Shown: piece after piece, positions 1 through 64,000 of the stretch
Layout: each line of letters opens with the position of its first letter
How positions within the stretch are numbered: the first letter of the stretch is position 1
Assembly: GCA_030619715.1 (NCBI GenBank)
Contig: JAUXAW010000002.1
Coordinates: 1,221 to 65,220, forward strand
From: a candidate division WWE3 bacterium
GTDB taxonomy: Bacteria > Patescibacteriota > WWE3 > JAUXAW01
Direction of reading: 5' to 3'
DNA: 64,000 nt
Made by a program: the position numbers and the translations under genes
The notes under the pieces: model-generated
Seen by the model: only the letters and a program-made list of their open reading frames with translations
Told to the model about the DNA's origin: nothing
Database searches by the model: none

Positions 1-736
1 TCAGCCCTGCCGAGTCTGGGCGAGGTAGGCGAACTTTTCTGCCCGGAGTGATGTTTCTCAAGGTAGTTACGTATTTAGTTTCCTTTTCGGTCGGGACCTT
101 GTAGGTCGGTTCCAGAGCAATATTTATCTCCGACGCCAGTTTGGGTACGGTGGGAAGCTCCTTGCGCTCGGGTAACTTCTCCTTCTTACTTTCAACCGGG
201 GGTTTGATTTCCGGCTCACGCGCGACCTCAATCCCCGGGGGGAGAGGAAGATCAAAGTTTAATTTTTCGATAAATTCTTGCTCGGCCAGCTCGCTTTTTG
301 GTATCTTTTCCTCAAAACCCTTAAGATACTGGAGCAGCTTGCGTCGGCTCTGGAGGGGTGTCAGCGAAAGAACTTGGGAGGTCAAAAACTGGGAGTAGTC
401 TTCACGGAGATACTCCGGCGGTAGCGGCTCCTTGCGCCAGACCCGTTGGGTCGGGGAGAAGATCGCCAGGATAAAATTGAAGAGCCACTGGTCGAGGGTG
501 CGGTCTTGAATCGGAAAAAAGGCCGTGCCCAATCCGAGGCCGGCGGCAAGAATAATGGTCGACCACTTGATAAGGAAGTTGAGGTCGGAAATCCAGGCGG
601 CGTAGGCGACGGCGATTCCGACGCCGGCAAACAAGAATTGCTTGATGGTCAAATCGCCGATCAGTTTGAACTCAAAGGCGGCGATGTGCTGGGGAACCGC
701 GTGTTGTTTGGACAGTTTCGGGGCTATCTCTGGCAT
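1..736 (-). CDS. PrgI/VirB3-like T4SS membrane protein; N-terminus at 736, gene continues beyond window start (partial)
   Basis: Minus-strand ORF from ATG at 736-734 with no stop inside the window, so it is absent from the ORF track. My translation is MPEIAPKLSKQHAVPQHIAAFEFKLIGDLTIKQFLFAGVGIAVAYAAWISDLNFLIKWSTIILAAGLGLGTAFFPIQDRTLDQWLFNF... This shows the PrgI-family pattern (VPQ.I..E.KLIG.LT.KQF followed by two TM helices), then a Lys/Glu/Pro-rich linker. It may continue into a VirB4-like ATPase outside the window. Confidence 0.5.
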   Translation of the reverse strand, partial: MPEIAPKLSKQHAVPQHIAAFEFKLIGDLTIKQFLFAGVGIAVAYAAWISDLNFLIKWSTIILAAGLGLGTAFFPIQDRTLDQWLFNFILAIFSPTQRVWRKEPLPPEYLREDYSQFLTSQVLSLTPLQSRRKLLQYLKGFEEKIPKSELAEQEFIEKLNFDLPLPPGIEVAREPEIKPPVESKKEKLPERKELPTVPKLASEINIALEPTYKVPTEKETKYVTTLRNITPGRKVRLPRPDSAGL

Positions 737-768
737 AGCTAATCTTAGTATACCAAACTTTAGATAGA

Positions 769-810
769 GATAAAGTAACTCAGTAATTCAGTAACATCAG
801 TAAAGACAAG
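769..810. repeat. S-type repeat (gtaactcagt...cagtaaagacaag); inverted copy of the gtctttactg repeats at 956-984 and 1339-1378, also at 60656-60694
   Basis: Direct reading of the sequence. agtaaagacaag at 798-810 is the reverse complement of cttgtctttact at 1337-1349. Confidence 0.5.
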
Positions 811-948
811 AAGAACCTGCTCGCTTCGCCAAGTCAGACTTGGCTTCGCTCGCAGAACCTTGCATTTGAGCAAAGCTCAAAAGTAGGCCTTCGGCTTTAG
901 ATCGCAGAACGATCGCCGCTTGCGGATTATTTAACGCGAAGCGCTATT
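811..948. repeat. about 130-nt repeated element (aagaacctgctcgc...cgcagaaccttgcatttgagca..agctcaaaagt...gcgctatt), second copy at 59927-60020; possible structured RNA
   Basis: Two copies with about 75% identity over shared blocks. Internal hairpins (gccaagtcagacttggc, gagcaaagctc). No ORF. Confidence 0.45.
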
Positions 949-981
949 GATTTATTGTCTTTACTGTCTTCACTGTCTTTA

Positions 982-1335
982 CTAATTCTTGAATTTGGAA
1001 ACGATAGAGGAGAAAATTTTGATCAACTCCGCACACTCTTTACCCAGCTTAATAATTTCATCTGACAACTGTGGATTATTTTTCAAAAGCAACTTGAGCC
1101 AGTATTTCGTCTCCCGAGCTTCCTTGAGGACAACACGAATTTTGTGAACAAAATCTTTACTACTTTCAGCTTCGCAAGCTTCGCGGTAGTTAGCTCCCAT
1201 TGATGTTCCCGAACGGAATGCCTGTCTTGAGATTTCTCGATTTACCAGATTTTTTGGGAGTTTATTGATTAGATTGATTAGATTCTCACTAAAATTCAGA
1301 GTCCTTCGGAGTAAATTCTCATTGTAATTTTTCAT
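982..1335 (-). CDS. four-helix-bundle protein (23S rRNA intervening-sequence protein family)
   Basis: 117-aa ORF. Signature FRSGTSMGANYREACEAESSKDFVHKIRVVLKEARETKYWLKLL is typical of the IVS 4HB family (PF05635-like). Paralog at 10260-10643. Flanked by gtctttactg repeats. Confidence 0.8.
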   Translation of the reverse strand: MKNYNENLLRRTLNFSENLINLINKLPKNLVNREISRQAFRSGTSMGANYREACEAESSKDFVHKIRVVLKEARETKYWLKLLLKNNPQLSDEIIKLGKECAELIKIFSSIVSKFKN

Positions 1336-1569
1336 TTTGTCTTTACTGTCTTTACTGATTTATTGTCTTTACTTTTGAAGGTATTCTACCACGCCATCGG
1401 GTTGAGTAAGGGTTTGGGGTTGACAAGGGACCTGTAATGTGGTATAGTAGTGGGATGGGATGGGGAGAGGTGGAGGGGCTTTTCCTACAAACTTCTCATC
1501 GAACTCTTATAAATCTGCTTTTCCCTCAGAAGCAAACAAAATATTACCACAAATAAAGGAGGTACGCAA

Positions 1570-3048
1570 ATGTACGAGTACGATTGGATGACACCCGAAT
1601 GGGTGTCGGAGGCGATCGTGGCGGAGAGGGCAGCAGCTGCGTTCATCACCGGCCGTCGGGGGACGAAGAAAACGGAGTTCATCATCGAGTATATCTCCGG
1701 TCCCCAAACAAAGAGCTGTCCAATTATCCTTGGTGGGCCCTTTAAGGGCCAGCGAGGGATGCGGGTCTTTATCGTTCCCAAGGGGGAAGATCCTCCGAAC
1801 GAGGCCGTCCTGTACGTCGAACTTGAGCCGGAGGAAATCGATCTGGCCCAAGTCAAGGACGTGCCGTTCGTCGTGATCCACCACGCGGCCGCGGTCTGGG
1901 CCTGTCCCGCGCTCGGTGCGGACAAGAAGTCCCTTGAGCTCGATACTCCAATTAGGAATAACGAGCTAACCCACAAGGACGCCGCAGAGTTCTACTCGGA
2001 GTTGGTGTGGGTTGGGCCATCGAATCCGAACGACCAGAAAGCCAGTGAGGAATTTGGCTGTAGACTGGTCTTTCTGGCCCTGGAGGGTATCCGCGGGGTC
2101 ATCGACCCGAAGAAGTTCGGCCCCGGAATATTCACCCCACTCCAGCGACCCGAGTATCGTCTGCGGGACACCCACTTCACCCACTGGATTTGGGAAATCC
2201 TGCAGCGGATTCGCACTGAGGGAATCCGGACCCGGGGGGCTTTCGCCGCCGACCGCGCGGGGAGTGACGAACTCTTTGGTATCAAAGCGGAATACGTCAA
2301 CTTCCTCCGTGCGAAAGCCGACGATGCTTATGAGCTCCAAAACCTGACACCCAATTGGGTGGATGGAGAGTTGACCCACAAGGATGTGAGGTCGGCGATC
2401 GATGACCAGGTTTGGCGCTTCCGGCCTGACCGGGACGTGATCATCCGGACGTGGCGCGAGCGAGCAGACGGATGTCTACTCGCCGGTCTGCGGGAAAAAA
2501 GGCGCCGTGGAGACCTGGATCTGGGTGACATCCATAAGGCCTTCAGCTCAGGTCGTCTGTTCCAGTGGATGGACGACGACGAGCGCGTTGAGCAGGAGAA
2601 CCAGCTCATCGAGTGGTGGTTCTGGGAGGTCTACATTCCGCGTCTGTATCGCCTTGCTACTTCCGGTGTCCGTGGGATCAACTACTCCGAAGTAGCCAAG
2701 CAGACGGTGAGCGGCCTCGGTGAGTGGGGTGGTTCTGCCCACGCAGATCTGATGACGGCTCGGGTCTTTGCAGTCGCCTACCTCTGCGAGCGGTTCGGTG
2801 AGATGGCCGCAGCTGCCCGACGGAAGGGTAGTGGGGTGCCGGACGAGGATATGAGGGATGAGGCCTTGAAGGCCTATCAAAAGGGTTCGGTCACTCCGCA
2901 AGAAGCTGCGGAGATGGATACGAGCAATACCCTCACCATTCCGGATGTCACTGCTGGTGCACGTAGCGAAAAAGATCTCTACGCCGAGTGGCTGAGAAAC
3001 TTCGAGTCCAAGCTGAAATGGATACTTGGGCCAGGGTTCACGCCTTAG
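1570..3048 (+). CDS. hypothetical protein, GC-rich (about 60%), with internal duplicated NNELTHKD/DGELTHKD segments
   Basis: 492-aa ORF with strong SD (aaaggaggtacgcaaATG). Codon usage and GC differ from flanking genes. No recognisable domain. Confidence 0.6.
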   Translation: MYEYDWMTPEWVSEAIVAERAAAAFITGRRGTKKTEFIIEYISGPQTKSCPIILGGPFKGQRGMRVFIVPKGEDPPNEAVLYVELEPEEIDLAQVKDVPFVVIHHAAAVWACPALGADKKSLELDTPIRNNELTHKDAAEFYSELVWVGPSNPNDQKASEEFGCRLVFLALEGIRGVIDPKKFGPGIFTPLQRPEYRLRDTHFTHWIWEILQRIRTEGIRTRGAFAADRAGSDELFGIKAEYVNFLRAKADDAYELQNLTPNWVDGELTHKDVRSAIDDQVWRFRPDRDVIIRTWRERADGCLLAGLREKRRRGDLDLGDIHKAFSSGRLFQWMDDDERVEQENQLIEWWFWEVYIPRLYRLATSGVRGINYSEVAKQTVSGLGEWGGSAHADLMTARVFAVAYLCERFGEMAAAARRKGSGVPDEDMRDEALKAYQKGSVTPQEAAEMDTSNTLTIPDVTAGARSEKDLYAEWLRNFESKLKWILGPGFTP

Positions 3049-3061
3049 GAGGAGGGAGAAA

Positions 3062-3712
3062 ATGCCAGAACCGTATGTTCCCAAACCGCGAAGACCTGTA
3101 CGTCAGAGAACGGCTGACAGCGCTATGCATTGGCTCGCTCGGTTATTCCGGGCCGACGTGGCCATTGGACCCCTGGAGAAGGGGTTCACCCTCGTCGTCT
3201 TCTTCCTTGCTGGATTGGTGGTTGGGGGAGCTCTTGGAGACATCCTTCCATTACCGTCACTCCTTTGCCGGCTGATAGGCGCTGGCATAGGTTTAGCGGT
3301 TGCCGGTCCTGCACGGAAACTCCCAATCCGCTGGGGGCAAGCGGGAGTAGTGGGGGCAACACTTCTTGCTATTCTCGTCTCCTGCGGTGCTGGTTCCGTA
3401 GGGCAGCTTGCTGCCCTGACCAAAGGAACGGTAACAGCTTACCGGCTGGAGAGTGGGGACAACACCATCCTCGCCACCGGACCCGCTCGGGGGTGCCAGA
3501 TAGCCATAAACGAGTTTAACCTTGGCCTCCTCTCCGAAGAAGAGATGAGGGAACAATGTGGTGACTCGTTAGCACCGGCGCAAGTAGAAGAAGGAGAAAA
3601 GACCGCCTTGCGGATACCCAAACCCAGTTTCCTTTTGTTCGTTTGGGCGGGTATCCAAATTCTGCTGGTGGCAGTGGTTTTGGTTTTCATCTTCAGAAAA
3701 CCGCCGCCCTAG
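3062..3712 (+). CDS. hypothetical polytopic membrane protein (GC-rich)
   Basis: ATG at 3062 preceded by ggaggagggag. Several hydrophobic helices. Starts 14 nt after the upstream stop, so likely co-transcribed. Confidence 0.5.
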   Translation: MPEPYVPKPRRPVRQRTADSAMHWLARLFRADVAIGPLEKGFTLVVFFLAGLVVGGALGDILPLPSLLCRLIGAGIGLAVAGPARKLPIRWGQAGVVGATLLAILVSCGAGSVGQLAALTKGTVTAYRLESGDNTILATGPARGCQIAINEFNLGLLSEEEMREQCGDSLAPAQVEEGEKTALRIPKPSFLLFVWAGIQILLVAVVLVFIFRKPPP

Positions 3713-3721
3713 CAGAAACAA

Positions 3722-3769
3722 GACCCTGAGGTTGATTTACATCAACAACCTCAGGGTCTGTTCTTTTTG
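3722..3769 (+). terminator. rho-independent terminator
   Basis: gaccctgaggttg...caacctcagggtc perfect stem followed by tgttcttttt. Confidence 0.65.
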
Positions 3770-3783
3770 TCAAGAAAAGGAGA

Positions 3784-5313
3784 TTATTTGATAACCTTTC
3801 CAATAACCGGCAGCTTGCCGAGGATCTTACCCGGCTCGAGGCCCGCCCTGGCAACCGCAGCGGGAGCGGTAACATCAAACGCATCGTCAAGCATTGCCGG
3901 CACGCGGGTCGCGGCCATAACCAAACCGAAGGCTACTAATCCTCCAACATTTGTACTTCCAAAAGGAGAAAAAACAGTTCCCCACCCCAAATCTTCGGGC
4001 ATCGGCATCGGGACGGTCATACTTTTCTCCGCAATATAAGTAGCGAAGTTTATTAGTAGATAGATCACCGGGAAGCACAAAACATTGACGGCGAAGCTCT
4101 TGAACCAACGGGTGGTGGTGTCCTCTTGGCCGGGGAGGGCCCCCCAAGCAAAAACGAAAGGAGCAAAAATGACCTGCATAAACAGTCCGGCGAAGCGGGT
4201 GATAAGAGTGAAAAAGAGCATAAAGGCGACGACGATGAGAATAACCCTCATACCTAAACCAATAATGTATGATGAAATTCCCGTACCCCCAAGATAAATG
4301 TTACTCCACCCAAAACCCCAACTCAAAGGGTCCCAGAATTTAATACCGGCAAACCGATCGAAAAGAGCGCCAATGATACGAAACGGTTCTATCATCGTCA
4401 TCGGCATTGGTGCTAGTATCGGTCCGAACTGAGAGTCAATCAGACCTTTGAGGACGCGGCCAAGGTCAACGATGATGCCAGCGATGGGATAGCTAAAGGT
4501 GATTAGAATCAAAGAGATGGCGATTCGAGGTAGAGCAGCGGTAACCGTCATCACTGTCCGAGGATCAATTTGGCTACGTATCATCACCATAAAACCCATT
4601 CCTACCAGAATGAGAACCATAAGAACATAACTGATATTACGCATTAGGCGCCAGATGCCGACGATTGACTTAAAGGTGTCACTTCCCGTTTGAGCATATG
4701 CCGGTGTACTGACGATGTTGTTGGCCAGCGCGTCTTTGATGAAAGAAGCGGTGTGAAGGTTGGGCGGGCTTTGCTCTAACATACCTACGGTCATCGATCC
4801 TATTTGTCCAGCAACACCTGAAGGAGGGAGGGCCTGCGGGCCGTTGGCGGTTTGTTTTATACATTTGCAGAAGTAATCCGCCCCCGTGTCTCCACCTCCG
4901 TAGACGGTCGCTGTGTAGCCTGGTGGACACTCGTCTACCTTAATCTCTCCAGTTTCTGGATCAGCTATACAGAGGTCGCCTCCTGTTTTGGCAACGGCGG
5001 TGTAGGCAACAAGAGTTCCCATATGACCCACATCCCCCAGCCACTTGAGCAACTGCTCACCCGTTAGCCCAAACTCCCTGTTTACGATCATCCCGAGAGT
5101 GTTTGTTATTATCCAGGGGAGTGTACCGGCCTGGGCGGTTTGGACCTCATATTTTTGACCCTCGTAGGGTGCGGTTTCGACTTTGTAATCATTGGGCGAG
5201 GCGTTGGGGAGAAGTTCGACGTCCTGGGCGAACACAAAAGACGCGAAAAACGGGGACGCCAAAAACGCAAAAGCGAGAAACGCTAAAAGGATTTTTTTGG
5301 ACAAGAGTCTCAT
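3784..5313 (-). CDS. secreted/polytopic membrane protein, VirB6/TrbL-like candidate (T4SS inner-membrane component)
   Basis: ATG at 5313. Signal peptide MRLLSKKILLAFLAFAFLASPFFASFVFA, about 200-aa Cys-containing periplasmic domain, then at least 6 TM helices. Assignment is by topology and context only. Confidence 0.45.
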   Translation of the reverse strand: MRLLSKKILLAFLAFAFLASPFFASFVFAQDVELLPNASPNDYKVETAPYEGQKYEVQTAQAGTLPWIITNTLGMIVNREFGLTGEQLLKWLGDVGHMGTLVAYTAVAKTGGDLCIADPETGEIKVDECPPGYTATVYGGGDTGADYFCKCIKQTANGPQALPPSGVAGQIGSMTVGMLEQSPPNLHTASFIKDALANNIVSTPAYAQTGSDTFKSIVGIWRLMRNISYVLMVLILVGMGFMVMIRSQIDPRTVMTVTAALPRIAISLILITFSYPIAGIIVDLGRVLKGLIDSQFGPILAPMPMTMIEPFRIIGALFDRFAGIKFWDPLSWGFGWSNIYLGGTGISSYIIGLGMRVILIVVAFMLFFTLITRFAGLFMQVIFAPFVFAWGALPGQEDTTTRWFKSFAVNVLCFPVIYLLINFATYIAEKSMTVPMPMPEDLGWGTVFSPFGSTNVGGLVAFGLVMAATRVPAMLDDAFDVTAPAAVARAGLEPGKILGKLPVIGKVIK

Positions 5314-5412
5314 CTTCGAAAAGATACTAACAAAGTTTCCTGCTTTTTGCAAGTATAACATCTCTGTTTGGCAATTGCAAGAGCAGGTGGGTTTTGTTAT
5401 TCTAAAACTGCT

Positions 5413-7314
5413 ATGGTCTTTGCCCTTCCCAAAATATTCAAGAAGAAGCCCAAGCCCAAATCAAAACCCTCCTATTCTCCCCGAACTGAGCAGCGAATCA
5501 CCGAATCGATGATGGAGTTAGCGTTAAAAGGTCCTCGCTGGATTGGGGAACAGATGGGGGCGGATCTCGATGAGGCCTTTGAGATCGGCAAGACCCGCGT
5601 TTCCCTGACCCAATTTATACGCCACCCAATCAAGACAGTTAAGAAAGTTGCTAAGGCGTGGACTATTAGTACTTGGACAAAAAATCTATCGGCGCAACTC
5701 GTAGCTGAGTATGTTTGGAAACCGCGTCTTGAGCACTTTAAAACGCAAGGAAATATTGACGATGACGAATTTGACTTTATCCTAAAAAAGTGGGCAGAAA
5801 AGCCGGATGGTTTTGAGAGAGATGTAGGTTTTGAGCGATTGGAGGAGTTGCATAAATATGGTCATCTTGATGATGATGTTTGGCAAGGAATCCACCGTCA
5901 GCACCAGTGGGATGAGTTTGCCCGTTTCCGCCGTAAGCCGGGGAGGTATGTTTGGCAAAAGTTTTTTGGCAAGAGGGGGCACTTAGGAGAGGGGCGCTTT
6001 TACAAATACACACCGAAGAAGTGGCTAGGCGAGCCGCTGGGTAAAGCACTGGCAAAAACTGGTTTGGGGAAGGCGGTTGCCGGAATTAGGGAAGCAGCTA
6101 AGCAGGTAGCTCGAAAGGTTGTAGATACGGCGAAGAAAGTTTTGGGAGTGGCGGCTAAAGCGGTGGCGAAGGTTGCCAAGAAGGTAATCATCAAGGTTGC
6201 TGGTCAGGCCGCGTGGGCAGCAATTCACTCAGCTGTTTTGTCCGCTCTTGGAACGGTTGCTCCGGGGGTTGGAAATGTGATTGGTTTTCTTGCCGGACCC
6301 TTTGTTGCCAAACTGACAGAATGGATTATAAAAATTGCTTGTTTGGGTTGTGGGTGCGCTACCTTGTTGTTCGTTGGCTCTATGATTTCTATCGTGATAG
6401 CAATATTCGGTGCTTTCCGCCCGCTGGAGGTGCTGGAGGCGTTGCCGGGGGAGCGGTTTGTGGAGATAAGCAAGACGGCTAATGGTGTCAATCCTTTGAG
6501 GTTAGATTTGGGGGCGGACCCGTTGGTTTTGTTTACAATCAGTTACGAAAATGTTGGCGAGTCCAAGCTGACCAGTGTTATTATCGAGGATGATTACGCC
6601 GGGGATCACGATGGAGATGTTATTATGATTGTTGACCCGGGCGGTGGGGTGAATATGGGCGGCAAGTTGATTTGGAATCTTTCTGACCTGGATTCGGGAG
6701 CTGGGAGCTCTGTTTCCTATCGGACGATGATTGTGGATACGAGCATTGAGCAGGTGATAATTAACCACGCTACTTTGACGGCGATGAACGAAGATGGAGA
6801 AACAATCAGTGTCAGCAGGCAAGGGGTGGTCATCGTCGGTGAGCCTGAGGGTCAGCCACCGTCCGGTTGGCCGGTGGACGAGGGTTGTGTTACCCAAGGA
6901 CCCTACACTGGGGATGATGATAGCCACAAAATCATTGACGCTATCGATATTGCGCCGGTGGTGGCGGGAACTCCGGGCCAGTCGATCTACGCCACTCACG
7001 ATGGGACGGCTTTGGTCTACGACCAGCCTTCTTCAACTTTAGGGAAGCACGTGGTCATTGTGTCACCGCTCGGTTTCAAAAGCCATTATGGGCATCTTGA
7101 CAGTATTTCTGTTGACCAAGACGCACAGGTCTACTCCGGTACTGTGATCGGAACGATGGGGAACACGGGTGAGTCGAGTAATGTGCACGTGCACTACCAG
7201 CTTGTGGGTCTTAAGACGAGCGAATATGTTCCGCGTGACAGTCTAGACGGTTGTGCTGGTCGGGGCGCTTGTGGTTGCTGTTTTACCAGTCGTAGTGCAA
7301 GGTGTGGAGAATGA
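5413..7314 (+). CDS. membrane-anchored M23 (LytM-type) metallopeptidase
   Basis: ATG at 5413. Basic KKKPKPKSKP N-terminus, Gly/Ala-rich TM block, C-terminal M23 motifs (HYGHLDS ... GNTGESSNVHVHYQL). Confidence 0.75.
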   Translation: MVFALPKIFKKKPKPKSKPSYSPRTEQRITESMMELALKGPRWIGEQMGADLDEAFEIGKTRVSLTQFIRHPIKTVKKVAKAWTISTWTKNLSAQLVAEYVWKPRLEHFKTQGNIDDDEFDFILKKWAEKPDGFERDVGFERLEELHKYGHLDDDVWQGIHRQHQWDEFARFRRKPGRYVWQKFFGKRGHLGEGRFYKYTPKKWLGEPLGKALAKTGLGKAVAGIREAAKQVARKVVDTAKKVLGVAAKAVAKVAKKVIIKVAGQAAWAAIHSAVLSALGTVAPGVGNVIGFLAGPFVAKLTEWIIKIACLGCGCATLLFVGSMISIVIAIFGAFRPLEVLEALPGERFVEISKTANGVNPLRLDLGADPLVLFTISYENVGESKLTSVIIEDDYAGDHDGDVIMIVDPGGGVNMGGKLIWNLSDLDSGAGSSVSYRTMIVDTSIEQVIINHATLTAMNEDGETISVSRQGVVIVGEPEGQPPSGWPVDEGCVTQGPYTGDDDSHKIIDAIDIAPVVAGTPGQSIYATHDGTALVYDQPSSTLGKHVVIVSPLGFKSHYGHLDSISVDQDAQVYSGTVIGTMGNTGESSNVHVHYQLVGLKTSEYVPRDSLDGCAGRGACGCCFTSRSARCGE

Positions 7315-8312
7315 AGAAAACTAATTTAATTTTAACCGCTACTATTACGATAGGTGTCCTCCTTCTGCTCGGAGTCGGGATGGGGATTTGGTGGAAGAGA
7401 GCTCAGCCCCAACCTCAGCCCGAGACTTTGCCCCAACTTCCGCCTCTGGAAATTTCTCCCACAGTGCCGCAACCCTCGGCCCCGATCTATACGCTGGAGG
7501 TAGCGGCACCAAAGGTTGAAAAATTGCCGGTTTATCAATATTCCTTCGCTTCCACTCCAGCGTCTTGGGCGCGGAATTTAGGGTTTGCCGGTGAGCCGGA
7601 GGAAATTGAGGATGCTTTGCGGGGAACGCTTTATCTTTGGACAAAACTAGGTCGGACACTGATTGTGGACAAAAAGGCCTTAAGTTTGTCATACAGCGTG
7701 GATCTTTTGGCCGACCCGGAGACTTTGGCCGGTTCGTTTCTGCCGACCTTTGAGCCGGCGGCGGCGATCGTCGAGCGAACTTTGCTGGAGCTTGAGCCCG
7801 CCTCTGGCGGGTCACCTCTCTTAAAACTTGACCCTCAAAAGAGCAAAGCCCTGAAAGCCGGTGTCGCCCGGGTCCGGGAAGTCAGCTTTGAAGAGGCCGA
7901 CCTCGTTGAAATTCACTTCACCGCCAAAGTTGACGACTATCCTATTTATTTAGAATCGGGCCCCGACGGAGACCCGGCCGTCGCCTGGGTCGGCAAAGAC
8001 GCCAAACTCTTGCGTCTCGAATATACGCCGCTGGGAACAGTGGGAGAAAAGATTGGTGAATACCCCCTCTGGTCGGCCGAGGAGGTCCTAGCGATGTTGG
8101 AGCGTGGCGAAGGGGTGGTTGTTAGTTCAACGCTTGAGGGGGGTCAGACGATTGCTTCGGCCACGGTGACCCGAATCGCCGCCGGTTATCTCCTGCCGCC
8201 GCCGGACGCGACCGTAATTCAGCCGGTGTTCGTGGTCTCGGCCAAGGTGACAACCACCAGTGGAAAGACCGGAGAAATGACAATATACCTTCCGGCGATC
8301 AGGAGCGACTAA
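7311..8312 (+). CDS. membrane-anchored hypothetical protein (N-terminal TM, Pro/Gln-rich linker, extracytoplasmic domain)
   Basis: ATG at 7311 overlapping the upstream stop. One N-terminal TM (LILTATITIGVLLLLGVGMGIWW). Confidence 0.5.
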   Translation: MKKTNLILTATITIGVLLLLGVGMGIWWKRAQPQPQPETLPQLPPLEISPTVPQPSAPIYTLEVAAPKVEKLPVYQYSFASTPASWARNLGFAGEPEEIEDALRGTLYLWTKLGRTLIVDKKALSLSYSVDLLADPETLAGSFLPTFEPAAAIVERTLLELEPASGGSPLLKLDPQKSKALKAGVARVREVSFEEADLVEIHFTAKVDDYPIYLESGPDGDPAVAWVGKDAKLLRLEYTPLGTVGEKIGEYPLWSAEEVLAMLERGEGVVVSSTLEGGQTIASATVTRIAAGYLLPPPDATVIQPVFVVSAKVTTTSGKTGEMTIYLPAIRSD

Positions 8313-10237
8313 ATGCCGGCCGCGTCGAGATAGGCGAGGATGTACTGGGCGGTGCGGACGATACGGCTGACCCAGGAGTAGTGCCGATTCCAGCCGAGGA
8401 GAACACCGATTTTGGTAGCAAGGCTCGCATTTTCCCGCCAGCCGAGGCGGTGCAGTTCAGAGGCCATTGTCTGCATCGCCGTCGTTTTGTTCCAAAGGTC
8501 AAAAGAGGGATCGCTGACTTTGTGACGGTGGGGCCAGGCGGTTCCGATTAGGAATTGAGAACAACCCAGTGCCCCGGCGCTGCTGCCGAGGGCGGCGGTG
8601 TAGCTTTCGTTGACGTAATAGGCCGCCCGGGAATTAGCGACGCGGATGTCATACTCTTCCCAGTGCTCTAGAGCTTTTTTCAAGATGGTGATCTGGCTCG
8701 GCCAGCCTCGGTTGCGGTAGGCAGTTTCGGCGTCGGAACGACCGCAGTTGGTGCAGTTCGCCGATTCGCCGCTGGTCAGAGCAATAAGAATGCCGCGGTC
8801 GATGCTCCAGCCCCGTCTCGCCGCCCAGGCGGAAATGGATGAGGCGCGGGCAACCAATTCCAGGTCAAGCCCTAACTCCCGGGCCCGCTGAATCTCTTCG
8901 GGAGTCAGTTCGTAGTCAACCGGCTCGGAGGGCGGTTCGTAGGGCTCGGGCTCTTCTTCGGTTGGGGGAGGAACATAGGCCCAAGGAAGAGACAGCTTTT
9001 CTTGAATGGTGAAATCTCCGTAGGCTACCGTTCCCGTGTTCCAGACTTTAGCTTCTTCATCAACGTCAACACCCCATCCCCAGTCGGGAACAAGGGGAAG
9101 ATTCAAAGAGATTCTGATTTCAAAATCCCCCTCTGTTTCACCGTCAAATTCTTCATGGGTTTCCCCGGGAAGGTCAAAGATGGCAAAGGTTGACTCCACC
9201 GTCTGGCCAAAGATGTTTCTTAGGAAGGAGAAGCGGGGGTAAATTTTTATTCTTCCACCGAGGATGTCTTCTAGGGCCTGGCTAACGGAAATTCCTACCT
9301 CCTTTTTGACGACGCAGGCACTGTGCTTGGGTCCCGGTAAGATTTCGTGGCAGAGATCCCCTTCTTCCTCTGCGAGCACCACACCCTCTCCCCGGCCCGG
9401 AGACTTGGACAGCACATCGCCGAGACTGATAAGGACGGGGTGGCAGAGGTCTCCCTCTTCCTTGGTAAGTGAGGCCTGTGAGTTCTCTTGACCGGGGATT
9501 TTGGTCAGAGCATCGCTGAGAAAGTTGGTGGCGTAGTCAAATTCGTAGAGATGCTCGTCGGCTCCTACGATTCTCCCCGTTTCCTCTTCCATCCCTTCAA
9601 CTTCAATTTCCCACCGGCCCCATTCGTTGTAAACTCTTTCCCTCTCCGCCTCTTCCTGGATAAAGAGATAGTTTGGGGGCATCAGTTTTTTCATCACCCC
9701 GTCGTCGAAATCTTCGGCCGGGGTTCCAAAGTAGCGCTGCGTTAATCTTTTGATATGGGCGTGGGGGAGTTCGTCTCCCTTAAGTCTAACCGTCGCCGTC
9801 AGGAGCGCGTTCAACAGGGTGTCGATCCATCCGGGAACGGAGGAGGGGAGTTCAACCACGGCCAGGGGACAACAGCGGTCGGTGGGATAGTCGGGAAGGG
9901 GACACTCTTCGGGTGGAGGAAGGCCGCCGTCGCAGCAGGCGTTATTGCAGGTCTGCTCGCAACCAGAACCGTATACGCAGACATTGGCGTGGCAATATTT
10001 ACAAGGACCATAAGGCTTGGTGTGTTGGGGGTTGTCAAAGTCTCCCATATAGCATCCGCCGCAACCGGGATCGCCAACATCAATGTGAGCGGGGTTTGTG
10101 TTCTTCTTGCCCCAATCGCAGCAATTTCCTGTGTGGTCCTCTTCGATCGGGCCCGGGCACATCCCGACGGCCCGGGCGGGGGAAGAGAAAACAAAGAGCA
10201 AAAAGCAAAAAGCAAAGATCGTGAAAAGCCTTCTCAT
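8309..10237 (-). CDS. secreted Cys-rich protein with C-terminal lytic transglycosylase (SLT_2/MltB-like) domain; VirB1-like candidate
   Basis: Signal peptide. About 100-aa region with more than 25 Cys. Repeated EEGDLCH motifs. C-terminal ...LTSGESANCTNCGRSDAETAYRNRGW...GALGCSQFLIGTAW resembles the E..S/GAMGQ.QFmp motifs of MltB-type transglycosylases. Confidence 0.6.
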   Translation of the reverse strand: MRRLFTIFAFCFLLFVFSSPARAVGMCPGPIEEDHTGNCCDWGKKNTNPAHIDVGDPGCGGCYMGDFDNPQHTKPYGPCKYCHANVCVYGSGCEQTCNNACCDGGLPPPEECPLPDYPTDRCCPLAVVELPSSVPGWIDTLLNALLTATVRLKGDELPHAHIKRLTQRYFGTPAEDFDDGVMKKLMPPNYLFIQEEAERERVYNEWGRWEIEVEGMEEETGRIVGADEHLYEFDYATNFLSDALTKIPGQENSQASLTKEEGDLCHPVLISLGDVLSKSPGRGEGVVLAEEEGDLCHEILPGPKHSACVVKKEVGISVSQALEDILGGRIKIYPRFSFLRNIFGQTVESTFAIFDLPGETHEEFDGETEGDFEIRISLNLPLVPDWGWGVDVDEEAKVWNTGTVAYGDFTIQEKLSLPWAYVPPPTEEEPEPYEPPSEPVDYELTPEEIQRARELGLDLELVARASSISAWAARRGWSIDRGILIALTSGESANCTNCGRSDAETAYRNRGWPSQITILKKALEHWEEYDIRVANSRAAYYVNESYTAALGSSAGALGCSQFLIGTAWPHRHKVSDPSFDLWNKTTAMQTMASELHRLGWRENASLATKIGVLLGWNRHYSWVSRIVRTAQYILAYLDAAGI

Positions 10238-10240
10238 TTT

Positions 10241-10270
10241 AATTTCTAATATCTAATTTCTAATTCCTAA
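10241..10270. repeat. left inverted repeat flanking the second 4HB gene (ttctaat/ttcctaa units)
   Basis: aatttctaatatctaatttctaattcctaa pairs with ttagaaattaggaattaggtaattaga at 10648-10674. Confidence 0.55.
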
Positions 10271-10643
10271 CCTTTTTCTTTCGTGAATTTCTCACAATCG
10301 TGGTAAATACCAGATTCAACTCGTTCGCCTCTTGCCAAAGTTTCCTCGCTTCTTCTTTTAGTTCTGGTATCGCTTTTGCAATCATTCTAAGCCAATGTTT
10401 AGATTCTTTAGATTCCTTCTTGCAGATCCCCAATTTATGTTCAAAATCTTTCTTTGATTCAGCACAATCTGCCTCACAGTAATTAGAACCAACACTAGTC
10501 CCTGCTCTAACTAGTTGACTTATTAGTGGGATAGTGACAACGTTCTTAGGAACTTTCTTGGCAAATTCAATAATATCTTCACCAAACCTAGCCGTTCTTT
10601 CTTCTAAATCGAATTTCCTTTTAGAGCTTTTGTCATTTGGCAT
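10260..10643 (-). CDS. four-helix-bundle protein (IVS protein family), paralog of 982-1335
   Basis: 127 aa. LVRAGTSVGSNYCEADCAESKKDFEHKLGICKKESKESKHWL signature. Confidence 0.8.
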   Translation of the reverse strand: MPNDKSSKRKFDLEERTARFGEDIIEFAKKVPKNVVTIPLISQLVRAGTSVGSNYCEADCAESKKDFEHKLGICKKESKESKHWLRMIAKAIPELKEEARKLWQEANELNLVFTTIVRNSRKKKVRN

Positions 10644-10647
10644 TTCA

Positions 10648-10674
10648 TTAGAAATTAGGAATTAGGTAATTAGA
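10648..10674. repeat. right inverted repeat flanking the second 4HB gene
   Basis: Reverse complement matches the 10241-10270 repeat units. Confidence 0.55.
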
Positions 10675-10684
10675 CATTCGTTTC

Positions 10685-11056
10685 TCACTTCGATGGTTCG
10701 GGGATGGTGAAAACTGGGATATCAAACCCTGCTCCAAGCAAAGTTCCAAGAATGGCAATGATGGCGTAGGCGCCGAGGACGCCGATAAAGCCGAGGACGG
10801 CGTAAGTCAGACTGCTACGCGCGGCGGCGATGGCCTTCTCGTCTCCACCGGCGGCCATATAGCGAATGCCGGAGATTATCATCCAGATGATAAAAACCGC
10901 CCCGGCGGAGAGAATCAGAGCGTTGTAGACACGATTAAAAATACAAACCAGGGCCCGCAGCTCCAACTTATCCCACTTAATGTTCTCACAGTAGTCCGCC
11001 GGTAGGGGTTCCGGAGGCTCAAAGTTGGCGTAGGCTTTGGGGATGAAGTTGAACAT
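10685..11056 (-). CDS. T4SS-type pilin (TrbC/VirB2-like)
   Basis: 123 aa. C-terminal IIWMIISGIRYMAAGGDEKAIAAARSSLTYAVLGFIGVLGAYAII is typical of CPR T4SS pilins (two TM helices flanking a G-rich loop). Confidence 0.7.
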   Translation of the reverse strand: MFNFIPKAYANFEPPEPLPADYCENIKWDKLELRALVCIFNRVYNALILSAGAVFIIWMIISGIRYMAAGGDEKAIAAARSSLTYAVLGFIGVLGAYAIIAILGTLLGAGFDIPVFTIPEPSK

Positions 11057-11158
11057 AACAGTTTAATTTTCAAATCCCAAATCTCAAATCCCAACGAAGC
11101 TCCAAATTGAGCCATTGAGATTTCATTGAAAATTGGAGCTTGAAAATTGTAAATTTCG

Positions 11159-11290
11159 TCATGGTGCCGCTAGCACCGAGACGACAGTCTTGGCCAGGTC
11201 GTTGGGGAAAATCCAGTTGTTCAAAAGCGACACGACCACCAACCCCAACAACAACCCAACGATTTTGGCAATGTCCTCGTTATCGTTCAT
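11159..11290 (-). CDS. candidate 43-aa membrane peptide (MNDNEDIAKIVGLLLGLVVVSLLNNWIFPNDLAKTVVSVLAAP)
   Basis: Below the ORF-track size cutoff. ATG at 11290 with upstream GGGGGTGA SD-like sequence. One TM helix. Sits between two pilin genes. Confidence 0.3.
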   Translation of the reverse strand: MNDNEDIAKIVGLLLGLVVVSLLNNWIFPNDLAKTVVSVLAAP

Positions 11291-11352
11291 AATCACCAAT
11301 CACCCCCTGACGTCTACTTCGAGCGTGTGGCAGTAGAATACTTAATCCAACC

Positions 11353-11697
11353 TTAGAACGGTGGAACGACGTTTGTAGGCACATTTGGCCCCAAGAGTCT
11401 GCCCATGATGACTCTGATAGCGAATGCCCCAATGACCACAATAAACCCAATCACCGCGTTGGTGATCATGTTCCTCGCCGCCTCGGTCCCTTCCTTAGAT
11501 CCGCCCGAGGTGATGTAGCGAATACCACCAACGATCAGAAAGATTACTGTTAAAGCAATACCTACCCAGAAGACGAGATTCATTATCCACCCGAAAATAT
11601 TGGCTAGTGAACCAAATCTGTTCCCGAGCGGGTCTTCCATTACGTCGACATTAACCGCATTTTGCGCCCAAGCAGTCTTTATTAAACTGAAATTCAT
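11353..11697 (-). CDS. T4SS-type pilin (TrbC/VirB2-like)
   Basis: 114 aa. FLIVGGIRYITSGGSKEGTEAARNMITNAVIGFIVVIGAFAI pilin signature. Confidence 0.7.
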   Translation of the reverse strand: MNFSLIKTAWAQNAVNVDVMEDPLGNRFGSLANIFGWIMNLVFWVGIALTVIFLIVGGIRYITSGGSKEGTEAARNMITNAVIGFIVVIGAFAIRVIMGRLLGPNVPTNVVPPF

Positions 11698-11730
11698 CCT
11701 TACCTTTCACCCCCTTCCAGATGCGAATGC

Positions 11731-12414
11731 TTACTGACCCCAAATTGGGATGTTTAAGATACTGATTCCAATTATATTCAAAATCGCCACCGAAAGCAAA
11801 ATCAAAAGGAGGCCGGCGATGGCTGAGGTAATCGTTTCCCTGCCAGCCATCACCGCTTTGGGATCGCCGCTGGAGGTTAAGAGTCTAAACGCGCCGGAGA
11901 TAAGAAGAAGCATCGCAATCCCGCTGGCGACCCCAATCGCAATCTGGAGAATTTTTTCGACCAACGCCGTCGGCTCGGTGGGAATACAGCCGAGCCCGGT
12001 TTCGATGCAGCCGCCTGGGTCAGGTGGGGGTGGTGTGGGTGGTGTGACGCCAGTTATGGTGAATGCAGCGGGGTCACAGATATCGACCACCCCGATGCCG
12101 GAACAGTAAATCTTCGCTTCGTAAGTTCCATTGCCGAAAGGCCCCCAAACAGCATGGACTGACCCATTCACGTCTGGTGTTCCGTCATCTATCTCATAGA
12201 AGAGGATGCTAACATCCTTCCAAACCTTTAGGTCGAATTCGTCACGGTAGCCGACCGGGCAGGTAGTGTCAAAGGAATAATATTCCTCACCTGTTACTGT
12301 GGTAGATGTTCTTGTAGCTTCGACGGTACAAGTGGCCCAGGCGGGGGAAGTGGAAGCGACCAACCAGAGGCTGGCAAGGAGGATTGTGAGTTTTAGTTTA
12401 GTTGAAAGGTTCAT
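11731..12414 (-). CDS. pilin-like protein with extra N-terminal extracellular domain
   Basis: 227 aa. Signal peptide, Cys-containing beta-rich domain, Pro-rich linker. C-terminal AMLLLISGAFRLLTSSGDPKAVMAGRETITSAIAGLLLILLSVAIL matches the pilin fold of the two upstream genes. Confidence 0.55.
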   Translation of the reverse strand: MNLSTKLKLTILLASLWLVASTSPAWATCTVEATRTSTTVTGEEYYSFDTTCPVGYRDEFDLKVWKDVSILFYEIDDGTPDVNGSVHAVWGPFGNGTYEAKIYCSGIGVVDICDPAAFTITGVTPPTPPPPDPGGCIETGLGCIPTEPTALVEKILQIAIGVASGIAMLLLISGAFRLLTSSGDPKAVMAGRETITSAIAGLLLILLSVAILNIIGISILNIPIWGQ

Positions 12415-12431
12415 CGTGTATAATAAAACAA

Positions 12432-14189
12432 ATGGCTATGAAACGCTTTCTACCAATCCTGCTAATTCTATCCCTATTTTCGATTCCCGTCAACCTAGTT
12501 TCGGCGGAAGATGAATACGACAAACTGCAACAGGAAAAAGAGCAGAAGGTGCAGGAGAAAACTGGAAAAGAGCAGGAGAAGGTGCAAGCGGAGCAAGAGC
12601 AGCAAAGCATAGGAACGCAAATATCAAATACCAAATATCAAATATCAAATGTCGAGGGGCAATTGGCCCAAAAGAGGGCGGAGATTGCGATGCTTGGGCA
12701 GAGTCGGGACGATGCCGAGGAACAGAAGCAGGAGAAAATTGCCCAGCGAAACGGCTTGTGGCGGACGCTTTATAAACAGAGTCGAGCCAGTGCGCTGGAG
12801 CTTTTTTTGGGAGCTAATACTTTTGTGAAATTGGCCCAACTTTGGGGTTATTTTGATGCGTCGGTCCAGTTGAGCCGTCAGAATATTCAAACGCTGAATC
12901 TGCAGGTTAACAATTTGACCAAAAATCTTTTGAGTGCCAACCAGCGGCGCGAGCAGCTGGAGGGCGAGATCGCCGGGTTGGAGTCGCAAAAGGTTGGTTT
13001 GGAAATACGCCGCGGCCAGCTGACCGCTTACCAAAATGAGTTGCTGGGTCAAATCGCGGGACTGGAGGGAGAAATTAAGAATATCACCGCCCGGCAGGAG
13101 GAATTGATTCGGCAAAAACTGGCGGCAACGGCGCATTTTACCTCGGTTGGGGAAATCGAGCACGCCGTCGAGGCCCTACCCGACCCACCATTTTCGCCGG
13201 CCTTTGCCGTTTTTTCTTTTGGTTATCCCCACCGGGTCGGGATGAATCAGTACGGCGCTTACGGACGAAGTAAAGCTGGTCAGTCGTACAGTGAGATTCT
13301 TAATACCTACTATAAAGATGTCGAAATCATTGAGTACAATGTTCCCGCAAAAATTAGGGTTGACGGCTACGGCGAGATTGATTTTGAGGGGAATTATCTC
13401 AAAGGCATTGCCGAGATGCCTTCGTCTTGGGGGGATAAGGGTGGAACGGAAGCGCTCAAAGCCCAGGCGATTGCCGCCCGGACCTATGCTCTGGCGGTAA
13501 CTAATAATGGTCAAACTTCAATTTGCGCAACTCAAGCCTGCCAAGTTTACCGTCCATCAAAAGCAGTTTACAGTGAGCGATCAGCGAACTGGCATCGGGC
13601 AGTCGAAGAAACTCGAGGCAAGGTGATTGTTCACGGCGGCGCGCCGATTAAGGCCTGGTATTCGTCAACCGATGGGGGCTACACTAGATTGCCGACCGAT
13701 TTCGATGTTGGGTGGAATTCTTCGCCGCCGTATACTCATCGGGTTAAGGATTTGGACGGTGAGGGGCGGGCCTACGACGGGCCAGGACACGGCGATTCGC
13801 CCTGGTTTCATAAGGCCTGGTACGATACAGCGACCGACAGGCATCCCTGGCTGACGAAAGAAGAACTGATAGATCTTTTTAACGCCACACTTTTGCCGGA
13901 GTCGTATAATGAGCATCTGTCTCAAGAAGTTCCGGTCATTTCCACCGAGCCGGGGTGGAGCAAGGAGGAGGTGCGTGAAGCCCTGCGCAACGAAGGCATT
14001 GAACCGATTGAAGATTTTTCCGAGGTTAAAGTCGCTCACTCCGACGAGGGTTACACGTTTTTGATTCGGGTTTCCACTCCCTCTGGTACACGAGATATTG
14101 ATGGCCGTAGATTTCGCCAAATCTTCGTCCTCCGCTCCCGCGGCCGTTTAGCGTTATGGAGCTCACTTTATGAAATTGTTCAGCGTTGA
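12432..14189 (+). CDS. SpoIID/LytB-domain protein (peptidoglycan-remodelling) with signal peptide and coiled-coil
   Basis: ATG at 12432 (MAMKRFLPILL...). Q/E/K-rich coiled-coil. SpoIID motifs GMNQYGAYG...AQAIAARTYAL...WYSSTDGGYT. Confidence 0.75.
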   Translation: MAMKRFLPILLILSLFSIPVNLVSAEDEYDKLQQEKEQKVQEKTGKEQEKVQAEQEQQSIGTQISNTKYQISNVEGQLAQKRAEIAMLGQSRDDAEEQKQEKIAQRNGLWRTLYKQSRASALELFLGANTFVKLAQLWGYFDASVQLSRQNIQTLNLQVNNLTKNLLSANQRREQLEGEIAGLESQKVGLEIRRGQLTAYQNELLGQIAGLEGEIKNITARQEELIRQKLAATAHFTSVGEIEHAVEALPDPPFSPAFAVFSFGYPHRVGMNQYGAYGRSKAGQSYSEILNTYYKDVEIIEYNVPAKIRVDGYGEIDFEGNYLKGIAEMPSSWGDKGGTEALKAQAIAARTYALAVTNNGQTSICATQACQVYRPSKAVYSERSANWHRAVEETRGKVIVHGGAPIKAWYSSTDGGYTRLPTDFDVGWNSSPPYTHRVKDLDGEGRAYDGPGHGDSPWFHKAWYDTATDRHPWLTKEELIDLFNATLLPESYNEHLSQEVPVISTEPGWSKEEVREALRNEGIEPIEDFSEVKVAHSDEGYTFLIRVSTPSGTRDIDGRRFRQIFVLRSRGRLALWSSLYEIVQR

Positions 14190-15720
14190 AATTCCCAAAA
14201 AAATTATCCTTATTGCTGTTTTAGTTTCTTTTCTAGCGCAGGTTCCTAATATCTACGCCTGGCTAAGAACTCCGGAAGGATACTGGTTTTCCGGATTTAA
14301 CAGTTATTTTAGTCCTGTGGATGTCAATACCTATCTGGCAACGATGCGTCAGGGATTTAGTGGCAATTGGTTGTGGCAAAATCGGTATACGGTTGAAGCC
14401 GTCTCTTCGTATTCTCTCTATACTTCTTACCTTTTTCTTGGGCACTTGGCTCGTTTGGGACGACTCCCTCTGCCTTTCGTTTTTCATCTTTCCAGTTTCG
14501 TTTTGAGTGTTATCTTTTTGTTAGTAATTTATGTTTTAGTTACCCATTTTTTGGAGGAAAAAAAGCTGCGCTATTTTTGCTTTTTTCTTATTGCTTTGGG
14601 AGGTGGGGTCGGGTGGGCGGCGTTACAATCTTCTCCTGATGTTCTCCATAGAGAGGTGCTTGTTTTCTCCACCCTGAATTTGCCTCACTTTGTTTTGGAC
14701 CAACTCCTTTTTATCCTCACTCTTTATTTCGGCTTTCTAGGAATTAGACAGCGAAATATTCGTTTGGCAGGGATTTCAGCGGTCAGTGGTCTCCTACTCT
14801 CAGCGATTCATCCTTACAGTTTGGTCGTGGTTAGCTTGGTTTTGGGAGGTTATGTTTTTCTTTCTGGAATCATTAAGGGTAGCTTTTTGGTGAGATTAAA
14901 ATTTCTTTCGCCGCTCTTGATTGCGAACGCTATTTCTCTGGCGTTTTTCGCGTACCTTTTTTACTTTCGAGCCGATCCTGTTTTGCAGGAATGGATGCGG
15001 CAGCAGGTAATACCATCTCCATCACCGCCTGTTTTCTTCTTTGGGTATGGCCTACTTTCGGTTTTGGGTCTCTTTGGTCTCTGGTATCTTTGGGAAAAGA
15101 GGAATGAAGAATCTCTTTTTCTTCTTTCTTGGATTGTTCTACATCTTTCGGTTATTTATCTTCCTGTCAGATTTCAACTTCTGATGATAAAGGGTTTCTT
15201 TATAGCCCTCTGTCTTCTAGCCACTTTTGGTGTTAAGAAACTTAGTTTTTTGAAAACGGAAAACATAATCTTAATTTTAGTTCTTTCTATGCTTACTCCG
15301 CTGACTTTGCAGATTCTACACATGACGGCGTTAGAAGAAAGGTCTCGTCTTGTTTATCTTACCGCGGGGGAGGGAGATTCTTTCTCTTGGGTTCGGGGAA
15401 ACGTCCCTCCGGATTCTCTCTTTTTGTCTTCGTATATTGTTGGGAACTTTCTTCCGGCGCAGACGGATAGCCGTGTATATTTTGGTCACGGAATCTTTAC
15501 CACCCGTTTTGATCAGAAGAAAAAACTGGTGGATAAGTTTTATGGTGATAAAATGAGTAGGGAGGAAAGGGGGCAATTTCTTGATGATGGAGGCATTGAT
15601 TATGTCTTCTGCGGGCCTGAGGAGAATCGTCTGGGTAGCGATTGTCTTTTCGCAGATCTTAATTTGAGCAAGGTTTATGAAAATGAAAAGATTAAAATCT
15701 TTAAAGTTAAAGAATTATAG
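14170..15720 (+). CDS. polytopic membrane protein, GT-C-like glycosyltransferase candidate
   Basis: 516 aa, about 12 predicted TM helices, large C-terminal soluble domain. Family assignment is tentative. Confidence 0.55.
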   Translation: MKLFSVEIPKKIILIAVLVSFLAQVPNIYAWLRTPEGYWFSGFNSYFSPVDVNTYLATMRQGFSGNWLWQNRYTVEAVSSYSLYTSYLFLGHLARLGRLPLPFVFHLSSFVLSVIFLLVIYVLVTHFLEEKKLRYFCFFLIALGGGVGWAALQSSPDVLHREVLVFSTLNLPHFVLDQLLFILTLYFGFLGIRQRNIRLAGISAVSGLLLSAIHPYSLVVVSLVLGGYVFLSGIIKGSFLVRLKFLSPLLIANAISLAFFAYLFYFRADPVLQEWMRQQVIPSPSPPVFFFGYGLLSVLGLFGLWYLWEKRNEESLFLLSWIVLHLSVIYLPVRFQLLMIKGFFIALCLLATFGVKKLSFLKTENIILILVLSMLTPLTLQILHMTALEERSRLVYLTAGEGDSFSWVRGNVPPDSLFLSSYIVGNFLPAQTDSRVYFGHGIFTTRFDQKKKLVDKFYGDKMSREERGQFLDDGGIDYVFCGPEENRLGSDCLFADLNLSKVYENEKIKIFKVKEL

Positions 15721-17089
15721 TCTGCTAGTCCTAGGATTTTTGGCGGTGTTTTTTGCTTTGTTAAAGCCGGCGACGGATCCCGATTGGGGTTGGCACCGGC
15801 GATTGGGGGAGTTTATTGTTGACCAGCGGCAAATTCCTCGACAAAACCTTTTTTCTTACACATTACCTAGCCATCTTTGGGCCGATTCTTATTGGGCAAC
15901 GCAGGTTTTGATGGTGTTGTTGGAAAGAGCCGTCGGCCTTTTGGGTCTTTCTCTGGTTTGTGCTTTCGTCGCCGCTATTGCCGTCGGTCTGGCGACCGGT
16001 TTCCATCCGTTTGCTTCTTTTCTGGTGGCGATGTGGTTGATACCTTCGACCGGAGTGCGGCCGCTTAATTTTGGTCTTTTATTTTTCTCTATTCTCTGGT
16101 TGCTGTTGCGCAAGCGTAAGTTTCGTATTCTCCCTTTCCTTTTTGTTTTGTGGGCAAATTTTTATGCCAACTTTGTTTTTGGATTAGTTGCCGTTTTTCT
16201 GTTTTTTGGATTGGAGGCGATCCGTCTGCGGAAGATTTCTTTAAGTTTCGTTCTTGTTCCGCTACTGAGCGCCGGCGCAACGCTGATTAATCCTTACGGT
16301 ATATTTCTTTGGAAGACTTTGTTTGCCGAGGCCGGTTCGGTTTTGATGCGCAACACGATTGCCGAGTGGCTGCCTCCCGATGCCCATACCGATTTTGGTT
16401 TATTCTTTTTTGTCTTTTTGTTTTTTGTGGCCTTTTTAATGATTCGCGAACCGAAGAAGTTGAATTTGACCGAGGTAGGTTTGATTGCCCTTTTTGCTTT
16501 GATGGGAATTTTCTCAATTTATTATGTTCCGCTTTTTGCCATTATCGCTGGGCCATTTCTGGTGCGGGGATTGGGGGTAGTTTCGCGGTTCTCAATTTTT
16601 AACGATTCAACGCGGCGGTTTATTAAATTGTATGCCGCTGTCTGCTTGGCGGTCTTTGCGCTGGTGGTTGGTCCCTTGGCGCAGCTACCAAAGGCGGGTT
16701 TGGAGGGGAAGGCTTTGGCGGAGGTTGGCGACTATCCCTACGAGGCGGTGGAGTTTCTAAAGGACAACCCGCAAGAAGGCCTGCCTGCCGGCAGGCAGGG
16801 AAATATTTTTAACGATTACGTTTGGGGCGGTTATCTCGTTTGGCAATTGCCGTCGGTGAAGACTTTTATCGACGGACGGATGCCGGCCTGGAAGGAGGGG
16901 GACGAATATGTTTTTGAAGATTACTTGACGGTAACCCAGCTCAAACCGGGATGGGAGGAGGTTTTGCAGGAATATCAGATCTCTTACTTTTTGATTCGCC
17001 GCGACTCGGCTCTGTCTCAAGCCCTGCGCGTTCATCCGGGGTGGGGGGTAGTTTATGAAGATGAGTTAGCAGTGATTTTTAGACGGTAA
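15683..17089 (+). CDS. polytopic membrane protein, GT-C-like glycosyltransferase candidate
   Basis: ATG at 15683 (MKRLKSLKL...). N-terminal DPDWGWH..LGE motif in the first loop, then 10-12 TM helices and a C-terminal soluble domain. Confidence 0.55.
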   Translation: MKRLKSLKLKNYSLLVLGFLAVFFALLKPATDPDWGWHRRLGEFIVDQRQIPRQNLFSYTLPSHLWADSYWATQVLMVLLERAVGLLGLSLVCAFVAAIAVGLATGFHPFASFLVAMWLIPSTGVRPLNFGLLFFSILWLLLRKRKFRILPFLFVLWANFYANFVFGLVAVFLFFGLEAIRLRKISLSFVLVPLLSAGATLINPYGIFLWKTLFAEAGSVLMRNTIAEWLPPDAHTDFGLFFFVFLFFVAFLMIREPKKLNLTEVGLIALFALMGIFSIYYVPLFAIIAGPFLVRGLGVVSRFSIFNDSTRRFIKLYAAVCLAVFALVVGPLAQLPKAGLEGKALAEVGDYPYEAVEFLKDNPQEGLPAGRQGNIFNDYVWGGYLVWQLPSVKTFIDGRMPAWKEGDEYVFEDYLTVTQLKPGWEEVLQEYQISYFLIRRDSALSQALRVHPGWGVVYEDELAVIFRR

Positions 17090-17140
17090 GTTGTTTCCCT
17101 TGCCCTTTTTGAACGCCTATTATACAATTACGATAGTTAA

Positions 17141-18091
17141 ATGAAGCCTAAAGATTTTCTTGTCCCTGCCATTATTGCTCTCGCTCTTACTGTCCTCAGC
17201 GGCCTGATTCGCGGTTTTCCTCTCCGTTTCCTTGAGCCTATTTTAACTATCCAGATGGTCGGCGCTCCAGCTTCTCTTTTTCCTTTCAGTATCCGCCTCG
17301 TCCCTCTGTTGATTGACTTAGTTTTTTGGTTTCTTCTAGTCTTTGGAGCTTGGTGGGTGTTCAAATCAAAATCAGCAGCTTCGTCGAAGGTAATTTTAGT
17401 CGTAGTTCTTGTTGCATTCGGCATATTTGTTTTCTGGCAATACAGTCTTCACCAAAAACTTTCCGAAACAGATATGAGTTGCGGCGGAGATTGGTCATAT
17501 GCGGTTAAATGTCCCCTCGGTTCCTCCTGCCGCTCTTTGGGACAAGGGCCGTTAGCCGGAGGGCTTTGCAAACCCTGGCTCTCGTCGGTGTTTGAAAGTT
17601 TTGAGAGTCAGGAAAAACAGAGGCAAGCCCCATCTACAGCCCCAACCACCGAACCGACACCTTCTCCTGTACCCACGCCGCCGGTTCAGAAGGGAGCAAG
17701 TGGTTGGTGGGTCTACCGCAACGATGATTACGAGTTTGCAATCGAGTATCCACCTGGTTGGGATTACAGGGATGTCGAAGGGCATCTTCTGGACCTCAAA
17801 GGTGTGGGTATGGGTACGTTCTTCGTCTACAGGCTCGGAGTAGGACCAACCCCGGATGGTATAGACGACCCCACGTTGAGGTTTGAAAGAGAGGAGACTA
17901 CTTTTCAAGGTAGAAAATCCCACTTGATTAAGATTTACAAGGACGGCTTATTGAAACAGATTATTAGGGATATTAATCTGGAAGGGGAAAGCTATTTGGT
18001 ACTGAATCTTGTGATAGAAAACGATGAATTTAGGGATGATGCAGCAACGCTTTTTGACCAAATCCTCTCCACCTTTAAGTTTTTAGAGTAG
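17141..18091 (+). CDS. membrane-anchored protein with conserved C-terminal domain ending ILSTFKFLE
   Basis: 3 N-terminal TM helices, Cys pair, Pro/Thr linker. C-terminal domain is paralogous to that of 50173-51093 (both end ...ILSTF[KE]FL). Confidence 0.55.
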   Translation: MKPKDFLVPAIIALALTVLSGLIRGFPLRFLEPILTIQMVGAPASLFPFSIRLVPLLIDLVFWFLLVFGAWWVFKSKSAASSKVILVVVLVAFGIFVFWQYSLHQKLSETDMSCGGDWSYAVKCPLGSSCRSLGQGPLAGGLCKPWLSSVFESFESQEKQRQAPSTAPTTEPTPSPVPTPPVQKGASGWWVYRNDDYEFAIEYPPGWDYRDVEGHLLDLKGVGMGTFFVYRLGVGPTPDGIDDPTLRFEREETTFQGRKSHLIKIYKDGLLKQIIRDINLEGESYLVLNLVIENDEFRDDAATLFDQILSTFKFLE

Positions 18092-18331
18092 TTCTCCATC
18101 CTCCTTCGCTCCCACCTTCGCTAAAGCTTCGGCGGGCAAGAAAGCTACGGAGGACCTTCGGCCTTCAAATTCCTCAACTAAGAAAGTTCGCCCTTTGGAG
18201 TTCCCCTACGGGTAAATTTGTCACTCCAGCCGACCGCAGTAAGTTTTGGTATAATTGAGTCAAGATGGTAACAAGAAATAGACTTTTGGCGGCTGGAGTT
18301 TTGCTTTTTGCATTAGTCATTCTTTGATCAA

Positions 18332-20257
18332 ATGGAGAAAAGATTATCCGTCTCGGTTAAAAAAATTGTTGGTCAGCCGAATCCCAAGGAGGGTAAATGG
18401 TCGGATTGTTTGGTTTTTGAACCGGAAGATGAGCACCGGATTAAAACTCGCGGCCGCCTCTTTGCCGTTTTGGATCTAACCGGTAGCACCGCTCTGGACC
18501 TAGCTCATTTCGGCAGGCTTAGTTTGGAAACTCTCAGGGAAGAATATTACGCCTCGGAAGAAACATCCCCGCTTAAGGCCTTAGAAGAAGCAATTCACAA
18601 AGCCCAGCACCGTTTGGTCGAGTTGGTCTTCGGTCCCAAGGGCGCCGTTGCCGACAGTGCCTTAAACTACAATTTTGCCGCCGCTGCCCTTTGGGGAACA
18701 ATTTTATACTTAGCCAAATTTGGCGCCTCGGGTCTTTATCTCTATCGAGGGAAGGTAATTGAGGAATTAGGGGAGGCGAAGGATGAAAAAGTTTTCAGCG
18801 CTTCGGGAATGGTGCGGGACGACGATGTGGTGATTTTGGGCTCAAGTGATTTTCGGCACACCTTTTCCGTCGGTGAACTACCCGAGTCCCTGGACAAGTT
18901 GGAATCTTTGGTCGCCGACCTCGGCAATCCTCCGGGGGTTTCGGTGCTGGTCCTGCGGCTTAAATTGGCGTCGGTGCCGGGCAAAGAAGAGGTGTTGGAG
19001 ATTGCGCCGGTGGTGAGGAGAGAGTCTCGTTTCGAGAAGTTGATTTCGTCGCTCTCCGAAAAAATTCGTACCCTTGTTCCTTTGGGACAGAAACCTCCGG
19101 AGATCTACGTTGAGCGAGAGGGAGAGGAAAGAATTCGTCCTCGGAAAAGACGGATACCCAAGGCTGCGCTTTTAGTTTTGGTCTCTCTGTTCCTAGCGGC
19201 TAGTGCGTTTACGATCAAAAGGCGTCAGAAAATTTTTAGGGCCTCCGAGGCGACCAAGTTGATTTCGGGAGCGGAGCAAACGATTTCCGACGCTCGGCAG
19301 TATGTTGACCTCAACAATTCACGCGCCCGGGAACTTTTGCTTCAGGCCCAATCGGACTTGCAAGCGGTGGGGGAGTTGGGGATTGAGTTGGCGGTGGTTG
19401 AGGAAGAGTTGGCCGAGATCAGGTCGCTGCTAGACGAAGTTAACAAGGTCAAAAGATTGAAAGATTTGGAAATTTTTTATGATTTGACGATTCAAAGCCC
19501 CTCCGCTTCTCCCACTTCGATTGCGGGAGACGGTGAGTCTCTATTTGTGACCGATCCCGCTTCGGAGGTTGTTTATCAAATCTCATCCGCCTCTGGCGGG
19601 CCGCCTGAAGTGGAGAATGCCGCCGGTCAGAAAGTTCTAGGAGCAAGGGTCATAAGAATTGTTGATGATAGACTTTTTATCTCCGGGGTAGAGGGAGTTT
19701 CGCAGTTGGATCTTAGAACCTTGGAGCTTGGGGTGGATTTGGTCGCCGGAGATTTTGTGATTGAGGATATCAAGGATTTAGGGATCTATTTTGGGAATGT
19801 TTATCTTTTGATTCCTTCCCAAAACCAGATCTTGCGGGCGGTGGTGGTTGAGGGTGGAGAGTATTCAACGGCGAAGTATTGGGTTACAACGGAGAACCCG
19901 CCTCTGGCGGACGCGGTTTCGATGACCATTGATGGGTTTATCTATGTTCTGAAGTCTAGTGGTGAGGTTTTGAAATTTGAGAAGGGGGAGCTTGTATTGG
20001 ATTCTCGCCTCAAAGAACTCGACCAGCCATTTTCCGACCCGCGGGCAATTTTCACGACGACCGATTCCGAATACCTTTATATCTTAGACGCCGGCAACAA
20101 GCGCATCGTCGTTACGGACAAGGACGGTCTTTACCAATCGCAATACCTCTGCGAGGGCGAGGGAGCATTTGCAGACCCTAAAGGTCTGTTTGTTGACGAG
20201 GTTGGAGGAGTAATCTATCTTCTGGACGGGACGAAGATTTACAAGATTGCTCTCTGA
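18332..20257 (+). CDS. transmembrane PP2C-type Ser/Thr phosphatase with extracellular NHL-repeat beta-propeller
   Basis: N-terminal PPM motifs (RLFAVLDLTGS, AAAALWGTILYLAKFGASGLYLYRG, DDDVVILGSSDF). Central TM (ALLVLVSLFLAASAF). C-terminal NHL-like repeats (YILDAGNKRIVVTDKDG). Confidence 0.55.
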   Translation: MEKRLSVSVKKIVGQPNPKEGKWSDCLVFEPEDEHRIKTRGRLFAVLDLTGSTALDLAHFGRLSLETLREEYYASEETSPLKALEEAIHKAQHRLVELVFGPKGAVADSALNYNFAAAALWGTILYLAKFGASGLYLYRGKVIEELGEAKDEKVFSASGMVRDDDVVILGSSDFRHTFSVGELPESLDKLESLVADLGNPPGVSVLVLRLKLASVPGKEEVLEIAPVVRRESRFEKLISSLSEKIRTLVPLGQKPPEIYVEREGEERIRPRKRRIPKAALLVLVSLFLAASAFTIKRRQKIFRASEATKLISGAEQTISDARQYVDLNNSRARELLLQAQSDLQAVGELGIELAVVEEELAEIRSLLDEVNKVKRLKDLEIFYDLTIQSPSASPTSIAGDGESLFVTDPASEVVYQISSASGGPPEVENAAGQKVLGARVIRIVDDRLFISGVEGVSQLDLRTLELGVDLVAGDFVIEDIKDLGIYFGNVYLLIPSQNQILRAVVVEGGEYSTAKYWVTTENPPLADAVSMTIDGFIYVLKSSGEVLKFEKGELVLDSRLKELDQPFSDPRAIFTTTDSEYLYILDAGNKRIVVTDKDGLYQSQYLCEGEGAFADPKGLFVDEVGGVIYLLDGTKIYKIAL

Positions 20258-20265
20258 GGAACTCG

Positions 20266-20715
20266 ATGGTGAAATTGATTGCCGAAAACCGCAGGGCTTT
20301 GGCAAATTACGAGATTGAGGAGAAGTTTGAGGCGGGGATTAGATTGACCGGCGCCGAGATAAAATCGGTCCGCCAGAGGCGGATTGATTTGCGGGGAAGT
20401 TTTGTCAAGATAGTTGATGACGAACCGTACGTTTTGAATCTTAAAATTCACCGGTATACACCTTCCGGCGACCGCGAATACGATCCCAAAAGAACTCGTA
20501 AGCTTTTGTTACAAAAACATCAGATTAAGCGACTGATAGGTAAAGACTCACAGAAAGGAGTAATGATTGTACCCTTAAGACTTTATCTTAAGAATAATGT
20601 GGCCAAGTTGGAGATTGGGGTGGGCAGGAAGAGAAAAAAATATGATAAGCGTGAGGTGCTTAAAGAACGTGACGACCGGCGGCGAGTAGAGCGAGAGACC
20701 CAAGAGAGACTATGA
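20266..20715 (+). CDS. smpB: SsrA-binding protein SmpB
   Basis: ENRRALANYEIEEKFEAGIRLTGAEIKSVR... is the canonical SmpB N-terminus. 149 aa. Confidence 0.9.
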   Translation: MVKLIAENRRALANYEIEEKFEAGIRLTGAEIKSVRQRRIDLRGSFVKIVDDEPYVLNLKIHRYTPSGDREYDPKRTRKLLLQKHQIKRLIGKDSQKGVMIVPLRLYLKNNVAKLEIGVGRKRKKYDKREVLKERDDRRRVERETQERL

Positions 20716-21482
20716 GCCCCGAACCCTCTTTACTATCACATAAACGCTCCCGAAACACTTTACTAACGGGAATAAAAACCATTGTGGAAAAGTGGGGGAG
20801 AAGTGTTTTAGATTTTATTTTTCCTCTACGCTGCCCCGGCTGCAACAAGAAAGGTACCTGGTTTTGCGACGACTGTTTGGCCAAGCTGACTTTTCTTGAA
20901 ACCTTTCCCTGCGCCGTTTGTGGCAAAGAGGCGATCAAGGGAATAACCCATCCCCGCTGTCAAACAAAGTATACGTTGGATCGGCTGATCAGTATCTACC
21001 AATATGAGGGCCCGATCAAGAAGGCGATTGCCTGGCTGAAATATAAAGATGTGACCGGTCTGGCCAAAATCCTTGCCAATCTAATGGTCGAGGAGGTACG
21101 AGAGTTAGGAATCGAGTTTGGTTCGAAAACGATCATTATCCCCGTCCCCCTGCATTGGAAAAGAGCTTGGGATCGGGGCTTTAATCAGGCCGAACTTTTG
21201 GCCCGACCTTTTGGTAAGAGCTTGGGTCTTGAGGTCCGAGACGACCTTTTGCGAAGGACGCGGCACACCGAGCCGCAGATTAGGTTAAAACACGATCAGC
21301 GGCAAAAAAACGTTTCCGGAGCGTTTGCCGTTCCGGATTCAAAGAGAAACGAGGTCAAGAACAAGGATTTTCTCCTCGTTGACGATGTCTGTACCACCGG
21401 GGCCACCCTTGATGCCTGCGCCAACGCCCTCAAGCGCGCCGGCGCTCGCTATGTTTGGGCTCTTACTTTAGCGGGGGATTGA
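20712..21482 (+). CDS. comF: ComF-family protein (double zinc ribbon plus phosphoribosyltransferase domain)
   Basis: CPGCNK...CDDC...CAVCGK...HPRC zinc ribbons. C-terminal PRTase motif FLLVDDVCTTGATL. ATGA overlap with smpB. Confidence 0.85.
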   Translation: MSPEPSLLSHKRSRNTLLTGIKTIVEKWGRSVLDFIFPLRCPGCNKKGTWFCDDCLAKLTFLETFPCAVCGKEAIKGITHPRCQTKYTLDRLISIYQYEGPIKKAIAWLKYKDVTGLAKILANLMVEEVRELGIEFGSKTIIIPVPLHWKRAWDRGFNQAELLARPFGKSLGLEVRDDLLRRTRHTEPQIRLKHDQRQKNVSGAFAVPDSKRNEVKNKDFLLVDDVCTTGATLDACANALKRAGARYVWALTLAGD

Positions 21483-21558
21483 AACCTCTCTACCTATTGG
21501 TGTTTAACGTTTGCGGATATACGAAGTCCTGATCTTAATTTTATCAGTCGAAAAACCT

Positions 21559-21822
21559 TTACTCATCCCACTCAATCAAATACATCCCGTGTTTTTCCAT
21601 CTGATTCGGGGTCCAGTATCTGGTCGGACTCCCATGCTTGGTAACTCTGCCTACCTTTTTAACACACTGTCTTCCGGTATACTCTTTTGTTTCGGGATCC
21701 CACTCCCTGAATACTATTTCATCACCGGCCTCTAATTCAAAGTCAGCCAGGCGGAAATCAACAGGGAGTTGTTGATCATTCTCAAACATGTCCGGCCAGA
21801 TCTTTTTTTCAATTCTTCTCAT
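21559..21822 (-). CDS. DUF3850-domain protein (PUA-like/ASCH-like)
   Basis: 87 aa. Paralog of 24952-25233 (shared KKIWP.YFE/ADFE...GD motifs). Confidence 0.65.
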   Translation of the reverse strand: MRRIEKKIWPDMFENDQQLPVDFRLADFELEAGDEIVFREWDPETKEYTGRQCVKKVGRVTKHGSPTRYWTPNQMEKHGMYLIEWDE

Positions 21823-21955
21823 TTGAACAATATAGTGTATAACTCGTTTTTATACGAAGTGTTTTCGTAAAACAACATCTTGATTTTATCATAATTTTAC
21901 GGATTGTGTGAAAACGGTTGATTTTTTCGGGGTTTGATGGTAGTATTTGTTTGCT

Positions 21956-22040
21956 GGAGGGTTGGCAGAGTGGTAATGCAGCGGCTTGCTAAGCCGTAAT
22001 CCTGACGGATTCACAGGTTCGAATCCTGTACCCTCCGCCA
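21956..22040 (+). tRNA. tRNA-Ser (anticodon GCT)
   Basis: Manual fold: acceptor ggagggt/accctcc, anticodon stem gcggc/gccgt, loop ttGCTaa, long variable arm, T-loop ttcgaat, encoded CCA. Preceded by promoter-like ttgatt..17..tggtagtat. Confidence 0.85.
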
Positions 22041-22041
22041 T

Positions 22042-22130
22042 GGAGGAGTGGCCGAGCGGTTTATGGCGCTGGTCTTGAAAACCAGTGGCGCGAAAGCGCC
22101 TCGCAGGTTCGAATCCTGTCTCCTCCGCCA
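22042..22130 (+). tRNA. tRNA-Ser (anticodon TGA)
   Basis: Anticodon stem ctggt/accag, loop ctTGAaa, long variable arm, CCA encoded. 1 nt after the previous tRNA. Confidence 0.85.
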
Positions 22131-22144
22131 CGTAAAAAATTATC

Positions 22145-22666
22145 ATGCCCGAAGAAGTAAAAGAAATAAACAAGTTTGTTTCTGACGAAATAAAAACTTT
22201 AGTTTCTTGGAAATCGCCGCTGCGGATTTTCAAAAAGCGGGACAAAAAGCACTTTACCAATTTAATTTTGGTCGTCTTTATCATCTCCCTCGTCTTGATC
22301 TTTTTCAAAGAGTTTCTGCTGGTCGGGGTGATTCTGGCTTTGGTTTTCGTCGCCTATGTCAATTCAAGTGTTGAGCCGCCGGAATTTGAGCACAAGATCA
22401 CGACCCAGGGCTTAACCTCCGGGGGGCACACTTATCTTTGGGACGAGTTGAAGGAGTTTTGGCTGGTTAAAAAGGATCGGCAGACGGTCCTAAACATCGA
22501 TACTAAGGTGCGGTTTCCCGGACGGCTTTTCATCGTCCTTAATGAGGGAAATGTGGAGGAGGTCAGGCAGGCTCTTTCTAAGTATATTTCCTTCCGCGAG
22601 CAGCCAAAAGTCGCCTGGCTCGACCAGCTGACCGATTGGTTTTCTCAAAAACTACAACTAGGTTGA
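22145..22666 (+). CDS. hypothetical membrane protein (2 TM)
   Basis: 173-aa ORF between tRNA pairs. Hydrophobic segment LILVVFIISLVLIFFKEFLLVGVILALVFVAYV. Confidence 0.5.
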   Translation: MPEEVKEINKFVSDEIKTLVSWKSPLRIFKKRDKKHFTNLILVVFIISLVLIFFKEFLLVGVILALVFVAYVNSSVEPPEFEHKITTQGLTSGGHTYLWDELKEFWLVKKDRQTVLNIDTKVRFPGRLFIVLNEGNVEEVRQALSKYISFREQPKVAWLDQLTDWFSQKLQLG

Positions 22667-22742
22667 GCGCCCATGGCTTAATGGACAGAGCGCATCCTTG
22701 CGGAGGATGAGGTTGCAGGTTCGAATCCTGCTGGGCGCGCCA
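22667..22742 (+). tRNA. tRNA-Arg (anticodon read as GCG)
   Basis: 76 nt. Acceptor gcgccca/tgggcgc, anticodon stem catcc/ggatg (5 bp, perfect), loop ttGCGga, T-loop ttcgaat, CCA. G34 rather than the usual bacterial A34. Confidence 0.7.
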
Positions 22743-22764
22743 TCCGCCAAAGGCGGATTTGCGT

Positions 22765-22853
22765 GGAGGAGTAGCCAAGTGGTCATACGGCGCCGCTCTC
22801 GAAAAGCGTGCGGGTGAAAGCCCACGTGGGTTCGAATCCCACCTCCTCCGCCA
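22765..22853 (+). tRNA. tRNA-Ser (anticodon CGA)
   Basis: Loop ctCGAaa, long variable arm gggtgaaagcccac, T-loop ttcgaat, CCA. Preceded by small hairpin tccgccaaaggcgga. Confidence 0.8.
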
Positions 22854-22862
22854 TACCACCGT

Positions 22863-23564
22863 TTAGTTGTACACCTCCCAAATCCAAAAGGCGCGATCGA
22901 ACTCGAGCCAGGAGACTTTTGCTTTCTGACAGGCGATTTTCCAAATTTGATCCACTTTTTGGCGATCTTCGCGGTTGTAATCTTCTTTGTTAATAAATCC
23001 CCACTCATAAGTCAGTCGTAGTTTGTGGCGGTCGATTGGCATCGGGACTTTATTGATGTCAGGGTAGGGAAGTTTGAAGGTATTAACCATGCTTCGAAAA
23101 AACAAATCTCCCGTCTTTTTTCCAAACCCGCGAAACTGATAGATATTTTTTAAGACCTCCAGAGCTGCGGGTTTGTTGAAGATTTCAAAAACATCGCCGT
23201 TGAATTCGGCTAGCAGTTTTTGGGAATTGACTACCCATCTTTTGGCGGCCTCATTGGGGAAGCGGGCGTGGAGGAATTGAAGTGATAGCTTAGCCAGTCT
23301 TTTTTCGTCTGCCCTAGATAGCCTCTTGGGATCTAATAATTCCCTCCTCTCTTTAAATAATTCGTTTGCTCCTTGGTAGAGAGTCGTTGATCTCATTCCG
23401 TAATCAAGGACGGTAACGAGAAATAAGAAAACCGCCTTCTCTTGCCTGTTTGCCCAATCAGGCACCCAATCTTCGACGTTAATCTTGTTCTGGAAAACTC
23501 CTTTTCGAGCGCGAAAATCGGCCACCAACTTTTTGACAATTTGTTCTGGTGTTTTGGTTTTCAT
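22863..23564 (-). CDS. HhH-GPD superfamily DNA glycosylase-like protein
   Basis: Start taken at ATG 23564 (MKTKTPEQ...), which avoids overlap with the next gene. HhH motif FRGFGKKTGDLFF and downstream PIDRHKLR resemble the EndoIII-type hairpin and catalytic Asp region. Confidence 0.5.
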   Translation of the reverse strand: MKTKTPEQIVKKLVADFRARKGVFQNKINVEDWVPDWANRQEKAVFLFLVTVLDYGMRSTTLYQGANELFKERRELLDPKRLSRADEKRLAKLSLQFLHARFPNEAAKRWVVNSQKLLAEFNGDVFEIFNKPAALEVLKNIYQFRGFGKKTGDLFFRSMVNTFKLPYPDINKVPMPIDRHKLRLTYEWGFINKEDYNREDRQKVDQIWKIACQKAKVSWLEFDRAFWIWEVYN

Positions 23565-23568
23565 ACAA

Positions 23569-24036
23569 CTACTCCCGCCGCTTGATTTTGTTGATGTCGT
23601 CAGTTGTAATCCAAGCCGCCATTGTGCCGAAGCTGGTTTTGTCGATCGTGAAAGGTTTAACTTTTTCGACCGAATCGAGAAAGACAAAGATAGCGTAGTT
23701 TTTGTTGAGGATGTAGTTTTTAATCTCTCTGGGTATGGCTTCGAGGCCGAGGTCTTTTTTGGCGTGCTTTTTCATAACTTCTAACGCGTGATCGTTGTTT
23801 TTGATTTCGTATTGGAGAACCTTGGAGACTCTGGTTTTGACGGTAACCGGTTCTCCCGAGTTTTTGAAATAAAGATTATCTCCCGGATGAATCCGGTCCC
23901 ACGGCGTTATCTTTGATTTGTACCATCGCGACTCGGCGATCCTTGTTCCGTCTAGGATTTTAGGGATCAATCCCCACGACTTCTTCATAATCGCCACGTG
24001 GTCGCGTTTTGGTAAATCCCTAAGCGGTAGTTTCAT
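23569..24036 (-). CDS. ASCH-domain protein (PUA-like fold)
   Basis: 155 aa. ASCH-like N-terminus (ILDGTRIAESRWYK...GDNLYFK). Confidence 0.55.
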   Translation of the reverse strand: MKLPLRDLPKRDHVAIMKKSWGLIPKILDGTRIAESRWYKSKITPWDRIHPGDNLYFKNSGEPVTVKTRVSKVLQYEIKNNDHALEVMKKHAKKDLGLEAIPREIKNYILNKNYAIFVFLDSVEKVKPFTIDKTSFGTMAAWITTDDINKIKRRE

Positions 24037-24094
24037 TTCTAACCGATTTTAGCATAGTGTGAGAAGGGAAGGTGTGGAGAAGTTTTCCATTAAA

Positions 24095-24198
24095 CTCACG
24101 ATCGTGAGTTTAAATACCCCATTTTTAAAAAGTTTTGAAAGTTTGAAATGTCTTGAAACTTTCAAGAAAAGACCGTCTTTAATTCACGATCGTGAGTT
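24095..24198. promoter_or_regulatory. two direct copies of palindrome-containing motif (t)tcacgatcgtgagtt flanking an imperfect palindrome ttgaaagtttgaaatgtcttgaaactttcaag
   Basis: Read directly. Copies at 24096-24111 and 24183-24198. Lies upstream of the tRNA-Arg(CCG) promoter (tgttacaat at about 24252). Confidence 0.4.
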
Positions 24199-24270
24199 AA
24201 CCGCGCTCTATTATGAAATAGGGTGGGGATTGGGTTTTAGGGCTGGGTGTGTTACAATGTGGGTGGTTGT

Positions 24271-24346
24271 GCCTCCGTAGCTTAATGGACAGAGCGTCGG
24301 TTTCCGGAACCGAAGGTTGTGAGTTCGAGTCTCGCCGGAGGCGCCA
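24271..24346 (+). tRNA. tRNA-Arg (anticodon CCG)
   Basis: Acceptor gcctccg/cggaggc, anticodon stem tcggt/accga, loop ttCCGga, T-loop ttcgagt, CCA encoded. Confidence 0.85.
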
Positions 24347-24350
24347 CCCT

Positions 24351-24944
24351 TTACAATAAATGATCGGGGATTGGAAATTTTTTGAACTCCTCAAGTAACG
24401 GTTTCCCAAAAACAAATCTCGAAAATGCCTCGGCCTCTACTTTTGCACCGGTAAGCGCGTTGTGTGGTTTTGGCTCATCTGGCAATCCCACATAGTTCAA
24501 AATTTTGTCTAAGTTTAGAGCCGTTCTCCCTTCCTTGCTGGGTGGAGCTATGCCTCTTTTGAGGTGGTGAAAATGGCAGATGGAGTGTAAATCTACAGTT
24601 CTGTGGCCGAGCGCCCACCCGATACCGTACCTCTCCGCTGACGCTTTCAGAAAACCTTTGTCAAACGAGGGGTCTTGGCCAGCAAGCGTTTTTTCTTGCA
24701 ATTTTTCTACCCACCCAAAAAATCCTTTTATTACTTCTTCTAAAGTTTTCTTGTTGGGATCTCTAACTTCTTTCTCGGAGAAACCGTTTACTTCCAACGC
24801 TTCTTGTGATACTTCCGCACCATCCCAAATTCTACATTCTTGATAAAACTGATTTTCGGGATTGGAAAAATTAACAGCACCGATACTGACGATAGAGTGT
24901 TTTCTAAGGTCTAATCCTGTTGTTTCAACATCAACAACGATCAT
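24351..24944 (-). CDS. DEDDh 3'-5' exonuclease (DnaQ/epsilon-like)
   Basis: Start at ATG 24944 (MIVVDVETTGLD...). Exo I motif DVETTG; later H..D motifs. Confidence 0.75.
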   Translation of the reverse strand: MIVVDVETTGLDLRKHSIVSIGAVNFSNPENQFYQECRIWDGAEVSQEALEVNGFSEKEVRDPNKKTLEEVIKGFFGWVEKLQEKTLAGQDPSFDKGFLKASAERYGIGWALGHRTVDLHSICHFHHLKRGIAPPSKEGRTALNLDKILNYVGLPDEPKPHNALTGAKVEAEAFSRFVFGKPLLEEFKKFPIPDHLL

Positions 24945-24951
24945 AGGGATT

Positions 24952-25233
24952 TTACTCAAACCTGGACTTCTTCCTGATCGCCAGGACGACGAAGCCGTGC
25001 TTTTCGATTTCCTCTTTCGTATGGAACTTTTCCATCTCTTTCGTGTTGAATTTATACAGAACCTCACATTCTATTTCTCGCCCGGTGAGGTCTTTAGTTC
25101 TCTGTTTTTGTTCTTTGAGAACGAGGGTATCGCCGGGTTGGCATTCAAAATCGGCCAACCGAACCTCAAAAGGTTTCTTGCCTTCTACCACGGCTTCAAA
25201 ATATTTTTGCTGAACCTTCTTCTCGATTTTCAT
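24952..25233 (-). CDS. DUF3850-domain protein, paralog of 21559-21822
   Basis: 93 aa. QQKYFEAVVEGKKPFEVRLADFECQPGDTLVLKE. Confidence 0.65.
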   Translation of the reverse strand: MKIEKKVQQKYFEAVVEGKKPFEVRLADFECQPGDTLVLKEQKQRTKDLTGREIECEVLYKFNTKEMEKFHTKEEIEKHGFVVLAIRKKSRFE

Positions 25234-25280
25234 AACTTAATTTGCTTAGTAACCGCTTTCTTCGTATAATATCACATGCT

Positions 25281-25370
25281 GGAGGAGTCGCATAGTGGCC
25301 TAGTGCGCACGCCTGGAAAGCGTGTTTACCCGCAAGGGTATCGTGGGTTCGAATCCCACCTCCTCCGCCA
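25281..25370 (+). tRNA. tRNA-Ser (anticodon GGA)
   Basis: Anticodon stem cacgc/gcgtg, loop ctGGAaa, long variable arm, CCA encoded. Confidence 0.85.
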
Positions 25371-25418
25371 CCACCACCCCCCAATCCTTAAGAGACTTTA
25401 TGATAAAATCAAGGGGAA

Positions 25419-25709
25419 GTGGAAAAGGAAATCGCTGATAAAATAACTCACACCCTTCTTGGCTTTTCGAGCGGTTTTATATTTGCGTTCCTGTTGTGGA
25501 AGATTACCGCATCCAAAATTGGTTATCTAACTCACCAAGGGGGTTATCATTTCCACCACAGCCTTTTTGGATTGTTGGCGTTTCTTTTTATTCCTATATT
25601 CCGAAGTGATTCTAACAAGACGTTTTTTATTGTGGGTTTTGGTCTGGGGGTAATATTACAACATACAATCAAGGAGAGGTTCGTGTTTATCACCAAAGAT
25701 AGTATCTGA
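25419..25709 (+). CDS. small membrane protein (3 TM)
   Basis: 96-aa hydrophobic ORF following the tRNA. Confidence 0.4.
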   Translation: MEKEIADKITHTLLGFSSGFIFAFLLWKITASKIGYLTHQGGYHFHHSLFGLLAFLFIPIFRSDSNKTFFIVGFGLGVILQHTIKERFVFITKDSI

Positions 25710-25772
25710 GTTGCTCTGATCTATCACCAAAACTACACAAAATACATCATTTCCTGCTAAAATAGAGATACT

Positions 25773-27545
25773 GTGGCTGACCAAATCCAAGAAATCAAGT
25801 CAAAGGTTGATATTGTCGACCTTGTTTCCGGCTATGTGCCGCTGAAGAAGGCCGGGAAGAATTACAAGGCCCTCTGTCCCTTCCACAAGGAGAAAACACC
25901 TTCGTTCATGGTCTCACCGGAATTGCAGATTTTCAAATGTTTTGGCTGCGGACGCGGTGGGGACATTTACGCTTTTCTTCAGGAAATTGAGGGAATGGAG
26001 TTTGGCGAAGCTCTAAGGATTTTGGCCGAAAGGACCGGTGTCAAGCTAGAGTCGCGTCGGCCCTCACCGCAGGAGGAAAAGCGCAAGCAGATTCTGGAAG
26101 TTAACAGTTTAACCAAAGAATACTTCGGCTATATTTTGACCAAACATCGGGTCGGGGAGCGGGCTCGAGATTACCTAAATAAGAGAGGGATAAAAAAAGA
26201 GACAATTGAGACTTTTGGCCTCGGTTACGCGCCGGATTCCTGGGAAAGTTTGGCCCAATTTTTACGAAGTAAAAACTACCCAATAACCGCACTTTTGGCC
26301 GCCGGTTTGGTCAGATTGCGGGAGCGAGATAAGACTCCTTATGATTTTTTTCGCGGACGGCTCATCTTTCCCTTCTTTGGCCATAACAAAAGGATTATCG
26401 GTTTTGCCGGTCGAACCTTAGGGGAAGATGAACCCAAATACATCAACATCGGCGAAACTCCCGCCTTCCGAAAAGGGTCGTTCTTGTATGGTTTAGAGCA
26501 GGCCAAGACGGAGATTAAGAAGCAAAATTCGGCCATTGTTGTCGAGGGGCCTTTTGATGTCATTTCCCCCTTTCAGTCCGGAACCCAGAACATCGTCGGT
26601 TCGCAGGGGACGGCATTGACCTTAGACCAGATCAAAATTCTCAAACGCTACACCCCGAATATTTCCCTCTGCTACGATACCGACCTGGCCGGTGATGCCG
26701 CGGCGAAGCGGGGAATTGATCTGGCCGAAGAAAGAGGATTAAACGTCAAAGTGATCACCCTGCCAAATGAGTACAAAGACCCCGACGAAATTGCCCAGAA
26801 AGACGCCGCTCTTTGGAAAGAAGTGGTTGACTCTGCCGTTTCCGTCTACGATTTCTTTTTTTCCTCGGCTTTCAAACGACACGATGTGGCCAAACCATTA
26901 GGTAAAAAGCAGATCGCCGCCGAGCTCTTGCCGATTATCAAGGCCATTCCCGACGAGATTGAGCGGGAGCATTATGTTCAGCGTCTAGCTTTAGAGCTGG
27001 AGGTTGATGAAGGAGTTGTCCGGTCGGCGATGGAAAAAACAGGGAGGAGAGAGGAGAGAGGAGAGAGGAGAGAGGAGAAGGAGGTTGAGGTTAAGGAGGA
27101 GAAGTTAGGGCTTGAAGAGTACGTGTTGGCTTTGGTTTTACACTCCCCTTTGGAGCTGGCGCAAAAGACGCTGCACAAGCTGGGTAAGGGCGATTTTGGA
27201 AACGAGACTACTTTAGGTCTTTTCGAAGAGCTAAAGAGCTACTTTTCCGGCCGTAAGAGGAAATTGGATATTAAAGCTCTTGGTGGTAAACTTGGGGGGA
27301 AGGGTAAGGATCTGTTAGGCAAGATTTACCTTTGGAACCTTGGAGAGCTTCCAGGTCAAGAGACAAAATTGGAAGAGGAAATTGAGGGAGCGTCGCGGTT
27401 ATTAAAGAAGCGTGGTCTCCAGCGGGAACTCAAAAATTTAAGTCTCAAGATTAAAGACGCGGAGCTGATGGGGGATAAGAGGACTTTAGAGTCAGCTCGA
27501 GAGGCCTTCCAAAAGGTTTCCCAACAGCTAGCAAAAATATCTTAA
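25773..27545 (+). CDS. dnaG: DNA primase DnaG
   Basis: CHC2 zinc finger CPFHKEKTPSF...CFGCGRGGD. TOPRIM motifs (VVEGPFDV, YDTDLAGDAAAKRG). GTG start. Contains a low-complexity (gagaggagagaggaga) run encoding RREERGERREEKE. Confidence 0.95.
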   Translation: MADQIQEIKSKVDIVDLVSGYVPLKKAGKNYKALCPFHKEKTPSFMVSPELQIFKCFGCGRGGDIYAFLQEIEGMEFGEALRILAERTGVKLESRRPSPQEEKRKQILEVNSLTKEYFGYILTKHRVGERARDYLNKRGIKKETIETFGLGYAPDSWESLAQFLRSKNYPITALLAAGLVRLRERDKTPYDFFRGRLIFPFFGHNKRIIGFAGRTLGEDEPKYINIGETPAFRKGSFLYGLEQAKTEIKKQNSAIVVEGPFDVISPFQSGTQNIVGSQGTALTLDQIKILKRYTPNISLCYDTDLAGDAAAKRGIDLAEERGLNVKVITLPNEYKDPDEIAQKDAALWKEVVDSAVSVYDFFFSSAFKRHDVAKPLGKKQIAAELLPIIKAIPDEIEREHYVQRLALELEVDEGVVRSAMEKTGRREERGERREEKEVEVKEEKLGLEEYVLALVLHSPLELAQKTLHKLGKGDFGNETTLGLFEELKSYFSGRKRKLDIKALGGKLGGKGKDLLGKIYLWNLGELPGQETKLEEEIEGASRLLKKRGLQRELKNLSLKIKDAELMGDKRTLESAREAFQKVSQQLAKIS

Positions 27546-27551
27546 GTAAAG

Positions 27552-28619
<1,068 letters not shown>

Positions 28620-28776
28620 CTCTCCCCAAGTTAGGAAGTTAGGTGATGCCTATTCTGTTTCTGTGGTTTTGCGTCAAATACTTCAGCGCTATGTAGTGCT
28701 AAATAATTCGTCAATTTTTACACCGAATGTTGCCGGTTGCTTTTGGTTCCTTTTTATGATATAAAAGAAAATGCGT

Positions 28777-28819
28777 TCCGCGGTAGCTCTCCGCCAGCTG
28801 GCGGAGGTAGAGCGAAGGC
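28777..28819 (+). pseudogene. partial duplicate of the tRNA-Asn 5' half (acceptor-D-anticodon stem) carrying a 16-nt palindromic insertion in the D-loop
   Basis: tccgcggtagctc[tccgccagctggcgga]ggtagagcgaaggc(atgtt) versus the genuine tRNA-Asn tccggggtagctc[aat]ggtagagcgaaggc(ctgtt) at 29062. The GIY-YIG start codon sits where the anticodon loop would be. Confidence 0.6.
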
Positions 28820-29071
28820 ATGTTCGAAGTGTACGCTATTTACAATAGAAAGAATGACAAGATATACATAGGGCAAACAAGGGATTTGGAGGCGAGGTTA
28901 AAGGCTCATAATGATGGGAGATTTACTAACTCTTATACGGCGAGGTTTGACGGCGGGTGGGAATTAATTTATAGTGAGCCAAGCCGGACCCACGCCCAAG
29001 CTTTAAGGAGGGAGAAGCAATTGAAGAGTTATAGAGGTAGGGAGTTTATTAAGCAACACATTCCGGGGTAG
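28820..29071 (+). CDS. GIY-YIG nuclease family protein (small stand-alone URI domain)
   Basis: MFEVYAIYNRKNDKIYIGQTRDLEARLKAHN (GIY...YIG...R..H/N). 83 aa. Stop codon overlaps the first bases of tRNA-Asn. Confidence 0.85.
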   Translation: MFEVYAIYNRKNDKIYIGQTRDLEARLKAHNDGRFTNSYTARFDGGWELIYSEPSRTHAQALRREKQLKSYRGREFIKQHIPG

Positions 29072-29136
29072 CTCAATGGTAGAGCGAAGGCCTGTTAAGC
29101 CTGCGGTTGAGAGTTCGAATCTCTCCCCCGGAGCCA
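29062..29136 (+). tRNA. tRNA-Asn (anticodon GTT)
   Basis: Acceptor tccgggg/ccccgga, loop ctGTTaa, T-arm gagagttcgaatctctc, CCA encoded. Short D-loop. Confidence 0.85.
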
Positions 29137-29190
29137 AACCCTTTAGAATGGCGTGATTACGCCATTTTCTTGTTTTGTGATAAGATTGAT
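29130..29190 (+). repeat. junction site F0: tRNA-Asn 3' end GGAGCCA core plus aaccctttaRaatggcgtRRYtacgccRttttcttgttttgtg arm; also at 33289-33345 and 34475-34540
   Basis: Three copies read directly. Arm contains hairpin ggcgt..acgcc plus T-run (terminator-like). Followed within 15-25 nt by a gene start in two of the three copies. Confidence 0.6.
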
Positions 29191-29193
29191 GCA

Positions 29194-29946
29194 ATGGGGT
29201 TCAAGCTATTGATCTTCGATCTTGACGGAACGGCTGTGCCTAACAAACCGGACGGGCTGCCTTCTGAGGCGGTTATCGGTGCGGTGGAGAAGGCAAAGAA
29301 ATTTGTTGAGGTCAGTGTAGCAACAGGTAGAGCTATTACCATGGCCCGACCGATCCTTAAAAAGTTCAACCTAACCTCTCCGTGCATCATCTCTGGTGGA
29401 ACACAAATCATCAATCCACAAACAGAAGAAACATTGTGGGAGAAAAGATTATCAAAGCATCAGGTTGAGAGAATAATCCAAGTTTGCTTTCCGTACCATT
29501 ACGAAATTCTGTTTGCGGAAGAGACCAACGGTTCTTCAGCAAAAGAAAAAAACGTCGTGGGGTCAGAGAGAATCGTGTATATCATGAACGTTGAAGAGGG
29601 GGATGATCATAAGATGCTAAGGGAATTAGATGAGCTAGATGAGGTGGCAGCCTACGGAGTTAAATCTTGGACTAAGGGTTGTACCGATATCCATGCTACT
29701 CACAAACAAGCCACAAAGAAGTACGCCATGAAGACTTTGTTAGAAATGATTGGGGTGGACAAAGAGGCAGTACTTTGTGTGGGTGATAGTACTAACGATT
29801 TACCGCTCTTTGAAACATCCGGCTTTAAGGTGGCAATGGGGAACGCGTCCGAAGAGATCAAGCAGCTTGCCGATTACATCGCCCCTTCAGTAGAAGAAGA
29901 TGGGATGGTGGAGGTTATAAATAAACTCATCGTCTCGAAGCGGTAG
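29194..29946 (+). CDS. HAD-superfamily hydrolase (Cof-like)
   Basis: MGFKLLIFDLDGTAV (DxDGT motif I). Later VGDSTNDLPLF (motif IV). Confidence 0.8.
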   Translation: MGFKLLIFDLDGTAVPNKPDGLPSEAVIGAVEKAKKFVEVSVATGRAITMARPILKKFNLTSPCIISGGTQIINPQTEETLWEKRLSKHQVERIIQVCFPYHYEILFAEETNGSSAKEKNVVGSERIVYIMNVEEGDDHKMLRELDELDEVAAYGVKSWTKGCTDIHATHKQATKKYAMKTLLEMIGVDKEAVLCVGDSTNDLPLFETSGFKVAMGNASEEIKQLADYIAPSVEEDGMVEVINKLIVSKR

Positions 29947-30122
29947 CTAGTTCCAGCTCCATCCCCTACACAAATCTTGCCAAAGCGGGTACCGATGTTC
30001 TATCTTTGACAAAATAGGTTCGAAGTTCCGCCTCGGTTTCGCCCACGGCGGGACGGATTGTACGACCGGGGCCACCCCCTTCGCCAAGGCTTCGGAGGGC
30101 AAGCCCCTCCCGTCACATATTG

Positions 30123-30150
30123 CCACCCCCACCCCAAAATCTGATACAAT
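30123..30150 (+). promoter_or_regulatory. cassette promoter module Mp (ccacccccaccccaaaatcTGataCAAT), partial copy
   Basis: Extended -10-like TGATACAAT lies 10 nt before the SDR start. Same module at 32407-32470 and 39402-39465. Confidence 0.5.
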
Positions 30151-30159
30151 AATCGTACG

Positions 30160-30900
30160 ATGGCAAAAACAGCTTTAGTTACTGGTGTTTCTCGAGGAAT
30201 TGGTCGAGCAATTGCTAAAAAATTAGCGAGTGAAGGCTATTTTATTCATGGAACTTACAATACTGGCAAAAAGGAAGCTGAGGAGTTAAAAAAGGAAATT
30301 AAAAATATCGAGATTTACCAAGCTAACTTCAGACATAGAAAACAAACCCAGCAGTTGGTAGAAAAACTAAAGGAGATTAAATTTGACGCTTTGGTTAACA
30401 ATGCAGGGGTTTTCCAACTTGAAGATTTTGATAATTATGATTTTGAGATTTGGGATAGTACCTTTGAGATAAATCTTAATGCTATTTTAGTTATTTGTTT
30501 AGGATTGAAAGATAACATTAGAAAGGGTGGGGCGATTGTTAACATTACAAGCACAGATGGGATGACCGGCTCCTTTGGGGGAATGGCATATTCAGCGAGT
30601 AAAGCAGCATTGATAAACCTGACAAAGAGTTTGGGTAACAATTTTGGACCAAAAGGTATTAGGGTTAACGCAATAGCTCCGGGGTGGGTCAATACCGATA
30701 TGGACACTGAGGTTGTAGGTGATGCTCCCGGCCTAACTCCCTTAGGAAGAAATGCTAAGCCGGAAGAAATTGCGAACGTTGTAAGTTTTTTGCTTTCCGA
30801 TGGGGCTAGTTTTGCCAACGGCGCCACTTTCGTTATTGACGGAGGTTATACCAACGTTGACCCCATTATGAAGAAGGAGGCGGAATTGGAGAAAAAATGA
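30160..30900 (+). CDS. short-chain dehydrogenase/reductase (SDR)
   Basis: TGVSRGIGRAIA (TGxxxGIG). YSASKAA (YxxxK). 246 aa. Confidence 0.85.
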   Translation: MAKTALVTGVSRGIGRAIAKKLASEGYFIHGTYNTGKKEAEELKKEIKNIEIYQANFRHRKQTQQLVEKLKEIKFDALVNNAGVFQLEDFDNYDFEIWDSTFEINLNAILVICLGLKDNIRKGGAIVNITSTDGMTGSFGGMAYSASKAALINLTKSLGNNFGPKGIRVNAIAPGWVNTDMDTEVVGDAPGLTPLGRNAKPEEIANVVSFLLSDGASFANGATFVIDGGYTNVDPIMKKEAELEKK

Positions 30901-31865
30901 AGATTACTGTTTTGTGCCCCAAATTAGAATTTACCAAAGCTCAACAGGAAAGATTAGCGAAGCTCGGTGAGGTTGTTTATACCGACAGCAGGCAAGAGTA
31001 TCCAACGGAAGAACTTATTAAATTAGCCAAAGGCTCCGAGATTTTAGGTGCAGACCCGGACAATTTAGGCGGCTTTGAGAAAGCTAAGCCAGAATTGACC
31101 AAACTAATGGAAAGCCTACCTAAGCTTCAGGGAGTGGCTCTAGCTTCAAGCTCATTTGAATGGATTGATTTAGCTTATTGTCGAAAAAGGAGAGTCGTAG
31201 TAACGAGTGTTCCCCACTACTCAACGGAGTCAGTTGCTGAACACGCTTTAGGACTAATGATTTGTTTAGCGAAAAACATTATTATCAATGATCGAAAATT
31301 TTGGTCAGGCGAGGAGAGTAAGTTTGGTTCGGGCCCTGGTTTTGAGTTGAAGGGAAAAACGCTGGGAGTGATTGTTCTAGGGAACATTTGAAGTCGAATA
31401 GCTGAACTGGGTCAAGCAATAGGTATGAGGGTTATCGCGTATAATCGGACCCCAAAAAGACAGAAGGGAGTTGAGATGAAATCTCTAGATAAAGTTTTGT
31501 CAGAATCTGATGTGCTTTCAGTTAACCTTGCCTGTAACAAAGAAACCTATCGCTTTATTTCAGAACAACAGATTAGAAAAATGAAAAAAGGAGTGGTTAT
31601 TGTTAATCTAGTCGGTCCTGTTACACCAGATAGAGAAGTGGTTGACAAAAAAGCCATGGCCAGAGCTCTTGGGGCGGGTATAGTAGCGGCCTATGCTTAT
31701 GAGGCCGAGGATCTGACAAATAATCCGCTGTCTAAGATTGAGAATGCGATTGGTCTAAAAGGTTTTGCGTGGTACACAAAAGACGCTTTAGAACGGGCAA
31801 AAGAAATTTGGACTGACAGCATTATTTCGATTGCCAAAGGAAGTCCCATCAACGCAGTAAGCTAG
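30897..31865 (+). pseudogene. D-isomer-specific 2-hydroxyacid dehydrogenase interrupted by a single in-frame TGA (31389-31391) at the first Gly of the NAD-binding GxGxxG motif
   Basis: ORFs 30897-31391 and 31425-31865 are in the same frame. Read-through gives ...GKTLGVIVLGNI[TGA]SRIAELGQAIGMRVIAYN..., i.e. G-N-I-[G]-S-R-I. The paralog at 35521-36420 has IVGKGSIGTKIA. Confidence 0.6.
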
Positions 31866-31873
31866 GCTGTAGT

Positions 31874-31910
31874 CATACAGGCGTTCCGAACATCGTTTGC
31901 GATTCGGAAG
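31874..31910 (+). repeat. junction site C (degenerate): catacaggcgttccgaacatcgtttgcgattcggaag
   Basis: Aligns with site A at 32319-32356 (catacaggcgttccagacatcatttgcgatgcggagcca). Confidence 0.45.
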
Positions 31911-32038
31911 TCTTATTCGCTACCGCAGATGAGATGATTGTAGAAAGCGCAAGGTAATTATTTTAGTTTGCGCTATTTGTAAGCTTGATTTTTAAATGTG
32001 TTATTGTTATTAAAGTAATGAGAAGGAGGTGATAAATA

Positions 32039-32155
32039 GTGGCAAAAACAAAAACTTCTACCTACGGTAAAAAGAAGCAGAAAATTGTACCGGTTCGCCG
32101 TTACAAAAGAGGTGGTAAGTGGGTTAGAGGGCATAGACGCTCTACACCAAATTAA
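32039..32155 (+). CDS. candidate 38-aa highly basic protein (VAKTKTSTYGKKKQKIVPVRRYKRGGKWVRGHRRSTPN)
   Basis: GTG start 9 nt downstream of a strong SD (agaaggaggtg). Below the ORF-track cutoff. Lies in a cassette junction region. Confidence 0.35.
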   Translation: MAKTKTSTYGKKKQKIVPVRRYKRGGKWVRGHRRSTPN

Positions 32156-32273
32156 TAATAAATGCTTATTTTTGAAAAAGACATGGAGATTTTATGCAAT
32201 ATAAAGATTTTAAAATTGTGAAGTGGACTAATGGATTTCAGTTAGCTCCAGGGAGCTGAGGCGGTCTTCTATT

Positions 32274-32360
32274 GGAACTGGATCCAAATTTGGAAATCTG
32301 ATATAGTCTTCCGTGGATATACAGGCGTTCCAGACATCATTTGCGATGCGGAGCCATCCT
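32274..32360 (+). repeat. junction site A: X-type left arm (gaactggatccaaatttggaaatctgatatagtc...) + gatgcGGAGCCA core + tccttcttcgcc right arm
   Basis: Left arm is about 85% identical to 37666-37731. Core at 32350-32356. Confidence 0.6.
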
Positions 32361-32378
32361 TCTTCGCCAAAGATTTGT

Positions 32379-32404
32379 GCGGCCTTCGGGCCGCTTTGTT
32401 TTTG
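32379..32404 (+). terminator. cassette terminator module Mt (gcggccttcgggccgc + tttgttttt)
   Basis: Perfect 6-bp GC stem, 4-nt loop, T-run. Near-identical copies at 36476-36502, 37758-37786, 41425-41451. Confidence 0.7.
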
Positions 32405-32406
32405 CT

Positions 32407-32470
32407 GCGGAGACCCCACCCCCACCCCAAAATCTGATACAATGACCACACGCGGAGGCGAGGAAAAATG
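32407..32470 (+). promoter_or_regulatory. cassette promoter/5'UTR/start module Mp (gcggagaccccacccccaccccaaaatcTGataCAATgaccacacgcggaggcgaggaaaaATG)
   Basis: 62/64 identical to 39402-39465, which supplies the ALDH start codon. Here the module ATG opens only a 13-codon uORF (MSDEKYLKLGIKT) before the nitrilase ATG. Confidence 0.55.
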
Positions 32471-32512
32471 AGTGATGAAAAATATCTTAAACTTGGCATC
32501 AAGACTTGAAAG

Positions 32513-33265
32513 ATGGATAAATTTAGAGTAGCAGCGATTAATGCTGACCCCGCTAAGCCGACAGAGAGTTATCTTAGGAAGGTAAAAAGCCTAGATTGCA
32601 AATTAATTTGCTTCCCTGCTTACTATCGGAGAAATGAAAATTTGCCTGAAATGACTCGACTGGCTAAGGCTTATAAAACCTACATTCTGGCCGGTATTGA
32701 TGAGGTAAATAGCCGGAGCGGTTATAAAAGTGTCTTTCTTTTCTTCCCAGATGGGAAGAAAAGGAGACTTCATCGAAAAACAATTCTTGCCAATTTCGAG
32801 AAAAAAGATGGGTTTAGAGAAGGGAAAAGTATCAAAGTTTTTGCGTCGCCTTTTGGTAAAATCGGTGTTTCCATTTGTCTTGAGAGTTGGTATCCAGAAA
32901 CCCCGCGGATCCTGGCTTTAAAAGGAGCAGAGATCATTTTTGCCCCTGCCGGATTTGGAATGAAGAAGGGCCTGAAGTTTGACTTTTATGACAATTGGCG
33001 GGATATGCTCAAAATTAGGGCGATCGAGAATCTAGCCTACGTCATTTGTTGCACCAATGCGGTTGGTGAGAAGCCATTGGGGGTAATTATTAATCCAGAG
33101 GGCCGGATTTTGGCCGAAAGGATGGGCGAGGGGATTGTTACTACCACAATTAGCCTTAAGTGGGTAAGAAAAATGAAGACAGGCGATTATGAGGAGAGAA
33201 TCGCCGCCAAGATTCGTTTGGAGAAGAGACAACCTGGGTTGTATAGAGATCTAATTAGGAAGTAG
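32513..33265 (+). CDS. carbon-nitrogen hydrolase (nitrilase superfamily)
   Basis: E-K-C triad context: ...RKTIL..FEK... and GVSICLESWYPE (catalytic Cys in the C-[EW] motif). 250 aa. Confidence 0.75.
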   Translation: MDKFRVAAINADPAKPTESYLRKVKSLDCKLICFPAYYRRNENLPEMTRLAKAYKTYILAGIDEVNSRSGYKSVFLFFPDGKKRRLHRKTILANFEKKDGFREGKSIKVFASPFGKIGVSICLESWYPETPRILALKGAEIIFAPAGFGMKKGLKFDFYDNWRDMLKIRAIENLAYVICCTNAVGEKPLGVIINPEGRILAERMGEGIVTTTISLKWVRKMKTGDYEERIAAKIRLEKRQPGLYRDLIRK

Positions 33266-33288
33266 CTCTCAACTAATAATTTCAGGAT

Positions 33289-33345
33289 TGGAGAGCCAAA
33301 CCCTTTAAAACGGCGTAACTACGCCGTTTTCTTGTTTTGTGGTAA
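33289..33345 (+). repeat. junction site F1: ggaGAGCCA core + tRNA-Asn-downstream-type right arm
   Basis: gagccaaaccctttaaaacggcgtaactacgccgttttcttgttttgtggtaaaattggtct precedes the MBL gene start. Confidence 0.6.
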
Positions 33346-33354
33346 AATTGGTCT

Positions 33355-33939
33355 ATGGCAAAAGTTAAAGTTCTGATCGAGGGTTACGCAAAAGAAATCA
33401 AGGGCGGGTGGTTGGCTAGTTCAACCACGACTCTCATTCGGGATCGGGGTTTAAACATCGTCGTCGATCCGGGTAAGAACAGGTCACTTCTACTCCAGAA
33501 ATTCAAAGAAGAAAACCTCAGACCCGAAGACACCGACTTTGTCTTAGTGACACACACCCACCTCGACCACAGTTATCTACTAGGTATTTTTCCTAACGCC
33601 AGGGCCTTAGATGATGAGGTCGTTTACGATCAGGACAAAGAAGGCGAGCATGGCGGAACCATTCCCGGAACGGCTATTAAAATTATCTCTACTCCCGGCC
33701 ACGACCAGTTTCACAGCTCGCTCGTCGTTCCGACCGAAAAGGGAACTGTGGTTGTTGCTGGCGATGTCTTTTGGTGGGCGGACAACGAGGAGCAAAAGAC
33801 AGACGAAACGAGTTTATTAGAACGCAAAGACCCATTCGTCAAAGACGAGAAGGCTCTGCTTGAGAGTCGTAAAGAGGTTTTGAAAATCGCCGATTGGATT
33901 ATTCCAGGACACGGGAAGATGTTTAAGGTGGAAAAATGA
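33355..33939 (+). CDS. MBL-fold metallo-hydrolase
   Basis: VTHTHLDH (HxHxDH motif). Later GHDQFH, HG. 194 aa. Confidence 0.8.
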   Translation: MAKVKVLIEGYAKEIKGGWLASSTTTLIRDRGLNIVVDPGKNRSLLLQKFKEENLRPEDTDFVLVTHTHLDHSYLLGIFPNARALDDEVVYDQDKEGEHGGTIPGTAIKIISTPGHDQFHSSLVVPTEKGTVVVAGDVFWWADNEEQKTDETSLLERKDPFVKDEKALLESRKEVLKIADWIIPGHGKMFKVEK

Positions 33940-34415
33940 AATTAACAGCTAAACAAATCGAGCTCTTGAAAGAACTAATGATTAACTCTGCAAAGAAGGG
34001 AAATCTTGCCAATTCTGCTATGGTCCTGGAGAACGGCAAGCTGGTAGCTTCGGCCGAGAGTCTGGTTGTTTCAAATCACGATGCGACCGCCCATTCAGAG
34101 AGGATGTTGGTTGAGGAAGTATGCAAAAGGAAAAAGGAAAACTATACCCCGGGTTTAACCATGGTCACAGTTGCTGAGCCTTGCCTGATGTGTATGAGTG
34201 CCTGTGCCTGGGCCGGTTACAAAGAGGTTGCCTATATCATTCCAGCCGAGAAGTACATAGATAAGATTCCGTGGATGGCCGAGACCAAGGGACTCGACAA
34301 ACAGAAAATAGCCAACTCTTTTAGTGAGCCAATTAAGCTAACACACCTGAATCAATACGAAGATGAGTTTAGCGAGATATTTGAACAGGAAATGAAAGGG
34401 CTGTTAGAAGGCTAG
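33936..34415 (+). CDS. CMP/dCMP-type zinc deaminase (nucleoside/tRNA-adenosine deaminase-like)
   Basis: HSERMLVEE (H[AC]E motif). EPCLMCMSAC (PCxxC motif). ATGA overlap with the upstream gene. Confidence 0.7.
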   Translation: MKLTAKQIELLKELMINSAKKGNLANSAMVLENGKLVASAESLVVSNHDATAHSERMLVEEVCKRKKENYTPGLTMVTVAEPCLMCMSACAWAGYKEVAYIIPAEKYIDKIPWMAETKGLDKQKIANSFSEPIKLTHLNQYEDEFSEIFEQEMKGLLEG

Positions 34416-34450
34416 CATCGGCACTACCGCCGAACAAATCTCCTGAAAGT

Positions 34451-34540
34451 AGGTTCCGACGTGTTCAACCACGTGGAGCCAAACCCTTTAAAATGGCGTA
34501 ACTACGCCATTTTCTTGTTTTGTGGTAGAATTGGTCCTGT
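34451..34540 (+). repeat. junction site F2: Y-type left arm (aggttccgacgtgttcaaccacgt) + GGAGCCA core + tRNA-Asn-downstream-type right arm
   Basis: Left arm matches site E (41385-41399). Right arm matches F0/F1. Core at 34475-34481. Confidence 0.6.
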
Positions 34541-34709
34541 AGGTAAAAAACTAGTGGTAAGGTTGATTGTTGCAAGCGATTACGACCTTGACCTGGCATT
34601 ACTTAAAGTTCCTAAGGGAGTAGAGTTGGAATTTTATAAATTATAAAGTAACCATAATTCTATGGTTTATTCGTCAAAATTGTTTCTTAACAGATAAGAA
34701 TAATCAAAA

Positions 34710-35351
34710 ATGGCATTCAAAAGAAACATGAACCAGGAGGAAATGATTAGTTTTATTGATAATGAATTATTTCCTCAAATTAAGAAAGAGATTAAAAATT
34801 GGATTTATCCAAAAAAACAGACTGGTGGATATTTTGCAGTAACCAGGCAAATATTTTGCATGGTTGATTTCTTGGGTGCGGTGTATGCGGGATACCCTTT
34901 AGTGGAAAAGAGAAATGACGAAAGAGGAGAGAAAATTGCTACATCTAAAAAAGCCATAAAGTTCATTACTACGTTTTTTGAGCCGGAAGAAACCTATCAG
35001 CAGGATATTGTAACTAAACTATATAAAATGTACCGCCATGGACTTGTGCATCTCTACCAACCCAAGATTCTAAAATTGGGCTCTAGAAAAAGACTGAAGT
35101 GGTTTTTTTACAGGGGCGCAAGACACAAAGAAGAAATAAAAATAGGGGAAATAGTATTCAAAGATATTAATCATCTTCAGATATACATCGATGAAAATAA
35201 CAGAAAGCACAGCTATCTTGTTATTAGTATTGATTGTCTTTATAAGGACTTTGAAGAGGCAATCAAGCGATATAGGTACAAGTTAGCAAATACAAAGTGT
35301 TTACAAAGAAACTGGCGTACGGCTGTTAATGCTATCTGTAAGCCCCGATGA
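34710..35351 (+). CDS. hypothetical protein in AT-rich (about 37% GC) segment; contains Rx4H (RHGLVH) HEPN-like motif
   Basis: 213-aa ORF. Composition is distinct from neighbours. The motif is the only hint of function. Confidence 0.5.
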   Translation: MAFKRNMNQEEMISFIDNELFPQIKKEIKNWIYPKKQTGGYFAVTRQIFCMVDFLGAVYAGYPLVEKRNDERGEKIATSKKAIKFITTFFEPEETYQQDIVTKLYKMYRHGLVHLYQPKILKLGSRKRLKWFFYRGARHKEEIKIGEIVFKDINHLQIYIDENNRKHSYLVISIDCLYKDFEEAIKRYRYKLANTKCLQRNWRTAVNAICKPR

Positions 35352-35520
35352 AAGTACTAAAGCAAGAGGATGGTTGGACTATTTGAGCTTCTTTTGCTCT
35401 TTGTGTAAAACCTTAACTTGAGTTAAAATATAGGAAAATGAAGATGAGGAGTAATATGAATAAATTTATCAAAAATTTACTAGAGTAATTGCATCCAGTA
35501 TAATTGATAGAAAGGACAAT

Positions 35521-36420
35521 ATGAAAAAGGTTGTAGTATTAGGTGCTAAACCAAACGATGACCAGAAGACGCGATTAGAGGCGTTGGGTGAAGTAAAGTA
35601 TCTTCCAAGTCCGTCTAACTCCGATGAGTTAATGAAGCAGGCTGGAGGAGCTGATGTTCTTTACAGTGATGGTGCATTTTTACTTGAGAGCTTGCCAAAG
35701 TTGAAAAATGTATTTGTAACATATCCATATGTTGAACTTGGAGTTTTTAATTCGGAAGAGTTGAAGAAAAATGGTGTGTTGGTTGCAAACTCTCAAGGAG
35801 GCAATAGACCTTCAATTATTGAGTGGGTAATGTTTATGGTTTTGTCTTTGTTTAGGAAATTCACCCCTATGGTTAGAGCCACAGAAAATTTTCCTGTGGA
35901 GTTACAACAAAGTTTGAGTGGAAAGAAAGTACTGATAGTTGGGAAGGGTAGCATTGGGACTAAGATTGCAATACCTTGTGAGGCTTTTGGAATGGAAGTT
36001 TCATTTTTCGAGCGTGGAGACAATTTACACGCAAAATCTGCAGATGCTGACTTGGTGATAAATTCGCTTAACTGCAACTCTACCAGCAAGAACCTACTTG
36101 ATGAGAAATTCTTCATGTCGCTTAAGAAGGGAGCATACTACATTACATTTGTTAGGCCATATACCTATGATTTGGATGGATTACTAAAATCAATTGACAA
36201 TGGGGTGGTGGCAGGAGCGGCAATTGACTGCGACCCAGAGAAATTTGGGGATACTACAAACGAGTTTTATAAAAAAGCCCTAAGCGATCCAAAAGTGCTA
36301 GTAACCCCCCACATAGCCTTTTCTACTAAACAGGCAATAGTAAATGGTGGAGAAATAGCCGTAAAAAATATTGAGGCTTTCGTTGCAGGTAAACCCCAGA
36401 ATGTGCTAACTAAGAAGTAA
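35521..36420 (+). CDS. D-isomer-specific 2-hydroxyacid dehydrogenase family protein
   Basis: VGKGSIGTKIA NAD-binding motif. Catalytic region ...TPHIAFSTKQA... AT-rich. Paralog of the interrupted gene at 30897-31865. Confidence 0.8.
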   Translation: MKKVVVLGAKPNDDQKTRLEALGEVKYLPSPSNSDELMKQAGGADVLYSDGAFLLESLPKLKNVFVTYPYVELGVFNSEELKKNGVLVANSQGGNRPSIIEWVMFMVLSLFRKFTPMVRATENFPVELQQSLSGKKVLIVGKGSIGTKIAIPCEAFGMEVSFFERGDNLHAKSADADLVINSLNCNSTSKNLLDEKFFMSLKKGAYYITFVRPYTYDLDGLLKSIDNGVVAGAAIDCDPEKFGDTTNEFYKKALSDPKVLVTPHIAFSTKQAIVNGGEIAVKNIEAFVAGKPQNVLTKK

Positions 36421-36437
36421 GCCAGTTCTAACTTCTT

Positions 36438-36502
36438 CCACTACGGGGAGCCATCCTCCTTCGCTAAAGATTTATGCGGCCTGCGGGCCGCTTTGTTTTT
36501 GT
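36438..36502 (+). repeat. junction site D: ccactacggGGAGCCA core + tcctccttcgctaaagattta right arm + Mt terminator
   Basis: Left part resembles site E (ttactacgtggagtca). Right arm resembles site A. Core at 36447-36453. Terminator gcggcctgcgggccgctttgtttttg at 36476-36502. Confidence 0.55.
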
Positions 36503-36625
36503 TCTCACCGACTTGACAAAACTATGAGTTTACGATAGAGTTACCAGTGTAGTACTCAAAACCCTACAAAAGGGGGTATTACAACAAATAAGGGTGGCGA
36601 CCTAACCGCCAGAAAGGGGTGTGAC

Positions 36626-37567
36626 GTGGTAAAGAGATCTTTGTTCACGAGTTTTCCCATTTTAGCAGCGCTTCAGGAGGCCGACAAGTTCATAGCAGGC
36701 GTCCTCTGGGAGGAGAAGCAGGTGAGACCTGAAGGACCTCTCCAGTGGGTTGCCAGCAATGACATGCAGGCCGCCCTGATCGGTCCGCGCATTTGGGGCC
36801 AGACGTTGGCCGCACTGGCTGGCTTTGCAGAAGGGGAAATGTCTTCCATTGCCGACTGGGACGTGGAGGTCATCAACGCCTTCCTACGTGGAGAGGAGTT
36901 TGAGATTCAACTGCGTCCTTGGCCCAAGGAGGATCGGCTCACCTTCGGTATTGCGGCCATCATCAAGCTGCTACGCGAATGGCGCGTCCGGGGAGAGGAG
37001 GGTTACAAGGTGGTCGATTGGCGCAAGGCCTTCCGTCTAGGGGCTCCTGCAGCGCAAGGTGGGGTGGAGTTCTACCGTGCCTCTGGCGAAGTCGTGGTTC
37101 GCATCCCGACCAAGGTTCGTGGCGACTACGTCTGCGTCACTAAGGCATCGGAGCCAAAGACCCACTTTGACCTGCTGTTCTTCTGCATGGATACCCGGAG
37201 TGCGATGGAGCCGACCGACGAGTTCACCGGAGCCATCTTGCCCAACTGGACGTTCCAGGAAGAGGTTGACGTTTCGGATCTCATCAACCTTCGGACGGAA
37301 GACGCCGTTGGCCAGCCATGGTGGCTCGCTCAGGCGCTGATGGAAGGCAAGTCCGCCTTCTGCGCGGAGGGAATTTCCTTCAAGGCTGCCTTCGCCGCCG
37401 CCGTCATGCTCGGTGGGTCTCGGCCGAAGGAACCCGGCCCACGTGACCACGTTGTAGATTACGATTTGGTCATGTGGATCGATCGCGAAGACGTCCCTGT
37501 TCCTTTGGGTGCCGTTTATGTAGCGACCGACGAATTCTCACAGACTGACGTTCGCCTGGAGTGGTAG
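36626..37567 (+). CDS. hypothetical protein, GC-rich (about 60%)
   Basis: 313-aa ORF, GTG start after aaaggggtg. No recognisable motif. Composition suggests foreign origin. Confidence 0.5.
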   Translation: MVKRSLFTSFPILAALQEADKFIAGVLWEEKQVRPEGPLQWVASNDMQAALIGPRIWGQTLAALAGFAEGEMSSIADWDVEVINAFLRGEEFEIQLRPWPKEDRLTFGIAAIIKLLREWRVRGEEGYKVVDWRKAFRLGAPAAQGGVEFYRASGEVVVRIPTKVRGDYVCVTKASEPKTHFDLLFFCMDTRSAMEPTDEFTGAILPNWTFQEEVDVSDLINLRTEDAVGQPWWLAQALMEGKSAFCAEGISFKAAFAAAVMLGGSRPKEPGPRDHVVDYDLVMWIDREDVPVPLGAVYVATDEFSQTDVRLEW

Positions 37568-37583
37568 TCTTGAGGAGTGATTA

Positions 37584-37640
37584 GGGCTAGTATCCACACA
37601 CAAGTTTGACTTGTGGATACTAGCCTGTTTTTGTTTTGAG
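37584..37640 (+). terminator. long palindromic terminator (ctagtatccacacacaag ttt gac ttgtggatactag + T-run)
   Basis: About 17-bp imperfect stem followed by cctgtttttgttttg. Confidence 0.6.
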
Positions 37641-37665
37641 AATTAAGCTGTTAGGGGAACTGGAT

Positions 37666-37738
37666 CCAAACTCGGAAATCTGATATATTCCTCGGTAGCC
37701 ATACAAGTGCTCCGAACGTCGTCCACGATGCGGAGCCA
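37666..37738 (+). repeat. junction site B: X-type left arm + cgatgcGGAGCCA core + gttttgagtttt right arm
   Basis: Left arm matches site A. Right arm matches site E. Core at 37732-37738. Followed by Mt terminator at 37758-37786. Confidence 0.6.
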
Positions 37739-37824
37739 GTTTTGAGTTTTAATAGAAGTGGCCTGCGGGCCGTTTTGTTTTTTCCCCAGAAATTTTTCTT
37801 TACCCTTGTGTTAAAATCTAGACC

Positions 37825-39342
37825 ATGAATGAGGACGAGAAGTACGAGGGAGAAGTTGACTTCGAAGGTGAGAAAGAGGGAATAGGAAAGAAAGTTAGGA
37901 AATTGCCGCCGGCTCCGGTTGCCGCCGCCGTTGTTGTCCTTGTCTTGGCGGGGGTCCTCGGCGGCTATTTTTTATACCAGCGGTATTTTGGGAGAACCGC
38001 TCCGGAGGAAGTTTCTGCACCCGCTACCCAAACCAAAGTTCCCAAATTAGATCCCCAGAAAGAAAAAACCCATCTTTCCAGAGTGGCCGATACCCAAGGT
38101 GCCTACTTTGCCCGAGCCTTCGATCTGTTTTGGGGCGATGTGGAAACCCAAAGAGGGAAATTTGATTGGTCTTTGACCGACGAACAAATAAGATGGCTTA
38201 ACGAGGAGGAGATTTACCCTTTGGTTATTGTCAAACCCTTTGCTCTTTGGGACCAAGAAAGTTGCCACCCGGAGGAAAGATACGAAGCCGAATTTGACCC
38301 CCGGAAAGGCTACCGAATCAAGGTCGGTAAACCTTGCGACCTAATAGCTTTCGGTCAGTTTTTGGAAAAAGCGGTCGAGCGCTACGATGGTGATGGGATC
38401 GAAGATATGCCCGGTCTGACGATTCCGATTAAATACTGGGAGATTATGAACGAGCCGACGATGCAAGGTGGCGTCACCGGCGGGATGGGCGAGGAATTGA
38501 AATTCTTTGTCGGCACCTCTAAGGATTATCTAGAAATTCTCAAAACTTCCTATCAAGCGATCAAAAAAGCCGATCCGGAGGCAAAAGTTCTACACGCGGG
38601 AATGGCGGGGATGGACCGAAACTTTCGAGATTTCTGGCGGCCGGTTTTTGCTCAAGGCGGTGGGCAATATTTTGACATCGCCAATATCCATACCATTTCG
38701 ACCGATCAAAGGAGAGAGGATTTGTTTGTGATCAGGTTCAAAAGATTTTTGCAAGAATTTGGTCTGCAAGGCAAGCCGATCTGGATCACCGAGGTTCAGT
38801 TTGGCCGTCTGGCGGAAAAACCTGAAGATTTAGAAAGTTTTGAGATTTTGGTGACCAAAGCCTCGGTTTTTGCCCTGGCCCAAGGGACGGATAAACTAAT
38901 TTACATCTCAAATTGGACGGACTTTTGGCCCTCCTTCGCCAACCCACTTCGCCAAGGCTACGAGGGTCAAGAGGCTTCGGAGGGTAAGGAAGAAATGAAA
39001 AAGGAGAAGAAATTTAAAGTTAGCCCTGAGGTTTTAGCAAGTTCCACTCACCAAGTTTACCTCAATTTGGTCGATAAGGTTAATCAGTTTGACCGGATAG
39101 AAAAGATTAAGGAGGAGTACATCGAAAATCAGGGCGACCACGATGGCGCCACCTCCAACATTGGGCAGTATAAGTTTGTTTCCGGCGATAAATCGGTTTA
39201 TGTTCTTTGGGGTCAAGCCGAACTTCCCGCGGAAATTTCCGGCCAAGTTAGAGTGACGGATATTTATGGTCAGACAGGGACGATGGACGCCTCTTTAATC
39301 AATCTTTCCGCCGCGCCAATTTTTGTCGAGCCCAGCCGTTGA
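37825..39342 (+). CDS. membrane-anchored clan GH-A glycoside hydrolase (GH5-like)
   Basis: N-terminal TM. WEIMNEP (acid/base NEP). IWITEVQFG (nucleophile TE) spaced as in GH5/GH-A (beta/alpha)8 enzymes. Confidence 0.6.
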   Translation: MNEDEKYEGEVDFEGEKEGIGKKVRKLPPAPVAAAVVVLVLAGVLGGYFLYQRYFGRTAPEEVSAPATQTKVPKLDPQKEKTHLSRVADTQGAYFARAFDLFWGDVETQRGKFDWSLTDEQIRWLNEEEIYPLVIVKPFALWDQESCHPEERYEAEFDPRKGYRIKVGKPCDLIAFGQFLEKAVERYDGDGIEDMPGLTIPIKYWEIMNEPTMQGGVTGGMGEELKFFVGTSKDYLEILKTSYQAIKKADPEAKVLHAGMAGMDRNFRDFWRPVFAQGGGQYFDIANIHTISTDQRREDLFVIRFKRFLQEFGLQGKPIWITEVQFGRLAEKPEDLESFEILVTKASVFALAQGTDKLIYISNWTDFWPSFANPLRQGYEGQEASEGKEEMKKEKKFKVSPEVLASSTHQVYLNLVDKVNQFDRIEKIKEEYIENQGDHDGATSNIGQYKFVSGDKSVYVLWGQAELPAEISGQVRVTDIYGQTGTMDASLINLSAAPIFVEPSR

Positions 39343-39401
39343 TGATTCCGGCCGTTGTGTGTCCAACAGAAATTTATTCACTAGGCCGCTTTGTTTTTGT
39401 T

Positions 39402-39465
39402 GCGGAGACCCCACCCCCACCCCAAAATCTGATACAATGACCGTACGCGGAGGCGAGGAAAAATG
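39402..39465 (+). promoter_or_regulatory. cassette promoter/5'UTR/start module Mp, supplies the ALDH start codon
   Basis: 62/64 identical to 32407-32470. Preceded by a degenerate Mt remnant (ggccgctttgtttttg). Confidence 0.55.
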
Positions 39466-40845
39466 AAATTGAAATCGATCAACCCACACGACCAGTCAGT
39501 AGTTGGGGAATTGAAAATCTCTACCCAGCAAGATGTTAAGAGGGCAGTGAAGAAAGCGAAAAAGGCCTTTGGCCCGTGGCAAGCTTTGTCGGTGGCTGAA
39601 AGAGTTGAATATATTAAAAGATTTAGGACAAAGGTAGCCAAGAACAAGGAGAAGATTGCCAAGCTCACGACACTTGAGATGGGTAAGCCTCTGCAGCAAT
39701 CACTTGACGATGTTAGCTGGGAACTTGAGTTTCTCGATTACTACATTAAAAAGGGACCCGAATACCTAGCTGACGAGACTGTCTACAAGAAAGGGAAAGA
39801 ACATTTTCGAGTAAGTTACGAACCTTATGGCGTTTGTGCCTGTATCGCCCCCTGGAATTTTCCGCTTTCGATGGCCAACTCCGGTGTTATTCCCGCTTTG
39901 ATTGCGGGAAACACGGTCATTCTTAAGCCTTCCGAATACACCAGTCTAAGCCAGAAGATAATCATCGATTTGTTACAGAAATCTAGAATACCCGATGGAG
40001 TCGCCAATCTCTTAATCGGTGGTGGTGAGGTTGGGAAAATGCTCATTGACGAGCCGATCGATCTGGCTTGGTTCACTGGTAGCACTAAGGTTGGTCAGGA
40101 GATTTACAGAAAATGTGGCAAGAAGTTTATCAAAGCGTTGCTAGAGATGGGTGGAAGCAGTCCCGGTATCATTTTCGCCGACGCCAATCTTGATTTAACG
40201 ATGGATAATCTCTACTGGGCCAGGTTTCTAAACTGTGGTCAGGTTTGCACCGCTATCAAGAGACTATTTGTTGAGATGCCAGTTTATAGAAAAGTGGTCA
40301 ATCTTTTCGTAGATAAGCTTAAAACGGTAAAAGTTGGTAACCCAATGGATAAGAAAACCGATATTGGCCCGCTCGTTTCCCAAAAACAACTTAAGTTATT
40401 AAAAGAGCAGGTGGCGGACGCAATTTCTAAAGGAGCAAAAGTAGAGATCGGTGGCAAACAGCCCGAAGGCAAAGAGTTCGAGAAGGGTAACTATTTTGAA
40501 CCCACGGTTCTCACGGACATTACCACAGATATGAGGGTATTTACCGAAGAAACATTTGGTCCTGTACTGCCAATTATCCCTTTTAAGACGGAGGAAGAAG
40601 CAATAAGACTCGCTAACAGAACGGAGTATGGTTTAAGTGCTGAAATTTACACCACCGACCTTGAGAAAGGCGAACGGGTCGCTAAACAAATAGAAGCGGG
40701 TACGGTCGCCATCAACACCGACGATTTCTTCAAGCCAGAATGTCCCTTCGGTGGATACAAGAAAAGTGGGATGGGTAGAGAGTATGGTGAAATTGGAATG
40801 AAGGAGTTCTCACAAGTAAAATTGATCGCTGTTGTTAGACCCTAA
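39463..40845 (+). CDS. NAD(P)-dependent aldehyde dehydrogenase
   Basis: LEMGGSSP (ELGGKSP-type motif). FLNCGQVCTA (catalytic Cys). 460 aa. Confidence 0.9.
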   Translation: MKLKSINPHDQSVVGELKISTQQDVKRAVKKAKKAFGPWQALSVAERVEYIKRFRTKVAKNKEKIAKLTTLEMGKPLQQSLDDVSWELEFLDYYIKKGPEYLADETVYKKGKEHFRVSYEPYGVCACIAPWNFPLSMANSGVIPALIAGNTVILKPSEYTSLSQKIIIDLLQKSRIPDGVANLLIGGGEVGKMLIDEPIDLAWFTGSTKVGQEIYRKCGKKFIKALLEMGGSSPGIIFADANLDLTMDNLYWARFLNCGQVCTAIKRLFVEMPVYRKVVNLFVDKLKTVKVGNPMDKKTDIGPLVSQKQLKLLKEQVADAISKGAKVEIGGKQPEGKEFEKGNYFEPTVLTDITTDMRVFTEETFGPVLPIIPFKTEEEAIRLANRTEYGLSAEIYTTDLEKGERVAKQIEAGTVAINTDDFFKPECPFGGYKKSGMGREYGEIGMKEFSQVKLIAVVRP

Positions 40846-40861
40846 GGATGGGGGAGGAAAA

Positions 40862-41377
40862 ATGAAAGTAATACTTTATGTGGCTACTTCGATTAACGGA
40901 TTAATAACTAAGGGGGAGGATGATTCTGACTGGGTAACAGAAACAGACTGGAAGGAATTTGGCAGTTTGATGAGAGATTGCGGCATTATGGTAATGGGCA
41001 GAAGGACTTATGAAATTTTTGGTGATGATTTCCCTTGCGAGGGGGCGGTTAACGTAGTTATGACTAGCCAAAGGAAATTGTTGGGCCAAGAGACCTCAAA
41101 GGATGTAATCTTCACAGACAAAACTCCCAGGGATGTTGTAAAGATGGCGGAAGAAGAGGGATTCAAAAAATTAATGCTTATTGGGGGTATGAAGCTTAAT
41201 ACTTCCTTTTTCGAGGAGGATTTGATCGATGAAGTCTGGCTTAGTGTTCACCCACTTCTGATAGGTAACGGCAAGATGATTATGGATAAGATTAATTATG
41301 ATAGAAAAGTAAAACTACTCGGCATTAAGGAGTTAGATGAGGGTCTAGTCCAACTCCGTTACGAGATTGTAAAATAG
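40862..41377 (+). CDS. dihydrofolate reductase family protein (RibD C-terminal domain-like)
   Basis: MKVILYVATSINGLITKGEDDSDW...MGRRTYE is typical of the RibD_C/DHFR-like family. Confidence 0.7.
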   Translation: MKVILYVATSINGLITKGEDDSDWVTETDWKEFGSLMRDCGIMVMGRRTYEIFGDDFPCEGAVNVVMTSQRKLLGQETSKDVIFTDKTPRDVVKMAEEEGFKKLMLIGGMKLNTSFFEEDLIDEVWLSVHPLLIGNGKMIMDKINYDRKVKLLGIKELDEGLVQLRYEIVK

Positions 41378-41384
41378 GTTCCGA

Positions 41385-41451
41385 CGACGTTTACTACGTG
41401 GAGTCAGTTTTGAGTTCTGAAGAGGCGGCCTGCGGGCCGCTTTGTTCTCGC
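41385..41451 (+). repeat. junction site E: Y-type left arm (aggttccgacgacgtttactacgt) + GGAGTCA core + gttttgagttctg right arm + Mt terminator
   Basis: Core at 41400-41406. Terminator ggcggcctgcgggccgctttgtt at 41425-41451. Confidence 0.55.
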
Positions 41452-41502
41452 CGTTGGTCTTTATGGTAGAATGAGTAGAGCAACGTTTGGGGGTGATTAA
41501 AG

Positions 41503-41691
41503 ATGGTTAAATTTTACAGCGTTCAGATAAAAGACCACGTTGAGGTCGATGAGAGCGAGGTCGAAGTGGTGACGATGGAAAACGGCCGCAAGGCGGCTAA
41601 GGCCGAGGTGGTCAGAGACGGCAAGACCCTCAAGCTGTTCAAATTCTTGTCCGAGGAGGATGCCCAGCGCTTGTCTGGAGCCAGTGAATGA
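41503..41691 (+). CDS. small acidic hypothetical protein (62 aa)
   Basis: Good SD (gggggtgattaaagATG). Forms an apparent bicistron with the following small ORF. Confidence 0.4.
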   Translation: MVKFYSVQIKDHVEVDESEVEVVTMENGRKAAKAEVVRDGKTLKLFKFLSEEDAQRLSGASE

Positions 41692-41705
41692 GGAGGTGAT
41701 TCTAA

Positions 41706-41885
41706 ATGATGGGAATGCATTTTGGCCATTTTTGTAAAGATCTTGAGTGTGAAATCGAGAACCAAGGAGGTAAGCTAGTGATTACTCTCTCAGGGGATGC
41801 TGAGAAGATCGCTATGGTGGAAAGAAAGCTTAAGGCCTTAAAAGAGCTTTGTCACTGCGGGGAGGAAGGTGGTGGCTGTTGTTGA
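41706..41885 (+). CDS. candidate 59-aa Cys/His-rich protein (MMGMHFGHFCKDLECEIENQGGKLVITLSGDAEKIAMVERKLKALKELCHCGEEGGGCC)
   Basis: Strong SD (tgaggaggtgattctaaATG) 14 nt after the previous stop. Below the ORF-track cutoff. Confidence 0.4.
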   Translation: MMGMHFGHFCKDLECEIENQGGKLVITLSGDAEKIAMVERKLKALKELCHCGEEGGGCC

Positions 41886-41921
41886 CGGCTGGGTTTGGAG
41901 TTTGGTATAGTTAGATCACGG

Positions 41922-42887
41922 ATGAAGAAATTACTTGCCCTCTTCTTCTTTTTTATAACTTTAGGAATAACCCCAGCTTTGGCTGCTCCGGCTACTCTAA
42001 ATCCCACCGCTGATTCCTATGTTTATTCCACCAGCCCAAGTAGTACTCATGGTGACGAGACCTTATTGCGGTCTGGTTTCTGGGTTGAATTCCGGCAAAA
42101 ATATATCTCTCTTTTAAAATTTGATCTCTCGAGTATTCCCGACGATGCAGTGATTACTTCGGCCGAACTTAAGCTCTATGTATCCAGTGGAATTTCTTCG
42201 GGGACGATGACCGCTTCTCGGAATACCGAGGATTGGGCGGAGAGCAGTGTCAATTGGAGTACCCGTCCGTCAAACGACGATCCACGAGCTTCGGCGTTGG
42301 TGAGTTCGGGGTCGAGCTATATTCCCTGGGATGTGACCGAGCTGGTCCAAGATTGGTTTAGTGGCGACCACACCAACTACGGTTTTTCGATTGTTGCCAC
42401 CGCCCAAGAAACCGATTTTTCAGTTGATTTCTATAGCCGAGAGGCCAGCGAAGATCATCCAGAATTGGTCGTTAGCTACGATCGTCCACTACCGACTCCT
42501 GACACGGAGACCGATGACGAAACCGACGACGAGACCGACGACGAGGCCGACTCTGATGATGAAGTTGTCCCCTCAGATGAAGCTCCGCCTACAACTCCTT
42601 CAGAACCAACCCCAGACAGACCAGCGGTGGTCGAAGAGGAAACCCCCTCCCCGAGCACCCCGTCGGCGACTCCTTCAGCCGCCCCGGTAAGAGCGGCCAC
42701 CCCGAGCGGGTCGGTAAAAATCTCGCCTTTGGGTAAAATATTGCGGCTGACTTCTATCATCTCCGGTTTGTCATTTTTTGGGGTGGTAGGTTATATTCTT
42801 TATGAGGAAATAAAAAAGCGCCGCGCGCAAAACAAGCAAAAAATTGAAAATCAGAATGTAGATCAGGAGGTTACACAAAGTGCCTGA
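41922..42887 (+). CDS. secreted acidic-repeat protein with C-terminal TM anchor
   Basis: Signal peptide MKKLLALFFFFITLGITPALA. TETDDETDDETDDEADSDDE repeats. Pro/Thr/Ser-rich linker. C-terminal TM plus basic tail. Confidence 0.5.
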   Translation: MKKLLALFFFFITLGITPALAAPATLNPTADSYVYSTSPSSTHGDETLLRSGFWVEFRQKYISLLKFDLSSIPDDAVITSAELKLYVSSGISSGTMTASRNTEDWAESSVNWSTRPSNDDPRASALVSSGSSYIPWDVTELVQDWFSGDHTNYGFSIVATAQETDFSVDFYSREASEDHPELVVSYDRPLPTPDTETDDETDDETDDEADSDDEVVPSDEAPPTTPSEPTPDRPAVVEEETPSPSTPSATPSAAPVRAATPSGSVKISPLGKILRLTSIISGLSFFGVVGYILYEEIKKRRAQNKQKIENQNVDQEVTQSA

Positions 42888-44079
42888 AGGAAGATTCGCC
42901 CCGAATCAGAACCAAGTTCCAGACAAGAAGTTTAAATATCTTCTCCTTCTAGCTGCGGGGCTTCTTTTGGTGAGTGTTGGGTCCGGGTTGACGTATTGGT
43001 ATTTTACTCGCCAAGCCCCGCCGGCCGATGTACAACCCCCACCAACTTCGCTGCCAACGTCGGTGCCTGAAACAACCCCCGTTGCCGAGGGGAAGGTGTT
43101 TTATTCCGAGGACGAAAACATCTTTTCCTACGATACAGAAACCCAAGAAGTAGAAAAATGGACAAATTATCCTCAAGACGACCTACCGGCGAGTACCGGT
43201 GTTTCCGACATCAAAGTTATCGACGAAAATACGTTGGGATTTGGTAGATGTAGTGGTGCCAGCGGCTATCGTGACTGCGGTTTGTATCTTCTTGATCTTA
43301 AAACCGGAGAGGTAACTCAGAAGTTGGAACTCGATGAGACGTACCATCTTTCAAGGTCCTGTTGGTTTAGTAAGGATAAGCTGGCTTATCTGGTGACCAC
43401 CGATGACAAATGGCGGTTGTATCTTACTGATGGCAGTAGTACTCGGCTGTTGGTTGATCTCGAAAACACCCCGTACGGAAGAGGCGGTTTTGTTGAGGAT
43501 AGTAGCAAACTTGAATTTTCTCCCGACGGGTCTCGTTTGTTTCATATTTCCACCGGCTCGCCGCGAGCGATCGTTGACTTGACCACCCACATTTATAATG
43601 CTTCCACCGGCGAGGAGCTGGCTGTGATTGAGAATTCGACCCAGCCCGATTGGTTGGATGATCAGAGGATTGTTTTTAGAAGATACGACGCTGATGCATC
43701 TTCGGAGAATGGTCTTTACGTTTACATCGTTGGTTCGGGTAGGGAAACGAAATTTTCCGGTGTTACAGAAACAGCGTACAGACCCGAGGTCTTACCGGGC
43801 ACGGATCAAGTTCTTTATGAAGACAATCCCGAAAAACAACTTTGGCTCTACGATGTAAGCTCGAAAGAGAGCACGCTGGTTGTTGAAAACGCTCTGTCTG
43901 GCTTTTGGCTCTCGCCGACGCAGGTCGTTTACAGTAATGTCACCTCCTGCGGTGGTGAGTGTGGGATGGTTGATTACGAGGTTGAGTCGATTGATATTTA
44001 TGATTTAAGTCTGGGCCAAAAAGCTGGCTCCATCCCTGGTTTGCAAGATACTTACGGTATCTCTTCCCTTTACCGCTAA
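42880..44079 (+). CDS. membrane-anchored beta-propeller protein (TolB-like)
   Basis: N-terminal TM. Repeated FSPDGSRLF-type blades typical of TolB-like propellers. Confidence 0.5.
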   Translation: MPEGRFAPNQNQVPDKKFKYLLLLAAGLLLVSVGSGLTYWYFTRQAPPADVQPPPTSLPTSVPETTPVAEGKVFYSEDENIFSYDTETQEVEKWTNYPQDDLPASTGVSDIKVIDENTLGFGRCSGASGYRDCGLYLLDLKTGEVTQKLELDETYHLSRSCWFSKDKLAYLVTTDDKWRLYLTDGSSTRLLVDLENTPYGRGGFVEDSSKLEFSPDGSRLFHISTGSPRAIVDLTTHIYNASTGEELAVIENSTQPDWLDDQRIVFRRYDADASSENGLYVYIVGSGRETKFSGVTETAYRPEVLPGTDQVLYEDNPEKQLWLYDVSSKESTLVVENALSGFWLSPTQVVYSNVTSCGGECGMVDYEVESIDIYDLSLGQKAGSIPGLQDTYGISSLYR

Positions 44080-44122
44080 TTACCTTTCGGCTCTAGTGTT
44101 CGGATAAAATCACACACGGGGA

Positions 44123-44932
44123 CTAAACCGCGAGGTCTCTTTTTTGGAAGCGGAAAAGACCGATTACGATACAAACCAGACTTACTCCCAAAAACACCCC
44201 AATTGTCAGGGGTTCGATTTTACCTTCAATCAGCGCCGCGTTGTAGTCATAATAATGAAAAAAGGACAAGTATTTTAGGTTTTCCAAATTTTCTTTTAAA
44301 GCGGCGGCAATGTTTAAGGCATACATCATCAGCAAAATTCCACCTGTTAGTGAAGCAACCTTACCTCTTTCGGAGAAAAAGCTGGAAAACATCATCGTTA
44401 AGCTTAAAATCGTCAGGCCAAAGAGTCCTCCCAACACCGCCATTGTCAAGTTGTGTTTGAAGGAAGCATCAACATTGTAGATTTGGGCAAAGGGAAGAAC
44501 CGGAAAGACAGAAAGCAAAGTAAAAATCGAAAGAAGTAAAAGTCCGGCAAAATATTTTGCGAAAAAAACTTTAAAGCGGGAGAGGGGTTGGGAAAGAAGA
44601 ATTTCAATCGTTCCCTTTTCAATTTCACCAGCGACGGCGGTACTGCCAAAAGAAATAAGAAGGGCGATCAAAAGAAGTGGCCACATCAAACTGTAATGCT
44701 CAACCGCCAAAAACGACTCTAGGCGTGAAAAAATCATCATATTTTTATCGACACCAAAAGCTTTCAAGAAAGCCTCGGGATAATTTTCCATTAACTCCGA
44801 AAACTGCTCCGCCCCCTTGGCAATAGTGGGGAAAAAGGCGACAAACATCCACAGCAGCACTACCCCAATCACAATGTAAGCCAGAAGGGTCTTTCTTTGA
44901 TCTTTAATTGTTCTTTTTATTAGTGTGAGCAT
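44123..44932 (-). CDS. ABC-2 type transporter permease
   Basis: 6 TM helices. Immediately downstream of the ABC ATPase on the same strand. Confidence 0.7.
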   Translation of the reverse strand: MLTLIKRTIKDQRKTLLAYIVIGVVLLWMFVAFFPTIAKGAEQFSELMENYPEAFLKAFGVDKNMMIFSRLESFLAVEHYSLMWPLLLIALLISFGSTAVAGEIEKGTIEILLSQPLSRFKVFFAKYFAGLLLLSIFTLLSVFPVLPFAQIYNVDASFKHNLTMAVLGGLFGLTILSLTMMFSSFFSERGKVASLTGGILLMMYALNIAAALKENLENLKYLSFFHYYDYNAALIEGKIEPLTIGVFLGVSLVCIVIGLFRFQKRDLAV

Positions 44933-44938
44933 TTTTGC

Positions 44939-45640
44939 CTACTTGTAGAATCCCAGAAATATTTCCTCGAGTCGGGAGCGGGGAAGTTTCTTTCTTCTTT
45001 CTTCGGGAATACTCTCGATGGCAACAATCTTGCCATTTTTAATAATGCAGACGCGGTCGCAAAGCCGTTCCACCTCAAAAAGATTATGCGAAGACATAAA
45101 GATAGTGTTTCCTTTCTGCGCTTCTGATTGGAGAATCTCGTAAATGGTCTGTTGGAGGAGGGGATCGAGGCCGGTGGTTGGTTCGTCTAAGATGAGAATT
45201 TTTGGTTGGTGCATCAGCGCCAGAATTAATCCCAATTTTTGTTTATTTCCCAAAGATAGCTTTTTGACTTTCTTTTGGGGATTAAAATCAAGTTTGGCAA
45301 TCAGGTCAGATTCGTCGATGCCGCCGCCTCTTATTTTTTTGACAAGATTGATGTGCTCTTGACCGGTCCAGTTGTGATAGAGATTAACCTCTTCGGATAA
45401 AAAGCCGATGTCACCTTTTAGTTTCGGGGAGTCAGTTTGGGCATCAAGACCCAGAATCTCGATGGTACCTTCGTCGGGACGCAAAAAATCCATCATACAG
45501 CGAATGGTGGTCGTTTTTCCGGCCCCATTTGGACCCAGAAACCCGAAAATCTCACCTTTTTTCACCTCAAACGAAATCCCATCCACAGCCTTAGTTTGAC
45601 CAAAATATTTTTTTAGATTGTCGATCTGGATAACACTCAT
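44939..45640 (-). CDS. ABC transporter ATP-binding protein
   Basis: Start at ATG 45640 (MSVIQIDNL...). Walker A GPNGAGKTT. Signature LSLGNKQKL. Walker B ILILDEPTTGLD. Confidence 0.85.
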   Translation of the reverse strand: MSVIQIDNLKKYFGQTKAVDGISFEVKKGEIFGFLGPNGAGKTTTIRCMMDFLRPDEGTIEILGLDAQTDSPKLKGDIGFLSEEVNLYHNWTGQEHINLVKKIRGGGIDESDLIAKLDFNPQKKVKKLSLGNKQKLGLILALMHQPKILILDEPTTGLDPLLQQTIYEILQSEAQKGNTIFMSSHNLFEVERLCDRVCIIKNGKIVAIESIPEERRKKLPRSRLEEIFLGFYK

Positions 45641-45826
45641 CTTCTCAATACTACCATAATGAGGGTTTACTTTTCTTGTCCTTCGTGTTAGAATGTGACC
45701 CGTTGTCTGTGTTTGTGAGGTTTTCTTTCGACTCCGGCAAGGTTTCCAGCCCCTAAGGTCTCCGAAGAACTCCCGCATTAGATGTTTTTAATTTTTCAAA
45801 CAAAGTTTGAGAGGTGGTGAAAGAAA

Positions 45827-46090
45827 GTGAATAAGAAATTGTATGTTGGCAATCTTGATTACAGCGTTACCGATGATCAATTGACAGAACTGTTTTCTCA
45901 GGCGGGTAAAGTAGAAAGCGCGGTGGTGATTATCGACCGCGCCACCGGCCGGTCAAAGGGATTTGGTTTTGTCGAAATGGGTAGCGAGAAAGAAGCAGAA
46001 GAAGCAATTAAGACGTGTAACGAAAAAGAGCTCCAGGGGAGAAATATCGTCGTCAATGAGGCTCGGCCGATGCGGTCCAGAGAGTTCTAG
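45827..46090 (+). CDS. RRM-type RNA-binding protein
   Basis: RNP2 LYVGNL and RNP1 KGFGFVEM motifs. 87 aa. GTG start. Confidence 0.85.
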   Translation: MNKKLYVGNLDYSVTDDQLTELFSQAGKVESAVVIIDRATGRSKGFGFVEMGSEKEAEEAIKTCNEKELQGRNIVVNEARPMRSREF

Positions 46091-46322
46091 CACCGATTAT
46101 CTCAACAAGCCCGTAAGTTTGTGATGCCCCCCCCAGCGGTCCTGTGGTGGAGGCTTCGCTGCTGCATTAGCAAGGCAAGGCCTTGCTAACCTTCTTCAAA
46201 CGCCCCCAACTTATAGAATTTGACTTTTGATTTCCTTTTGTGGTATACTCTGGGTTGTCGTTTCGCCGGAGGGAGTAGAGTTTTGCTCTTTCCAATAATA
46301 AATAAGTAGAAAGGAGAGGATT

Positions 46323-47429
46323 ATGACTACCGAGGGGACTACCTTGAGTGTCATCAAGGCCGACGTTGGTGGCTTCGTTGGGCACTCGAGTATGCACGAG
46401 GCCTTGCTGGAGGAGGCAAAGGAGTGTTTGGGAGACGCTGAGCAGAGGGGGCTGCTCATTGACTTCCATGTCACTCGCTGTGGCGACGATCTGGAGCTGA
46501 TTATGAGCCACAGGCGGGGGGTGGCCAACACCGAGATTCATGGGCTGGCTTGGAGCACTTTTGAGGAGTGTACCGCGGTGGCCGAGGGTCTCAATCTCTA
46601 CAGTTCTGGCCAGGATCTAATCCGAGCACCCTCCCCAGGCGGACTCATAAGAGGAGCGGGTCCTGGTGTGGCGGAGATGGAGTTGGTCGAAAGGAAGGGG
46701 GAAACGGTGATCGTCTTGATGGCCGACAAAACATCAGCGGGAGCATGGAATCTGCCCCTCTACAAGATGTTTGCCGATCCCTTTAACACGGCGGGGTTGG
46801 TCATAGCGCCTGGAATGCACGAAGGTTTCTGGTTCGAGGTGCACGATGTCAAAGAGCATAAGAAGATTGTCTTTGAGACACCCGAGGACATCTATGATTT
46901 GTTGCTCTTCATCGGGGCGCCGGGGCGCTATCTGATCAAAGCGGTCTACTGCAAGGTGGGCAAGGAAATCGCGGCCGTTTCCTCGACAGAACGTTTGAGC
47001 CTGATTGCCGGCCGGAATGTAGGTAAGGATGATCCTGTATGCATTGTTCGATGTCAGGAACAATTCCCCGCTGTGGGCGAAGTGTTGGAGCCCTTTAGTT
47101 GGCCTTACCTCGTTCAGGGCTTTATGCGGGGTTCTCACTGGGGACCCTTGATGCCGGTGGCTGTTCGCGAGAGTAACCCCACCCGCTTTGATGGCCCCCC
47201 ACGAGCGGTAGCATTGGGCTTCCAGCTTTCCAACGGACGGTTGATCGGGCCACGGGACATGTTTGATGATCCCAGCTTCGACGAAGCACGCCACATGTGC
47301 AACACTGTTGCTGATTACCTACGCCGGCACGGCCCTTTCGAGCCCCATCGTCTCCCTCTAGGCGAGATGGAGTATACCACCCTGCCTCTGGTAATGGAGG
47401 GTTTGAAGGGAAGGTGGGAAGACTTGTAG
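46323..47429 (+). CDS. fbp: fructose-1,6-bisphosphate aldolase/phosphatase (class V, archaeal-type bifunctional)
   Basis: N-terminus MTTEGTTLSVIKADVGGFVGH is the hallmark start of FBP aldolase/phosphatase. 368 aa. GC-rich. Confidence 0.8.
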   Translation: MTTEGTTLSVIKADVGGFVGHSSMHEALLEEAKECLGDAEQRGLLIDFHVTRCGDDLELIMSHRRGVANTEIHGLAWSTFEECTAVAEGLNLYSSGQDLIRAPSPGGLIRGAGPGVAEMELVERKGETVIVLMADKTSAGAWNLPLYKMFADPFNTAGLVIAPGMHEGFWFEVHDVKEHKKIVFETPEDIYDLLLFIGAPGRYLIKAVYCKVGKEIAAVSSTERLSLIAGRNVGKDDPVCIVRCQEQFPAVGEVLEPFSWPYLVQGFMRGSHWGPLMPVAVRESNPTRFDGPPRAVALGFQLSNGRLIGPRDMFDDPSFDEARHMCNTVADYLRRHGPFEPHRLPLGEMEYTTLPLVMEGLKGRWEDL

Positions 47430-47559
47430 GTTTTGAAAACCTACGAACACCCTTGAGGGTAGCAATACCTTCGGGGGTGTTTCTTTTTGCGGGCGGAAAA
47501 TTGAGGTGGGGGAATTTATCTTCTTGACTTTCGGGTTTTGTTTGGATTAAGATAGATGT

Positions 47560-48645
47560 ATGGATCTCTATCAGAAGATTTCGGTTTTGGGACCGGGTGC
47601 GCGGTACGACACCTGCGGCCCCAAGGATTTTGGAAAGACGACGAACATTCCCGGTGTTTATCATGCCAAAGTTGGCGGCAGCCGGATTTGCCGACTTTTT
47701 AAGGTTTTGCAAACTAACAGCTGCGTTAATAATTGCCGCTACTGCGCCTTTCGCCGCGACCGCGATTGTGAGAGAACCTCTGCTAGCCCAGACGAAATGG
47801 CTCGCGCCTTCGACTCAGCCCACTCCCGCCGGCTGGTTGATGGTTTGTTCCTTTCCTCAGGCATCGCCCAAAGCCCGGAAACAACAATGACGCGGATGCT
47901 GGACACCGCCCGAATCTTGCGAGAAAAATATCACTACCGCGGTTATTTGCATCTGAAGATTATGCCCGGCGTTTCAGCTAGCTGTATCCAAGAGTCGTTG
48001 AAATTAGCCAACCGCATTTCGTTGAACATCGAGTCGCCGACGGAATCGGAATTGACGACGCTGGCGCCGGACAAGGATTTGAAAAAAGGGTTTTTCTACA
48101 CCCTGTCTGTGATTAAGAGAGAATTGAGTAAATTTTGTTGGGTGGGGAAAAAGGTGCCGAGCTTGACGACGCAGTTTGTCGTCGGCGCCGGGGAGGAAAA
48201 AGATCGCGATATCATTCAAAGCACCCATTTTCTTTATAAAAATTTTGGCCTTAAGCGAGTTTTTTATTCGGCCTTTCGACCCGTTCCCGGAACACCTTTG
48301 GAGCAGAGGCCAGGGGCCTCTCTTGTTCGCGAGCATCGTTTGTACCAGGCCGATTTTCTGATGCGCTTCTATCGTTTTTTGCCGCAGGAAATTCCGTTGG
48401 ACGAAGGTGGTTTCCTGTCCGAAGTCAGCGACCCAAAAATGCTCTGGGCGCAAAACCACCCCGAACTTTTTCCGATTAACCTAAATACCGCCGGCTATTG
48501 GCAACTGCTTAAAGTTCCCGGCATCGGTCCCGTCTCGGCTAAGAAAATTATCAAGATCAGAGGGGAGAGTCGCCTCCGAGATTTTTCCCAACTCTCCGGC
48601 TCCCGCCTCCAACTCCAAAAACTTTCCGCCTTTGCTTGTTTGTGA
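47560..48645 (+). CDS. radical SAM protein, putative DNA modification/repair (TIGR03916-like) with C-terminal HhH
   Basis: CVNNCRYC (Cx3Cx2C). C-terminal LNTAGYWQLLKVPGIGPVSAKKII helix-hairpin-helix. Confidence 0.7.
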   Translation: MDLYQKISVLGPGARYDTCGPKDFGKTTNIPGVYHAKVGGSRICRLFKVLQTNSCVNNCRYCAFRRDRDCERTSASPDEMARAFDSAHSRRLVDGLFLSSGIAQSPETTMTRMLDTARILREKYHYRGYLHLKIMPGVSASCIQESLKLANRISLNIESPTESELTTLAPDKDLKKGFFYTLSVIKRELSKFCWVGKKVPSLTTQFVVGAGEEKDRDIIQSTHFLYKNFGLKRVFYSAFRPVPGTPLEQRPGASLVREHRLYQADFLMRFYRFLPQEIPLDEGGFLSEVSDPKMLWAQNHPELFPINLNTAGYWQLLKVPGIGPVSAKKIIKIRGESRLRDFSQLSGSRLQLQKLSAFACL

Positions 48646-48673
48646 CTCTCTGCCCCTTGACTTTCTACCCAGG

Positions 48674-48695
48674 AAATTATAGTATTGTTTATGTA
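48674..48695 (+). promoter_or_regulatory. shared promoter motif aaattatagtattgtttatgta (also 61941-61962)
   Basis: Identical 22-mer upstream of two unrelated small membrane-protein genes. TTGACT sits 17 nt upstream of TATAGT at the first copy. Confidence 0.45.
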
Positions 48696-48754
48696 GCACA
48701 TTGCTGAGAGGATCAACTGCCCGCAAAATTTTAGATTAGAAGGGAGATGAGGCG

Positions 48755-49072
48755 ATGAGAAAGAGACTTAAAAAGAGTGACTGGCGGTTTTGGGCTCTCC
48801 TTGTGCTGGGGCTCGGGACATGTGTGGTGATGGCGTGGAAGCTTATGCCTCTCAGTGTTGGAGAGTTTACCTTCGTCATTCTGATGACCATCCTAGGGAC
48901 AGCCGGTTACTGCTGGCTCCAAGTGAGAGAGGAGGAGGAAATGAACTGCAGACAAGCGGGGTCTGGTTGGGAGACCTTTCTTGTGGTCGGGGCTATTCTC
49001 ATAGTGGGGATAATCGTCGCCGCCGTGTTGGTTGCGGTCTACGGACCGGAGATTCTTGGTCCGACCATGTGA
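48755..49072 (+). CDS. small membrane protein (3 TM)
   Basis: 105-aa hydrophobic ORF with SD aagggagatgaggcgATG. Confidence 0.45.
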   Translation: MRKRLKKSDWRFWALLVLGLGTCVVMAWKLMPLSVGEFTFVILMTILGTAGYCWLQVREEEEMNCRQAGSGWETFLVVGAILIVGIIVAAVLVAVYGPEILGPTM

Positions 49073-49213
49073 GTCTCGATCAGCAAAAGCCGCTCCGGAG
49101 GAATCCAATGGAGGAATTCTTCGGGCGGCTTTTCTTCTTTTTGCCCCCCCTTCGACGAGCTCCCGCCAGAGGCGGGCAGGCAGGGCAAGCTTTTTCTGTG
49201 CTAGAATTGGGGC

Positions 49214-49552
49214 ATGGAGAAATTCTTTCACAAAAAGCTAGTTCGGGATAAACTTCCCGAAATTATCAAGGCCACTGGTGAGGAAGGTGAAGTTAGGGTA
49301 ATGGGTAAGAGGGAGTTTGAAGGCGAACTCGAAAAGAAACTTGTTGAGGAGACAAAGGAGCTTTTGGGGGTACCGAGGAAAGATCTACCAAAGGAAATGG
49401 CTGATGTTTTAGAGCTCCTCAAGTCGATAGCAGAACTTCACAAAATAGACTTCAAGTCAGTGGAAGAAAAGCAAATTGAGAAAAGAAAAGAGCGCGGCGG
49501 CTTTAAAAAGCGCCTTTTTCTTATTTGGTCCAGTCGAAAAGCAGGTGAGTAA
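49214..49552 (+). CDS. MazG-like nucleotide pyrophosphohydrolase (small all-alpha NTP-PPase)
   Basis: KLVRDKLPEII...EE..E..EL.. pattern of house-cleaning NTP pyrophosphatases. 112 aa. Confidence 0.65.
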   Translation: MEKFFHKKLVRDKLPEIIKATGEEGEVRVMGKREFEGELEKKLVEETKELLGVPRKDLPKEMADVLELLKSIAELHKIDFKSVEEKQIEKRKERGGFKKRLFLIWSSRKAGE

Positions 49553-49565
49553 TTAGCTTTTAAAG

Positions 49566-49748
49566 ATGAGGAAAATTGTTAGAGTAATTAGAGTAATTAT
49601 TGTTTCCATTTTTCTCCTCGCCGGATTTCTTGTGCTGGCGCGGCTTTTGGTCGGGGGAGGGGAGGATACTTGGATTTGCGTTGACGGAGAGTGGGTTAAA
49701 CATGGGGTTCCCTACGCTCCGATGCCGGAGAAGGGGTGTGGGATTTGA
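49566..49748 (+). CDS. small membrane-anchored protein (60 aa)
   Basis: N-terminal TM, then DGEWVKHG.PY.PMPEKGC. Confidence 0.4.
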   Translation: MRKIVRVIRVIIVSIFLLAGFLVLARLLVGGGEDTWICVDGEWVKHGVPYAPMPEKGCGI

Positions 49749-49784
49749 CAACCGAGAATTTTTTGTTTACCTTTAAATTCGAAG

Positions 49785-50006
49785 ATGTTTAAAGATAAAA
49801 AACCCTTGATAATTGGTGGAGCCCTGCTGGGCGTTCTTCTTATTGCCGGTGGGGGCTTTTTCTTTTGGCGTCAGCGGAAGCCGGCCGTTGTTCCGGAGGA
49901 AGAGACGCGGACGGAAAGAAGCGAACCTCTGGTCGTCCCACCTTCGGCCGAAGAGATGCCCTACGAAACCTATCAAACCATAGATGGTAGCTTTTGTAAG
50001 GAGTAG
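49785..50006 (+). CDS. small membrane-anchored protein (73 aa)
   Basis: N-terminal TM (LIIGGALLGVLLIAGGGFFFW), acidic tail. Confidence 0.4.
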   Translation: MFKDKKPLIIGGALLGVLLIAGGGFFFWRQRKPAVVPEEETRTERSEPLVVPPSAEEMPYETYQTIDGSFCKE

Positions 50007-50172
50007 TAGTAGCCTCCCAAAAAGAAAATTTCCAGAAGAAAAAAGTAGCCAATTATGGCCAGTTCGATTTTGTTTTCGGTAGCAAAAGATTTGAGTAAAT
50101 TTTTAAGGTCGGTATTTTTTGGCAGGACGATCATTGTGTAGATAAATTGTAACACATGTGGTATAATACCAA

Positions 50173-51093
50173 ATGATGGCTGAAGAGAAAGAAACAAAAG
50201 AGAATGCCAACAAGTGGTTGGTGGTGGTCGGTTTGATTATGACCGGTCTGTTGATCGGTGGGGGACTGGTTTTTGCCGGCTACAAGTTGACCCAGCAAAA
50301 GGTTCCCGAAGCAGCACCAACACTGCCTGTTGAAAGGCCTGAAGTTGAGGAGGCAACTCCTTCGCCGGCCCCGGCCGCCCCGGTCGAAACGCTCCCCGGA
50401 AATTGCGATGACGAATGTGTTGCCCAAGGATTTGTGTCGGGCTACTGCGGTTCGGCGGCTGTCTATCCCGGTGAGGAACCGTGCGAGTCCGGTGAGACAA
50501 ACATCGGTTGGACAAAGGACTGCCAGATTCCCGAAGGTTTAATTGGGGTACAGAAGGGGTGTTGCTGTGTCCCCGATGGGGAATCCGCCTCTGGCGGACC
50601 GACGGCCGACTGGGAGATCTACACCAACACCGATTACGGTTATCAATTCAAGCATCCCGCCGGCTGGATTTTTACCGCCCGGATGGTAGCGACCGATCCT
50701 TCCAAGCCTCTCTACGTAATTCGTCAAGAGGTTCAGAGTAATAATATTGATGATTATCTGGTCTCGGTTAGGGCTTGGGACAACCCCGATGGGCTTTCTT
50801 TAGCTGATTGGATTCAGTTTATGAAGGACTCCAATGCTTTTGCGACGCCGACGGAGGATATGGACACGACGGCCAACACCGAGGTTGGTGGGGAGCAAGC
50901 GCTGCAGTTTTGGAGCGACCCTTTATCTGGTGGTCAGGAACCGGGGGAGTGCTTCCAGGCCTGTCCGGTTTTAAGTGTCTATTTTGTCCACGGGGACAAG
51001 GCCTATGCGGTTGAACTTAATTATATGCGCGAGTTTGACGAAGATAGCTTCATCCTCTTCTCCCAAATCCTTTCCACTTTTGAGTTCCTCTAA
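50173..51093 (+). CDS. membrane-anchored Cys-rich secreted protein with conserved C-terminal ...ILSTFEFL domain
   Basis: TM. 10-Cys module (NCDDECVAQGFVSGYCG...CCCVPDG). C-terminal domain is paralogous to 17141-18091. Confidence 0.55.
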   Translation: MMAEEKETKENANKWLVVVGLIMTGLLIGGGLVFAGYKLTQQKVPEAAPTLPVERPEVEEATPSPAPAAPVETLPGNCDDECVAQGFVSGYCGSAAVYPGEEPCESGETNIGWTKDCQIPEGLIGVQKGCCCVPDGESASGGPTADWEIYTNTDYGYQFKHPAGWIFTARMVATDPSKPLYVIRQEVQSNNIDDYLVSVRAWDNPDGLSLADWIQFMKDSNAFATPTEDMDTTANTEVGGEQALQFWSDPLSGGQEPGECFQACPVLSVYFVHGDKAYAVELNYMREFDEDSFILFSQILSTFEFL

Positions 51094-51133
51094 CCATTTT
51101 ACCCGCCTAAATTTCGAAAATTATGGCGGGTTG

Positions 51134-51236
51134 ACAACCCTCCAAGTTAGTGCTATAAGGACACTGCAAGGGGAGACTTTTTCTATCCGCTGGAGCGTTT
51201 TGCTCCGTTTAGTATCTCAAAATAAGGAGGAGAGGG
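51134..51236 (+). promoter_or_regulatory. promoter (TTGACA-17-TATAAG) plus conserved about 80-nt leader with GGAGC/GCTCC hairpin and SD AAGGAGGAGAG; copy 1
   Basis: Aligned by eye with 52080-52183. Conserved blocks tgcaaggRgagWcttt, tggagcNtttYgctcc, atctcaaaataaggaggagag. Confidence 0.5.
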
Positions 51237-51902
51237 ATGCAAAAGAACAGTCTTATCAAAAGGTACTTTCTGCGGTACATAACCTCAATTTTCGCAGTAT
51301 GCTTCCTAAGCTTGGTTGTGGCAGCATCAGCCGTTGCGGTTGGGGTGTACAGACTTTCCCCGGATCGATTAGACTTAGCTCCCTTATCCATGGTTGGGGT
51401 GGCGGGGTTAACGCTGATACTGACGATCCTGCACGTTGTGGTCGCTAGACTCCTCGTCAACTACAACCTCAAGGAGTCGGGGCTCTACTTCCGGGTCAAG
51501 GATGGGAAGGTCGACGCGGCCAACCCCCAGTGGGGGAAGGATGGGGTTTGGGTCAGCTTGCCTCGGACCGACCAGCCGCACGAGATTGGGTTTCCTCGTT
51601 ACGAGGTTCCCATCTGGAGCGAACCCATAGTCCTGAAGGTCTTTTTCAGGGATGTGTTTAATCCCCAGGAGGTGTACGAGAAGGTCTTCGCCGTTGGGTA
51701 TGGTAGCTTCGATCTCTGGTTGCGAGATAGGTTTCTTGCAGCAGTAGCGGGCTCTCCAGTTCAGGATGCGCTCCGCCTCACTCGCCAGCGCTCGTCGGAT
51801 GAGTTGGAGAAGGCGTTGCTTGGATTGGAATTCTCCGGCGGCCTGGAAAATATCGGCTATGTTGAGGCCACCGCTACCACGAGTGTGACGGTCCGCTTCT
51901 AG
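51237..51902 (+). CDS. membrane protein, paralog A (2-3 N-terminal TM + conserved soluble domain with SLPRTDQP motif)
   Basis: 221 aa. Shares NP.WGK....SLPRTDQP.E......P....P.V.LKVFF...F.P.EVY with 52184-52909. Confidence 0.55.
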   Translation: MQKNSLIKRYFLRYITSIFAVCFLSLVVAASAVAVGVYRLSPDRLDLAPLSMVGVAGLTLILTILHVVVARLLVNYNLKESGLYFRVKDGKVDAANPQWGKDGVWVSLPRTDQPHEIGFPRYEVPIWSEPIVLKVFFRDVFNPQEVYEKVFAVGYGSFDLWLRDRFLAAVAGSPVQDALRLTRQRSSDELEKALLGLEFSGGLENIGYVEATATTSVTVRF

Positions 51903-51924
51903 CCACCGGAAGGTACCACGCCAA

Positions 51925-51975
51925 AAAGGGGCGTCGAGATTCTCTTTTTGAGACTTGAGACTCGACGCCTTCATT
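51925..51975 (+). terminator. conserved hairpin ggggcgtcgagattctctttttgagacttgagactcgacgcc (copy 1; copy 2 at 52925-52978)
   Basis: 9-bp outer stem ggcgtcgag/ctcgacgcc with T-rich interior. Both copies follow the paralogous genes. Confidence 0.5.
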
Positions 51976-52079
51976 CTTTTTTCCTCCTCTTCGATAATTC
52001 AATTCATCGAATTATTAGAATTCAGCCATCCGCCAGAGGCGGACAAGTTTAACAATTTAACCATTTAGCCATTTATCTT

Positions 52080-52183
52080 CTTGACAACCCCACAAACTAG
52101 TGCTATAAGGGTATTGTTGCAAGGAGAGTCTTTAAGCCAATGGAGCTTTCGCTCCACATCTCAAAATAAGGAGGAGAGAGAAA
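52080..52183 (+). promoter_or_regulatory. promoter plus conserved leader, copy 2
   Basis: TTGACA-17-TATAAG. Hairpin tggagctttcgctcca. Identical SD block atctcaaaataaggaggagag. Confidence 0.5.
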
Positions 52184-52909
52184 ATGAAAAACAGAATATT
52201 CGATTGGGGCAAAAGGTACTTTCTGATAACGGCTAAGGCTCAGGGCGGTTCTTTTAGGATGGGCTTCCTCATTGGCTTGCTATTGTTCGCGATCACCGGG
52301 TTCGCGACGATAACCTTGCAGCTCGCAGGTCACGACATCGGTCCCGGTGTAGCGTTCAGCTGTCTCGGGTCCGCTCTGGTGCTAGGGATCGTGAATACCC
52401 GCGTCGTTGATCGCTACATCTGCTACAGCGAGGAGCCGGGGCTTTTCTTCCTGACCAACGGTGGGCCCATCCGTCTAGACGAAGAGGGAAGAGCTATTGG
52501 GGCAAACCCGCTGTGGGGGAAGGGGCTTTTCATCAGTCTTCCCCGAACCGACCAGCCGTACGAGAAGCAGGTTCTCCGGAGGGATTTTCCTGAAACGAAA
52601 ATCCCCTTGGTAGTGTTGAGGGTCTTCTTCAAAGGAGAGTTTGATCCTCACGAAGTGTACCAAGGTATCTACAGATCCGGATTCGATCCCAGTAGCTTCA
52701 ACCGTTCGTTGTCGTCGGCGTTCCTGCACGCGGTGCGGAATGCCGGCGAGGAGGAGGTGTTTTATTCGCAGGCCTATGAGCTCCCTCCGGATGAGATAGA
52801 GGCAAAGCTGGGAAAAGTGCGTTCGCACTTCACCGCTTGGAGAGATTTCAGCAACATCGACCACATCGATCTTGAAGTCTCTCCGACTGTGACAATCAGC
52901 TTCAACTAA
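52184..52909 (+). CDS. membrane protein, paralog B
   Basis: 241 aa. See 51237-51902. Confidence 0.55.
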   Translation: MKNRIFDWGKRYFLITAKAQGGSFRMGFLIGLLLFAITGFATITLQLAGHDIGPGVAFSCLGSALVLGIVNTRVVDRYICYSEEPGLFFLTNGGPIRLDEEGRAIGANPLWGKGLFISLPRTDQPYEKQVLRRDFPETKIPLVVLRVFFKGEFDPHEVYQGIYRSGFDPSSFNRSLSSAFLHAVRNAGEEEVFYSQAYELPPDEIEAKLGKVRSHFTAWRDFSNIDHIDLEVSPTVTISFN

Positions 52910-53092
52910 CTTCTATCAGAAAGTACCAAACGCCGAGGGGCGTCGAGGTTCTCTTTTTGAGATTCAAGACTCGACGCCCTTCCACATCTTCTCGTTACTA
53001 CTGCCTATTCCCTAGTGCCTATTGCCTAGCGTTTGCTTTTTCCCCATTTTTGTGCTAAAAATAAGGCAAATACAGCCAAGGGAGAGGAGAGG

Positions 53093-53536
53093 GTGAAAAA
53101 AGCACAAGTTCTATTACTGTTGGCTGCGGCGCTCGTTCTGTGCGCGTGCGCACCAGCGGTGGCAGCACCGGAACCAACTCCCACACAGGAACCGGCCCCA
53201 ACACCAATCGGGACGCCGGATCCAAGGTGGGCGGTAATGTGTGTGGAATTGGAAGAAAATCTTGATGTGTGTTTTTTGGCACCGGACAAGATTAAAACCA
53301 ACCTGTTCACCGGCCCAGTCGTCAAAGTTAAACTCAATTTGGTCACTTTGGCGGGCGGAATCCGGACCCGCACCATTGAGGTAGGGGAGGTGCAGAAGGA
53401 AGAGATCGGCTACGAGACTTTCGTTCTCGAGATAACAAAAGACGTAACCAACTTTGATCGCGTCTTCGTCTACATCGTGATTGAGGGTCGAGAGTTTGAG
53501 TTCGGCTTTCCGATCGTGGAGTGTTCGCCGCAGTGA
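53093..53536 (+). CDS. secreted/lipoprotein-like hypothetical protein
   Basis: Probable GTG start after gggagaggagagg. Signal peptide KKAQVLLLLAAALVLCACAPAVAA. Pro/Thr-rich linker. Confidence 0.45.
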   Translation: MKKAQVLLLLAAALVLCACAPAVAAPEPTPTQEPAPTPIGTPDPRWAVMCVELEENLDVCFLAPDKIKTNLFTGPVVKVKLNLVTLAGGIRTRTIEVGEVQKEEIGYETFVLEITKDVTNFDRVFVYIVIEGREFEFGFPIVECSPQ

Positions 53537-53608
53537 GGCTAGGACCCTGAAAGTTCTAGCCTCCTTTCTTTTTAATTGTCCTCAAAAGTCTGATAAGATT
53601 AGGTTGAG

Positions 53609-55762
53609 ATGAAAAGTCCGCTCATTTTCCGCCTGCTTTTTCTAAATTTGGGGATAAGCTCCCTTCTTTTTCAGACCCTGCTCTTGCGGGAGCTGGTCGT
53701 CAGTTTTTATGGTAACGAGTTTTTTGTCGGAGTGGTTTTGGCCCTCTGGCTTTTTTGGACGGCGGTTGGAAGCTTCGCAGCGAGTAGGATTAAAAAGGAT
53801 CCGAGTAGGATTAAGAGGGATCTTGTTGGTGTTCATGTCTTTTTATCCTTCTTAATCCCTGTTTTATCCTTTTTAATTAGATTCCTCAAAATTCCCGGCA
53901 CAACCGGGGGAGAGATTCCCGATTTTTTTAGCTCTTTAATTTTTGTCGGAGCACTTTTGGCCCCCAGCGGTTTGGCTTTTGGTAGTATTTTTACCCTCGG
54001 CGCCAAGATTTGGGTGCAGGTCGGCGAGGCCTATTTCTGGGAAACTTTGGGCCATATATTAATCGGCTTGGTTTTCAGCTTCTTCTTAGTGACGGTACCG
54101 ACCCTCCCGGTGGCGTTTTTAATTTCGGCTTTAAATCTGGCTTTGGTGTCTCTACTGCTTCCGAAAGGGTCTAAACTGCCGAAAACTTTGTGTTTCACAC
54201 TTGGTCTGCTTCTCGTTTTCTTTAGTGTCTTTTGCGGCAAGGAGATTGAGTTTTTAAGTCAAGGCTGGCGTTTTCCCAATTTGGTTCATCAGGAAAATTC
54301 TTTCTACGGTCACATCGCCGTAACCGAAAGTGAGGACCAATACAATTTTTACGAAAGCGGACTTTTGGTCGGAGCCGACGAGGATTATTATGGAAGTGAG
54401 TTTCTGGTCCACCCGACCCTGATTCAACACTCTGACCCACGTCAGGTTCTCCTCATCGGTGGGGGATGGAACGGGGTTTTGGCCGAGATTTTGAAATATC
54501 CCAGCGTGGAAAAGATTGATTACGTTGAGCTCGACCCGCAATTTTTGAGGATCGTCGAGAAGTATCTTCCAGAAGATCTCAAAAAAGCTTTCTCCGACCC
54601 AAGAGTCCAGAAACACTTTGTTGACGGGCGGTATTTTTTGAAGCACGCGGACGGCACCTACGATGTGGTCATTTTTAACCTTCCCAACCCCTCGACGGCT
54701 CTAATCAACCGCTTCTACACAAAAGAATGCTTTGAAGAGGTTAAAAGAATTACAGACCCTAAGGGTCTGTTTGCTTTGCCGTTATCGACTCCGACGGATT
54801 ACCTCAGTGCGGAAACGGAAAATTTGCTGGCCTCGGTTTATAAGACTTTAAAAAGGGAGTTTCCCCAGGTTCGAATTTTGGCCGAGGAAAATGTATTGTT
54901 TCTAGCCGCGAAAGACGCGGACGCGAAAAACGCGAAAAATTTGAACGTCTCAGAAGTTCTAAAACATTGGAAAGATTTGAAACTTGAGACCTCGTTTTTG
55001 ACCACCGCTGAGCTGGAATATCGTTTCACAAACGATAAAAATACTCGGATTCAGCAGATTCTTGAGGCCAATCGGGAGGCAGCGCTGAATTCTGATTTTT
55101 ATCCCGCGGCTTATTTTTACCAAACACTCTTCTGGCAGACAAAGTTCAGCTTCCTTTTTGCCAAGATTCTAGCTAGCTTGCAACAGCCGTTGTTCTGGGT
55201 TTTGGTCAGTCTTCTGCTTTCCGCCGGCGGCCTTCTCTTTGTTTGGAGAAAACCCTCACTTTTGAGCACGTCCAATGTAGCAGTTTTGACCGTGGGTTTG
55301 GGGGGCCTGACCCTGATGGCGATGGAGATAATTCTAATCTTTCTTTTCCAAACCATCTTGGGCTTTGTTTACTCACGGATAGCACTATTAATGGCTCTAA
55401 TCCTGGCGGGTCTAGCTCTCGGAAATTTTGGGGCCCGGAGGTTTCTACGAACAGTGAGTAGGGGACTGTTGTTAGTTCAAATTCTGATTGTTTTCTATCT
55501 TTTCTCCTTCTTGCAATTTATTCCCCATCTGACAAGCGAGATTCATTTTTATATTTTGGGGATAGTGGCCGGAGTTTTGGTGGGGCTTATTTTCCCGCTG
55601 GCAAGTAATTACACCGCCGACCTCGCAGGCTCGTTTTTCGGAGCGCTGCTGCCCTCGTTGTTCCTAATCCCTCTCTTCGGTGTCTTTAATACCATTACCC
55701 TTCTCGCTGCCCTAAACCTTATTGGGACCCTGCTTCTTCTTCGGCGAAGATTTGGGCGGTGA
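53609..55762 (+). CDS. membrane-embedded spermidine/spermine synthase-like protein (polyamine aminopropyltransferase family fused to a polytopic membrane domain)
   Basis: Many TM helices on both sides of a central soluble domain. VLLIGGGWNGVLAEILKYPSVEKIDYVELDP...VVIFNLPNP resembles the SpeE SAM-dependent fold. Confidence 0.7.
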   Translation: MKSPLIFRLLFLNLGISSLLFQTLLLRELVVSFYGNEFFVGVVLALWLFWTAVGSFAASRIKKDPSRIKRDLVGVHVFLSFLIPVLSFLIRFLKIPGTTGGEIPDFFSSLIFVGALLAPSGLAFGSIFTLGAKIWVQVGEAYFWETLGHILIGLVFSFFLVTVPTLPVAFLISALNLALVSLLLPKGSKLPKTLCFTLGLLLVFFSVFCGKEIEFLSQGWRFPNLVHQENSFYGHIAVTESEDQYNFYESGLLVGADEDYYGSEFLVHPTLIQHSDPRQVLLIGGGWNGVLAEILKYPSVEKIDYVELDPQFLRIVEKYLPEDLKKAFSDPRVQKHFVDGRYFLKHADGTYDVVIFNLPNPSTALINRFYTKECFEEVKRITDPKGLFALPLSTPTDYLSAETENLLASVYKTLKREFPQVRILAEENVLFLAAKDADAKNAKNLNVSEVLKHWKDLKLETSFLTTAELEYRFTNDKNTRIQQILEANREAALNSDFYPAAYFYQTLFWQTKFSFLFAKILASLQQPLFWVLVSLLLSAGGLLFVWRKPSLLSTSNVAVLTVGLGGLTLMAMEIILIFLFQTILGFVYSRIALLMALILAGLALGNFGARRFLRTVSRGLLLVQILIVFYLFSFLQFIPHLTSEIHFYILGIVAGVLVGLIFPLASNYTADLAGSFFGALLPSLFLIPLFGVFNTITLLAALNLIGTLLLLRRRFGR

Positions 55763-57275
55763 AGACGAAGATTTGGGTGGTGGGGTCTTGCCAGCAAGAA
55801 GAGGAAAGACCTATTTTCTGGGTACAAAGTTCACTCATAAATTTGTTTAAATCCCAGTTGTTTTCGGTCGCCACATGGGGCAAAAAGACACCGTGACGGT
55901 TACTTCTACTTAGCGAGACCCCGTGTTTGCCGACCTCAATGTTGTAGGGGTCAAAGATTCTTCGCCGCGGGGACAAAACGGAGATTTCGATTTCAATTGC
56001 TTCAAGCTCGTTGGGTTTAACCGGAGTGAAGCGACGGTCTTTAGTCGCGGCGGCGATCGTCATCTGTTGGACCACCTGCCAAAGAGGTTCCTCGGGTTCA
56101 AAGCGGCCGATGCAGCCGTGCAGCGCTCCATTTTTGTGGAGGGTGACAAAAGCCCCCAGTGGGGTGTTGAGGAACTCGTGCTCAATTTCGACCCCCGGGG
56201 TTTGATTGGTTGCAATAAAGGTCTTCAGGGTTTGGCGGGAAATTTTTAAAAGCTCCTGCTTCTCTTCCTCATTGAGTTCGGTGCCAAACCTTTCACCATA
56301 AAAAGCGATCGCGGCATAACCAACGACCCGATTTTTGTCTCCGGCAGGCAGGTCGCCAGAATTGGCATAATTCAAAAGTTGGATATCAGAAAGCCCTAAA
56401 TTTTCGGACAGGATCAGCCCCGTCTTGATTGCTCCCGCCCCGCAGGCGGCGGTTTGTAAATTGGGGATTCCACTTTGAGGTAGCTGCTCGACCAGCTGGG
56501 AGAATTTTTCCAAATCGTTTTCAAGAATGCTGTTAATAATCTGCCGGTCGGCCTGTGTGGCGTCTTCGTAGTTGGGATAGTGGGAAAGGTCACTGCTGAT
56601 AACGATTAGGGTGTAGGGGTTAGTGTGTTTGGCCAGAGCACTTGCCAAGATTTGGGCCGTTTCCGTCGTCTGGTCACCTAATATAACAGGCACGATCTGA
56701 AAGTCTTTGAGCGTTTTTTGGAGGAGGGGAATTTCTACCTCTAAGGAGTGCTCTTTGTCATGATACTGGGGGCCGGCGAAGATAAGGGGGCTCTCGCTGG
56801 TTAGTTTTTGAGCAAGGATTTCGTCAATTGGAATCTGACCGAGCGGGGTTTCAAAGAAACCCTCGGTGTAGACAGCGGCACCGTCAAAATGATAATGGTG
56901 GGAGTTGCCGATGATGACGATGGTCGAATATTCTCTATCTTTAATTTCGGAGAAAGCATAAGCGGCTACTTGGCCGGAAAATTGGTAGCCGGCGTGGGGG
57001 ACGACGATAATCTTCGGGGGTTTGGGGGTTAGGGGAGAGGGGATAGTGACGAGGAATCCATCAATTTGGGCGGAGAGTTCCTCTCTGTTTCCCGGATAAA
57101 AAGTGCCGGCGGCGGCCGGTTTTCTGACGTTCTTAGTTTCGACCTTGGTTTCAGTCGCGGGGAGAACTTCTGCAGGCGATAGCGGCTCTTTTTGCAGATT
57201 TTCGTAAACAAAAATCCCGCCGATGGCGAGGGCGGCAGTGGCCGCAATGAGTAAGAGGTATTTTTTTACTTCCAT
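55719..57275 (-). CDS. AmmeMemoRadiSam system protein B (Memo-like) fused to an AMMECR1 domain, with N-terminal TM anchor
   Basis: Memo motif VVPHAGYQFSGQVAAYAF in the N-terminal half. AMMECR1 motif GAFVTLHKNGALHGCIG in the C-terminal half. Adjacent to a radical SAM gene. Confidence 0.75.
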   Translation of the reverse strand: MEVKKYLLLIAATAALAIGGIFVYENLQKEPLSPAEVLPATETKVETKNVRKPAAAGTFYPGNREELSAQIDGFLVTIPSPLTPKPPKIIVVPHAGYQFSGQVAAYAFSEIKDREYSTIVIIGNSHHYHFDGAAVYTEGFFETPLGQIPIDEILAQKLTSESPLIFAGPQYHDKEHSLEVEIPLLQKTLKDFQIVPVILGDQTTETAQILASALAKHTNPYTLIVISSDLSHYPNYEDATQADRQIINSILENDLEKFSQLVEQLPQSGIPNLQTAACGAGAIKTGLILSENLGLSDIQLLNYANSGDLPAGDKNRVVGYAAIAFYGERFGTELNEEEKQELLKISRQTLKTFIATNQTPGVEIEHEFLNTPLGAFVTLHKNGALHGCIGRFEPEEPLWQVVQQMTIAAATKDRRFTPVKPNELEAIEIEISVLSPRRRIFDPYNIEVGKHGVSLSRSNRHGVFLPHVATENNWDLNKFMSELCTQKIGLSSSCWQDPTTQIFVFTAQIFAEEEAGSQ

Positions 57276-58411
57276 ATTCCTGGAACCTCAACGTCGCACA
57301 AACCCTCGTTAAGATGATTCTCAATCACGGTATGGCCTTTGCGGACGATCAGGGCTTCGCCGTTGGTCGGACAGTAGGTGGTCTGGCCCTCAACGTCGAT
57401 GATATTTCCGGTATAAACATAATTTAGTCCGACGTCGAGACAAATCTGGCGGGCTTCTTTGACCGTTTTCTCCGGGGTTGCGGGGACATTGAGCAGTTTG
57501 TAATCGGGATGAAAGCGGGAAAAATGCAGCGGCACATCGGGACCGAGATTCTCCAGAATCCACTGACACATCTCTTTAATCTCCTCCGGATCGTCATTTT
57601 TGCCGGGGACCACAAGATTAACAATTTCCAGCCAGGTTCCTTCCTCTTTGATGATTTTTAAGTTTTCAAGCACCGGCTGGAGCTTTCCGCCTACAATCTC
57701 TCGGTAGAAATCCTCGTTGAATCCCTTAAGATCAATCTTGATCGCGTCCAAAAGGGGCAGTAGCTCTTTCAGTGGTTCAGGGTTGACATAACCGCTGCTG
57801 ATGACGACATTTTTCAGACCCTTTTCCCGCGCTATTTTGGCCGTATCGTACATATATTCATAAAAGACCATCGGCTCGGAGTAGGTGTAGGCGATGCTGG
57901 TTGCGCCGGACTGGAGGGCCCGCTCAACTACTTTTTCCGGAGGCAGGTCAATGCTTTTTAAATCCTCGGGGAAGCGTTGGGCAATATCCCAGTTTTGGCA
58001 GTATTTGCAGGCGAGGGAACAGCCGCCGGTGGCGATGGAGTAGGCGTTGCTTCCGGGGAGAAAATGATTAAACGGTTTTTTCTCGATCGGGTCAACGTGG
58101 ATGGAAACTGGTTGCCCGTAAACTAAAGAGACCAACTCACCATTTTGGTTTTCACGAACTTTACAAATTCCTCTTTGGCCTTCGGCAAGGATACAGCGGT
58201 TGGGGCAGAGGTTACACTGAACCCGACCACCGTCTAATTTTTCGTAAAACCGCGCTTCCTGATAGACGGTCGCCGACAGCGTTTCCCCCTCTTTTTCAAC
58301 AGCTTCTTCGCCTCCTTTTCTCAAAACCAAAAAGGAAACCCCCACGCCGAAAATAATAATCGCTAAGCCAATAAGATATTTTTTCATCGATTCAATTATA
58401 CCATTTCGCAA
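57266..58411 (-). CDS. AmmeMemoRadiSam system radical SAM enzyme, with N-terminal TM anchor
   Basis: GGCSLACKYCQNW (Cx3Cx2C). Additional Cys cluster CNLCPNRC...C. 381 aa. Confidence 0.75.
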   Translation of the reverse strand: MRNGIIESMKKYLIGLAIIIFGVGVSFLVLRKGGEEAVEKEGETLSATVYQEARFYEKLDGGRVQCNLCPNRCILAEGQRGICKVRENQNGELVSLVYGQPVSIHVDPIEKKPFNHFLPGSNAYSIATGGCSLACKYCQNWDIAQRFPEDLKSIDLPPEKVVERALQSGATSIAYTYSEPMVFYEYMYDTAKIAREKGLKNVVISSGYVNPEPLKELLPLLDAIKIDLKGFNEDFYREIVGGKLQPVLENLKIIKEEGTWLEIVNLVVPGKNDDPEEIKEMCQWILENLGPDVPLHFSRFHPDYKLLNVPATPEKTVKEARQICLDVGLNYVYTGNIIDVEGQTTYCPTNGEALIVRKGHTVIENHLNEGLCDVEVPGIWK

Positions 58412-58430
58412 TCTGCTAAAATAGAAAGTG

Positions 58431-58871
58431 ATGGCGGAAATTGCTTGGCTCGATTGTCCGTATGGAAATGTTAATGACCCCTATCCCGGGCAGTGCGAGC
58501 TTTACACCGATACCAACAGTAACCAAATCTGCGACCACAGTGAGCCCCCCCTCTCTCCGATGAAAAGCTTTGTTTTGTGGGCAAGCTTTGTTGTAGTAGC
58601 TTTATACTTTCTCCACTGGTATCTTTCTCATAAAACCACAATCGGAAAAAGATTTAAGTTTCTTAGCCGCGTGTGGTTTCGTTATTTTTGGAATTTGGTT
58701 TTACTTTTGAGTTTTATTCCCGCCGCCGTTTCCGGTGTTCTGTGGGTATTTGGGGTTACAAGTTTTGATTTTAATCTCTGGCACAATAAAGCAGGCATTA
58801 TCTTCACCATCGTCGTCGCTCTCCACCTCCTCAAACGCTTTCGCCACATCCTCAACTTTCCGCGCTGGTAG
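58431..58871 (+). CDS. membrane protein with Cys-rich N-terminus ([14 protein letters not shown]...C)
   Basis: 3 TM helices after a Cys motif. Divergent from the radical SAM gene. Confidence 0.45.
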
Positions 58872-58953
58872 GGAGTGTCCGCGGTGTCAATTGTGTCGGT
58901 GGTGTCAGTGGGGGCGAGTGCCCCTTAGATGTTACGTAACAGGTCGTGTTTGT

Positions 58954-59161
58954 TTGACAGAATCCTGTAAAAGTTGTAAAATTTACTCGGCCTTTTAAAA
59001 CCTGCCCAGGACAAAAACGTCTTGGGTTTTTAAGGTTTTAGCGGTGCTCGCACCGCTCGTACATTAACAATTGAGTAGGGTGAGGTCGAGTCTAGTCTGC
59101 GCTGTGCGCTAATGGGACAAACCTGCTAGATAGGAGCAAGACTATTATTAGGGAGGAGGAA
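58954..59161 (+). promoter_or_regulatory. promoter (TTGACA-17-TGTAAAAT) and about 165-nt structured leader upstream of small-peptide cluster
   Basis: Hairpins cccaggacaaaaacgtcttggg and agcggtgctcgcaccgct read directly. No ORF. Confidence 0.4.
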
Positions 59162-59308
59162 ATGAGCGAGTTCTTGAGAGAAAACCTTTCAGCTCTCTGG
59201 TGTGAATGGTGGCCACTCATGTTGGGCAAAATGATCGAACTGGGAATCATTATTGCCTACGTTATTGAAAATAAGGAAGAGCTGATAAAGGGAAGGGTAA
59301 AAAGGTAA
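59162..59308 (+). CDS. candidate 48-aa hydrophobic peptide (MSEFLRENLSALWCEWWPLMLGKMIELGIIIAYVIENKEELIKGRVKR)
   Basis: Strong SD agggaggaggaaATG. Below the ORF-track cutoff. Confidence 0.4.
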   Translation: MSEFLRENLSALWCEWWPLMLGKMIELGIIIAYVIENKEELIKGRVKR

Positions 59309-59369
59309 TGGCCGTTCGGCAACTCATTTAGGATAAGCCGGACAAATAAGCTTCAAAGGAGGGAAGAAA

Positions 59370-59612
59370 ATGGCTGAGGTTTTAAGGGGGTTCGGTAAGA
59401 TGAAAGGATGGGTGGTATGTGTGGTGATAGGCACAGGCATCGCGTGCATCATCCCGGCTCTCTCTGGAGATCTCCAGTCCGCATTTGCAATAGCAGCCAC
59501 AGGAGGCGTGTTCATTGTTGGGGCTCTCCTCCTCGTTGCTTTGGGTACAGTATTCGGTTGTCGAGAGGCAAAGCGGATCGTCGAGGAGATGAGGGAGAGA
59601 AACAGGGAGTGA
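59370..59612 (+). CDS. small membrane protein (80 aa, 2 TM)
   Basis: SD caaaggagggaagaaaATG. GVFIVGALLLVALG hydrophobic core. Charged C-terminal tail. Confidence 0.45.
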   Translation: MAEVLRGFGKMKGWVVCVVIGTGIACIIPALSGDLQSAFAIAATGGVFIVGALLLVALGTVFGCREAKRIVEEMRERNRE

Positions 59613-59671
59613 CCGAGGCCAAAAGAAGCTCGCCTTGAGAGCTAGAAAATCTTAGAAGGAGGTGGACGAGA

Positions 59672-59758
59672 TGGAATGGCTAAGAGAAAACTGGCAGTGG
59701 TTGCTGTGGCTGGGACTCCTCGGCCTTCTCTCTCTCGCTGTGCCCGCAGCGTTGTAGT
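59672..59758 (+). CDS. candidate 28-aa hydrophobic peptide (MEWLRENWQWLLWLGLLGLLSLAVPAAL)
   Basis: SD gaaggaggtggacgagATG. Shares the LRENW/L motif with the 48-aa peptide. Confidence 0.35.
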
Positions 59759-59926
59759 GAGAGAACACTGCGAGTCTGAGGAGTAGACCACCATCACGGG
59801 GGCGGTGGTCTAGATTGAGAAGGAGGTTCGAATCCTCCCTTGACAAGCCTGCTGACGGTTTGAAAACGCGAAAAAAACTTCAGACCCGAGGCAGGCTTTT
59901 ATCTTTAGAAAATTGTGGCGCGCGGT

Positions 59927-60020
59927 AAGAACCTGCTCGCTACGCTCGCAGAACCTTGCATTTGAGCATAGCCTCCGCTTCGCTACGACTATTAGCTCAA
60001 AAGTGAATTGCGCTATTACC
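59927..60020. repeat. second copy of the about 130-nt element seen at 811-948
   Basis: Shared aagaacctgctcgct.cgctcgcagaaccttgcatttgagca.agc...agctcaaaagt...gcgctatt. Confidence 0.45.
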
Positions 60021-60021
60021 G

Positions 60022-60621
60022 CTACCGTAGGACGGCGAGAGTACTTTGGAGGACGAAATAGAGGCCGACGAGGACTCCGGAGACGCGGGCCAATTTTTGC
60101 ATCCAGGCAAATCTGGTGAAGACACCCAGCAAAGCCGCGGGAACGATATAAACGCTGGTGCCGAGGAAGAACATCAGGAAATATAAAACGGCGGCGAAGG
60201 CCCCTTGCAAGTTGAAAACGTAAGTTAGGGAAGCCAGAAACGGGGGACAGATGTTGACGCCGGTTAGGAATCCCAAAAGAAATATCCATTTAATTTTTTG
60301 GAAGGGGAGAAAGCTGCAGAATTTTTTGTCAATTGTGCCCAAGGAATAAAGAATCATCAAAAGCCCGGTCCAGATATTGCCGAGAGCAACGATTTGGTGA
60401 ATAGTGACACTGGTGACTTGTTCTCCCAACCAGCCGAGGGCAAGCCCAAAAGTGAGATAGCCCAAAAGTCTTCCCAGAGAAAATTCAAGAATAACTCTTA
60501 AACTCGATTTTGGTGTCCGGCTTTGGGACAAAAGGTAGGGGACAACAATCGGTAGGCAGAGACCGAGGCAGTAGACGCCGACGGAGAGACCAGCTAAAAA
60601 GCCTGCTGTAAGGGTTTCCAT
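60022..60621 (-). CDS. CcdA/DsbD-family thiol-disulfide transporter-like membrane protein
   Basis: 6 TM helices. Cys pair in TM1 (GVYCLGLCLP) as in cytochrome c biogenesis CcdA-type proteins. Confidence 0.55.
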   Translation of the reverse strand: METLTAGFLAGLSVGVYCLGLCLPIVVPYLLSQSRTPKSSLRVILEFSLGRLLGYLTFGLALGWLGEQVTSVTIHQIVALGNIWTGLLMILYSLGTIDKKFCSFLPFQKIKWIFLLGFLTGVNICPPFLASLTYVFNLQGAFAAVLYFLMFFLGTSVYIVPAALLGVFTRFAWMQKLARVSGVLVGLYFVLQSTLAVLR

Positions 60622-60655
60622 GACACCTTTATTCTACCACGCGTTTTTTAGGATA

Positions 60656-60694
60656 AGTAAAGACAGTAACTCAGTGAAGACAGTAAAGACAAAA
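60656..60694. repeat. S-type repeat gtaaagacagtaactcagtgaagacagtaaagacaaaag (reverse complement of the gtctttactg repeats flanking the first 4HB gene)
   Basis: Direct comparison with 769-810, 956-984 and 1339-1378. Confidence 0.5.
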
Positions 60695-60711
60695 GAGTGT
60701 GGTAAAATCGG

Positions 60712-61185
60712 ATGGTAATGAAAATTTATCTGATTCGGCATGCGGAGGAGGGGGAGGGTGGGGGAGTCTCTGACTTGGGTCGGAGGCAATCGGAAGCGTT
60801 AGGGCGGTGGCTCAAAGAAAAAAATATCGTTGCTCTTTATTCCAGCGACCGAGCGCGGGCTTCGGAAACGGCGGCGGTCGTCGGTCCGATTCTTAAACTT
60901 TCGTCGCAAATTATTCCCAATTTTGAAGAAGTTCGTGAGCTGAAACCTCTGGAATCAATTGTGGAAGCTCAGGACCGGGCCCAAGCGGGTCTCAAATTTG
61001 CCATTGATAAAAATCCCGGCAGAAATATTGCCATTGTGGCCCACTCCAAGTTAATCCGTCAGCTTTTGGACAAATTGGATTTGCGGGAATTTGTTGAAGG
61101 CGAAGATTTGCCCAACACCGGTATTGTTGCCCTCAACTACCAAGACGGAAAATTTAAGTTGCTCGATTACGCAATTGTTCCATGA
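60712..61185 (+). CDS. histidine phosphatase family protein (phosphoglycerate mutase-like)
   Basis: LIRHAE (RHG-type motif), SD..RA..T. Confidence 0.75.
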   Translation: MVMKIYLIRHAEEGEGGGVSDLGRRQSEALGRWLKEKNIVALYSSDRARASETAAVVGPILKLSSQIIPNFEEVRELKPLESIVEAQDRAQAGLKFAIDKNPGRNIAIVAHSKLIRQLLDKLDLREFVEGEDLPNTGIVALNYQDGKFKLLDYAIVP

Positions 61186-61949
61186 GTTTTCCGCTGGCAA
61201 TTTTTTTGGGTCTGGTTCAAGGTCTAACCGAATTTTTACCCGTTTCCTCTTCGGGGCATTTGGTTTTGATGCAGAAGATTTTGGGGATTAACGCGCTACC
61301 AGTTTTCTTTATGGCAATGGTTCATCTGGGGACGTTGGGAGCGGTTTTGCTTTTTTTCCGGAAGGAGTTGGTTAGGGAGTTTAGAGACCCGCCAGAGGCG
61401 GGTAAGTTGTTAAAAAGAGTCGTGATCGGGAGTGTGCCGGTGGTTTTGGTGGGCTGTGTAGCCCAGCAATTTGTCAAAGCAATTTTTGGGAATTTGGTTT
61501 TGGTGGGGTTGGGTTTTTTGGTAACCGCTGCACTTTTGTTCTGGAGCAAGAGATTGGCTTTAGGTCAAAAGAGATTTCAGGATCTTACGAATCTTCAGAC
61601 TCTCACCATCGGTTTGTTTCAGGCGGTGGCCGTTTTCCCCGGGATCTCCCGGTCGGGGGCGACGATCGTTGGTGGGCTCTCGCAAAAACTTGATCGTGAA
61701 TCAGCTTTTAAATTTTCTTTTTATCTTTCGATTCCAGCCATCATCGGAGCCAATGTTTTGCAACTTAAAAATTTACCCAACTTGACTTTTTTGCCGCAGA
61801 GTTTGGTGGGAATGGTTGCCGCCTTCGTCGTCGGCTATTTCGCCCTCAAACTTTTGCAAAAAGTTCTGATCGCCGGAAAGCTTTACTGTTTCTCTGGTTA
61901 TTGCCTTTTGATTGGAGCGATCTCTCTTGCTTTTTCTGTAAAATTATAG
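61182..61949 (+). CDS. uppP: undecaprenyl-diphosphatase UppP (BacA)
   Basis: GLVQGLTEFLPVSSSGHL canonical UppP motif. Later PGISRSG motif. 8 TM helices. Confidence 0.9.
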   Translation: MSFPLAIFLGLVQGLTEFLPVSSSGHLVLMQKILGINALPVFFMAMVHLGTLGAVLLFFRKELVREFRDPPEAGKLLKRVVIGSVPVVLVGCVAQQFVKAIFGNLVLVGLGFLVTAALLFWSKRLALGQKRFQDLTNLQTLTIGLFQAVAVFPGISRSGATIVGGLSQKLDRESAFKFSFYLSIPAIIGANVLQLKNLPNLTFLPQSLVGMVAAFVVGYFALKLLQKVLIAGKLYCFSGYCLLIGAISLAFSVKL

Positions 61950-62019
61950 TATTGTTTATGTAACGCGGCTACGGGGCGTTTCATCAGTGATTTGAGAGGG
62001 AAGTGAGAAGGGAGGGAAA

Positions 62020-62229
62020 ATGTCAAACAAAGTGATGTGGCTCTTCATCATAGTCATCGTGGTCTTGCTGATATCCATGGCGGTTGGAATACGTCGCTTG
62101 GAGAAGCTGGACGCGGCGGACTATGAGGAGATCGAGCAAAAGCTGGGGGAGGAAGATCTCCAGGGGGCGTTTGAGATTCTGACACGAATCGTCAAGCGCC
62201 ATCACAGCGGGGGGCCGCTTCCTTGGTAG
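62020..62229 (+). CDS. small membrane-anchored protein (69 aa)
   Basis: N-terminal TM (MWLFIIVIVVLLISMAVG), acidic helix. Shares the promoter motif with 48755-49072. Confidence 0.4.
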   Translation: MSNKVMWLFIIVIVVLLISMAVGIRRLEKLDAADYEEIEQKLGEEDLQGAFEILTRIVKRHHSGGPLPW

Positions 62230-62369
62230 AAGCTCGATTGCCGAAAGCCGGAGGATTCACTACGAGCCCTCCGGCTCTTTCTTTTTGATGGTTGCTTAGC
62301 GAGCGCAGCGAGTGGTTGCCCCCCAGACCCTTTTTTTGGTTTTTGGCTTAAACTTGGTAAAATGGGAAT

Positions 62370-63107
62370 ATGCGATGGGGAATTTTGGCGATTGGTTTTA
62401 TTGCATTTTTAATTTTAGCAGGAGTATCAGCGATGTTTGAGCCAGAGCCGCAACCACCCTTCGATAAGCTCAGGGCAAGCTCAAGTGCGATTCCGCTTCC
62501 CGCGCCAAAGACGAGAGGGGAAATGTCTTTGGAGGAGGCAATCCAAAAAAGAAGGTCAAAAAGAGAATTTTTGGACAAGCCTCTGACTTTGGAGCAGGTT
62601 TCTCAAATTCTCTGGGTGGCTCAGGGGATTACTGATGAGCAAAGCGGTTACCGAGCCGCTCCATCGGCGGGGGCTTTGTATCCTCTGGAAGTTTATCTGG
62701 TTGTTGGTGAGGGTGGTGTGGATCCGCCTCTGGCGGATGGCGCGGGGGTCTATCACTACCTTCCCGAGAACCATTCTTTGGAAAAACTTTTGGAGGGGGA
62801 TGTGCGGCAGGATTTAATGCGAGCAAGTCTTGGTCAGAGTTTCATCGCCGATGCTCCTGTTGATTTGGTCATCGCCGCCGAGTATGAGAGAACGACGGGG
62901 AAGTATGGCGAGCGCGGCATCCGCTATGTTCACATGGAGGTTGGCCACGCGGCGCAGAACGTCTACTTACAGGTGACCGCTTTAGGATTGGGAACCGTTA
63001 CCATCGGCGCCTTCGACGACGAGGAGGTTGCCAGAGTTTTGCATCTTCCCTCAGAGCACGAACCTTTATGTGTGATGCCAGTTGGACATCTCAAAAATGA
63101 AAATTGA
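62370..63107 (+). CDS. SagB/ThcOx-type nitroreductase-family dehydrogenase with N-terminal TM
   Basis: RRSKREF...PSAGALYP...YHY...HMEVGHAAQN pattern of SagB-type nitroreductase fold. Confidence 0.7.
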   Translation: MRWGILAIGFIAFLILAGVSAMFEPEPQPPFDKLRASSSAIPLPAPKTRGEMSLEEAIQKRRSKREFLDKPLTLEQVSQILWVAQGITDEQSGYRAAPSAGALYPLEVYLVVGEGGVDPPLADGAGVYHYLPENHSLEKLLEGDVRQDLMRASLGQSFIADAPVDLVIAAEYERTTGKYGERGIRYVHMEVGHAAQNVYLQVTALGLGTVTIGAFDDEEVARVLHLPSEHEPLCVMPVGHLKNEN

Positions 63108-63435
63108 TTCCTATCGTTTTGGACAGATTGTAATTGACGGCAAAGTTTACGAGCACGATGTGGTTTTGGCGGGCAAAGAGGTCAGGCGTTGGGTCAGGAA
63201 AGAATCTCATCATGTTTTCTGGGAGGATGTTGAAGGCCTGTTAGACCTTAAGCCGGAGGTTGTTATTTTCGGCACCGGGGCGATGGGGGTGATGAATGTT
63301 CCACCGGAGGTCGTCTCAAGGCTTCAAGAGCAAGGTATTGAGGTTATTGTCGAGCGAACGGGGAAGGCTTGTGAAGTTTATAATGAGATTTCAAAGGAGA
63401 AAAAGGTTGTAGCAGTGTTGCATTTGACGTGTTGA
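63096..63435 (+). CDS. Mth938-like domain protein (DUF498 family)
   Basis: MKIDSYRFGQIVIDGKVYEHDVV....EVVIFGTGAMG... is typical of Mth938-like proteins. Confidence 0.65.
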
Positions 63436-63461
63436 AAAGTGTGATATAATATGTTTCGCTC

Positions 63462-63537
63462 GGGCCGTTAGCTCAGTTGGAAGAGCGTTTGCATGGCATG
63501 CAAGAGGTCAGGAGTTCAAGTCTCCTACGGTCCACCA
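63462..63537 (+). tRNA. tRNA-Ala (anticodon GGC) with G3:U70
   Basis: Acceptor gggccgt/acggtcc (G3-U70 wobble), loop atGGCat, T-arm aggagttcaagtctcct, CCA encoded. Promoter tgtgatataat lies upstream. Confidence 0.85.
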
Positions 63538-63616
63538 TTTATAGGGGCTAAAGATCCGGCGGATTCATCTCCCTCGTTCTTCAGCCAAAAGATTTTTCGA
63601 CGGGAGGTGAATCAAG

Positions 63617-63895
63617 GTGCCTTTTGAGGATAAAAATAAAGTTTGTGAGGACTGCGGTGCGGAGTTTGTTTTCACCGCTTCCGAGCAAGAATTTTACCAG
63701 GAGCGCGGGTTCGAAAACGAACCCAAGCGTTGCCCCGATTGCCGCGCCAAGCGCAAGGAGGAGCGGCGGTCACAGAGAGTGGAAACCCCGATCGTTTGCA
63801 GCGAGTGTGGGAAGGAGGACACGGTTCCTTTTGTCCCGACCGCCGGTCGGCCGGTTCTCTGCCGCGAGTGTTTTGCCAAGGCGAAGACGGCGTAA
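63617..63895 (+). CDS. zinc-ribbon protein with four CxxC pairs
   Basis: CEDCG...CPDCR...CSECG...CRECF. 92 aa. GTG start after gggaggtga. Confidence 0.65.
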   Translation: MPFEDKNKVCEDCGAEFVFTASEQEFYQERGFENEPKRCPDCRAKRKEERRSQRVETPIVCSECGKEDTVPFVPTAGRPVLCRECFAKAKTA

Positions 63896-63936
63896 CGGTA
63901 ATTGATAACTAGTTATCAGTGACTGGTATAAAACAA

Positions 63937-63964
63937 AAGCCCGAAGTACTTCGGGCTTTTGTCG
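63937..63964 (+). terminator. rho-independent terminator
   Basis: aaagcccgaagtacttcgggcttttgtcgtt. Confidence 0.7.
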
Positions 63965-64000
63965 TTCTGTTGTATAATGAATCTTGAGATGATTCGGAAT

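Follow-up and report, generated by a model that had tools for sequence, protein, structure and literature searches.

A strain-variable array of small accessory-gene units downstream of tRNA-Asn in a candidate division WWE3 bacterium

The locus and its cargo genes

The window, that is the whole 64-kb stretch of candidate division WWE3 DNA under analysis, contains between rpoD and an ABC-transporter operon (28620–44120) around 20 genes, all of them co-oriented and reading away from a tRNA-Asn. The flanks are conserved, being rpoD on the left (27552–28619, + strand; Pfam sigma-70 regions) and an ABC-2 permease with its ATPase on the right (44123–45778, − strand; Pfam, and blastn to positions 9091–10600 of sister strain L082); in L082 these flanks are syntenic, with 97% nucleotide identity for rpoD and 93.6% for the ABC genes. 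As inferred from blastn against sister strains, the variable interval is bounded by the stop codons of rpoD and of the ABC permease: the alignments to L081 and L082 stop at 28619, and divergence from both starts immediately 3′ of the rpoD stop. A preliminary description of this DNA had proposed a cassette array at 29062–41502. The array itself is confirmed, most gene blocks being joined by the heptamer GGAGCCA or a near variant, but the proposed extent is too small, as the variable region spans 28620–44120, with about 15 kb of array downstream of tRNA-Asn.

The tRNA-Asn(GTT) lies at 29062–29136 (+ strand; ARAGORN, and Rfam tRNA with 69.4 bits) and its last seven nucleotides, 29130–29136, are GGAGCCA, the primary core. 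Its 5′ end is overlapped by the 3′ end of a small GIY-YIG domain gene (28820–29071, + strand; PF01541, E 2.6e-15), which is absent from L081 and L082. The ATG of this gene adjoins a degenerate second copy of the 5′ half of tRNA-Asn (28776–28822, + strand), evident from direct reading of the sequence, in which the D-loop is swapped for an 18-nt palindrome; the identical arrangement occurs in L097. Three strains have three different tRNA-Asn bodies, and the bases immediately left of the core fit one of two tRNA-Asn 3′-end types, CCCCCGGAGCCA or CCCGGGGAGCCA.

The cargo, all on the + strand, begins with a HAD-family hydrolase (29194–29946; Pfam Hydrolase_3, E 3.9e-39) and an SDR followed by a 2-hydroxyacid dehydrogenase pseudogene split into two ORFs (30160–31865; Pfam). 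There follow a small-gene cassette (31921–32273; 95.6% blastn identity to L082 8171–8559) with a 38-aa basic ORF (32040–32156), whose product has exact matches on L091 and L092, and a unit (32468–33265; blastn, Pfam) in which a 13-codon deaminase 5′ remnant precedes a nitrilase-family CN-hydrolase. The remnant is homologous to the start of the L082 deaminase (L082 7153–7244 corresponds to window 32408–32499 by blastn), and the CN-hydrolase lacks part of its N-terminal domain, its Pfam match starting from profile position 63. Next come an MBL-fold hydrolase and a deaminase (33355–34415; Pfam, blastn); the MBL gene is common to L082 at 93.9% identity, where it is followed by an aldo-keto reductase and not by the deaminase. 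Beyond these are an unknown 213-aa gene (35% GC) with an intact 2-hydroxyacid dehydrogenase (34710–36420), an unknown 313-aa gene (36626–37567; 59% GC), a 505-aa gene (37825–39342) in which the TTCGCCAAGGCTACG repeat occurs in frame, and an ALDH with a RibD_C/DHFR-like gene (39463–41377; Pfam). The last stretch (41503–44079; Pfam, blastn) starts with a 62-aa gene common to L082 and is strain-specific from about 41700, comprising a 59-aa ORF, a CBM96 protein and an unknown 399-aa gene. The metabolic cargo originally listed is thus recovered, one of the two 2-hydroxyacid dehydrogenases being split, with the exception of the GH5-like enzyme: the 505-aa product is possibly a TIM-barrel glycosidase, which remains unproven, as it rests on a sub-threshold GH42 match (E 5.5e-4). 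The compositional heterogeneity also holds, gene GC ranging from 35% to 59%, as does the absence of an integrase or transposase, since a Pfam scan of 49 window ORFs returned no recombinase domain. The truncated or split genes (2-hydroxyacid dehydrogenase, nitrilase, deaminase stub) testify to decay, not to a clean exchange of cassettes, and count against the recombination reading favoured below.

Junction modules and the heptamer core

To the left of the heptamer lies an element of about 35 nt (the X and Y arms) with a T-loop-like GTTCS motif, in which stop codons in places fall, and to its right one of the modules F, T1, T2 (terminator plus promoter) and P (promoter/SD/ATG), four types unrelated to each other. 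Repeat search of the window retrieved three F right arms (29130, 33292, 34475), two full X left arms (32274 and 37656; 78%) with a partial one at 31875, and three Y left arms (34446, 36418, 41371). It also retrieved three copies of the promoter module CCACCCCCACCCCAAAATCTGATACAAT (30123, 32416, 39411) and, together with a terminator scan, four copies of the terminator GCGGCCTKCGGGCCGC followed by a T-run (32379, 36476, 37758, 41425). The counts given in the preliminary description for these two modules were therefore right, and its arm families in shuffled combinations around the core are borne out by the repeat search and by junction alignment. One and the same promoter/5′UTR module can stand ahead of genes that are not related, homology breaking off at the start codon: P lies before the SDR, the ALDH and a deaminase, and T1 with its promoter before unrelated 313-aa and 137-aa genes. 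That these modules work as terminators and promoters is inferred.

The individual junctions, all on the + strand, were delimited by repeat search, with terminator scan or blastn support where indicated. The F0 right arm next to the tRNA (29137–29193; terminator scan) has a terminator hairpin at 29145–29168 and then an extended −10-like TGTGATAAGAT directly before the HAD start. At 30010–30159, homologous to the L082 junction at 7154, a Y-type arm (AAATAGGTTCGAAGT...) with a GC-rich insertion is followed by the core GGGGCCA (30068–30074), a TTCGCCAAGGCTTCGG repeat and the P module (30123–30159), whereas the partial X arm at 31866–31920 (alignment; profile match of 17.1 bits) ends in a broken core (..GATTCGGA, then AGTCTT). 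Junction A joins an X left arm and GGAGCCA (32274–32356) to a T1 right arm (32357–32471; terminator scan, terminator at 32379–32394) and the P promoter/SD/ATG module. In junction F1 (33266–33354; blastn) a unique left arm and the core GGAGAGCCA (33290–33298) precede an F right arm, and the part that starts with the core is orthologous to the L082 tRNA|F junction. In junction F2 (34446–34540) a Y left arm and the core at 34475–34481 meet an F right arm, while junction D (36418–36541; terminator scan) combines a Y-like left arm and the core at 36447–36453 with a T1 terminator arm and a TTGACA-17-TAGAGT promoter, its arm and 5′UTR being common to L082 4624–4776 (blastn), there ahead of an unrelated gene. 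Junction B (37656–37784; terminator scan) has an X left arm, a core at 37732–37738 and a T2 right arm with terminator. The junction at 39384–39466 is coreless and begins mid-terminator, consisting of the T1 terminator 3′ half and the P module, in 83 nt that are 96% identical to 32389–32471. Junction E (41371–41451; blastn) has a Y left arm, within which lies the TAG stop of the RibD_C/DHFR-like gene, the core GGAGTCA (41400–41406) and a T2 right arm, and is orthologous to L082 8618 from the core rightwards. Junctions F1, F2 and E were recovered in independent Logan assemblies (F2 in L094, E in L093).

Five of the seven cores first listed are exact on the + strand (29130, 32350, 34475, 36447, 37732) and the GGAGTCA variant at 41400 also stands; the one placed at 33291 is instead GGAGAGCCA, a variant with a 2-nt insertion. 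The statement that the heptamer separates every gene block is too strong: it applies to most blocks, the exceptions being 30068, 31905 (where the core reads CGGAAGT) and 39384. GGAGCCA occurs 11 times in the window against 8.7 expected, which is not above chance, and three further array copies fall within ORFs; the signal is hence one of context and not of count. Indeed, G[CT]TC[CT]-N10-34-GGAGCCA is found in the whole window only at four array junctions. L082 has seven heptamers against 1.13 expected, a number that none of 200 shuffles reached. No dyad symmetry beyond chance surrounds the core, Y|F junctions excepted, and a hairpin whose 3′ strand would be the core is predicted at only about half of the sites; both observations speak against site-specific recombination.

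All repeat families are limited to 29.1–41.5 kb, and a profile of the 35-nt element has no match outside the array in the 64-kb window (next best E 0.19). Among about 100 other loci examined, only those with copies of this species' array contain the modules. Modules spread uniformly over the genome would have spoken against a recombination footprint, and in the window this is not what is seen.

Two explanations can be weighed on this evidence. In the first, the 35-nt element would be a tRNA-like 3′-UTR signal for mRNA processing or stabilisation, kept by selection, with arm discordance as a by-product. Its position between stop codon and terminator on the sense strand and its resemblance to a tRNA T-loop and CCA end agree with this, and pairing of the 5′ GGTTCC with GGAGCC depends on a G-U wobble and so fits RNA better than DNA. 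However, there is no Rfam match except the real tRNA, the fold is not conserved, z-scores are mostly unremarkable, and there is no 5′ strand for an acceptor stem; moreover, none of the roughly 45 genes outside the array has the motif at its 3′ end, so that it does not serve expression in general, and presence, absence and reordering between strains would stay unexplained. We regard this explanation as very improbable.

In the second, which we consider quite unlikely, no dedicated recombinase would be involved: homologous or illegitimate exchange would follow DNA uptake, by double crossovers in the conserved modules or the rpoD/ABC flanks, the heptamer being merely the conserved end of 3′ modules, in resemblance to Neisseria minimal mobile elements and 'mobile promoters'. 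The promoter breakpoints at start codons, the ends of the variable region exactly at both flanking stop codons, and the coreless boundaries at 39384 and at the ATGA overlap where MBL meets its next gene, away from any core, are in its favour, as is the relative L086, where a different palindromic intergenic repeat lies between accessory genes downstream of rpoD. Nevertheless, the heptamer is the end point of no fewer than four unrelated types of left arm (tRNA, X/Y, Z and the nitrilase 3′ end), which meet four right-arm types there in at least eight combinations. New combinations require crossovers within 7 bp, because the arm families either have no relationship or are only about 60–70% alike, and this length does not suffice for RecA-type homologous exchange. 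Three sites are broken within the heptamer (31905, L082 3676 and the 2-nt duplication at 33290), and the first acquisition of the modules by unrelated genes is left unexplained.

Variation between strains

Our comparison relies on only two arrays and one island strain. The L082 array (7.9 kb) is shorter and carries mostly different genes with the same modules, all 12 of its genes reading away from the tRNA; full synteny without cassette variation, which would have refuted the array as first described, is thus not observed. Homology of shared pieces begins or ends at the heptamer (blastn: window 33290 corresponds to L082 1226, and window 41400 to L082 8618), and arm identities across it are discordant, being 47.5% on the left and 95% on the right for F1 and the L082 tRNA junction, and 25% and 95% for junction E and L082 8618. 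In L082 the tRNA-Asn and F arm lead directly to MBL, whereas in the window 4.16 kb (HAD to nitrilase) lie between two F copies. At the 62-aa unit both strains have a T2 arm, preceded by a Y arm in the window but by an X arm in L082. At the 38-aa unit both have an X arm, followed by T1 in the window but by T2 in L082; this unit precedes MBL in the window and follows it in L082. Its left end in L082 is not at a core, and together with 39384 and the MBL overlap this off-core boundary counts against reading the array as a product of site-specific recombination.

In L081 the tRNA-Asn CCA is abutted by an island with a 513-aa large serine recombinase, homologues of which (63–69% identity) lie at tRNA-Asn in L096, again beside rpoD-dnaG, and in L097. 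No recombinase was found in the 11.7-kb L082 contig or in the window (Pfam; tblastn with three serine recombinases). The array may be the fossil of integrase-bearing islands or prophages that entered tRNA-Asn serially, each leaving a displaced tRNA 3′ fragment before losing its integrase and most genes, the small units being immobile today. We consider this unlikely. It would account for a classic island target occupied by a recombinase island in L081, for three tRNA-Asn bodies in three strains, which elements that replace part of the tRNA would produce, and for pseudogenes and gene stubs; serial integration leaves exactly such partial-tRNA repeats in Prochlorococcus islands (bioRxiv 10.1101/2020.12.28.424599). 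It would however require at least eight integrations per strain by related elements, each cut to 0.4–4 kb with promoter and terminator kept, without an integrase remnant detectable by tblastn, with all array genes co-oriented and with unit order permuted between strains. Furthermore, the repeats are a propagated family of about 35 nt and not decayed tRNA pieces: from GTTCS to the CCA end there are 24 nt in tRNAs and 29–30 nt in all cassette elements. This difference matches the 5-bp shift of the zinc-ribbon motif between attB and attP of serine integrases (PMC3783163) and speaks for the site-specific recombination proposed below.

Proposed origin and relation to known systems

We favour the interpretation that the interval is a strain-variable set of small one-way accessory-gene units anchored at tRNA-Asn, assembled by serial site-specific recombination at the tRNA 3′-end core by a recombinase encoded elsewhere, and give it about an even chance of being correct. 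The confinement, strain variation and discordant arms support reading the junctions as recombination footprints, as the preliminary description did; mechanism, enzyme and present-day mobility are inferred, no enzyme, circle, empty site or excision product having been seen. Each unit would start with its own 5′ module, a terminator insulating it from upstream transcription and then a promoter, and end in a 3′ element of about 35 nt mimicking the T-loop-to-CCA end of tRNA-Asn and closing with GGAGCCA. Conservative recombination with crossover inside the heptamer would allow units to be gained, lost and reordered, the primary chromosomal site being the tRNA-Asn 3′ end; every inserted unit would bring another copy of the site, resulting in tandem growth. 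The enzyme would lie outside the array and act in trans, the most concrete candidate being the large serine recombinase family on islands abutting the same tRNA in the sister strain and other Patescibacteria. Against this, canonical serine integrases recombine attP with attB alone, and a tandem array could grow only if that specificity were relaxed. Gene truncations and the repeated use of promoter modules would be superimposed effects of ordinary decay and of recombination away from the cores.

Among known systems, those nearest to the array are tandem tRNA islands with partial-tRNA repeats, SCC composite islands and integrons. In staphylococci, recombinase-less SCC units (SCCmec, pseudo-SCC without ccr) lie between short direct repeats of a target-gene 3′ end and are mobilised in trans by Ccr, a large serine recombinase with relaxed site-pair specificity. 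The array likewise has recombinase-less units between short repeats of the 3′ end of a fixed target gene, but its target is a tRNA and not rlmH, its units are much smaller, and the Patescibacteria recombinase has no demonstrated link to its sites. The pdif modules of Acinetobacter plasmids, moved by XerC/XerD in trans, have 28-bp 11-6-11 dyads in alternating orientation; they share with the array short sites for a recombinase encoded elsewhere and arms shuffled between modules, whereas the array sites have no dyad and all point in one direction. Conserved boundary sequences are known from promoter propagation, lambdoid phage module junctions and Neisseria minimal mobile elements, with near-identical promoter/5′UTR modules before unrelated genes and exchange between conserved flanks as in the array; unlike the latter, they have no constant heptamer that equals the end of a nearby tRNA and links modules of unrelated sequence.

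Tandem tRNA islands (Islander-type; Prochlorococcus tycheposons, bioRxiv 10.1101/2020.12.28.424599) are also strain-specific hypervariable regions directly 3′ of a tRNA, with tRNA 3′-end repeats between blocks, newcomers pushing older ones outward, metabolic cargo and, as at this locus, a recombinase-bearing element at the same tRNA in a sister strain. They differ in that the array repeat shares only 7–12 nt with the tRNA, inside a 35-nt mimic of altered spacing, and in that the array units are small (0.4–4 kb), co-oriented, provided with their own terminator and promoter from few reusable families, and devoid of an integrase or its remnant. With integrons and CALINs the array has in common small unrelated one-way accessory genes, a site directly 3′ of the gene and sometimes overlapping its stop, a 7-nt invariant core per boundary, species-specific site families and strain-variable content. 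It lacks intI, attI, Pc and the R''-L''/L'-R' imperfect palindrome, its core is GGAGCCA and not GTTRRRY, its units carry their own promoters and terminators, and it is anchored at a tRNA. Of the original suggestion of an integron or tRNA-targeting-integrase style, the tRNA-site part fits better, the junctions not being attC sites, and tandem tRNA-site integration with a recombinase in trans fits better than an integron. If correct, this would be an integron-like system, with its recombinase in trans, that swaps accessory genes in uncultured, WWE3-like Patescibacteria.

Extent of the array and composition of its junctions

The chromosome under study belongs to the Patescibacteria, its nearest named RpoD relatives (~70% identity) being members of candidate division WWE3. 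The array is bounded by rpoD and tRNA-Asn on one side and by ABC genes on the other: to its left lie dnaG (25773-27545), rpoD (27552-28619) and, between rpoD and tRNA-Asn, a small GIY-YIG gene (Pfam), an intact tRNA-Asn(GTT) gene (29062-29136) stands at this end of the array, and a convergent ABC-2 transporter operon (44123-45778) marks the right end. All of the approximately 20 array genes are on the + strand, and their GC content was measured at 35% to 59%, where about 37% to 60% had been estimated at first. The metabolic annotations initially given to the cargo hold up in Pfam, with the exception of a GH5-like assignment, which is unproven.

Exact copies of the core heptamer GGAGCCA occur on the + strand at 29130, 32350, 34475, 36447 and 37732, and a GGAGTCA variant at 41400; these are the positions of the preliminary description, whose further core at 33291 in fact reads GGAGAGCCA. 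The same description placed the heptamer at every junction, which fails at three boundaries: at 30068 the core is replaced by GGGGCCA, at 31905 it is broken, and the junction at 39384 is coreless and begins in the middle of a terminator hairpin. All cores are on the + strand, both in the window and in L082, a sister strain with a different array. Independent repeat finding recovered every one of the arm families previously distinguished, all of them within 29.1-41.5 kb: the left arms X (two copies and a partial one) and Y (three copies) and the right arm F (three copies), together with four copies of a GCGGCCTKCGGGCCGC terminator and three of a CCACCCCCACCCCAAAATCTGATACAAT promoter module, in agreement with the earlier counts of four and three. 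Copies of an 83-nt stretch at 32389 and 39384 are 96% identical.

The raw heptamer count in the window is not above chance (11 found versus 8.7 expected). When both strands are searched, G[CT]TC[CT]-N10-34-GGAGCCA is matched by only four array junctions in the 64 kb, a profile built from 11 copies of the 35-nt element that precedes the core detects none outside the array in the 64-kb window (next best match at E 0.19), and GGAGCCA is present in seven copies in L082 versus 1.13 expected. It is on the basis of these motif-context tests and of the enrichment in L082 that the finding was retained and chance occurrence of the heptamer set aside, despite the non-significant count in the window.

To the left of the core lies an element of ~35 nt with the consensus AAAnAGGTTCnAACnTCGTCnACnACGnGGAGCCA. 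X and Y arms both belong to this single family, as its two branches, the X arm having ~50 extra nt at its 5' side, which are variably cut back by the upstream gene. The element starts at or just past the stop codon of the preceding gene, and in two cases contains that stop. Its GTTCS...GGAGCCA portion is similar to the part of tRNA-Asn running from the T-loop to the CCA, the span from GTTCS to CCA being 29-30 nt in cassette arms versus 24 nt in every tRNA-Asn allele seen, and the one to five bases 5' of the heptamer correspond to one of the two tRNA-Asn 3' ends of the clade, CCCCCGGAGCCA or CCCGGGGAGCCA. The right side of the core is taken by F, T1, T2 or P, four modules unrelated to one another. 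F is a terminator hairpin followed by TGTGGTAAAAT 8 nt upstream of the start codon; in T1 and T2 a promoter predicted from sequence comes after a GC-rich terminator hairpin and its T-run; and P is TGATACAAT followed by an SD and ATG. From this arrangement of elements and modules around the cores, the order of a unit is deduced to be terminator, promoter, gene(s) and 3' element.

That the 35-nt element is explained mainly by a role at the RNA level is unlikely, as no gene end of the window beyond the array has the motif, the element has no conserved fold, and the differences between strains would be left unexplained. Folding of 13 sites yielded a short core-containing hairpin at about half of them; most fold z-scores fall in the range from +1 to -2.5, and two sites reach -3.2 and -5.7. 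A conserved hairpin, attC-like or REP-like, is on these grounds not regarded as a defining feature. A tRNA-like or riboswitch reading of the X and Y arms was dropped, as the true tRNA was the sole Rfam match even at E up to 5.

A number of smaller elements were observed in and near the array. A long, near-perfect hairpin, GGGCTAGTATCCACACACAAGTTTGACTTGTGGATACTAGCC plus T-run (37584-37626), stands after the GC-rich 313-aa gene and upstream of an X arm, and is a separate terminator specific to that cassette. The repeat TTCGCCAAGGCTWCGGAGG(GCAAG) recurs beside stop codons and cores (window 18111-18143, 30074-30106 and 38942-38974; L082 9017-9045), one copy being in frame in a 505-aa ORF, in which its translation reads ..LRQGYEGQ... 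The T1 right arm seems to be a relative of this repeat, and beyond the array a T1-like piece that lacks the heptamer, CCATCCTCCTTCGC, comes after a stop codon at 18091. Small GC-rich palindromes, CCGCC-N3-10-GGCGG, are scattered in intergenic DNA (window 19891, 20358, 46623, 50578, 52018, 61377 and 62717), further examples being at window 30029-30060 and L082 8588-8606, and also occur inserted in a Y arm, an X arm and the D-loop of a pseudo-tRNA; they look like a miniature hairpin insertion element. At 28776-29136 the GIY-YIG gene is flanked by a degenerate second copy of the tRNA-Asn 5' half, whose D-loop is replaced by the palindrome TCCGCCAGCTGGCGGAGG, and by the intact tRNA-Asn, whose 5' end it overlaps. 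The same layout is found in a distant member of the Patescibacteria (GCA_041650875.1, L097 11474-11836) and is absent from L082 and from L081, a sister strain with a recombinase island at tRNA-Asn; it could be a mobile or homing-type unit targeting this tRNA.

Comparison with related strains

Two contigs, those of L081 and L082, encode RpoD at 99% identity. The latter (ENA ERZ3612382, also present in Logan SRR5716304) is 97% identical to the window over rpoD and 93.6% over the ABC genes, and the interval between the two measures 7.9 kb, versus 15.5 kb in the window. Its cargo is mostly different, comprising an aldo-keto reductase, Ldh_2, a cold-shock protein, a second deaminase, a glyoxalase and unknowns, and its junctions are made of the same X, Y, F, T1, T2 and P modules together with an additional left arm, Z. 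The tRNA-Asn 3' end (7-12 nt) recurs at at least six junctions in the window and at six in L082.

In L082 an F arm and the MBL gene directly follow tRNA-Asn; in the window 4.16 kb (HAD, SDR, 2-HADH, a 38-aa gene and nitrilase) lie between two F copies, and homology to L082 restarts at the 33290 variant core. Read rightwards from the first base of the core, the 62-aa unit shows 91.6% identity to that of L082; on its left stands a Y arm in the window, an X arm in L082. The 38-aa unit keeps its X arm in both strains, followed by T1 in the window and T2 in L082, and its place relative to MBL is reversed: it precedes MBL in the window and comes later than MBL in L082. Arm identity across the core is discordant (47.5% left versus 95% right; 25% versus 95%). 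The shared units have diverged (92-96%) about as much as the flanks, which suggests vertical descent that would have been punctuated by gain, loss and reordering of units. Comparison of related genomes, put forward in the preliminary description as a check on the array, thus evidences presence/absence polymorphism bounded by repeats between the window and L082.

The strain sample is restricted to two arrays and one island strain. L081 (GCA_030602025.1) has no array and no modules in the following 6 kb, and both are absent from three more distant relatives with 81-88% RpoD identity (L083, L086 and L099). In a genome-collection scan for further strains by DnaG no relative exceeded 45% identity, metagenome and viral collections searched with module patterns yielded either no matches or chance ones, plasmid and phage BLAST produced no match, and exact-protein look-ups led to the same two array types only. 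An assembly artefact could be ruled out, since independent Logan contigs of the window's own strain reproduce three junctions, F1, F2 and E (cores at 33290, 34475 and 41400).

The three strains carry three different tRNA-Asn(GTT) bodies, all ending in GGAGCCA (window 29062-29136; L082 1158-1234; L081 11108-11181), with the same acceptor ends and different D, anticodon and T arms, their rpoD DNA being 92-97% identical; as these sequences are clearly different, the tRNA itself seems to have been replaced together with the downstream DNA. A tRNA-Ser/Arg segment is inverted between the window (21956-22853) and L081 (4954-5830; 93% identity, opposite strand), and the upstream tRNA cluster is therefore also rearranging. 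In L086 (83% RpoD identity) neither tRNA-Asn nor a GGAGCCA array follows rpoD, and accessory genes are set apart from one another by three copies of a different palindromic repeat, AATACTTCAGCACTATGTAGTGCTGAAGTATT (11082-11118, 12277-12328 and 13819-13871), a degenerate copy of which is found just after rpoD in the window (28655-28722).

Inferred recombination at the heptamer and the search for an enzyme

One and the same heptamer joins left arms of at least four unrelated types to right arms of four types, in at least eight combinations; this heptamer is also the end of the adjacent tRNA, and the strain differences break at it. Given these combinations, the identity with the tRNA end, the position of the breaks and the fact that 7 bp is too short for homologous exchange, the best explanation would be conservative site-specific recombination at a core provided by the tRNA 3' end, an inference drawn from sequence, for which neither activity nor present-day mobility has been demonstrated. 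By such a process every inserted unit would add another copy of the recombination site. The X' arm at 31905 ends ..TTCGGA/AGTC, the Z arm of L082 ends ..TAGGGGG/CTAG (slashes marking the breaks), and junction F1 has a 2-nt duplication, GGAG[AG]CCA; together these would place the crossover inside the heptamer.

Start codons constitute a second recurrent class of breakpoint. The P module is found upstream of SDR, ALDH and a deaminase; T1 with promoter and 5'UTR, 83% identical over ~180 nt, stands upstream of unrelated 313-aa and 137-aa genes. The gene that comes after MBL, at an ATGA overlap, is not the same in the two strains. The 2-hydroxyacid dehydrogenase (2-HADH) gene is split into two ORFs (30897-31865), and before the nitrilase, itself N-terminally short, the P module is fused to a 13-codon stub (32468-32512) with homology to the beginning of the deaminase gene in L082. 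From the start-codon breakpoints, the 39384 junction, the ATGA overlap and the split and stub genes it is inferred that decay and non-core recombination also shape the array. Two other explanations, that the locus is a fossil island and that it results from homologous exchange, keep real weight beside site-specific recombination.

In respect to the enzyme, the absence of integrases and transposases from the window, claimed at first inspection, is supported by Pfam, in which none of the 49 window ORFs has a recombinase domain, Phage_integrase included. No recombinase was recognised among the unknown cassette proteins with PHROGs and NCBIfam, a PDB sequence search gave nothing to identify the 313-aa protein as one, and no integrase was detected in the window or on the L082 contig by Pfam or by tblastn with three serine recombinases.

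In L081, the gene of a 513-aa large serine recombinase adjoins the tRNA-Asn CCA and is the first gene of an island that also carries HTH, methylase and Mrr-like genes; homologues with 63-69% identity are also located at tRNA-Asn in two other Patescibacteria, one of them again adjoining rpoD-dnaG. Islands headed by large serine recombinases of ~500 aa at the tRNA-Asn CCA are thus seen in three Patescibacteria lineages (L081 11119-17088; L096 1-11518; L097 1-11503), the 3' end of the recombinase ORF overlapping tRNA-Asn on the opposite strand. The far end of these islands lies beyond the 10-kb flanks examined, which leaves their crossover point unmapped.

The zinc-ribbon motif of serine-integrase sites is 5 bp closer to the centre in attB than it is in attP (PMC3783163), and this offset is matched by that of GTTCS, which stands at 24 nt in the tRNA and at 29-30 nt in the cassette arms. 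The serine recombinase family as the putative enzyme remains a lead that is suggestive only, without binding or activity data. The case is weakened by right half-site symmetry, which is at chance except at junctions of Y with F; by site pairing, as canonical serine integrases do not recombine the pairs required for tandem growth; and by the shared ancestry of the X and Y arms, owing to which their constant spacing may be simply inherited.

Likeness to known systems and biological meaning

In function the locus is most like tandem tRNA islands with partial-tRNA repeats, such as the tycheposon islands of Prochlorococcus (bioRxiv 10.1101/2020.12.28.424599), and SCC composite islands. It shares with tandem tRNA islands an intact tRNA at one end, direct repeats of the tRNA 3' part at the boundaries and presence/absence polymorphism bounded by repeats, but not an integrase gene within the island, none being found in the window or on the L082 contig. 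Direct repeats at tRNA islands are usually 15-50 nt long; the array differs from the classical islands in its very small units and very short tRNA-shared repeats (7-12 nt), and in having reusable expression modules and no integrase. Integron arrays are comparable in unit size, polarity and 7-nt boundary core, as well as in the co-orientation and strain variation of their cassettes. The locus does not qualify as an integron, however: there is no adjacent intI, attI or Pc, the R''/L''...L'/R' palindromes of attC and GTTRRRY are absent as judged by reading the sequences, where the core is GGAGCCA, and array units carry promoter-like and terminator modules, whereas typical integron cassettes are mostly promoterless. 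Xer/pdif sites are 28 bp long, with two 11-bp inverted arms, a 6-bp spacer and alternating orientation; in the array all cores are on the + strand and dyad scores around the core are at null level, which led to rejection of a Xer/tyrosine-recombinase core site. REP/BIME repeats, which are dispersed through many intergenic regions of a genome, do not fit either, as no copy exists outside the array in the 64-kb window. In respect to the att sites of large serine recombinases, the attB/attP-like shift of ~5 bp is seen but the right half-sites have no convincing symmetry; such sites also have a 2-bp crossover within a short common core, and in the array breaks and a 2-nt duplication fall inside the heptamer.

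We can propose only tentatively, as a possibility that we rate below even, that this is an undescribed, integron-like cassette system of Patescibacteria, in which the tRNA-Asn 3' end would be the insertion site for self-expressing cassettes carrying a ~35-nt mimic of it, served by an enzyme in trans. The tRNA would be the attB-type partner and the cassette arms the attP-type partners, and a large serine recombinase or other enzyme encoded elsewhere would insert, excise and reorder cassettes.

If the attB/attP-type spacing holds, the sites and the recombinase family would amount to a natural multi-site serine-integrase platform for genome engineering. To our knowledge, it is still an open question where integron cassettes come from, that is, how unrelated genes come to share recombination and expression modules, and the locus would offer a second, simpler case for its study. 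The array would also add a cassette system that is independent of an adjacent integrase. The genomes of Patescibacteria are tiny, few mobile elements have been recognised in them, and how these bacteria gain genes is poorly understood; if the proposal is true, their accessory-gene turnover would have a concrete mechanism in a compact array, anchored at a tRNA, by which ready-to-express metabolic genes are swapped between near-identical strains.

Follow-up and report, generated by a model that had tools for sequence, protein, structure and literature searches.

The 2-HADH gene and its reading frame

The DNA analyzed here, a stretch of 64 kb referred to as the window, carries a D-2-hydroxyacid-dehydrogenase-like (2-HADH) gene on the plus strand at 30897–31865, which consists of 322 codons with one internal stop and was read as a pseudogene. 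Two ORFs, one at 30897–31391 (164 aa) and the other at 31425–31865 (146 aa), lie in the same frame. The first-pass annotation had described them as a single frame broken only by a TGA, and translation of the whole interval agreed with this description, yielding 322 codons in which the TGA at 31389–31391 is the sole stop. The uninterrupted frame of approximately 310–330 codons that is found in the superfamily is absent, the in-frame TGA falling at codon 165 of 322.

Pfam analysis was performed on the translation joined across the stop, with a Gly placed there. It identified both the catalytic domain (2-Hacid_dh, PF00389; E value, 1.9e-19; 70.1 bits, cut-off 24.6) and the NAD-binding domain (2-Hacid_dh_C, PF02826; E value, 8e-32; 110.5 bits, cut-off 25.1), each above the Pfam gathering score. 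The gene aligned end to end with intact homologs of 314–324 aa, the best of which shared 81% identity. Its ATG start, with GGAGG upstream, and its final stop lined up with those of the homologs, and no frameshift was present. The G + C content of the gene is 42%, within a stretch of 36–46% in a window of approximately 48%, which is consistent with an earlier remark that the cassette is AT-rich.

The downstream remnant ORF (31425–31865, plus strand) has no Shine–Dalgarno sequence before its ATG at 31425. The sequence GGGAG precedes the next ATG, at 31476, and the 129-aa version that starts there exists as an entry in the protein collection.

An intact short-chain dehydrogenase (SDR) gene at 30160–30900 (plus strand; Pfam adh_short_C2; E value, 3.7e-54) precedes the pseudogene, and its stop overlaps the pseudogene start in the sequence ATGA (30897–30900). 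The SDR is 92% identical to its ortholog P0125. An intact distant paralog of the 2-HADH gene with 29% identity is located on the plus strand at 35521–36420. It has the canonical TPH catalytic motif, and the GKGSIG motif reported for it in the first-pass annotation is indeed present. An independent Logan contig was 100% identical to the paralog over 35521–36420.

Lesions in the NAD-binding loop

Among 5.8 billion clustered proteins, 1,388 homologs were identified. Nearly all of the best 120 of these were full length (312–324 aa), the top match being the one with 81% identity. The motif G160-L-G162-N-I-G165-S-R of the homologs reads V-L-G-N-I-stop-S-R in the window. The in-frame TGA (31389–31391, plus strand) occupies codon 165 and differs from GGA by a G-to-T change at base 31389. 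This codon corresponds to the third Gly of the GxGxxG motif, because the homologs and the solved structures PDB 3kb6 (GTGRIG) and PDB 6p2i (GIGQIG) align in this manner; the earlier placement of the TGA on the first Gly was thus in error. The first Gly is also lost, which had been overlooked. Codon 160 is GTT (Val) at 31374–31376 on the plus strand (G160V), with base 31375 changed from G to T relative to GGT.

All 118 full-length homologs have Gly at both positions, 160 and 165. No more than 16 columns are invariant among these 118 sequences, and G160 and G165 are the only two of the 16 at which the window gene differs. Across all columns conserved at 95% or more, just three deviations were observed, including N104S, where AGT (Ser) at 31206–31208 (plus strand) lies in the VTNVP motif at a position occupied by Asn in 98% of homologs. 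An intact GxGxxG loop was not recovered, as V160-L-G-N-I-stop165 stands against G-x-G-x-I-G in every one of the 118 homologs. A premature stop relative to intact orthologs, together with damage at columns conserved at 100% (G160V) and 98% (N104S), is the pattern of a nonsense pseudogene.

The closest homologs, with 78–81% amino acid identity, are intact and have GGN at codon 165. Codon alignment with the three closest genes (L003/P0001, L002/P0002, and L001/P0004; 73–79% nucleotide identity to the window gene) gave GGT, GGG, and GGT at codon 160 and GGG, GGT, and GGC at codon 165, respectively, and no in-frame TGA was found in the genes of L001, L002, and L003. From these codons, both lesions are explained as single G-to-T changes, at 31375 and 31389, which lie 14 nt apart in the same six-residue motif. 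Codon 165 in 38 intact genomic homologs was GGT in 13, GGA in 10, GGC in nine, and GGG in six, and never TGA.

Gene conversion from the paralog at 35521 was considered as a source of the lesions and rejected, as a comparison by eye of the motifs GKGSIG and VLGNI-stop revealed no common stretch.

Genetic code of the host

UGA is read as Gly under genetic code 25 in Gracilibacteria and Absconditabacteria (SR1), and the phylum Patescibacteria includes these code-25 lineages. The host of the window falls in the same phylum, as its DnaG has relatives at 75–80% identity and the named matches are "Patescibacteria group bacterium." The first-pass annotation had offered two explanations, a fresh nonsense mutation or transfer of the gene from a lineage in which UGA means Gly. 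Under the second, the gene would come from, or be decoded as in, a code-25 lineage, and UGA-165 would supply the expected Gly. The TGA does lie exactly on an invariant Gly, the G + C content of the block is below that of the rest of the window, and a broken ortholog, L045, likewise carries in-frame TGAs at two positions where Gly is conserved.

Against this explanation, TGA terminates genes of the host and of the block itself. The 60 non-overlapping ORFs of at least 90 codons in the 64 kb end in TGA (21), TAG (21), and TAA (18). The claim that core genes use TGA as a stop held for smpB (20266–20715), which ends in TGA at full profile length, and for both smpB and comF (20712–21482) the TGA coincides with the last positions of their NCBIfam profiles. 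The gene at 37825–39342 terminates with TGA TGA. Within the low-G + C block, TGA ends the SDR gene, the MBL-fold gene (33355–33939), and the gene at 34710–35351, and that of the SDR is a true stop because the 92% identity to P0125 runs to the last residue. When TGA was treated as sense, the 2-HADH gene was the only place in the 64 kb where a mid-gene TGA separated long coding stretches; the gene has a single TGA, and the window did not show the numerous in-frame UGAs that code 25 would place at conserved Gly residues of its genes.

The homologs point in the same direction. A check of the nearest homologs and their code, proposed in the first-pass annotation, found intact genes with GGN, and TGA serves as a stop on the homolog contigs checked. 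Approximately 55 close loci were located by scanning species-representative genomes, a set from which the source genome is absent. Most bear Patescibacteria names, largely of the Microgenomates type (Roizman-, Woese-, Ames-, Chisholm-, and Gottesmanbacteria), and neither Gracilibacteria nor Absconditabacteria occurred among the names of these loci. We take those filed as "uncultured Gammaproteobacteria/Pseudomonadales" to be mislabelled. In L045, the two TGAs are accompanied by a deletion of approximately 40 aa, and the neighbouring genes are intact under code 11, some of them ending in TGA. Moreover, recoding explains nothing of the neighbouring invariant Gly that became Val.

The position of the TGA itself carries little weight. 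If mutation is assumed to be uniform, GGA is the origin of 13–21% of the single-base routes to TGA in the 2-HADH gene and in the three homologs closest to it, and TGA landing on a Gly codon is no rare or meaningful coincidence. Because GGA to TGA is such a common single-step route, an in-frame TGA at a conserved Gly is not evidence of code 25, and we suggest this as a caution. The likeness to code-25 systems consists of a UGA where Gly is expected in a host of the same phylum; the differences are that UGA is a functional stop in both genome and block, that one UGA is involved, and that the homologs use the standard code. The first-pass annotation had named standard-code homologs and further lesions as grounds for abandoning the transfer, and since the homologs are intact with a standard code and the gene carries an extra lesion, this explanation was rejected; we regard it as barely credible.

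A search for a tRNA able to read UGA had also been proposed. ARAGORN identified eight tRNAs in the 64-kb window, none of them with the anticodon UCA (0/8). A short sequence pattern representing an anticodon loop with UCA matched the window at chance level and was uninformative, which leaves ARAGORN as the relevant test. It is exceedingly unlikely that a suppressor tRNA encoded outside the window decodes UGA-165 as Gly or another residue. If it did, a Patescibacteria lineage outside Gracilibacteria and Absconditabacteria would be at an early, gene-limited stage of UGA reassignment, and the TGAs of L045 would represent the same phenomenon.

Programmed recoding and split genes

The frame is otherwise perfectly kept, and GGGAG stands before the ATG at 31476, both of which would fit programmed recoding (readthrough or selenocysteine insertion at UGA-165) or a functional split in which the two halves are made separately and assemble. 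The RNA following the UGA gives no sign of the former, as no hairpin lies downstream. The 72 nt at 31389–31460 folded no better than shuffled sequence (z +0.78), which argues that no SECIS-like element is present, and the homologs have Gly at this position rather than Cys or Sec. With respect to a split, no homolog divided at the same point was found in the protein search, where short matches that stop close to it appear to be partial records or fragments truncated by contig ends. Breaking the protein within the glycine-rich turn would also part beta-1 from alpha-A of the Rossmann fold. This break, the lack of a split homolog, and the missing Shine–Dalgarno sequence before the ATG at 31425 led us to reject a functional split gene. 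In addition, G160V constitutes a second defect under either form of this explanation, and overall we consider programmed recoding or a split very improbable.

Accuracy of the assembly

Three independent Logan contigs from two SRA runs were 100% identical to the window over 28064–30611, 32399–33779, and 34831–36527. The comparison covered 5,626 nt of the flanks only, with 0 mismatches, indicating that the assembly is accurate there. The contigs retrieved from the same population end at 30611 and resume at 32399, and this break suggests that the 2-HADH region may be poorly covered or polymorphic.

The break leaves room for an artefact, in which the true gene would be intact (GGT and GGA) and the two T's would be consensus errors of the metagenome-assembled genome (MAG), such as G-to-T artefacts of oxidative damage where coverage is low. 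The two changes, each from G to T, are only 14 nt apart, and lesions so close together could stem from one complex event or from a problem with the local assembly or consensus. The rest of the gene is undecayed and constrained, and a sequencing error in a live gene would look the same. No second copy of the 164-aa or the 129-aa ORF was found outside the NCBI record: an exact look-up of the 164-aa ORF returned no contig, a protein search with the N-terminal ORF gave no 100%-identical partial ORF, and an exact-pattern scan of JGI metagenome contigs for near-identical strains, allowing G or T at both sites, gave nothing.

On the other hand, the identity of the flanks to independent assemblies implies a generally accurate consensus, and two independent substitution errors within 15 nt are very unlikely. 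The 5.8 billion clustered proteins included no intact near-identical protein, the best match being 81% identical, and orthologs are decaying in other genomes. The artefact stays a minor rival, since the retrieved contigs span only the flanks and no identical copy was located, and we judge it unlikely.

Decay of orthologs and proposed history of the gene

Seven of approximately 55 orthologous loci in other Patescibacteria MAGs were disrupted by nonsense codons, frameshifts, or deletions. Besides L045, with its two TGAs and deletion, these were L023 with a TAG nonsense codon, L037, L041, L050, and L051 with a frameshift each, and L066 with a frameshift and a large deletion. The 2-HADH gene appears to be dispensable, because some relatives do not have it, a divergent paralog is located 4 kb away, and its orthologs decay repeatedly.

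Taken together, the 2-HADH gene is very probably a unitary nonsense pseudogene, inactivated recently in a Patescibacteria genome with the standard bacterial code. Of the two explanations offered in the first-pass annotation, the fresh nonsense mutation is the one supported here, with G160V as a second lesion and the rest of the gene undecayed. The mean identity to 114 outgroup homologs was 0.600 for the window gene compared with 0.583–0.607 for four intact sister sequences. The inactivation is likely to be recent, since there is no extra decay and no frameshift and both start and stop are conserved. We infer that the lesions are real mutations rather than assembly errors, that function has been lost, and that the loss is young.

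In the proposed course of events, two G-to-T substitutions would have changed GGT to GTT (G160V) and GGA to TGA (G165stop). Ribosomes arriving from the SDR gene through the ATGA overlap would then terminate at UGA-165, releasing a fragment of 164 residues. This fragment would break off within the first beta-alpha-beta turn of the Rossmann fold, with the remainder of the NAD-binding domain missing. No ribosome-binding site serves the first ATG of the 146 codons downstream, and translation from the ATG at 31476 would give a product in which beta-1 and alpha-A of this fold are lacking. Readthrough of the stop would still leave Val in place of the first Gly, a change expected to impair binding of the dinucleotide.

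This gene resembles ordinary bacterial nonsense pseudogenes in its premature stop relative to intact orthologs, its missense damage at invariant residues, its location in a variable region, its dispensability, and the parallel decay of its orthologs in other genomes. The only oddity is that both lesions are G-to-T changes and fall in one six-residue motif. A further young pseudogene in such an accessory block, within a reduced Patescibacteria genome, is of little importance in itself.

With the window gene included, the broken copies show five point lesions, four of which are G to T. This excess could hint at a mutation spectrum resembling that of oxidative damage.

Enzyme family and the catalytic histidine

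The best solved matches of the gene are PDB 3kb6 (D-lactate dehydrogenase), PDB 6p2i ("glycerate dehydrogenase"), and PDB 1wwk (phosphoglycerate dehydrogenase). Solved 2-hydroxyacid dehydrogenases have the same two-domain architecture and length, with profile matches at E values of 1e-50 to 1e-53, whereas the window copy has V-x-G-x-x-stop in place of their GxGxxG.

In the catalytic Arg-Glu-His triad, Gly takes the place of His in the window gene, as it does in almost all members of its close family. The Patescibacteria subfamily (P0001–P0120) has LKG-FAWYT compared with the canonical TPH-IAYYT, and one aligned homolog starts HAWYT. The window gene keeps the Arg-like position (DRE) and the Glu (E269), and its Pfam match extends to position 172 of the 178 in the profile and does not reach the TPH motif. 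PDB 6p2i, with TPG-SAWY, also has Gly for the catalytic His, as in the Patescibacteria subfamily; the paralog at 35521 keeps TPH. A literature search on PDB 6p2i found nothing relevant. Because Gly replaces the catalytic His, intact members of the family may differ in their chemistry from canonical dehydrogenases. A family that spans Patescibacteria without the canonical catalytic His and decays repeatedly is of possible interest to specialists.

The variable accessory block

The pseudogene is located in a variable accessory block at 28700–39400, the boundaries of which are approximate. The block contains a GIY-YIG gene, tRNA-Asn, a HAD hydrolase, the SDR gene, the 2-HADH pseudogene, a CN-hydrolase, the MBL-fold gene, a deaminase, and the paralog, as well as genes of unknown function. 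An Rfam scan of 28.5–38.5 kb identified tRNA-Asn only. Relatives with DnaG 75–80% identical keep the gene order smpB, comF ... dnaG, rpoD up to approximately 28.6 kb, after which each differs. In L084, for example, an aldehyde dehydrogenase follows rpoD and matches the window only at 39.9–40.8 kb, in inverted orientation. In L082, whose SDR is 92% identical, tRNA-Asn, SDR, and CN-hydrolase are present, and the 2-HADH gene is absent between SDR and CN-hydrolase.

An SDR with 60–62% identity to that of the window adjoins the 2-HADH gene in L001 (7162–7932) and L045 (2078–2815). The order in L003 is an MBL-fold fragment (2–175; 57% identical to window 33355–33939), the 2-HADH gene, and another SDR (1154–1936). 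Judging from these contigs (L001, L045, and L003), the same accessory genes appear to travel with the 2-HADH gene in varying order.

Repeats and duplicated segments in the block

A 37-nt sequence (CCACCCCCACCCCAAAATCTGATACAAT...) occurs at 30123–30159, before the SDR gene, and at 32416–32452, before the CN-hydrolase gene, with 89% identity between the copies. Because of this duplicate and the adjacency of SDR and CN-hydrolase in L082, the 2-HADH gene together with its 3′ flank looks inserted in the window, or else it was deleted in L082.

An element of approximately 60–80 nt is present in three copies (29130–29211, 33292–33373, and 34475–34556), which are 68–79% identical to the first. It opens with the last 6–7 nt of tRNA-Asn (GAGCCA), followed by a terminator-like hairpin (AATGGCGTnAnTACGCCATTTT), and carries an extended −10-like box (TGTGnTAnnAT) just upstream of a gene start. 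The appearance of these copies suggests that they mark the boundaries of cassettes or were left behind by repeated integration at the 3′ end of the tRNA.

A second repeat family is built on an 83-nt unit and occurs at 32274–32404, 36447–36501, and 37656–37782, with a partial copy at 31875–31908, just after the pseudogene stop. The unit ends in GGAGCCA and is followed by a GC hairpin terminator; it had no match in Rfam. Its minus strand can be read as a conserved peptide (WLRIANDVWNACISTEDYIRFPNLDPVP compared with WLRIVDDVRSTCMATEEYIRFPSLDPVP), and this conservation suggests that the repeats are remnants of a small gene or a gene end.

A segment of the D-arm and anticodon stem of tRNA-Asn (29078–29096) is copied at 28806–28824 with 18 of 19 nt identical (GGTAGAGCGAAGGCnTGTT). 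The copy overlaps the start of the small GIY-YIG gene (28820–29071), which lies directly upstream of tRNA-Asn, and it may be a trace of the insertion of the GIY-YIG gene beside the tRNA.

Finally, the 73 nt at 39394–39466 share 96% identity with the beginning of Logan contig L089 (window 32399–32471). By this similarity, the intergenic repeat appears to recur there, at the distal edge of the variable block.

Follow-up and report, generated by a model that had tools for sequence, protein, structure and literature searches.

Candidate cis-acting mRNA architecture around a tandem pair of membrane-protein genes in a candidate division WWE3 bacterium

Two adjacent genes of a candidate division WWE3 bacterium raise the question of what near-identical non-coding flanks are doing around tandem genes of 221 and 241 aa whose proteins are 29% identical. 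The original prediction described two autonomous paralogous modules, each made up of a promoter, a leader, a membrane-protein gene and a terminator, and saw in the leader an architecture typical of translational riboswitches or RNA thermometers. The modular layout is borne out: every element named was found in place in the 64 kb window (the whole stretch of DNA that we analysed), where each non-coding block occurs in exactly two copies against 0-0.3 expected. Identity between module 1 and module 2 amounts to 87% in the promoter and 82% in the 3′ block, compared with 45-50% in the sequence just outside the module. The two modules are laid out as follows.

51131..51159, + strand: module 1 promoter-like site, TTGACA, 17 nt, TG-n-TATAAG, conserved in full-length homologous modules (-35 TTGACA 51131-51136; extended -10 TG 51151-51152; TATAAG 51154-51159)
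51166..51236, + strand: module 1 leader, inferred start ~51166 (folding, alignment, covariance model)
51237..51902, + strand: paralogue 1 CDS, 221 aa (open reading frame, AlphaFold2 model)
51927..51983, + strand: module 1 terminator hairpin (GGGGCGTCGAG...CTCGACGCC, 51927-51969) with T-rich tail (folding z -2.4)
52081..52109, + strand: module 2 promoter-like site TTGACA-17-TATAAG (sequence match; TTGACA 52081-52086; TATAAG 52104-52109)
52116..52183, + strand: module 2 leader (folding, alignment, covariance model)
52184..52909, + strand: paralogue 2 CDS, 241 aa (open reading frame, protein comparison)
52936..52990, + strand: module 2 terminator hairpin (52936-52978) with a weak T tract (folding z -3.8)

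Ten further homologues, drawn from at least six other assemblies or samples, sit in the same module, and only this orphan family carries it. The resulting 12 modules comprise the two in the window, two loci of GCA_030602025.1 that each hold a tandem pair, GCA_964638355.1 and four metagenome sources; homologous modules and loci outside the window are given L-numbers (e.g. L001A). These extra loci came from exact-protein look-ups, in which one protein (P0016) had no DNA to go with it and the window's own protein gave no record; a word-based search for homologues, run with the family profile, yielded only 2 further proteins. A protein pattern scan of the genome contig collection for further copies returned nothing, and a DNA pattern combining promoter and SD gave 5 chance matches in genome contigs and 4 in metagenome contigs. 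Across modules, segment identity is 0.83 for the promoter, 0.73 for the leader and 0.76 for the 3′ block, with 0.57 for the CDS body and 0.47-0.50 for the outside flanks. Because the flanks of paralogues show concerted evolution, the 12 modules are not independent.

The promoter ascribed to both genes (TTGACA-17-TATAAG) stands in sequence and spacing and is conserved in all full-length homologous modules, with a mean identity of 83%. It matches the sigma-70-type consensus at 11/12, with a 17 nt spacer and an upstream TG, but a consensus promoter scan passes over it because position 6 of the -10 element is G and the usually invariant final T is missing. We regard it as a candidate near-consensus sigma-70-type promoter with an extended -10. 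The complex hairpin predicted as a terminator is shared by both modules, and in each it folds better than shuffles. It has 15 conserved pairs and varies chiefly by one-sided wobble changes, plus 2 compensatory pairs. Module 1 has a good U tract behind it and module 2 a poor one; neither is called by a simple terminator scan. Our preferred reading, which we hold tentatively and at slightly less than an even chance, is that each gene forms its own transcription unit and that its non-coding parts make up a family-specific cis-acting mRNA architecture, of inferred function, and not a ligand sensor.

The leader, first put at about 80 nt, measures about 67-76 nt from the inferred start. In both modules it holds an SD-like AAGGRGAG, a GGAGC-loop-GCTCC hairpin and the real SD in the fixed order that had been described.

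51168-51175, + strand: module 1 SD-like block AAGGGGAG
51192-51206, + strand: module 1 hairpin GGAGC-GUUUU-GCUCC, flanked by U51191.G51207
51224-51234, + strand: module 1 SD AAGGAGGAGAG, preceded by an A-rich spacer
52121-52128, + strand: module 2 SD-like block AAGGAGAG
52141-52156, + strand: module 2 hairpin UGGAGC-UUUC-GCUCCA (GGAGC to GCUCC 52142-52155)
52168-52178, + strand: module 2 SD AAGGAGGAGAG

In 11/12 leaders the AAGGRGAG block is found at +3 to +12 of the inferred transcript. No start codon follows it at SD distance; the closest NUG stands 11-16 nt away, and 3 leaders lack it. A uORF starting from this NUG, just 5′ of the hairpin, was rejected on the same spacing, on the three missing starts, and on frames and stops that differ elsewhere. 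In modules 1 and 2, the NUG frame 5′ of the hairpin terminates at a UAA overlapping the SD. We also rejected the hairpin as a transcription attenuator, since a U-rich tail follows it in module 1 only.

The hairpin arms are invariant in 11/12 leaders, the exception being L019B, a homologue without the GCUCC arm, while the loop is always U-rich and 4-6 nt long. The flank change between the two copies (U.G versus U-A), first described as compensating, turned out to be a G/A change on one side only, and A stands opposite A in 3/11 homologous hairpins. Across the 12 leaders RNAalifold gives one consensus element, a 5-bp hairpin, and 0 compensatory pairs, and the leader folding energy is not better than that of shuffles (z -0.8 and 0.0 for modules 1 and 2). 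Conservation of the leader extends beyond the tandem pair, to 10 further modules, and covariation, the other sign expected of a switch, is nil in the hairpin and in the alternative helix. A covariance model of the leader, the check proposed with the original prediction, matches it in 99 kb only upstream of this gene family.

A translational switch would have the loop and 3′ arm (UUUU-GCUCC) pair either with GGAGC (ON) or with the SD GGAGGAGAG (OFF), triggered by temperature, a protein, an sRNA or a ligand; we consider such a switch quite unlikely. An anti-SD pairing between UUUUGCUCC and GGAGGAGAG is feasible: its cost over the leaders runs from +0.3 to +7 kcal/mol. The GCUCC arm can reach the SD, as had been proposed, and together with the U-rich loop it does so at a cost of only +0.3 to +4.3 kcal/mol in 10/11 leaders and as the MFE in three (L002, L007 and L020). 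The alternative helix is open to all 12 leaders, with 94.8% of cells pairable, the loops stay U-rich despite their variation in length, and bases shared by two helices should not vary, which would account for the missing covariation. Against this, shifted registers pair almost as well (72-92%), and the alternative helix is therefore generic pyrimidine-purine complementarity that is not specific to a register. Furthermore, the local hairpin beats the SD helix in 8/11 leaders, the GCUCC arm is missing from L019B, and no leader element is able to sequester GGAGC and so release GCUCC. The predicted accessibility of the SD, P(SD free), spans 0.000-0.66 across homologues, no lower than for dinucleotide shuffles. 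Between 10 C (0.000-0.19) and 45 C (0.002-0.78) it changes as in generic melting, with no consistent switch, and an SD paired in the dominant cold fold and freed by warming was not found across the leaders.

Comparison with known RNA families points the same way. At gathering thresholds, Rfam returned only tRNAs in the whole window, and a scan of 51050-53100 at E<=10, ROSE and fourU models included, gave no match on the leaders. A conserved multi-helix aptamer with covariation was not found in the 12 leaders, and their only consensus structure, at 5 bp, is too small for a metabolite aptamer. The fourU and ROSE thermometers likewise have a U run plus pyrimidines able to pair with the SD, and in them the SD-containing hairpin dominates the low-temperature fold (PMC10586365, PMC2887971); here, in contrast, most leaders favour the competing local hairpin, SD masking is unconserved and the Rfam thermometer models find no match. 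The architecture is real, but as a riboswitch or RNA thermometer it is weakly supported and this is not the best reading. In practice the result for that claim is negative, and the locus does not belong on a list of riboswitch or thermometer candidates until experiments have been done.

Invariant arms also invite a different explanation, in which the hairpin, possibly together with GGA-rich blocks, is the site of a dedicated RNA-binding regulator (CsrA-like, a ribosomal protein, or a partner of the encoded protein) that represses or activates translation. Both arms are sequence-invariant while the loop and the surrounding leader diverge, a pattern that sequence-specific recognition typically leaves and structure alone does not, and the leader has three conserved GGA-containing blocks 20-30 nt apart. 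However, typical CsrA sites present GGA in a loop, and the GGA of this hairpin sits in the stem; L019B manages without the 3′ arm, and no candidate binding protein was identified. We judge such a regulator improbable.

Under our preferred reading, a cis-acting mRNA architecture, the leader would provide strong, protected initiation. The SD-like AAGGRGAG, within ~10 nt of the inferred 5′ end, is placed and composed as a STAB-SD-type 5′ stabiliser holding a 30S subunit should be. The 5-bp GGAGC/GCUCC hairpin with its U-rich loop would mimic an SD:anti-SD pair within the leader and so occupy its only CUCC tract, leaving the A-rich spacer and the extended SD AAGGAGGAGAG to follow. The SD is predicted to be more accessible than in at least 89% of shuffles in 6/12 leaders; this fits a hairpin that neutralises the CUCC tract, an effect seen in only half of them.

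A second conserved element links the two ends of the predicted transcript. The codons for RYFL (GGUACUUUCUG) near the start of the CDS are complementary, over 11-14 bp, to CAGAAAGUACC just 3′ of the stop codon in 12/12 modules. In the window, the partners are the following.

51262..51272, + strand: module 1 5′ site GGTACTTTCTG, codons R-Y-F-L, +26 to +36 of the CDS (complementarity, synonymous constraint)
51907..51917, + strand: module 1 3′ site CGGAAGGTACC, 4 nt past the stop; 11 bp with the 5′ site, 2 of them G.U (complementarity)
52215..52228, + strand: module 2 5′ site GGTACTTTCTGATA, codons RYFLI (complementarity)
52914..52927, + strand: module 2 3′ site TATCAGAAAGTACC, beginning 5 nt past the stop (complementarity, folding)
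52917-52927, + strand: conserved 11-nt core of the module 2 3′ site CAGAAAGTACC, beginning 7 nt past the stop

In module 2 the helix consists of 14 consecutive Watson-Crick pairs, has a pair probability of 1.00 and belongs to the MFE of the 871-nt transcript. Full-length folds give it a probability of at least 0.73 in 9/12 transcripts; it is absent from the full-length predicted fold of module 1, L006 and L007. When the longest 5′ CDS/3′ UTR helix was compared among the 62 ORFs of the window, module 2 ranked first and module 1 second to third over a background of 5-6 bp, and by duplex energy alone module 1 was unremarkable (rank 9/48).

Conservation bears on the same point. Over the 12 modules 129/132 core cells are paired, and synonymous sites in the 5′ site are frozen: TTT is used in 12/12 modules against 41% in the family, and CTG in 11/12 against 22%. 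Of the 10 transitions in the helix, nine are compatible with wobble pairing on the sense RNA, or 7/8 when taken as independent events (hand count, binomial p ~0.035). The helix core shows no double-sided compensatory change in the 12 modules, and the extensions of the helix do differ compensatorily, with GAUA/UAUC in module 2 versus GGC/GCC in L001A. A shuffle control of the helix is uninformative because its columns are nearly invariant. We also considered that the 3′ site might free the SD by capturing the pyrimidine-rich 5′ site, and rejected this since P(SD free) with, without or with a mutated 3′ site shifts inconsistently in silico. The sequences show a conserved complementarity between 5′ region and 3′ UTR within one predicted transcript, as expected of a cis 5′-3′ interaction of the hbs/icaR type, and the pairing looks like a built-in control of mRNA stability or translation.

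The same repeats could instead act in DNA. Gene conversion might keep the flanks alike as homology arms for cassette swaps, or the 11-bp inverted repeats might be recombinase sites that invert the CDS (phase variation), with the RNA structures incidental. The coding cassettes between constant flanks diverge and recombine rapidly under our preferred reading too. Module 1 and its positional orthologue L001A share 100% of the promoter and 88% of the leader and only 56% in the CDS bodies. Module 2 is a mosaic, 99% identical to L001B from 52412 on (background 84-96%), with an N-terminal, 5′ half that cannot be aligned at the DNA level. Flank subtypes are moreover common to a genome or tandem pair against the protein phylogeny (the terminator type of modules 1 and 2, the L014A/B type), and the inverted repeats lie exactly at the borders of the variable region.

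Several observations nevertheless make a purely DNA-level origin doubtful, and we think it has little chance of being right. Flanks are kept between distant lineages whose CDS are ~30-50% identical, which needs selection, and they are conserved also in the single-copy genomes L002, L006 and L019, against pure gene conversion. Substitutions in the repeats lean towards changes that permit G.U pairing on the sense strand, a bias not predicted for DNA sites, and the two repeats of module 1 differ at 2/11 positions. As for invertible segments of the inverton or shufflon kind, 13/13 modules have a single orientation, and none of the loci examined adjoins a recombinase gene. Inversion would yield a peptide of ~16-25 aa and no alternative protein; productive recoding by inversion of the CDS was rejected, as the long antisense ORF of module 1 (51408-51974) is not in the junction frame. 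Finally, the hairpin spacer varies between 4 and 6 nt, which also disfavours the hairpin as a dimeric DNA operator.

The proteins themselves have no match in Pfam, NCBIfam or PDB sequences. Paralogue 1 is modelled with an N-terminal KRYFL helix, two transmembrane helices and then a beta/alpha domain (AlphaFold2 pLDDT 84, pTM 0.72). Prohibitin or Band-7 proteins are the top fold matches in 3/3 Foldseek searches, of which two used PDB and one the viral library BFVD, and all matches are non-significant (E 0.2-1.5, TM 0.27-0.33). An N-terminal membrane anchor followed by a mixed beta/alpha domain is shared with SPFH/Band-7 proteins (prohibitin, stomatin), and we take this as resemblance only, short of family membership. 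The 5′ site of the helix doubles as coding sequence of the conserved KRYFL motif.

Returning to the cis-acting architecture, we propose that the 11-14 bp helix, which would join codons 9-12 to the bases directly behind the stop, closes transcripts that are free of ribosomes. Elongating and terminating ribosomes would both have to open it. In this way translation would govern the fate of the mRNA, whether shielded from RNases or open to them, much as in B. subtilis hbs. All three elements of this model, namely start site, 3′ end and 5′-3′ helix, are predicted. In a bolder version, which we think rather unlikely, this is a previously undescribed "closed-loop" mRNA design: the helix, opened by initiating or elongating and by terminating ribosomes, would form together with the SD:anti-SD mimic of the leader a translation sensor that sets mRNA fate, dedicated to hypervariable, recombining membrane-protein cassettes of an uncultured lineage.

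These modules would matter in two respects. The non-coding flanks can stay constant while the cassettes between them diverge to ~30% identity and recombine, a pattern usually linked to variable surface proteins. Furthermore, to our knowledge conserved cis contacts between the two ends of a bacterial mRNA have been studied experimentally in few cases, icaR and hbs among them. The predicted contact described here is conserved throughout a gene family, between a site inside the CDS and one directly next to the stop codon, and it would give a testable model of the coupling between translation and mRNA decay in an uncultured lineage.

Parts of the proposed architecture have counterparts in known systems. 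STAB-SD stabilises the 5′ end of cry3A mRNA (Agaisse & Lereclus 1996; reviewed in PMC4113751), and like it the AAGGRGAG block is an SD-like sequence, predicted to lie near the transcript 5′ end, upstream of the real SD and with no start codon at SD distance; 30S binding and a block to RNase J would follow by analogy. In S. aureus icaR, a UCCCCUG motif of the 3′ UTR pairs with the SD, which prevents initiation and yields a substrate for RNase III (Ruiz de los Mozos et al. 2013, PMC3868564). Here too a 3′ UTR element would pair with the 5′ region of its own mRNA, but ~26-36 nt downstream of the AUG, and SD accessibility is not consistently changed in silico. [quoted passage not shown] The hbs helix has both partners in UTRs and covers part of the leader with an RNase Y site, whereas the helix predicted here has its 5′ partner in codons 9-12 of the CDS and its 3′ partner starting 1-7 nt past the stop, and because of this placement translating and terminating ribosomes would have to open it.

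The original prediction placed W1 and W2, two neighbouring membrane-protein genes, in a tandem pair of modules with common flanks, each consisting of a promoter, a leader (5′ SD-like block, GGAGC/GCUCC hairpin and extended SD), a coding sequence and a terminator. We found that this organisation holds with small corrections, every shared flank block being present in exactly two copies across the 64 kb compared with 0-0.3 expected:

51237-51902, W1 coding sequence, 221 aa, co-directional with W2
52184-52909, W2 coding sequence, 241 aa, co-directional with W1
51131 and 52081, promoter block TTGACAACCC..TAGTGCTATAAGG
51192 and 52142, hairpin GGAGC-N4/5-GCTCC
51214 and 52158, block ATCTCAAAATAAGGAGGAGAG
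51930 and 52939, block GGCGTCGAGRTTCTCTTTTTGAGA

The two proteins share 29% identity (E 1e-23) and, judged from their alignment, are true though distant paralogues. Similarity is much higher in the flanks than in the coding regions, with W1/W2 identities of 0.87 in the promoter, 0.67 in the leader and 0.82 in the 3′ block, compared with 0.74 at the start of the coding sequence and 0.58 in its body; just outside the module, identity is 0.45-0.50, the alignment baseline. An open reading frame on the minus strand (51408-51974, 188 aa) runs antisense across the terminator and the greater part of W1; it does not share the frame of the inverted-repeat junction and, lacking support, is probably spurious.

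Ten further complete modules were obtained by exact-protein look-ups:

L001A and L001B, GCA_030602025.1, syntenic with the window
L014A and L014B, another contig of GCA_030602025.1, a second tandem pair
L019B, GCA_964638355.1, syntenic, single copy
L002, L006, L007, L020 and L021, four metagenome sources

TTGACA-17-TATAAGG is found in every further module whose contig extends that far, and the 5′ SD-like block, extended SD and GGCGUCG... terminator recur in all ten. Averaged over every pair of modules, identity is 0.83 in the promoter, 0.76 in the 3′ block, 0.73 in the leader and 0.57 in the body of the coding sequence. With a covariance model derived from the 12 leaders, these score 68-80 bits, and no other sequence in 99 kb (window plus loci) exceeds 21 bits, thus the leader is, on sequence grounds, real, conserved and family-specific, with a conservation that reaches beyond the two tandem copies.

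Missing from the original prediction is a complementarity between the two ends of the gene. The R-Y-F-L codons (GGUACUUUCUG, +20 to +36 of the coding sequence; the 5′ site) are the reverse complement of CAGAAAGUACC (the 3′ site), which begins 1-7 nt after the stop codon and in L006 overlaps it. In the window the resulting 5′-3′ helices are:

52215-52228 with 52914-52927, W2, 14 consecutive Watson-Crick pairs
51262-51272 with 51907-51917, W1, 11 pairs, two of them G·U

When 62 window ORFs were ranked by their longest contiguous helix between 5′ coding sequence and 3′ UTR, W2 came first and W1 tied second, with a background of 5-6 bp; by bulge-tolerant duplex energy, W2 ranks 2/48 and W1 just 9/48. 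Across the 12 modules the helix core is paired in 129 of 132 cells, and outside the core it is extended by different sequences that pair with each other (GAUA/UAUC in W2, GGC/GCC in L001A). Nine of ten transitions retain a G·U pair on the sense RNA (7/8 when shared changes are counted once, p ~0.035) and the two transversions both break a pair; no double-sided compensation was found in the core, and a shuffle control was uninformative as the columns hardly vary. Synonymous positions of the 5′ site are frozen, with TTT in 12/12 (41% of Phe family-wide), CTG in 11/12 (22% family usage) and TAC in 10/10; as a weakness of this evidence, the site also encodes a protein motif that constrains it. In whole-transcript folds (810-890 nt), the mean predicted pair probability of the helix is 0.73 or higher for nine of the 12 modules, the exceptions being W1, L006 and L007. 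The specific idea that the 3′ site releases the SD was tested in silico, with a negative outcome.

Changes in the terminator hairpin are, like those of the 5′-3′ helix, mostly one-sided and wobble-compatible, with two compensatory pairs in addition; these substitution patterns therefore make an RNA-level constraint on the module flanks plausible. By eye, an ACGCC-like pentamer lies just upstream of the terminator (51920-51935, 52927-52945 and homologues), with wobble-compatible variants GUGCC, AUGCCC and ACGCU. It can pair with the start of the terminator 5′ arm (GGCGU), mimicking the 3′ arm, and may offer a weak alternative pairing or lengthen the 5′-3′ helix.

In the genes that flank the modules, the window and L001 are 84-96% identical. 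Against this background, blastn finds no match between the W1 coding sequence and its positional orthologue L001A despite identical promoters, and W2 cannot be aligned to L001B over its N-terminal third. From 52412 past the terminator, W2 is 99% identical to L001 (window 52412-53054, L001 10229-10871), a stretch comprising the C-terminal two-thirds, the terminator and the downstream spacer. Because this stretch abuts the unalignable third and the neighbours are 84-96% identical, the alignment indicates a recent recombination or transfer breakpoint within W2. Terminator subtypes are common to a genome or tandem pair, independent of protein similarity. Together with the W1/L001A and W2/L001B mismatches, this argues for turnover and recombination of the coding cassettes between flanks that stay constant, in part through gene conversion. 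In a serious rival explanation the module acts at the DNA level only, with the flanks as homology arms or with the 11-bp inverted repeats as the bounds of invertible segments. Against it stand the bias of substitutions to wobble-compatible changes, the non-identity of the two repeats of W1, the same orientation of 13/13 modules with no recombinase gene nearby, and the retention of the flanks in single-copy lineages.

Other repeated elements occur in the window and in related genomes. Between modules in related genomes lies a conserved element, AGTGATGAAATGACA ... TGTCACTCC (L001 9700-9790; L014 3805-3910; L007 905-960; L020 ~880-930; L006 505-535), an inverted repeat TGACA/TGTCA around a variable insert with small palindromes of its own. 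The window lacks this element and has, in the W1-W2 spacer, CGATAATTC..GAATTATTA and a CCGCCAGAGGCGG hairpin; this short hairpin motif or its complement recurs in intergenic and genic positions (19891, 20358, 50578, 52030-52042, 61377, 62717). At 29060-41500, conserved intergenic blocks (for example 31875-31908, 32319-32356, 33292-33300, 34446-34481, 36418-36453, 37701-37738 and 41371-41406) separate unrelated metabolic genes (HAD, SDR, nitrilase, MBL-fold, deaminase, ALDH, DHFR-like). In each block, a stem-loop resembling an acceptor/T-arm minihelix (GGUUCC-G-ACGUG / UUCAAC / CACGU-GGAGCC-A; for 34416-34525, fold z -4.1) and ending in GGAGCCA, the 3′-terminal 7 nt of the real tRNA-Asn (29062-29136), is followed by a terminator hairpin, GCGGCCUKCGGGCCGC-UUUGUUUUUG or GGCGUAACUACGCC-AUUUUCUUG, and then by CCACCCCCACCCCAAAATCTGATACAAT, which is promoter-like. 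Neither ARAGORN nor Rfam recognises the blocks as tRNAs, and they could serve as tRNA-like signals for processing or punctuation, or be repeated remnants of att type.

Of the 12 leaders, 11 have unchanged GGAGC and GCUCC hairpin arms around variable loops (GUUUU, UUUC, UUUU, GCUUU, UUUUUU, UUUUA), while L019B, which reads GGAGCUUUUGAUACUCUU, is without the 3′ arm. RNAalifold on the 12 leaders gave this 5-bp hairpin as its sole output and no compensatory change, and the compensating flank pair noted between the two copies is U·G or U-A in eight leaders but A opposite A in three. The leader matches no Rfam family, E<=10 included. Invariance of both arms in sequence is compatible with a target for a sequence-specific RNA binder; a dimeric DNA operator is argued against by a spacer that varies from 4 to 6 nt. 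Just 5′ of the hairpin, an NUG (CUG in W1, AUG in W2) opens a frame that crosses it and ends at a UAA overlapping the SD (51190-51225 and 52140-52169; 12 and 10 codons including the stop). UUG, CUG or AUG is found there in 9/12 leaders; as frames and stops are unconserved, it is probably not a real uORF.

The same leader had been proposed to be a riboswitch or RNA thermometer in which GCUCC pairs alternatively with the SD. The U-rich loop and 3′ arm (UUUUGCUCC) are complementary to GGAGGAGAG, and forcing this anti-SD helix costs 0.3-4.3 kcal/mol in 10/11 leaders (7.1 in L014B); it is the MFE structure in L002, L007 and L020, and in these models the idea has some thermodynamic basis. The pairing, while affordable, is not register-specific, occurring in 94.8% of cells compared with 72-92% for slid registers, and shows no covariation. 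At 37 °C, P(SD free) spans 0.000-0.66 across homologues, and its native percentiles against dinucleotide shuffles of the upstream leader are 1.00, 0.89, 0.95, 0.56, 0.26, 0.37, 0.27, 0.92, 0.36, 0.98, 0.50 and 0.91. If anything, the native layout would keep the SD open, because the local hairpin occupies the only CUCC tract of the leader. A temperature series from 10 to 45 °C produced only gradual, generic opening, and no GGAGC competitor able to release GCUCC was found in the leader. Since these controls oppose a conserved switch, we regard a riboswitch or thermometer as possible but unlikely: the predicted architecture is real, and the ligand or temperature response attributed to it is unsupported.

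Sequence searches matched the W1/W2 family to nothing in Pfam, NCBIfam, PADLOC, PHROGs or PDB. When 1.84 billion representatives were searched exhaustively with a profile, just 42 proteins were recovered at E<=1e-3, of which 17 reached E<=1e-10; almost all of the 42 are 220-270 aa long. The AlphaFold2 model is confident (pLDDT 84, pTM 0.72; C-terminal domain alone pTM 0.81) and orders a short N-terminal helix with a conserved KRYFL, two long hydrophobic helices and a beta/alpha domain. Prohibitin or Band-7 proteins were repeatedly the top Foldseek matches, never significantly (E 0.2-1.5, TM<=0.33). With no family match and these non-significant hits, the proteins are best described as orphan membrane proteins, the models giving at most a hint of SPFH-like organisation. 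The more distant L022 (profile E 2e-13) has a different hairpin, CUUGAG-ACU-CUCAAG, directly 5′ of the SD; its terminator stem is still GGGGCGUC, and its 3′ site is complementary in part. L013 (94-5763), a low-GC tandem operon of distant members (~25% identity) adjacent with a 56-nt gap, has no such conserved leader; the pair adjoins a two-component system, whose GAF-histidine kinase and two response regulators lie upstream of it, and TGAACTTTC follows each of the two L013 genes.

Taken together, the likeliest reading, which we hold tentatively, is that the module is a family-specific cis-acting mRNA architecture. Element conservation, exclusivity to the family and the complementarity with its substitution pattern are shown by the sequences, and the folding energetics by thermodynamic prediction; the transcript ends are putative. 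In such an architecture the 5′ SD-like block would act like STAB-SD (PMC4113751), and the leader hairpin would insulate the SD or bind a factor. Because the 5′-3′ helix has to be opened by any ribosome that occupies codons 9-12 or the stop codon, it would persist on ribosome-free mRNA only, a geometry that supports coupling to translation. Both kinds of element in the module, a 5′ stabiliser or leader hairpin and a 5′-3′ mRNA interaction, are known; the main points of note here are the conserved helix from coding sequence to 3′ UTR and the organisation into constant flanks and variable cassettes. [quoted passage not shown]
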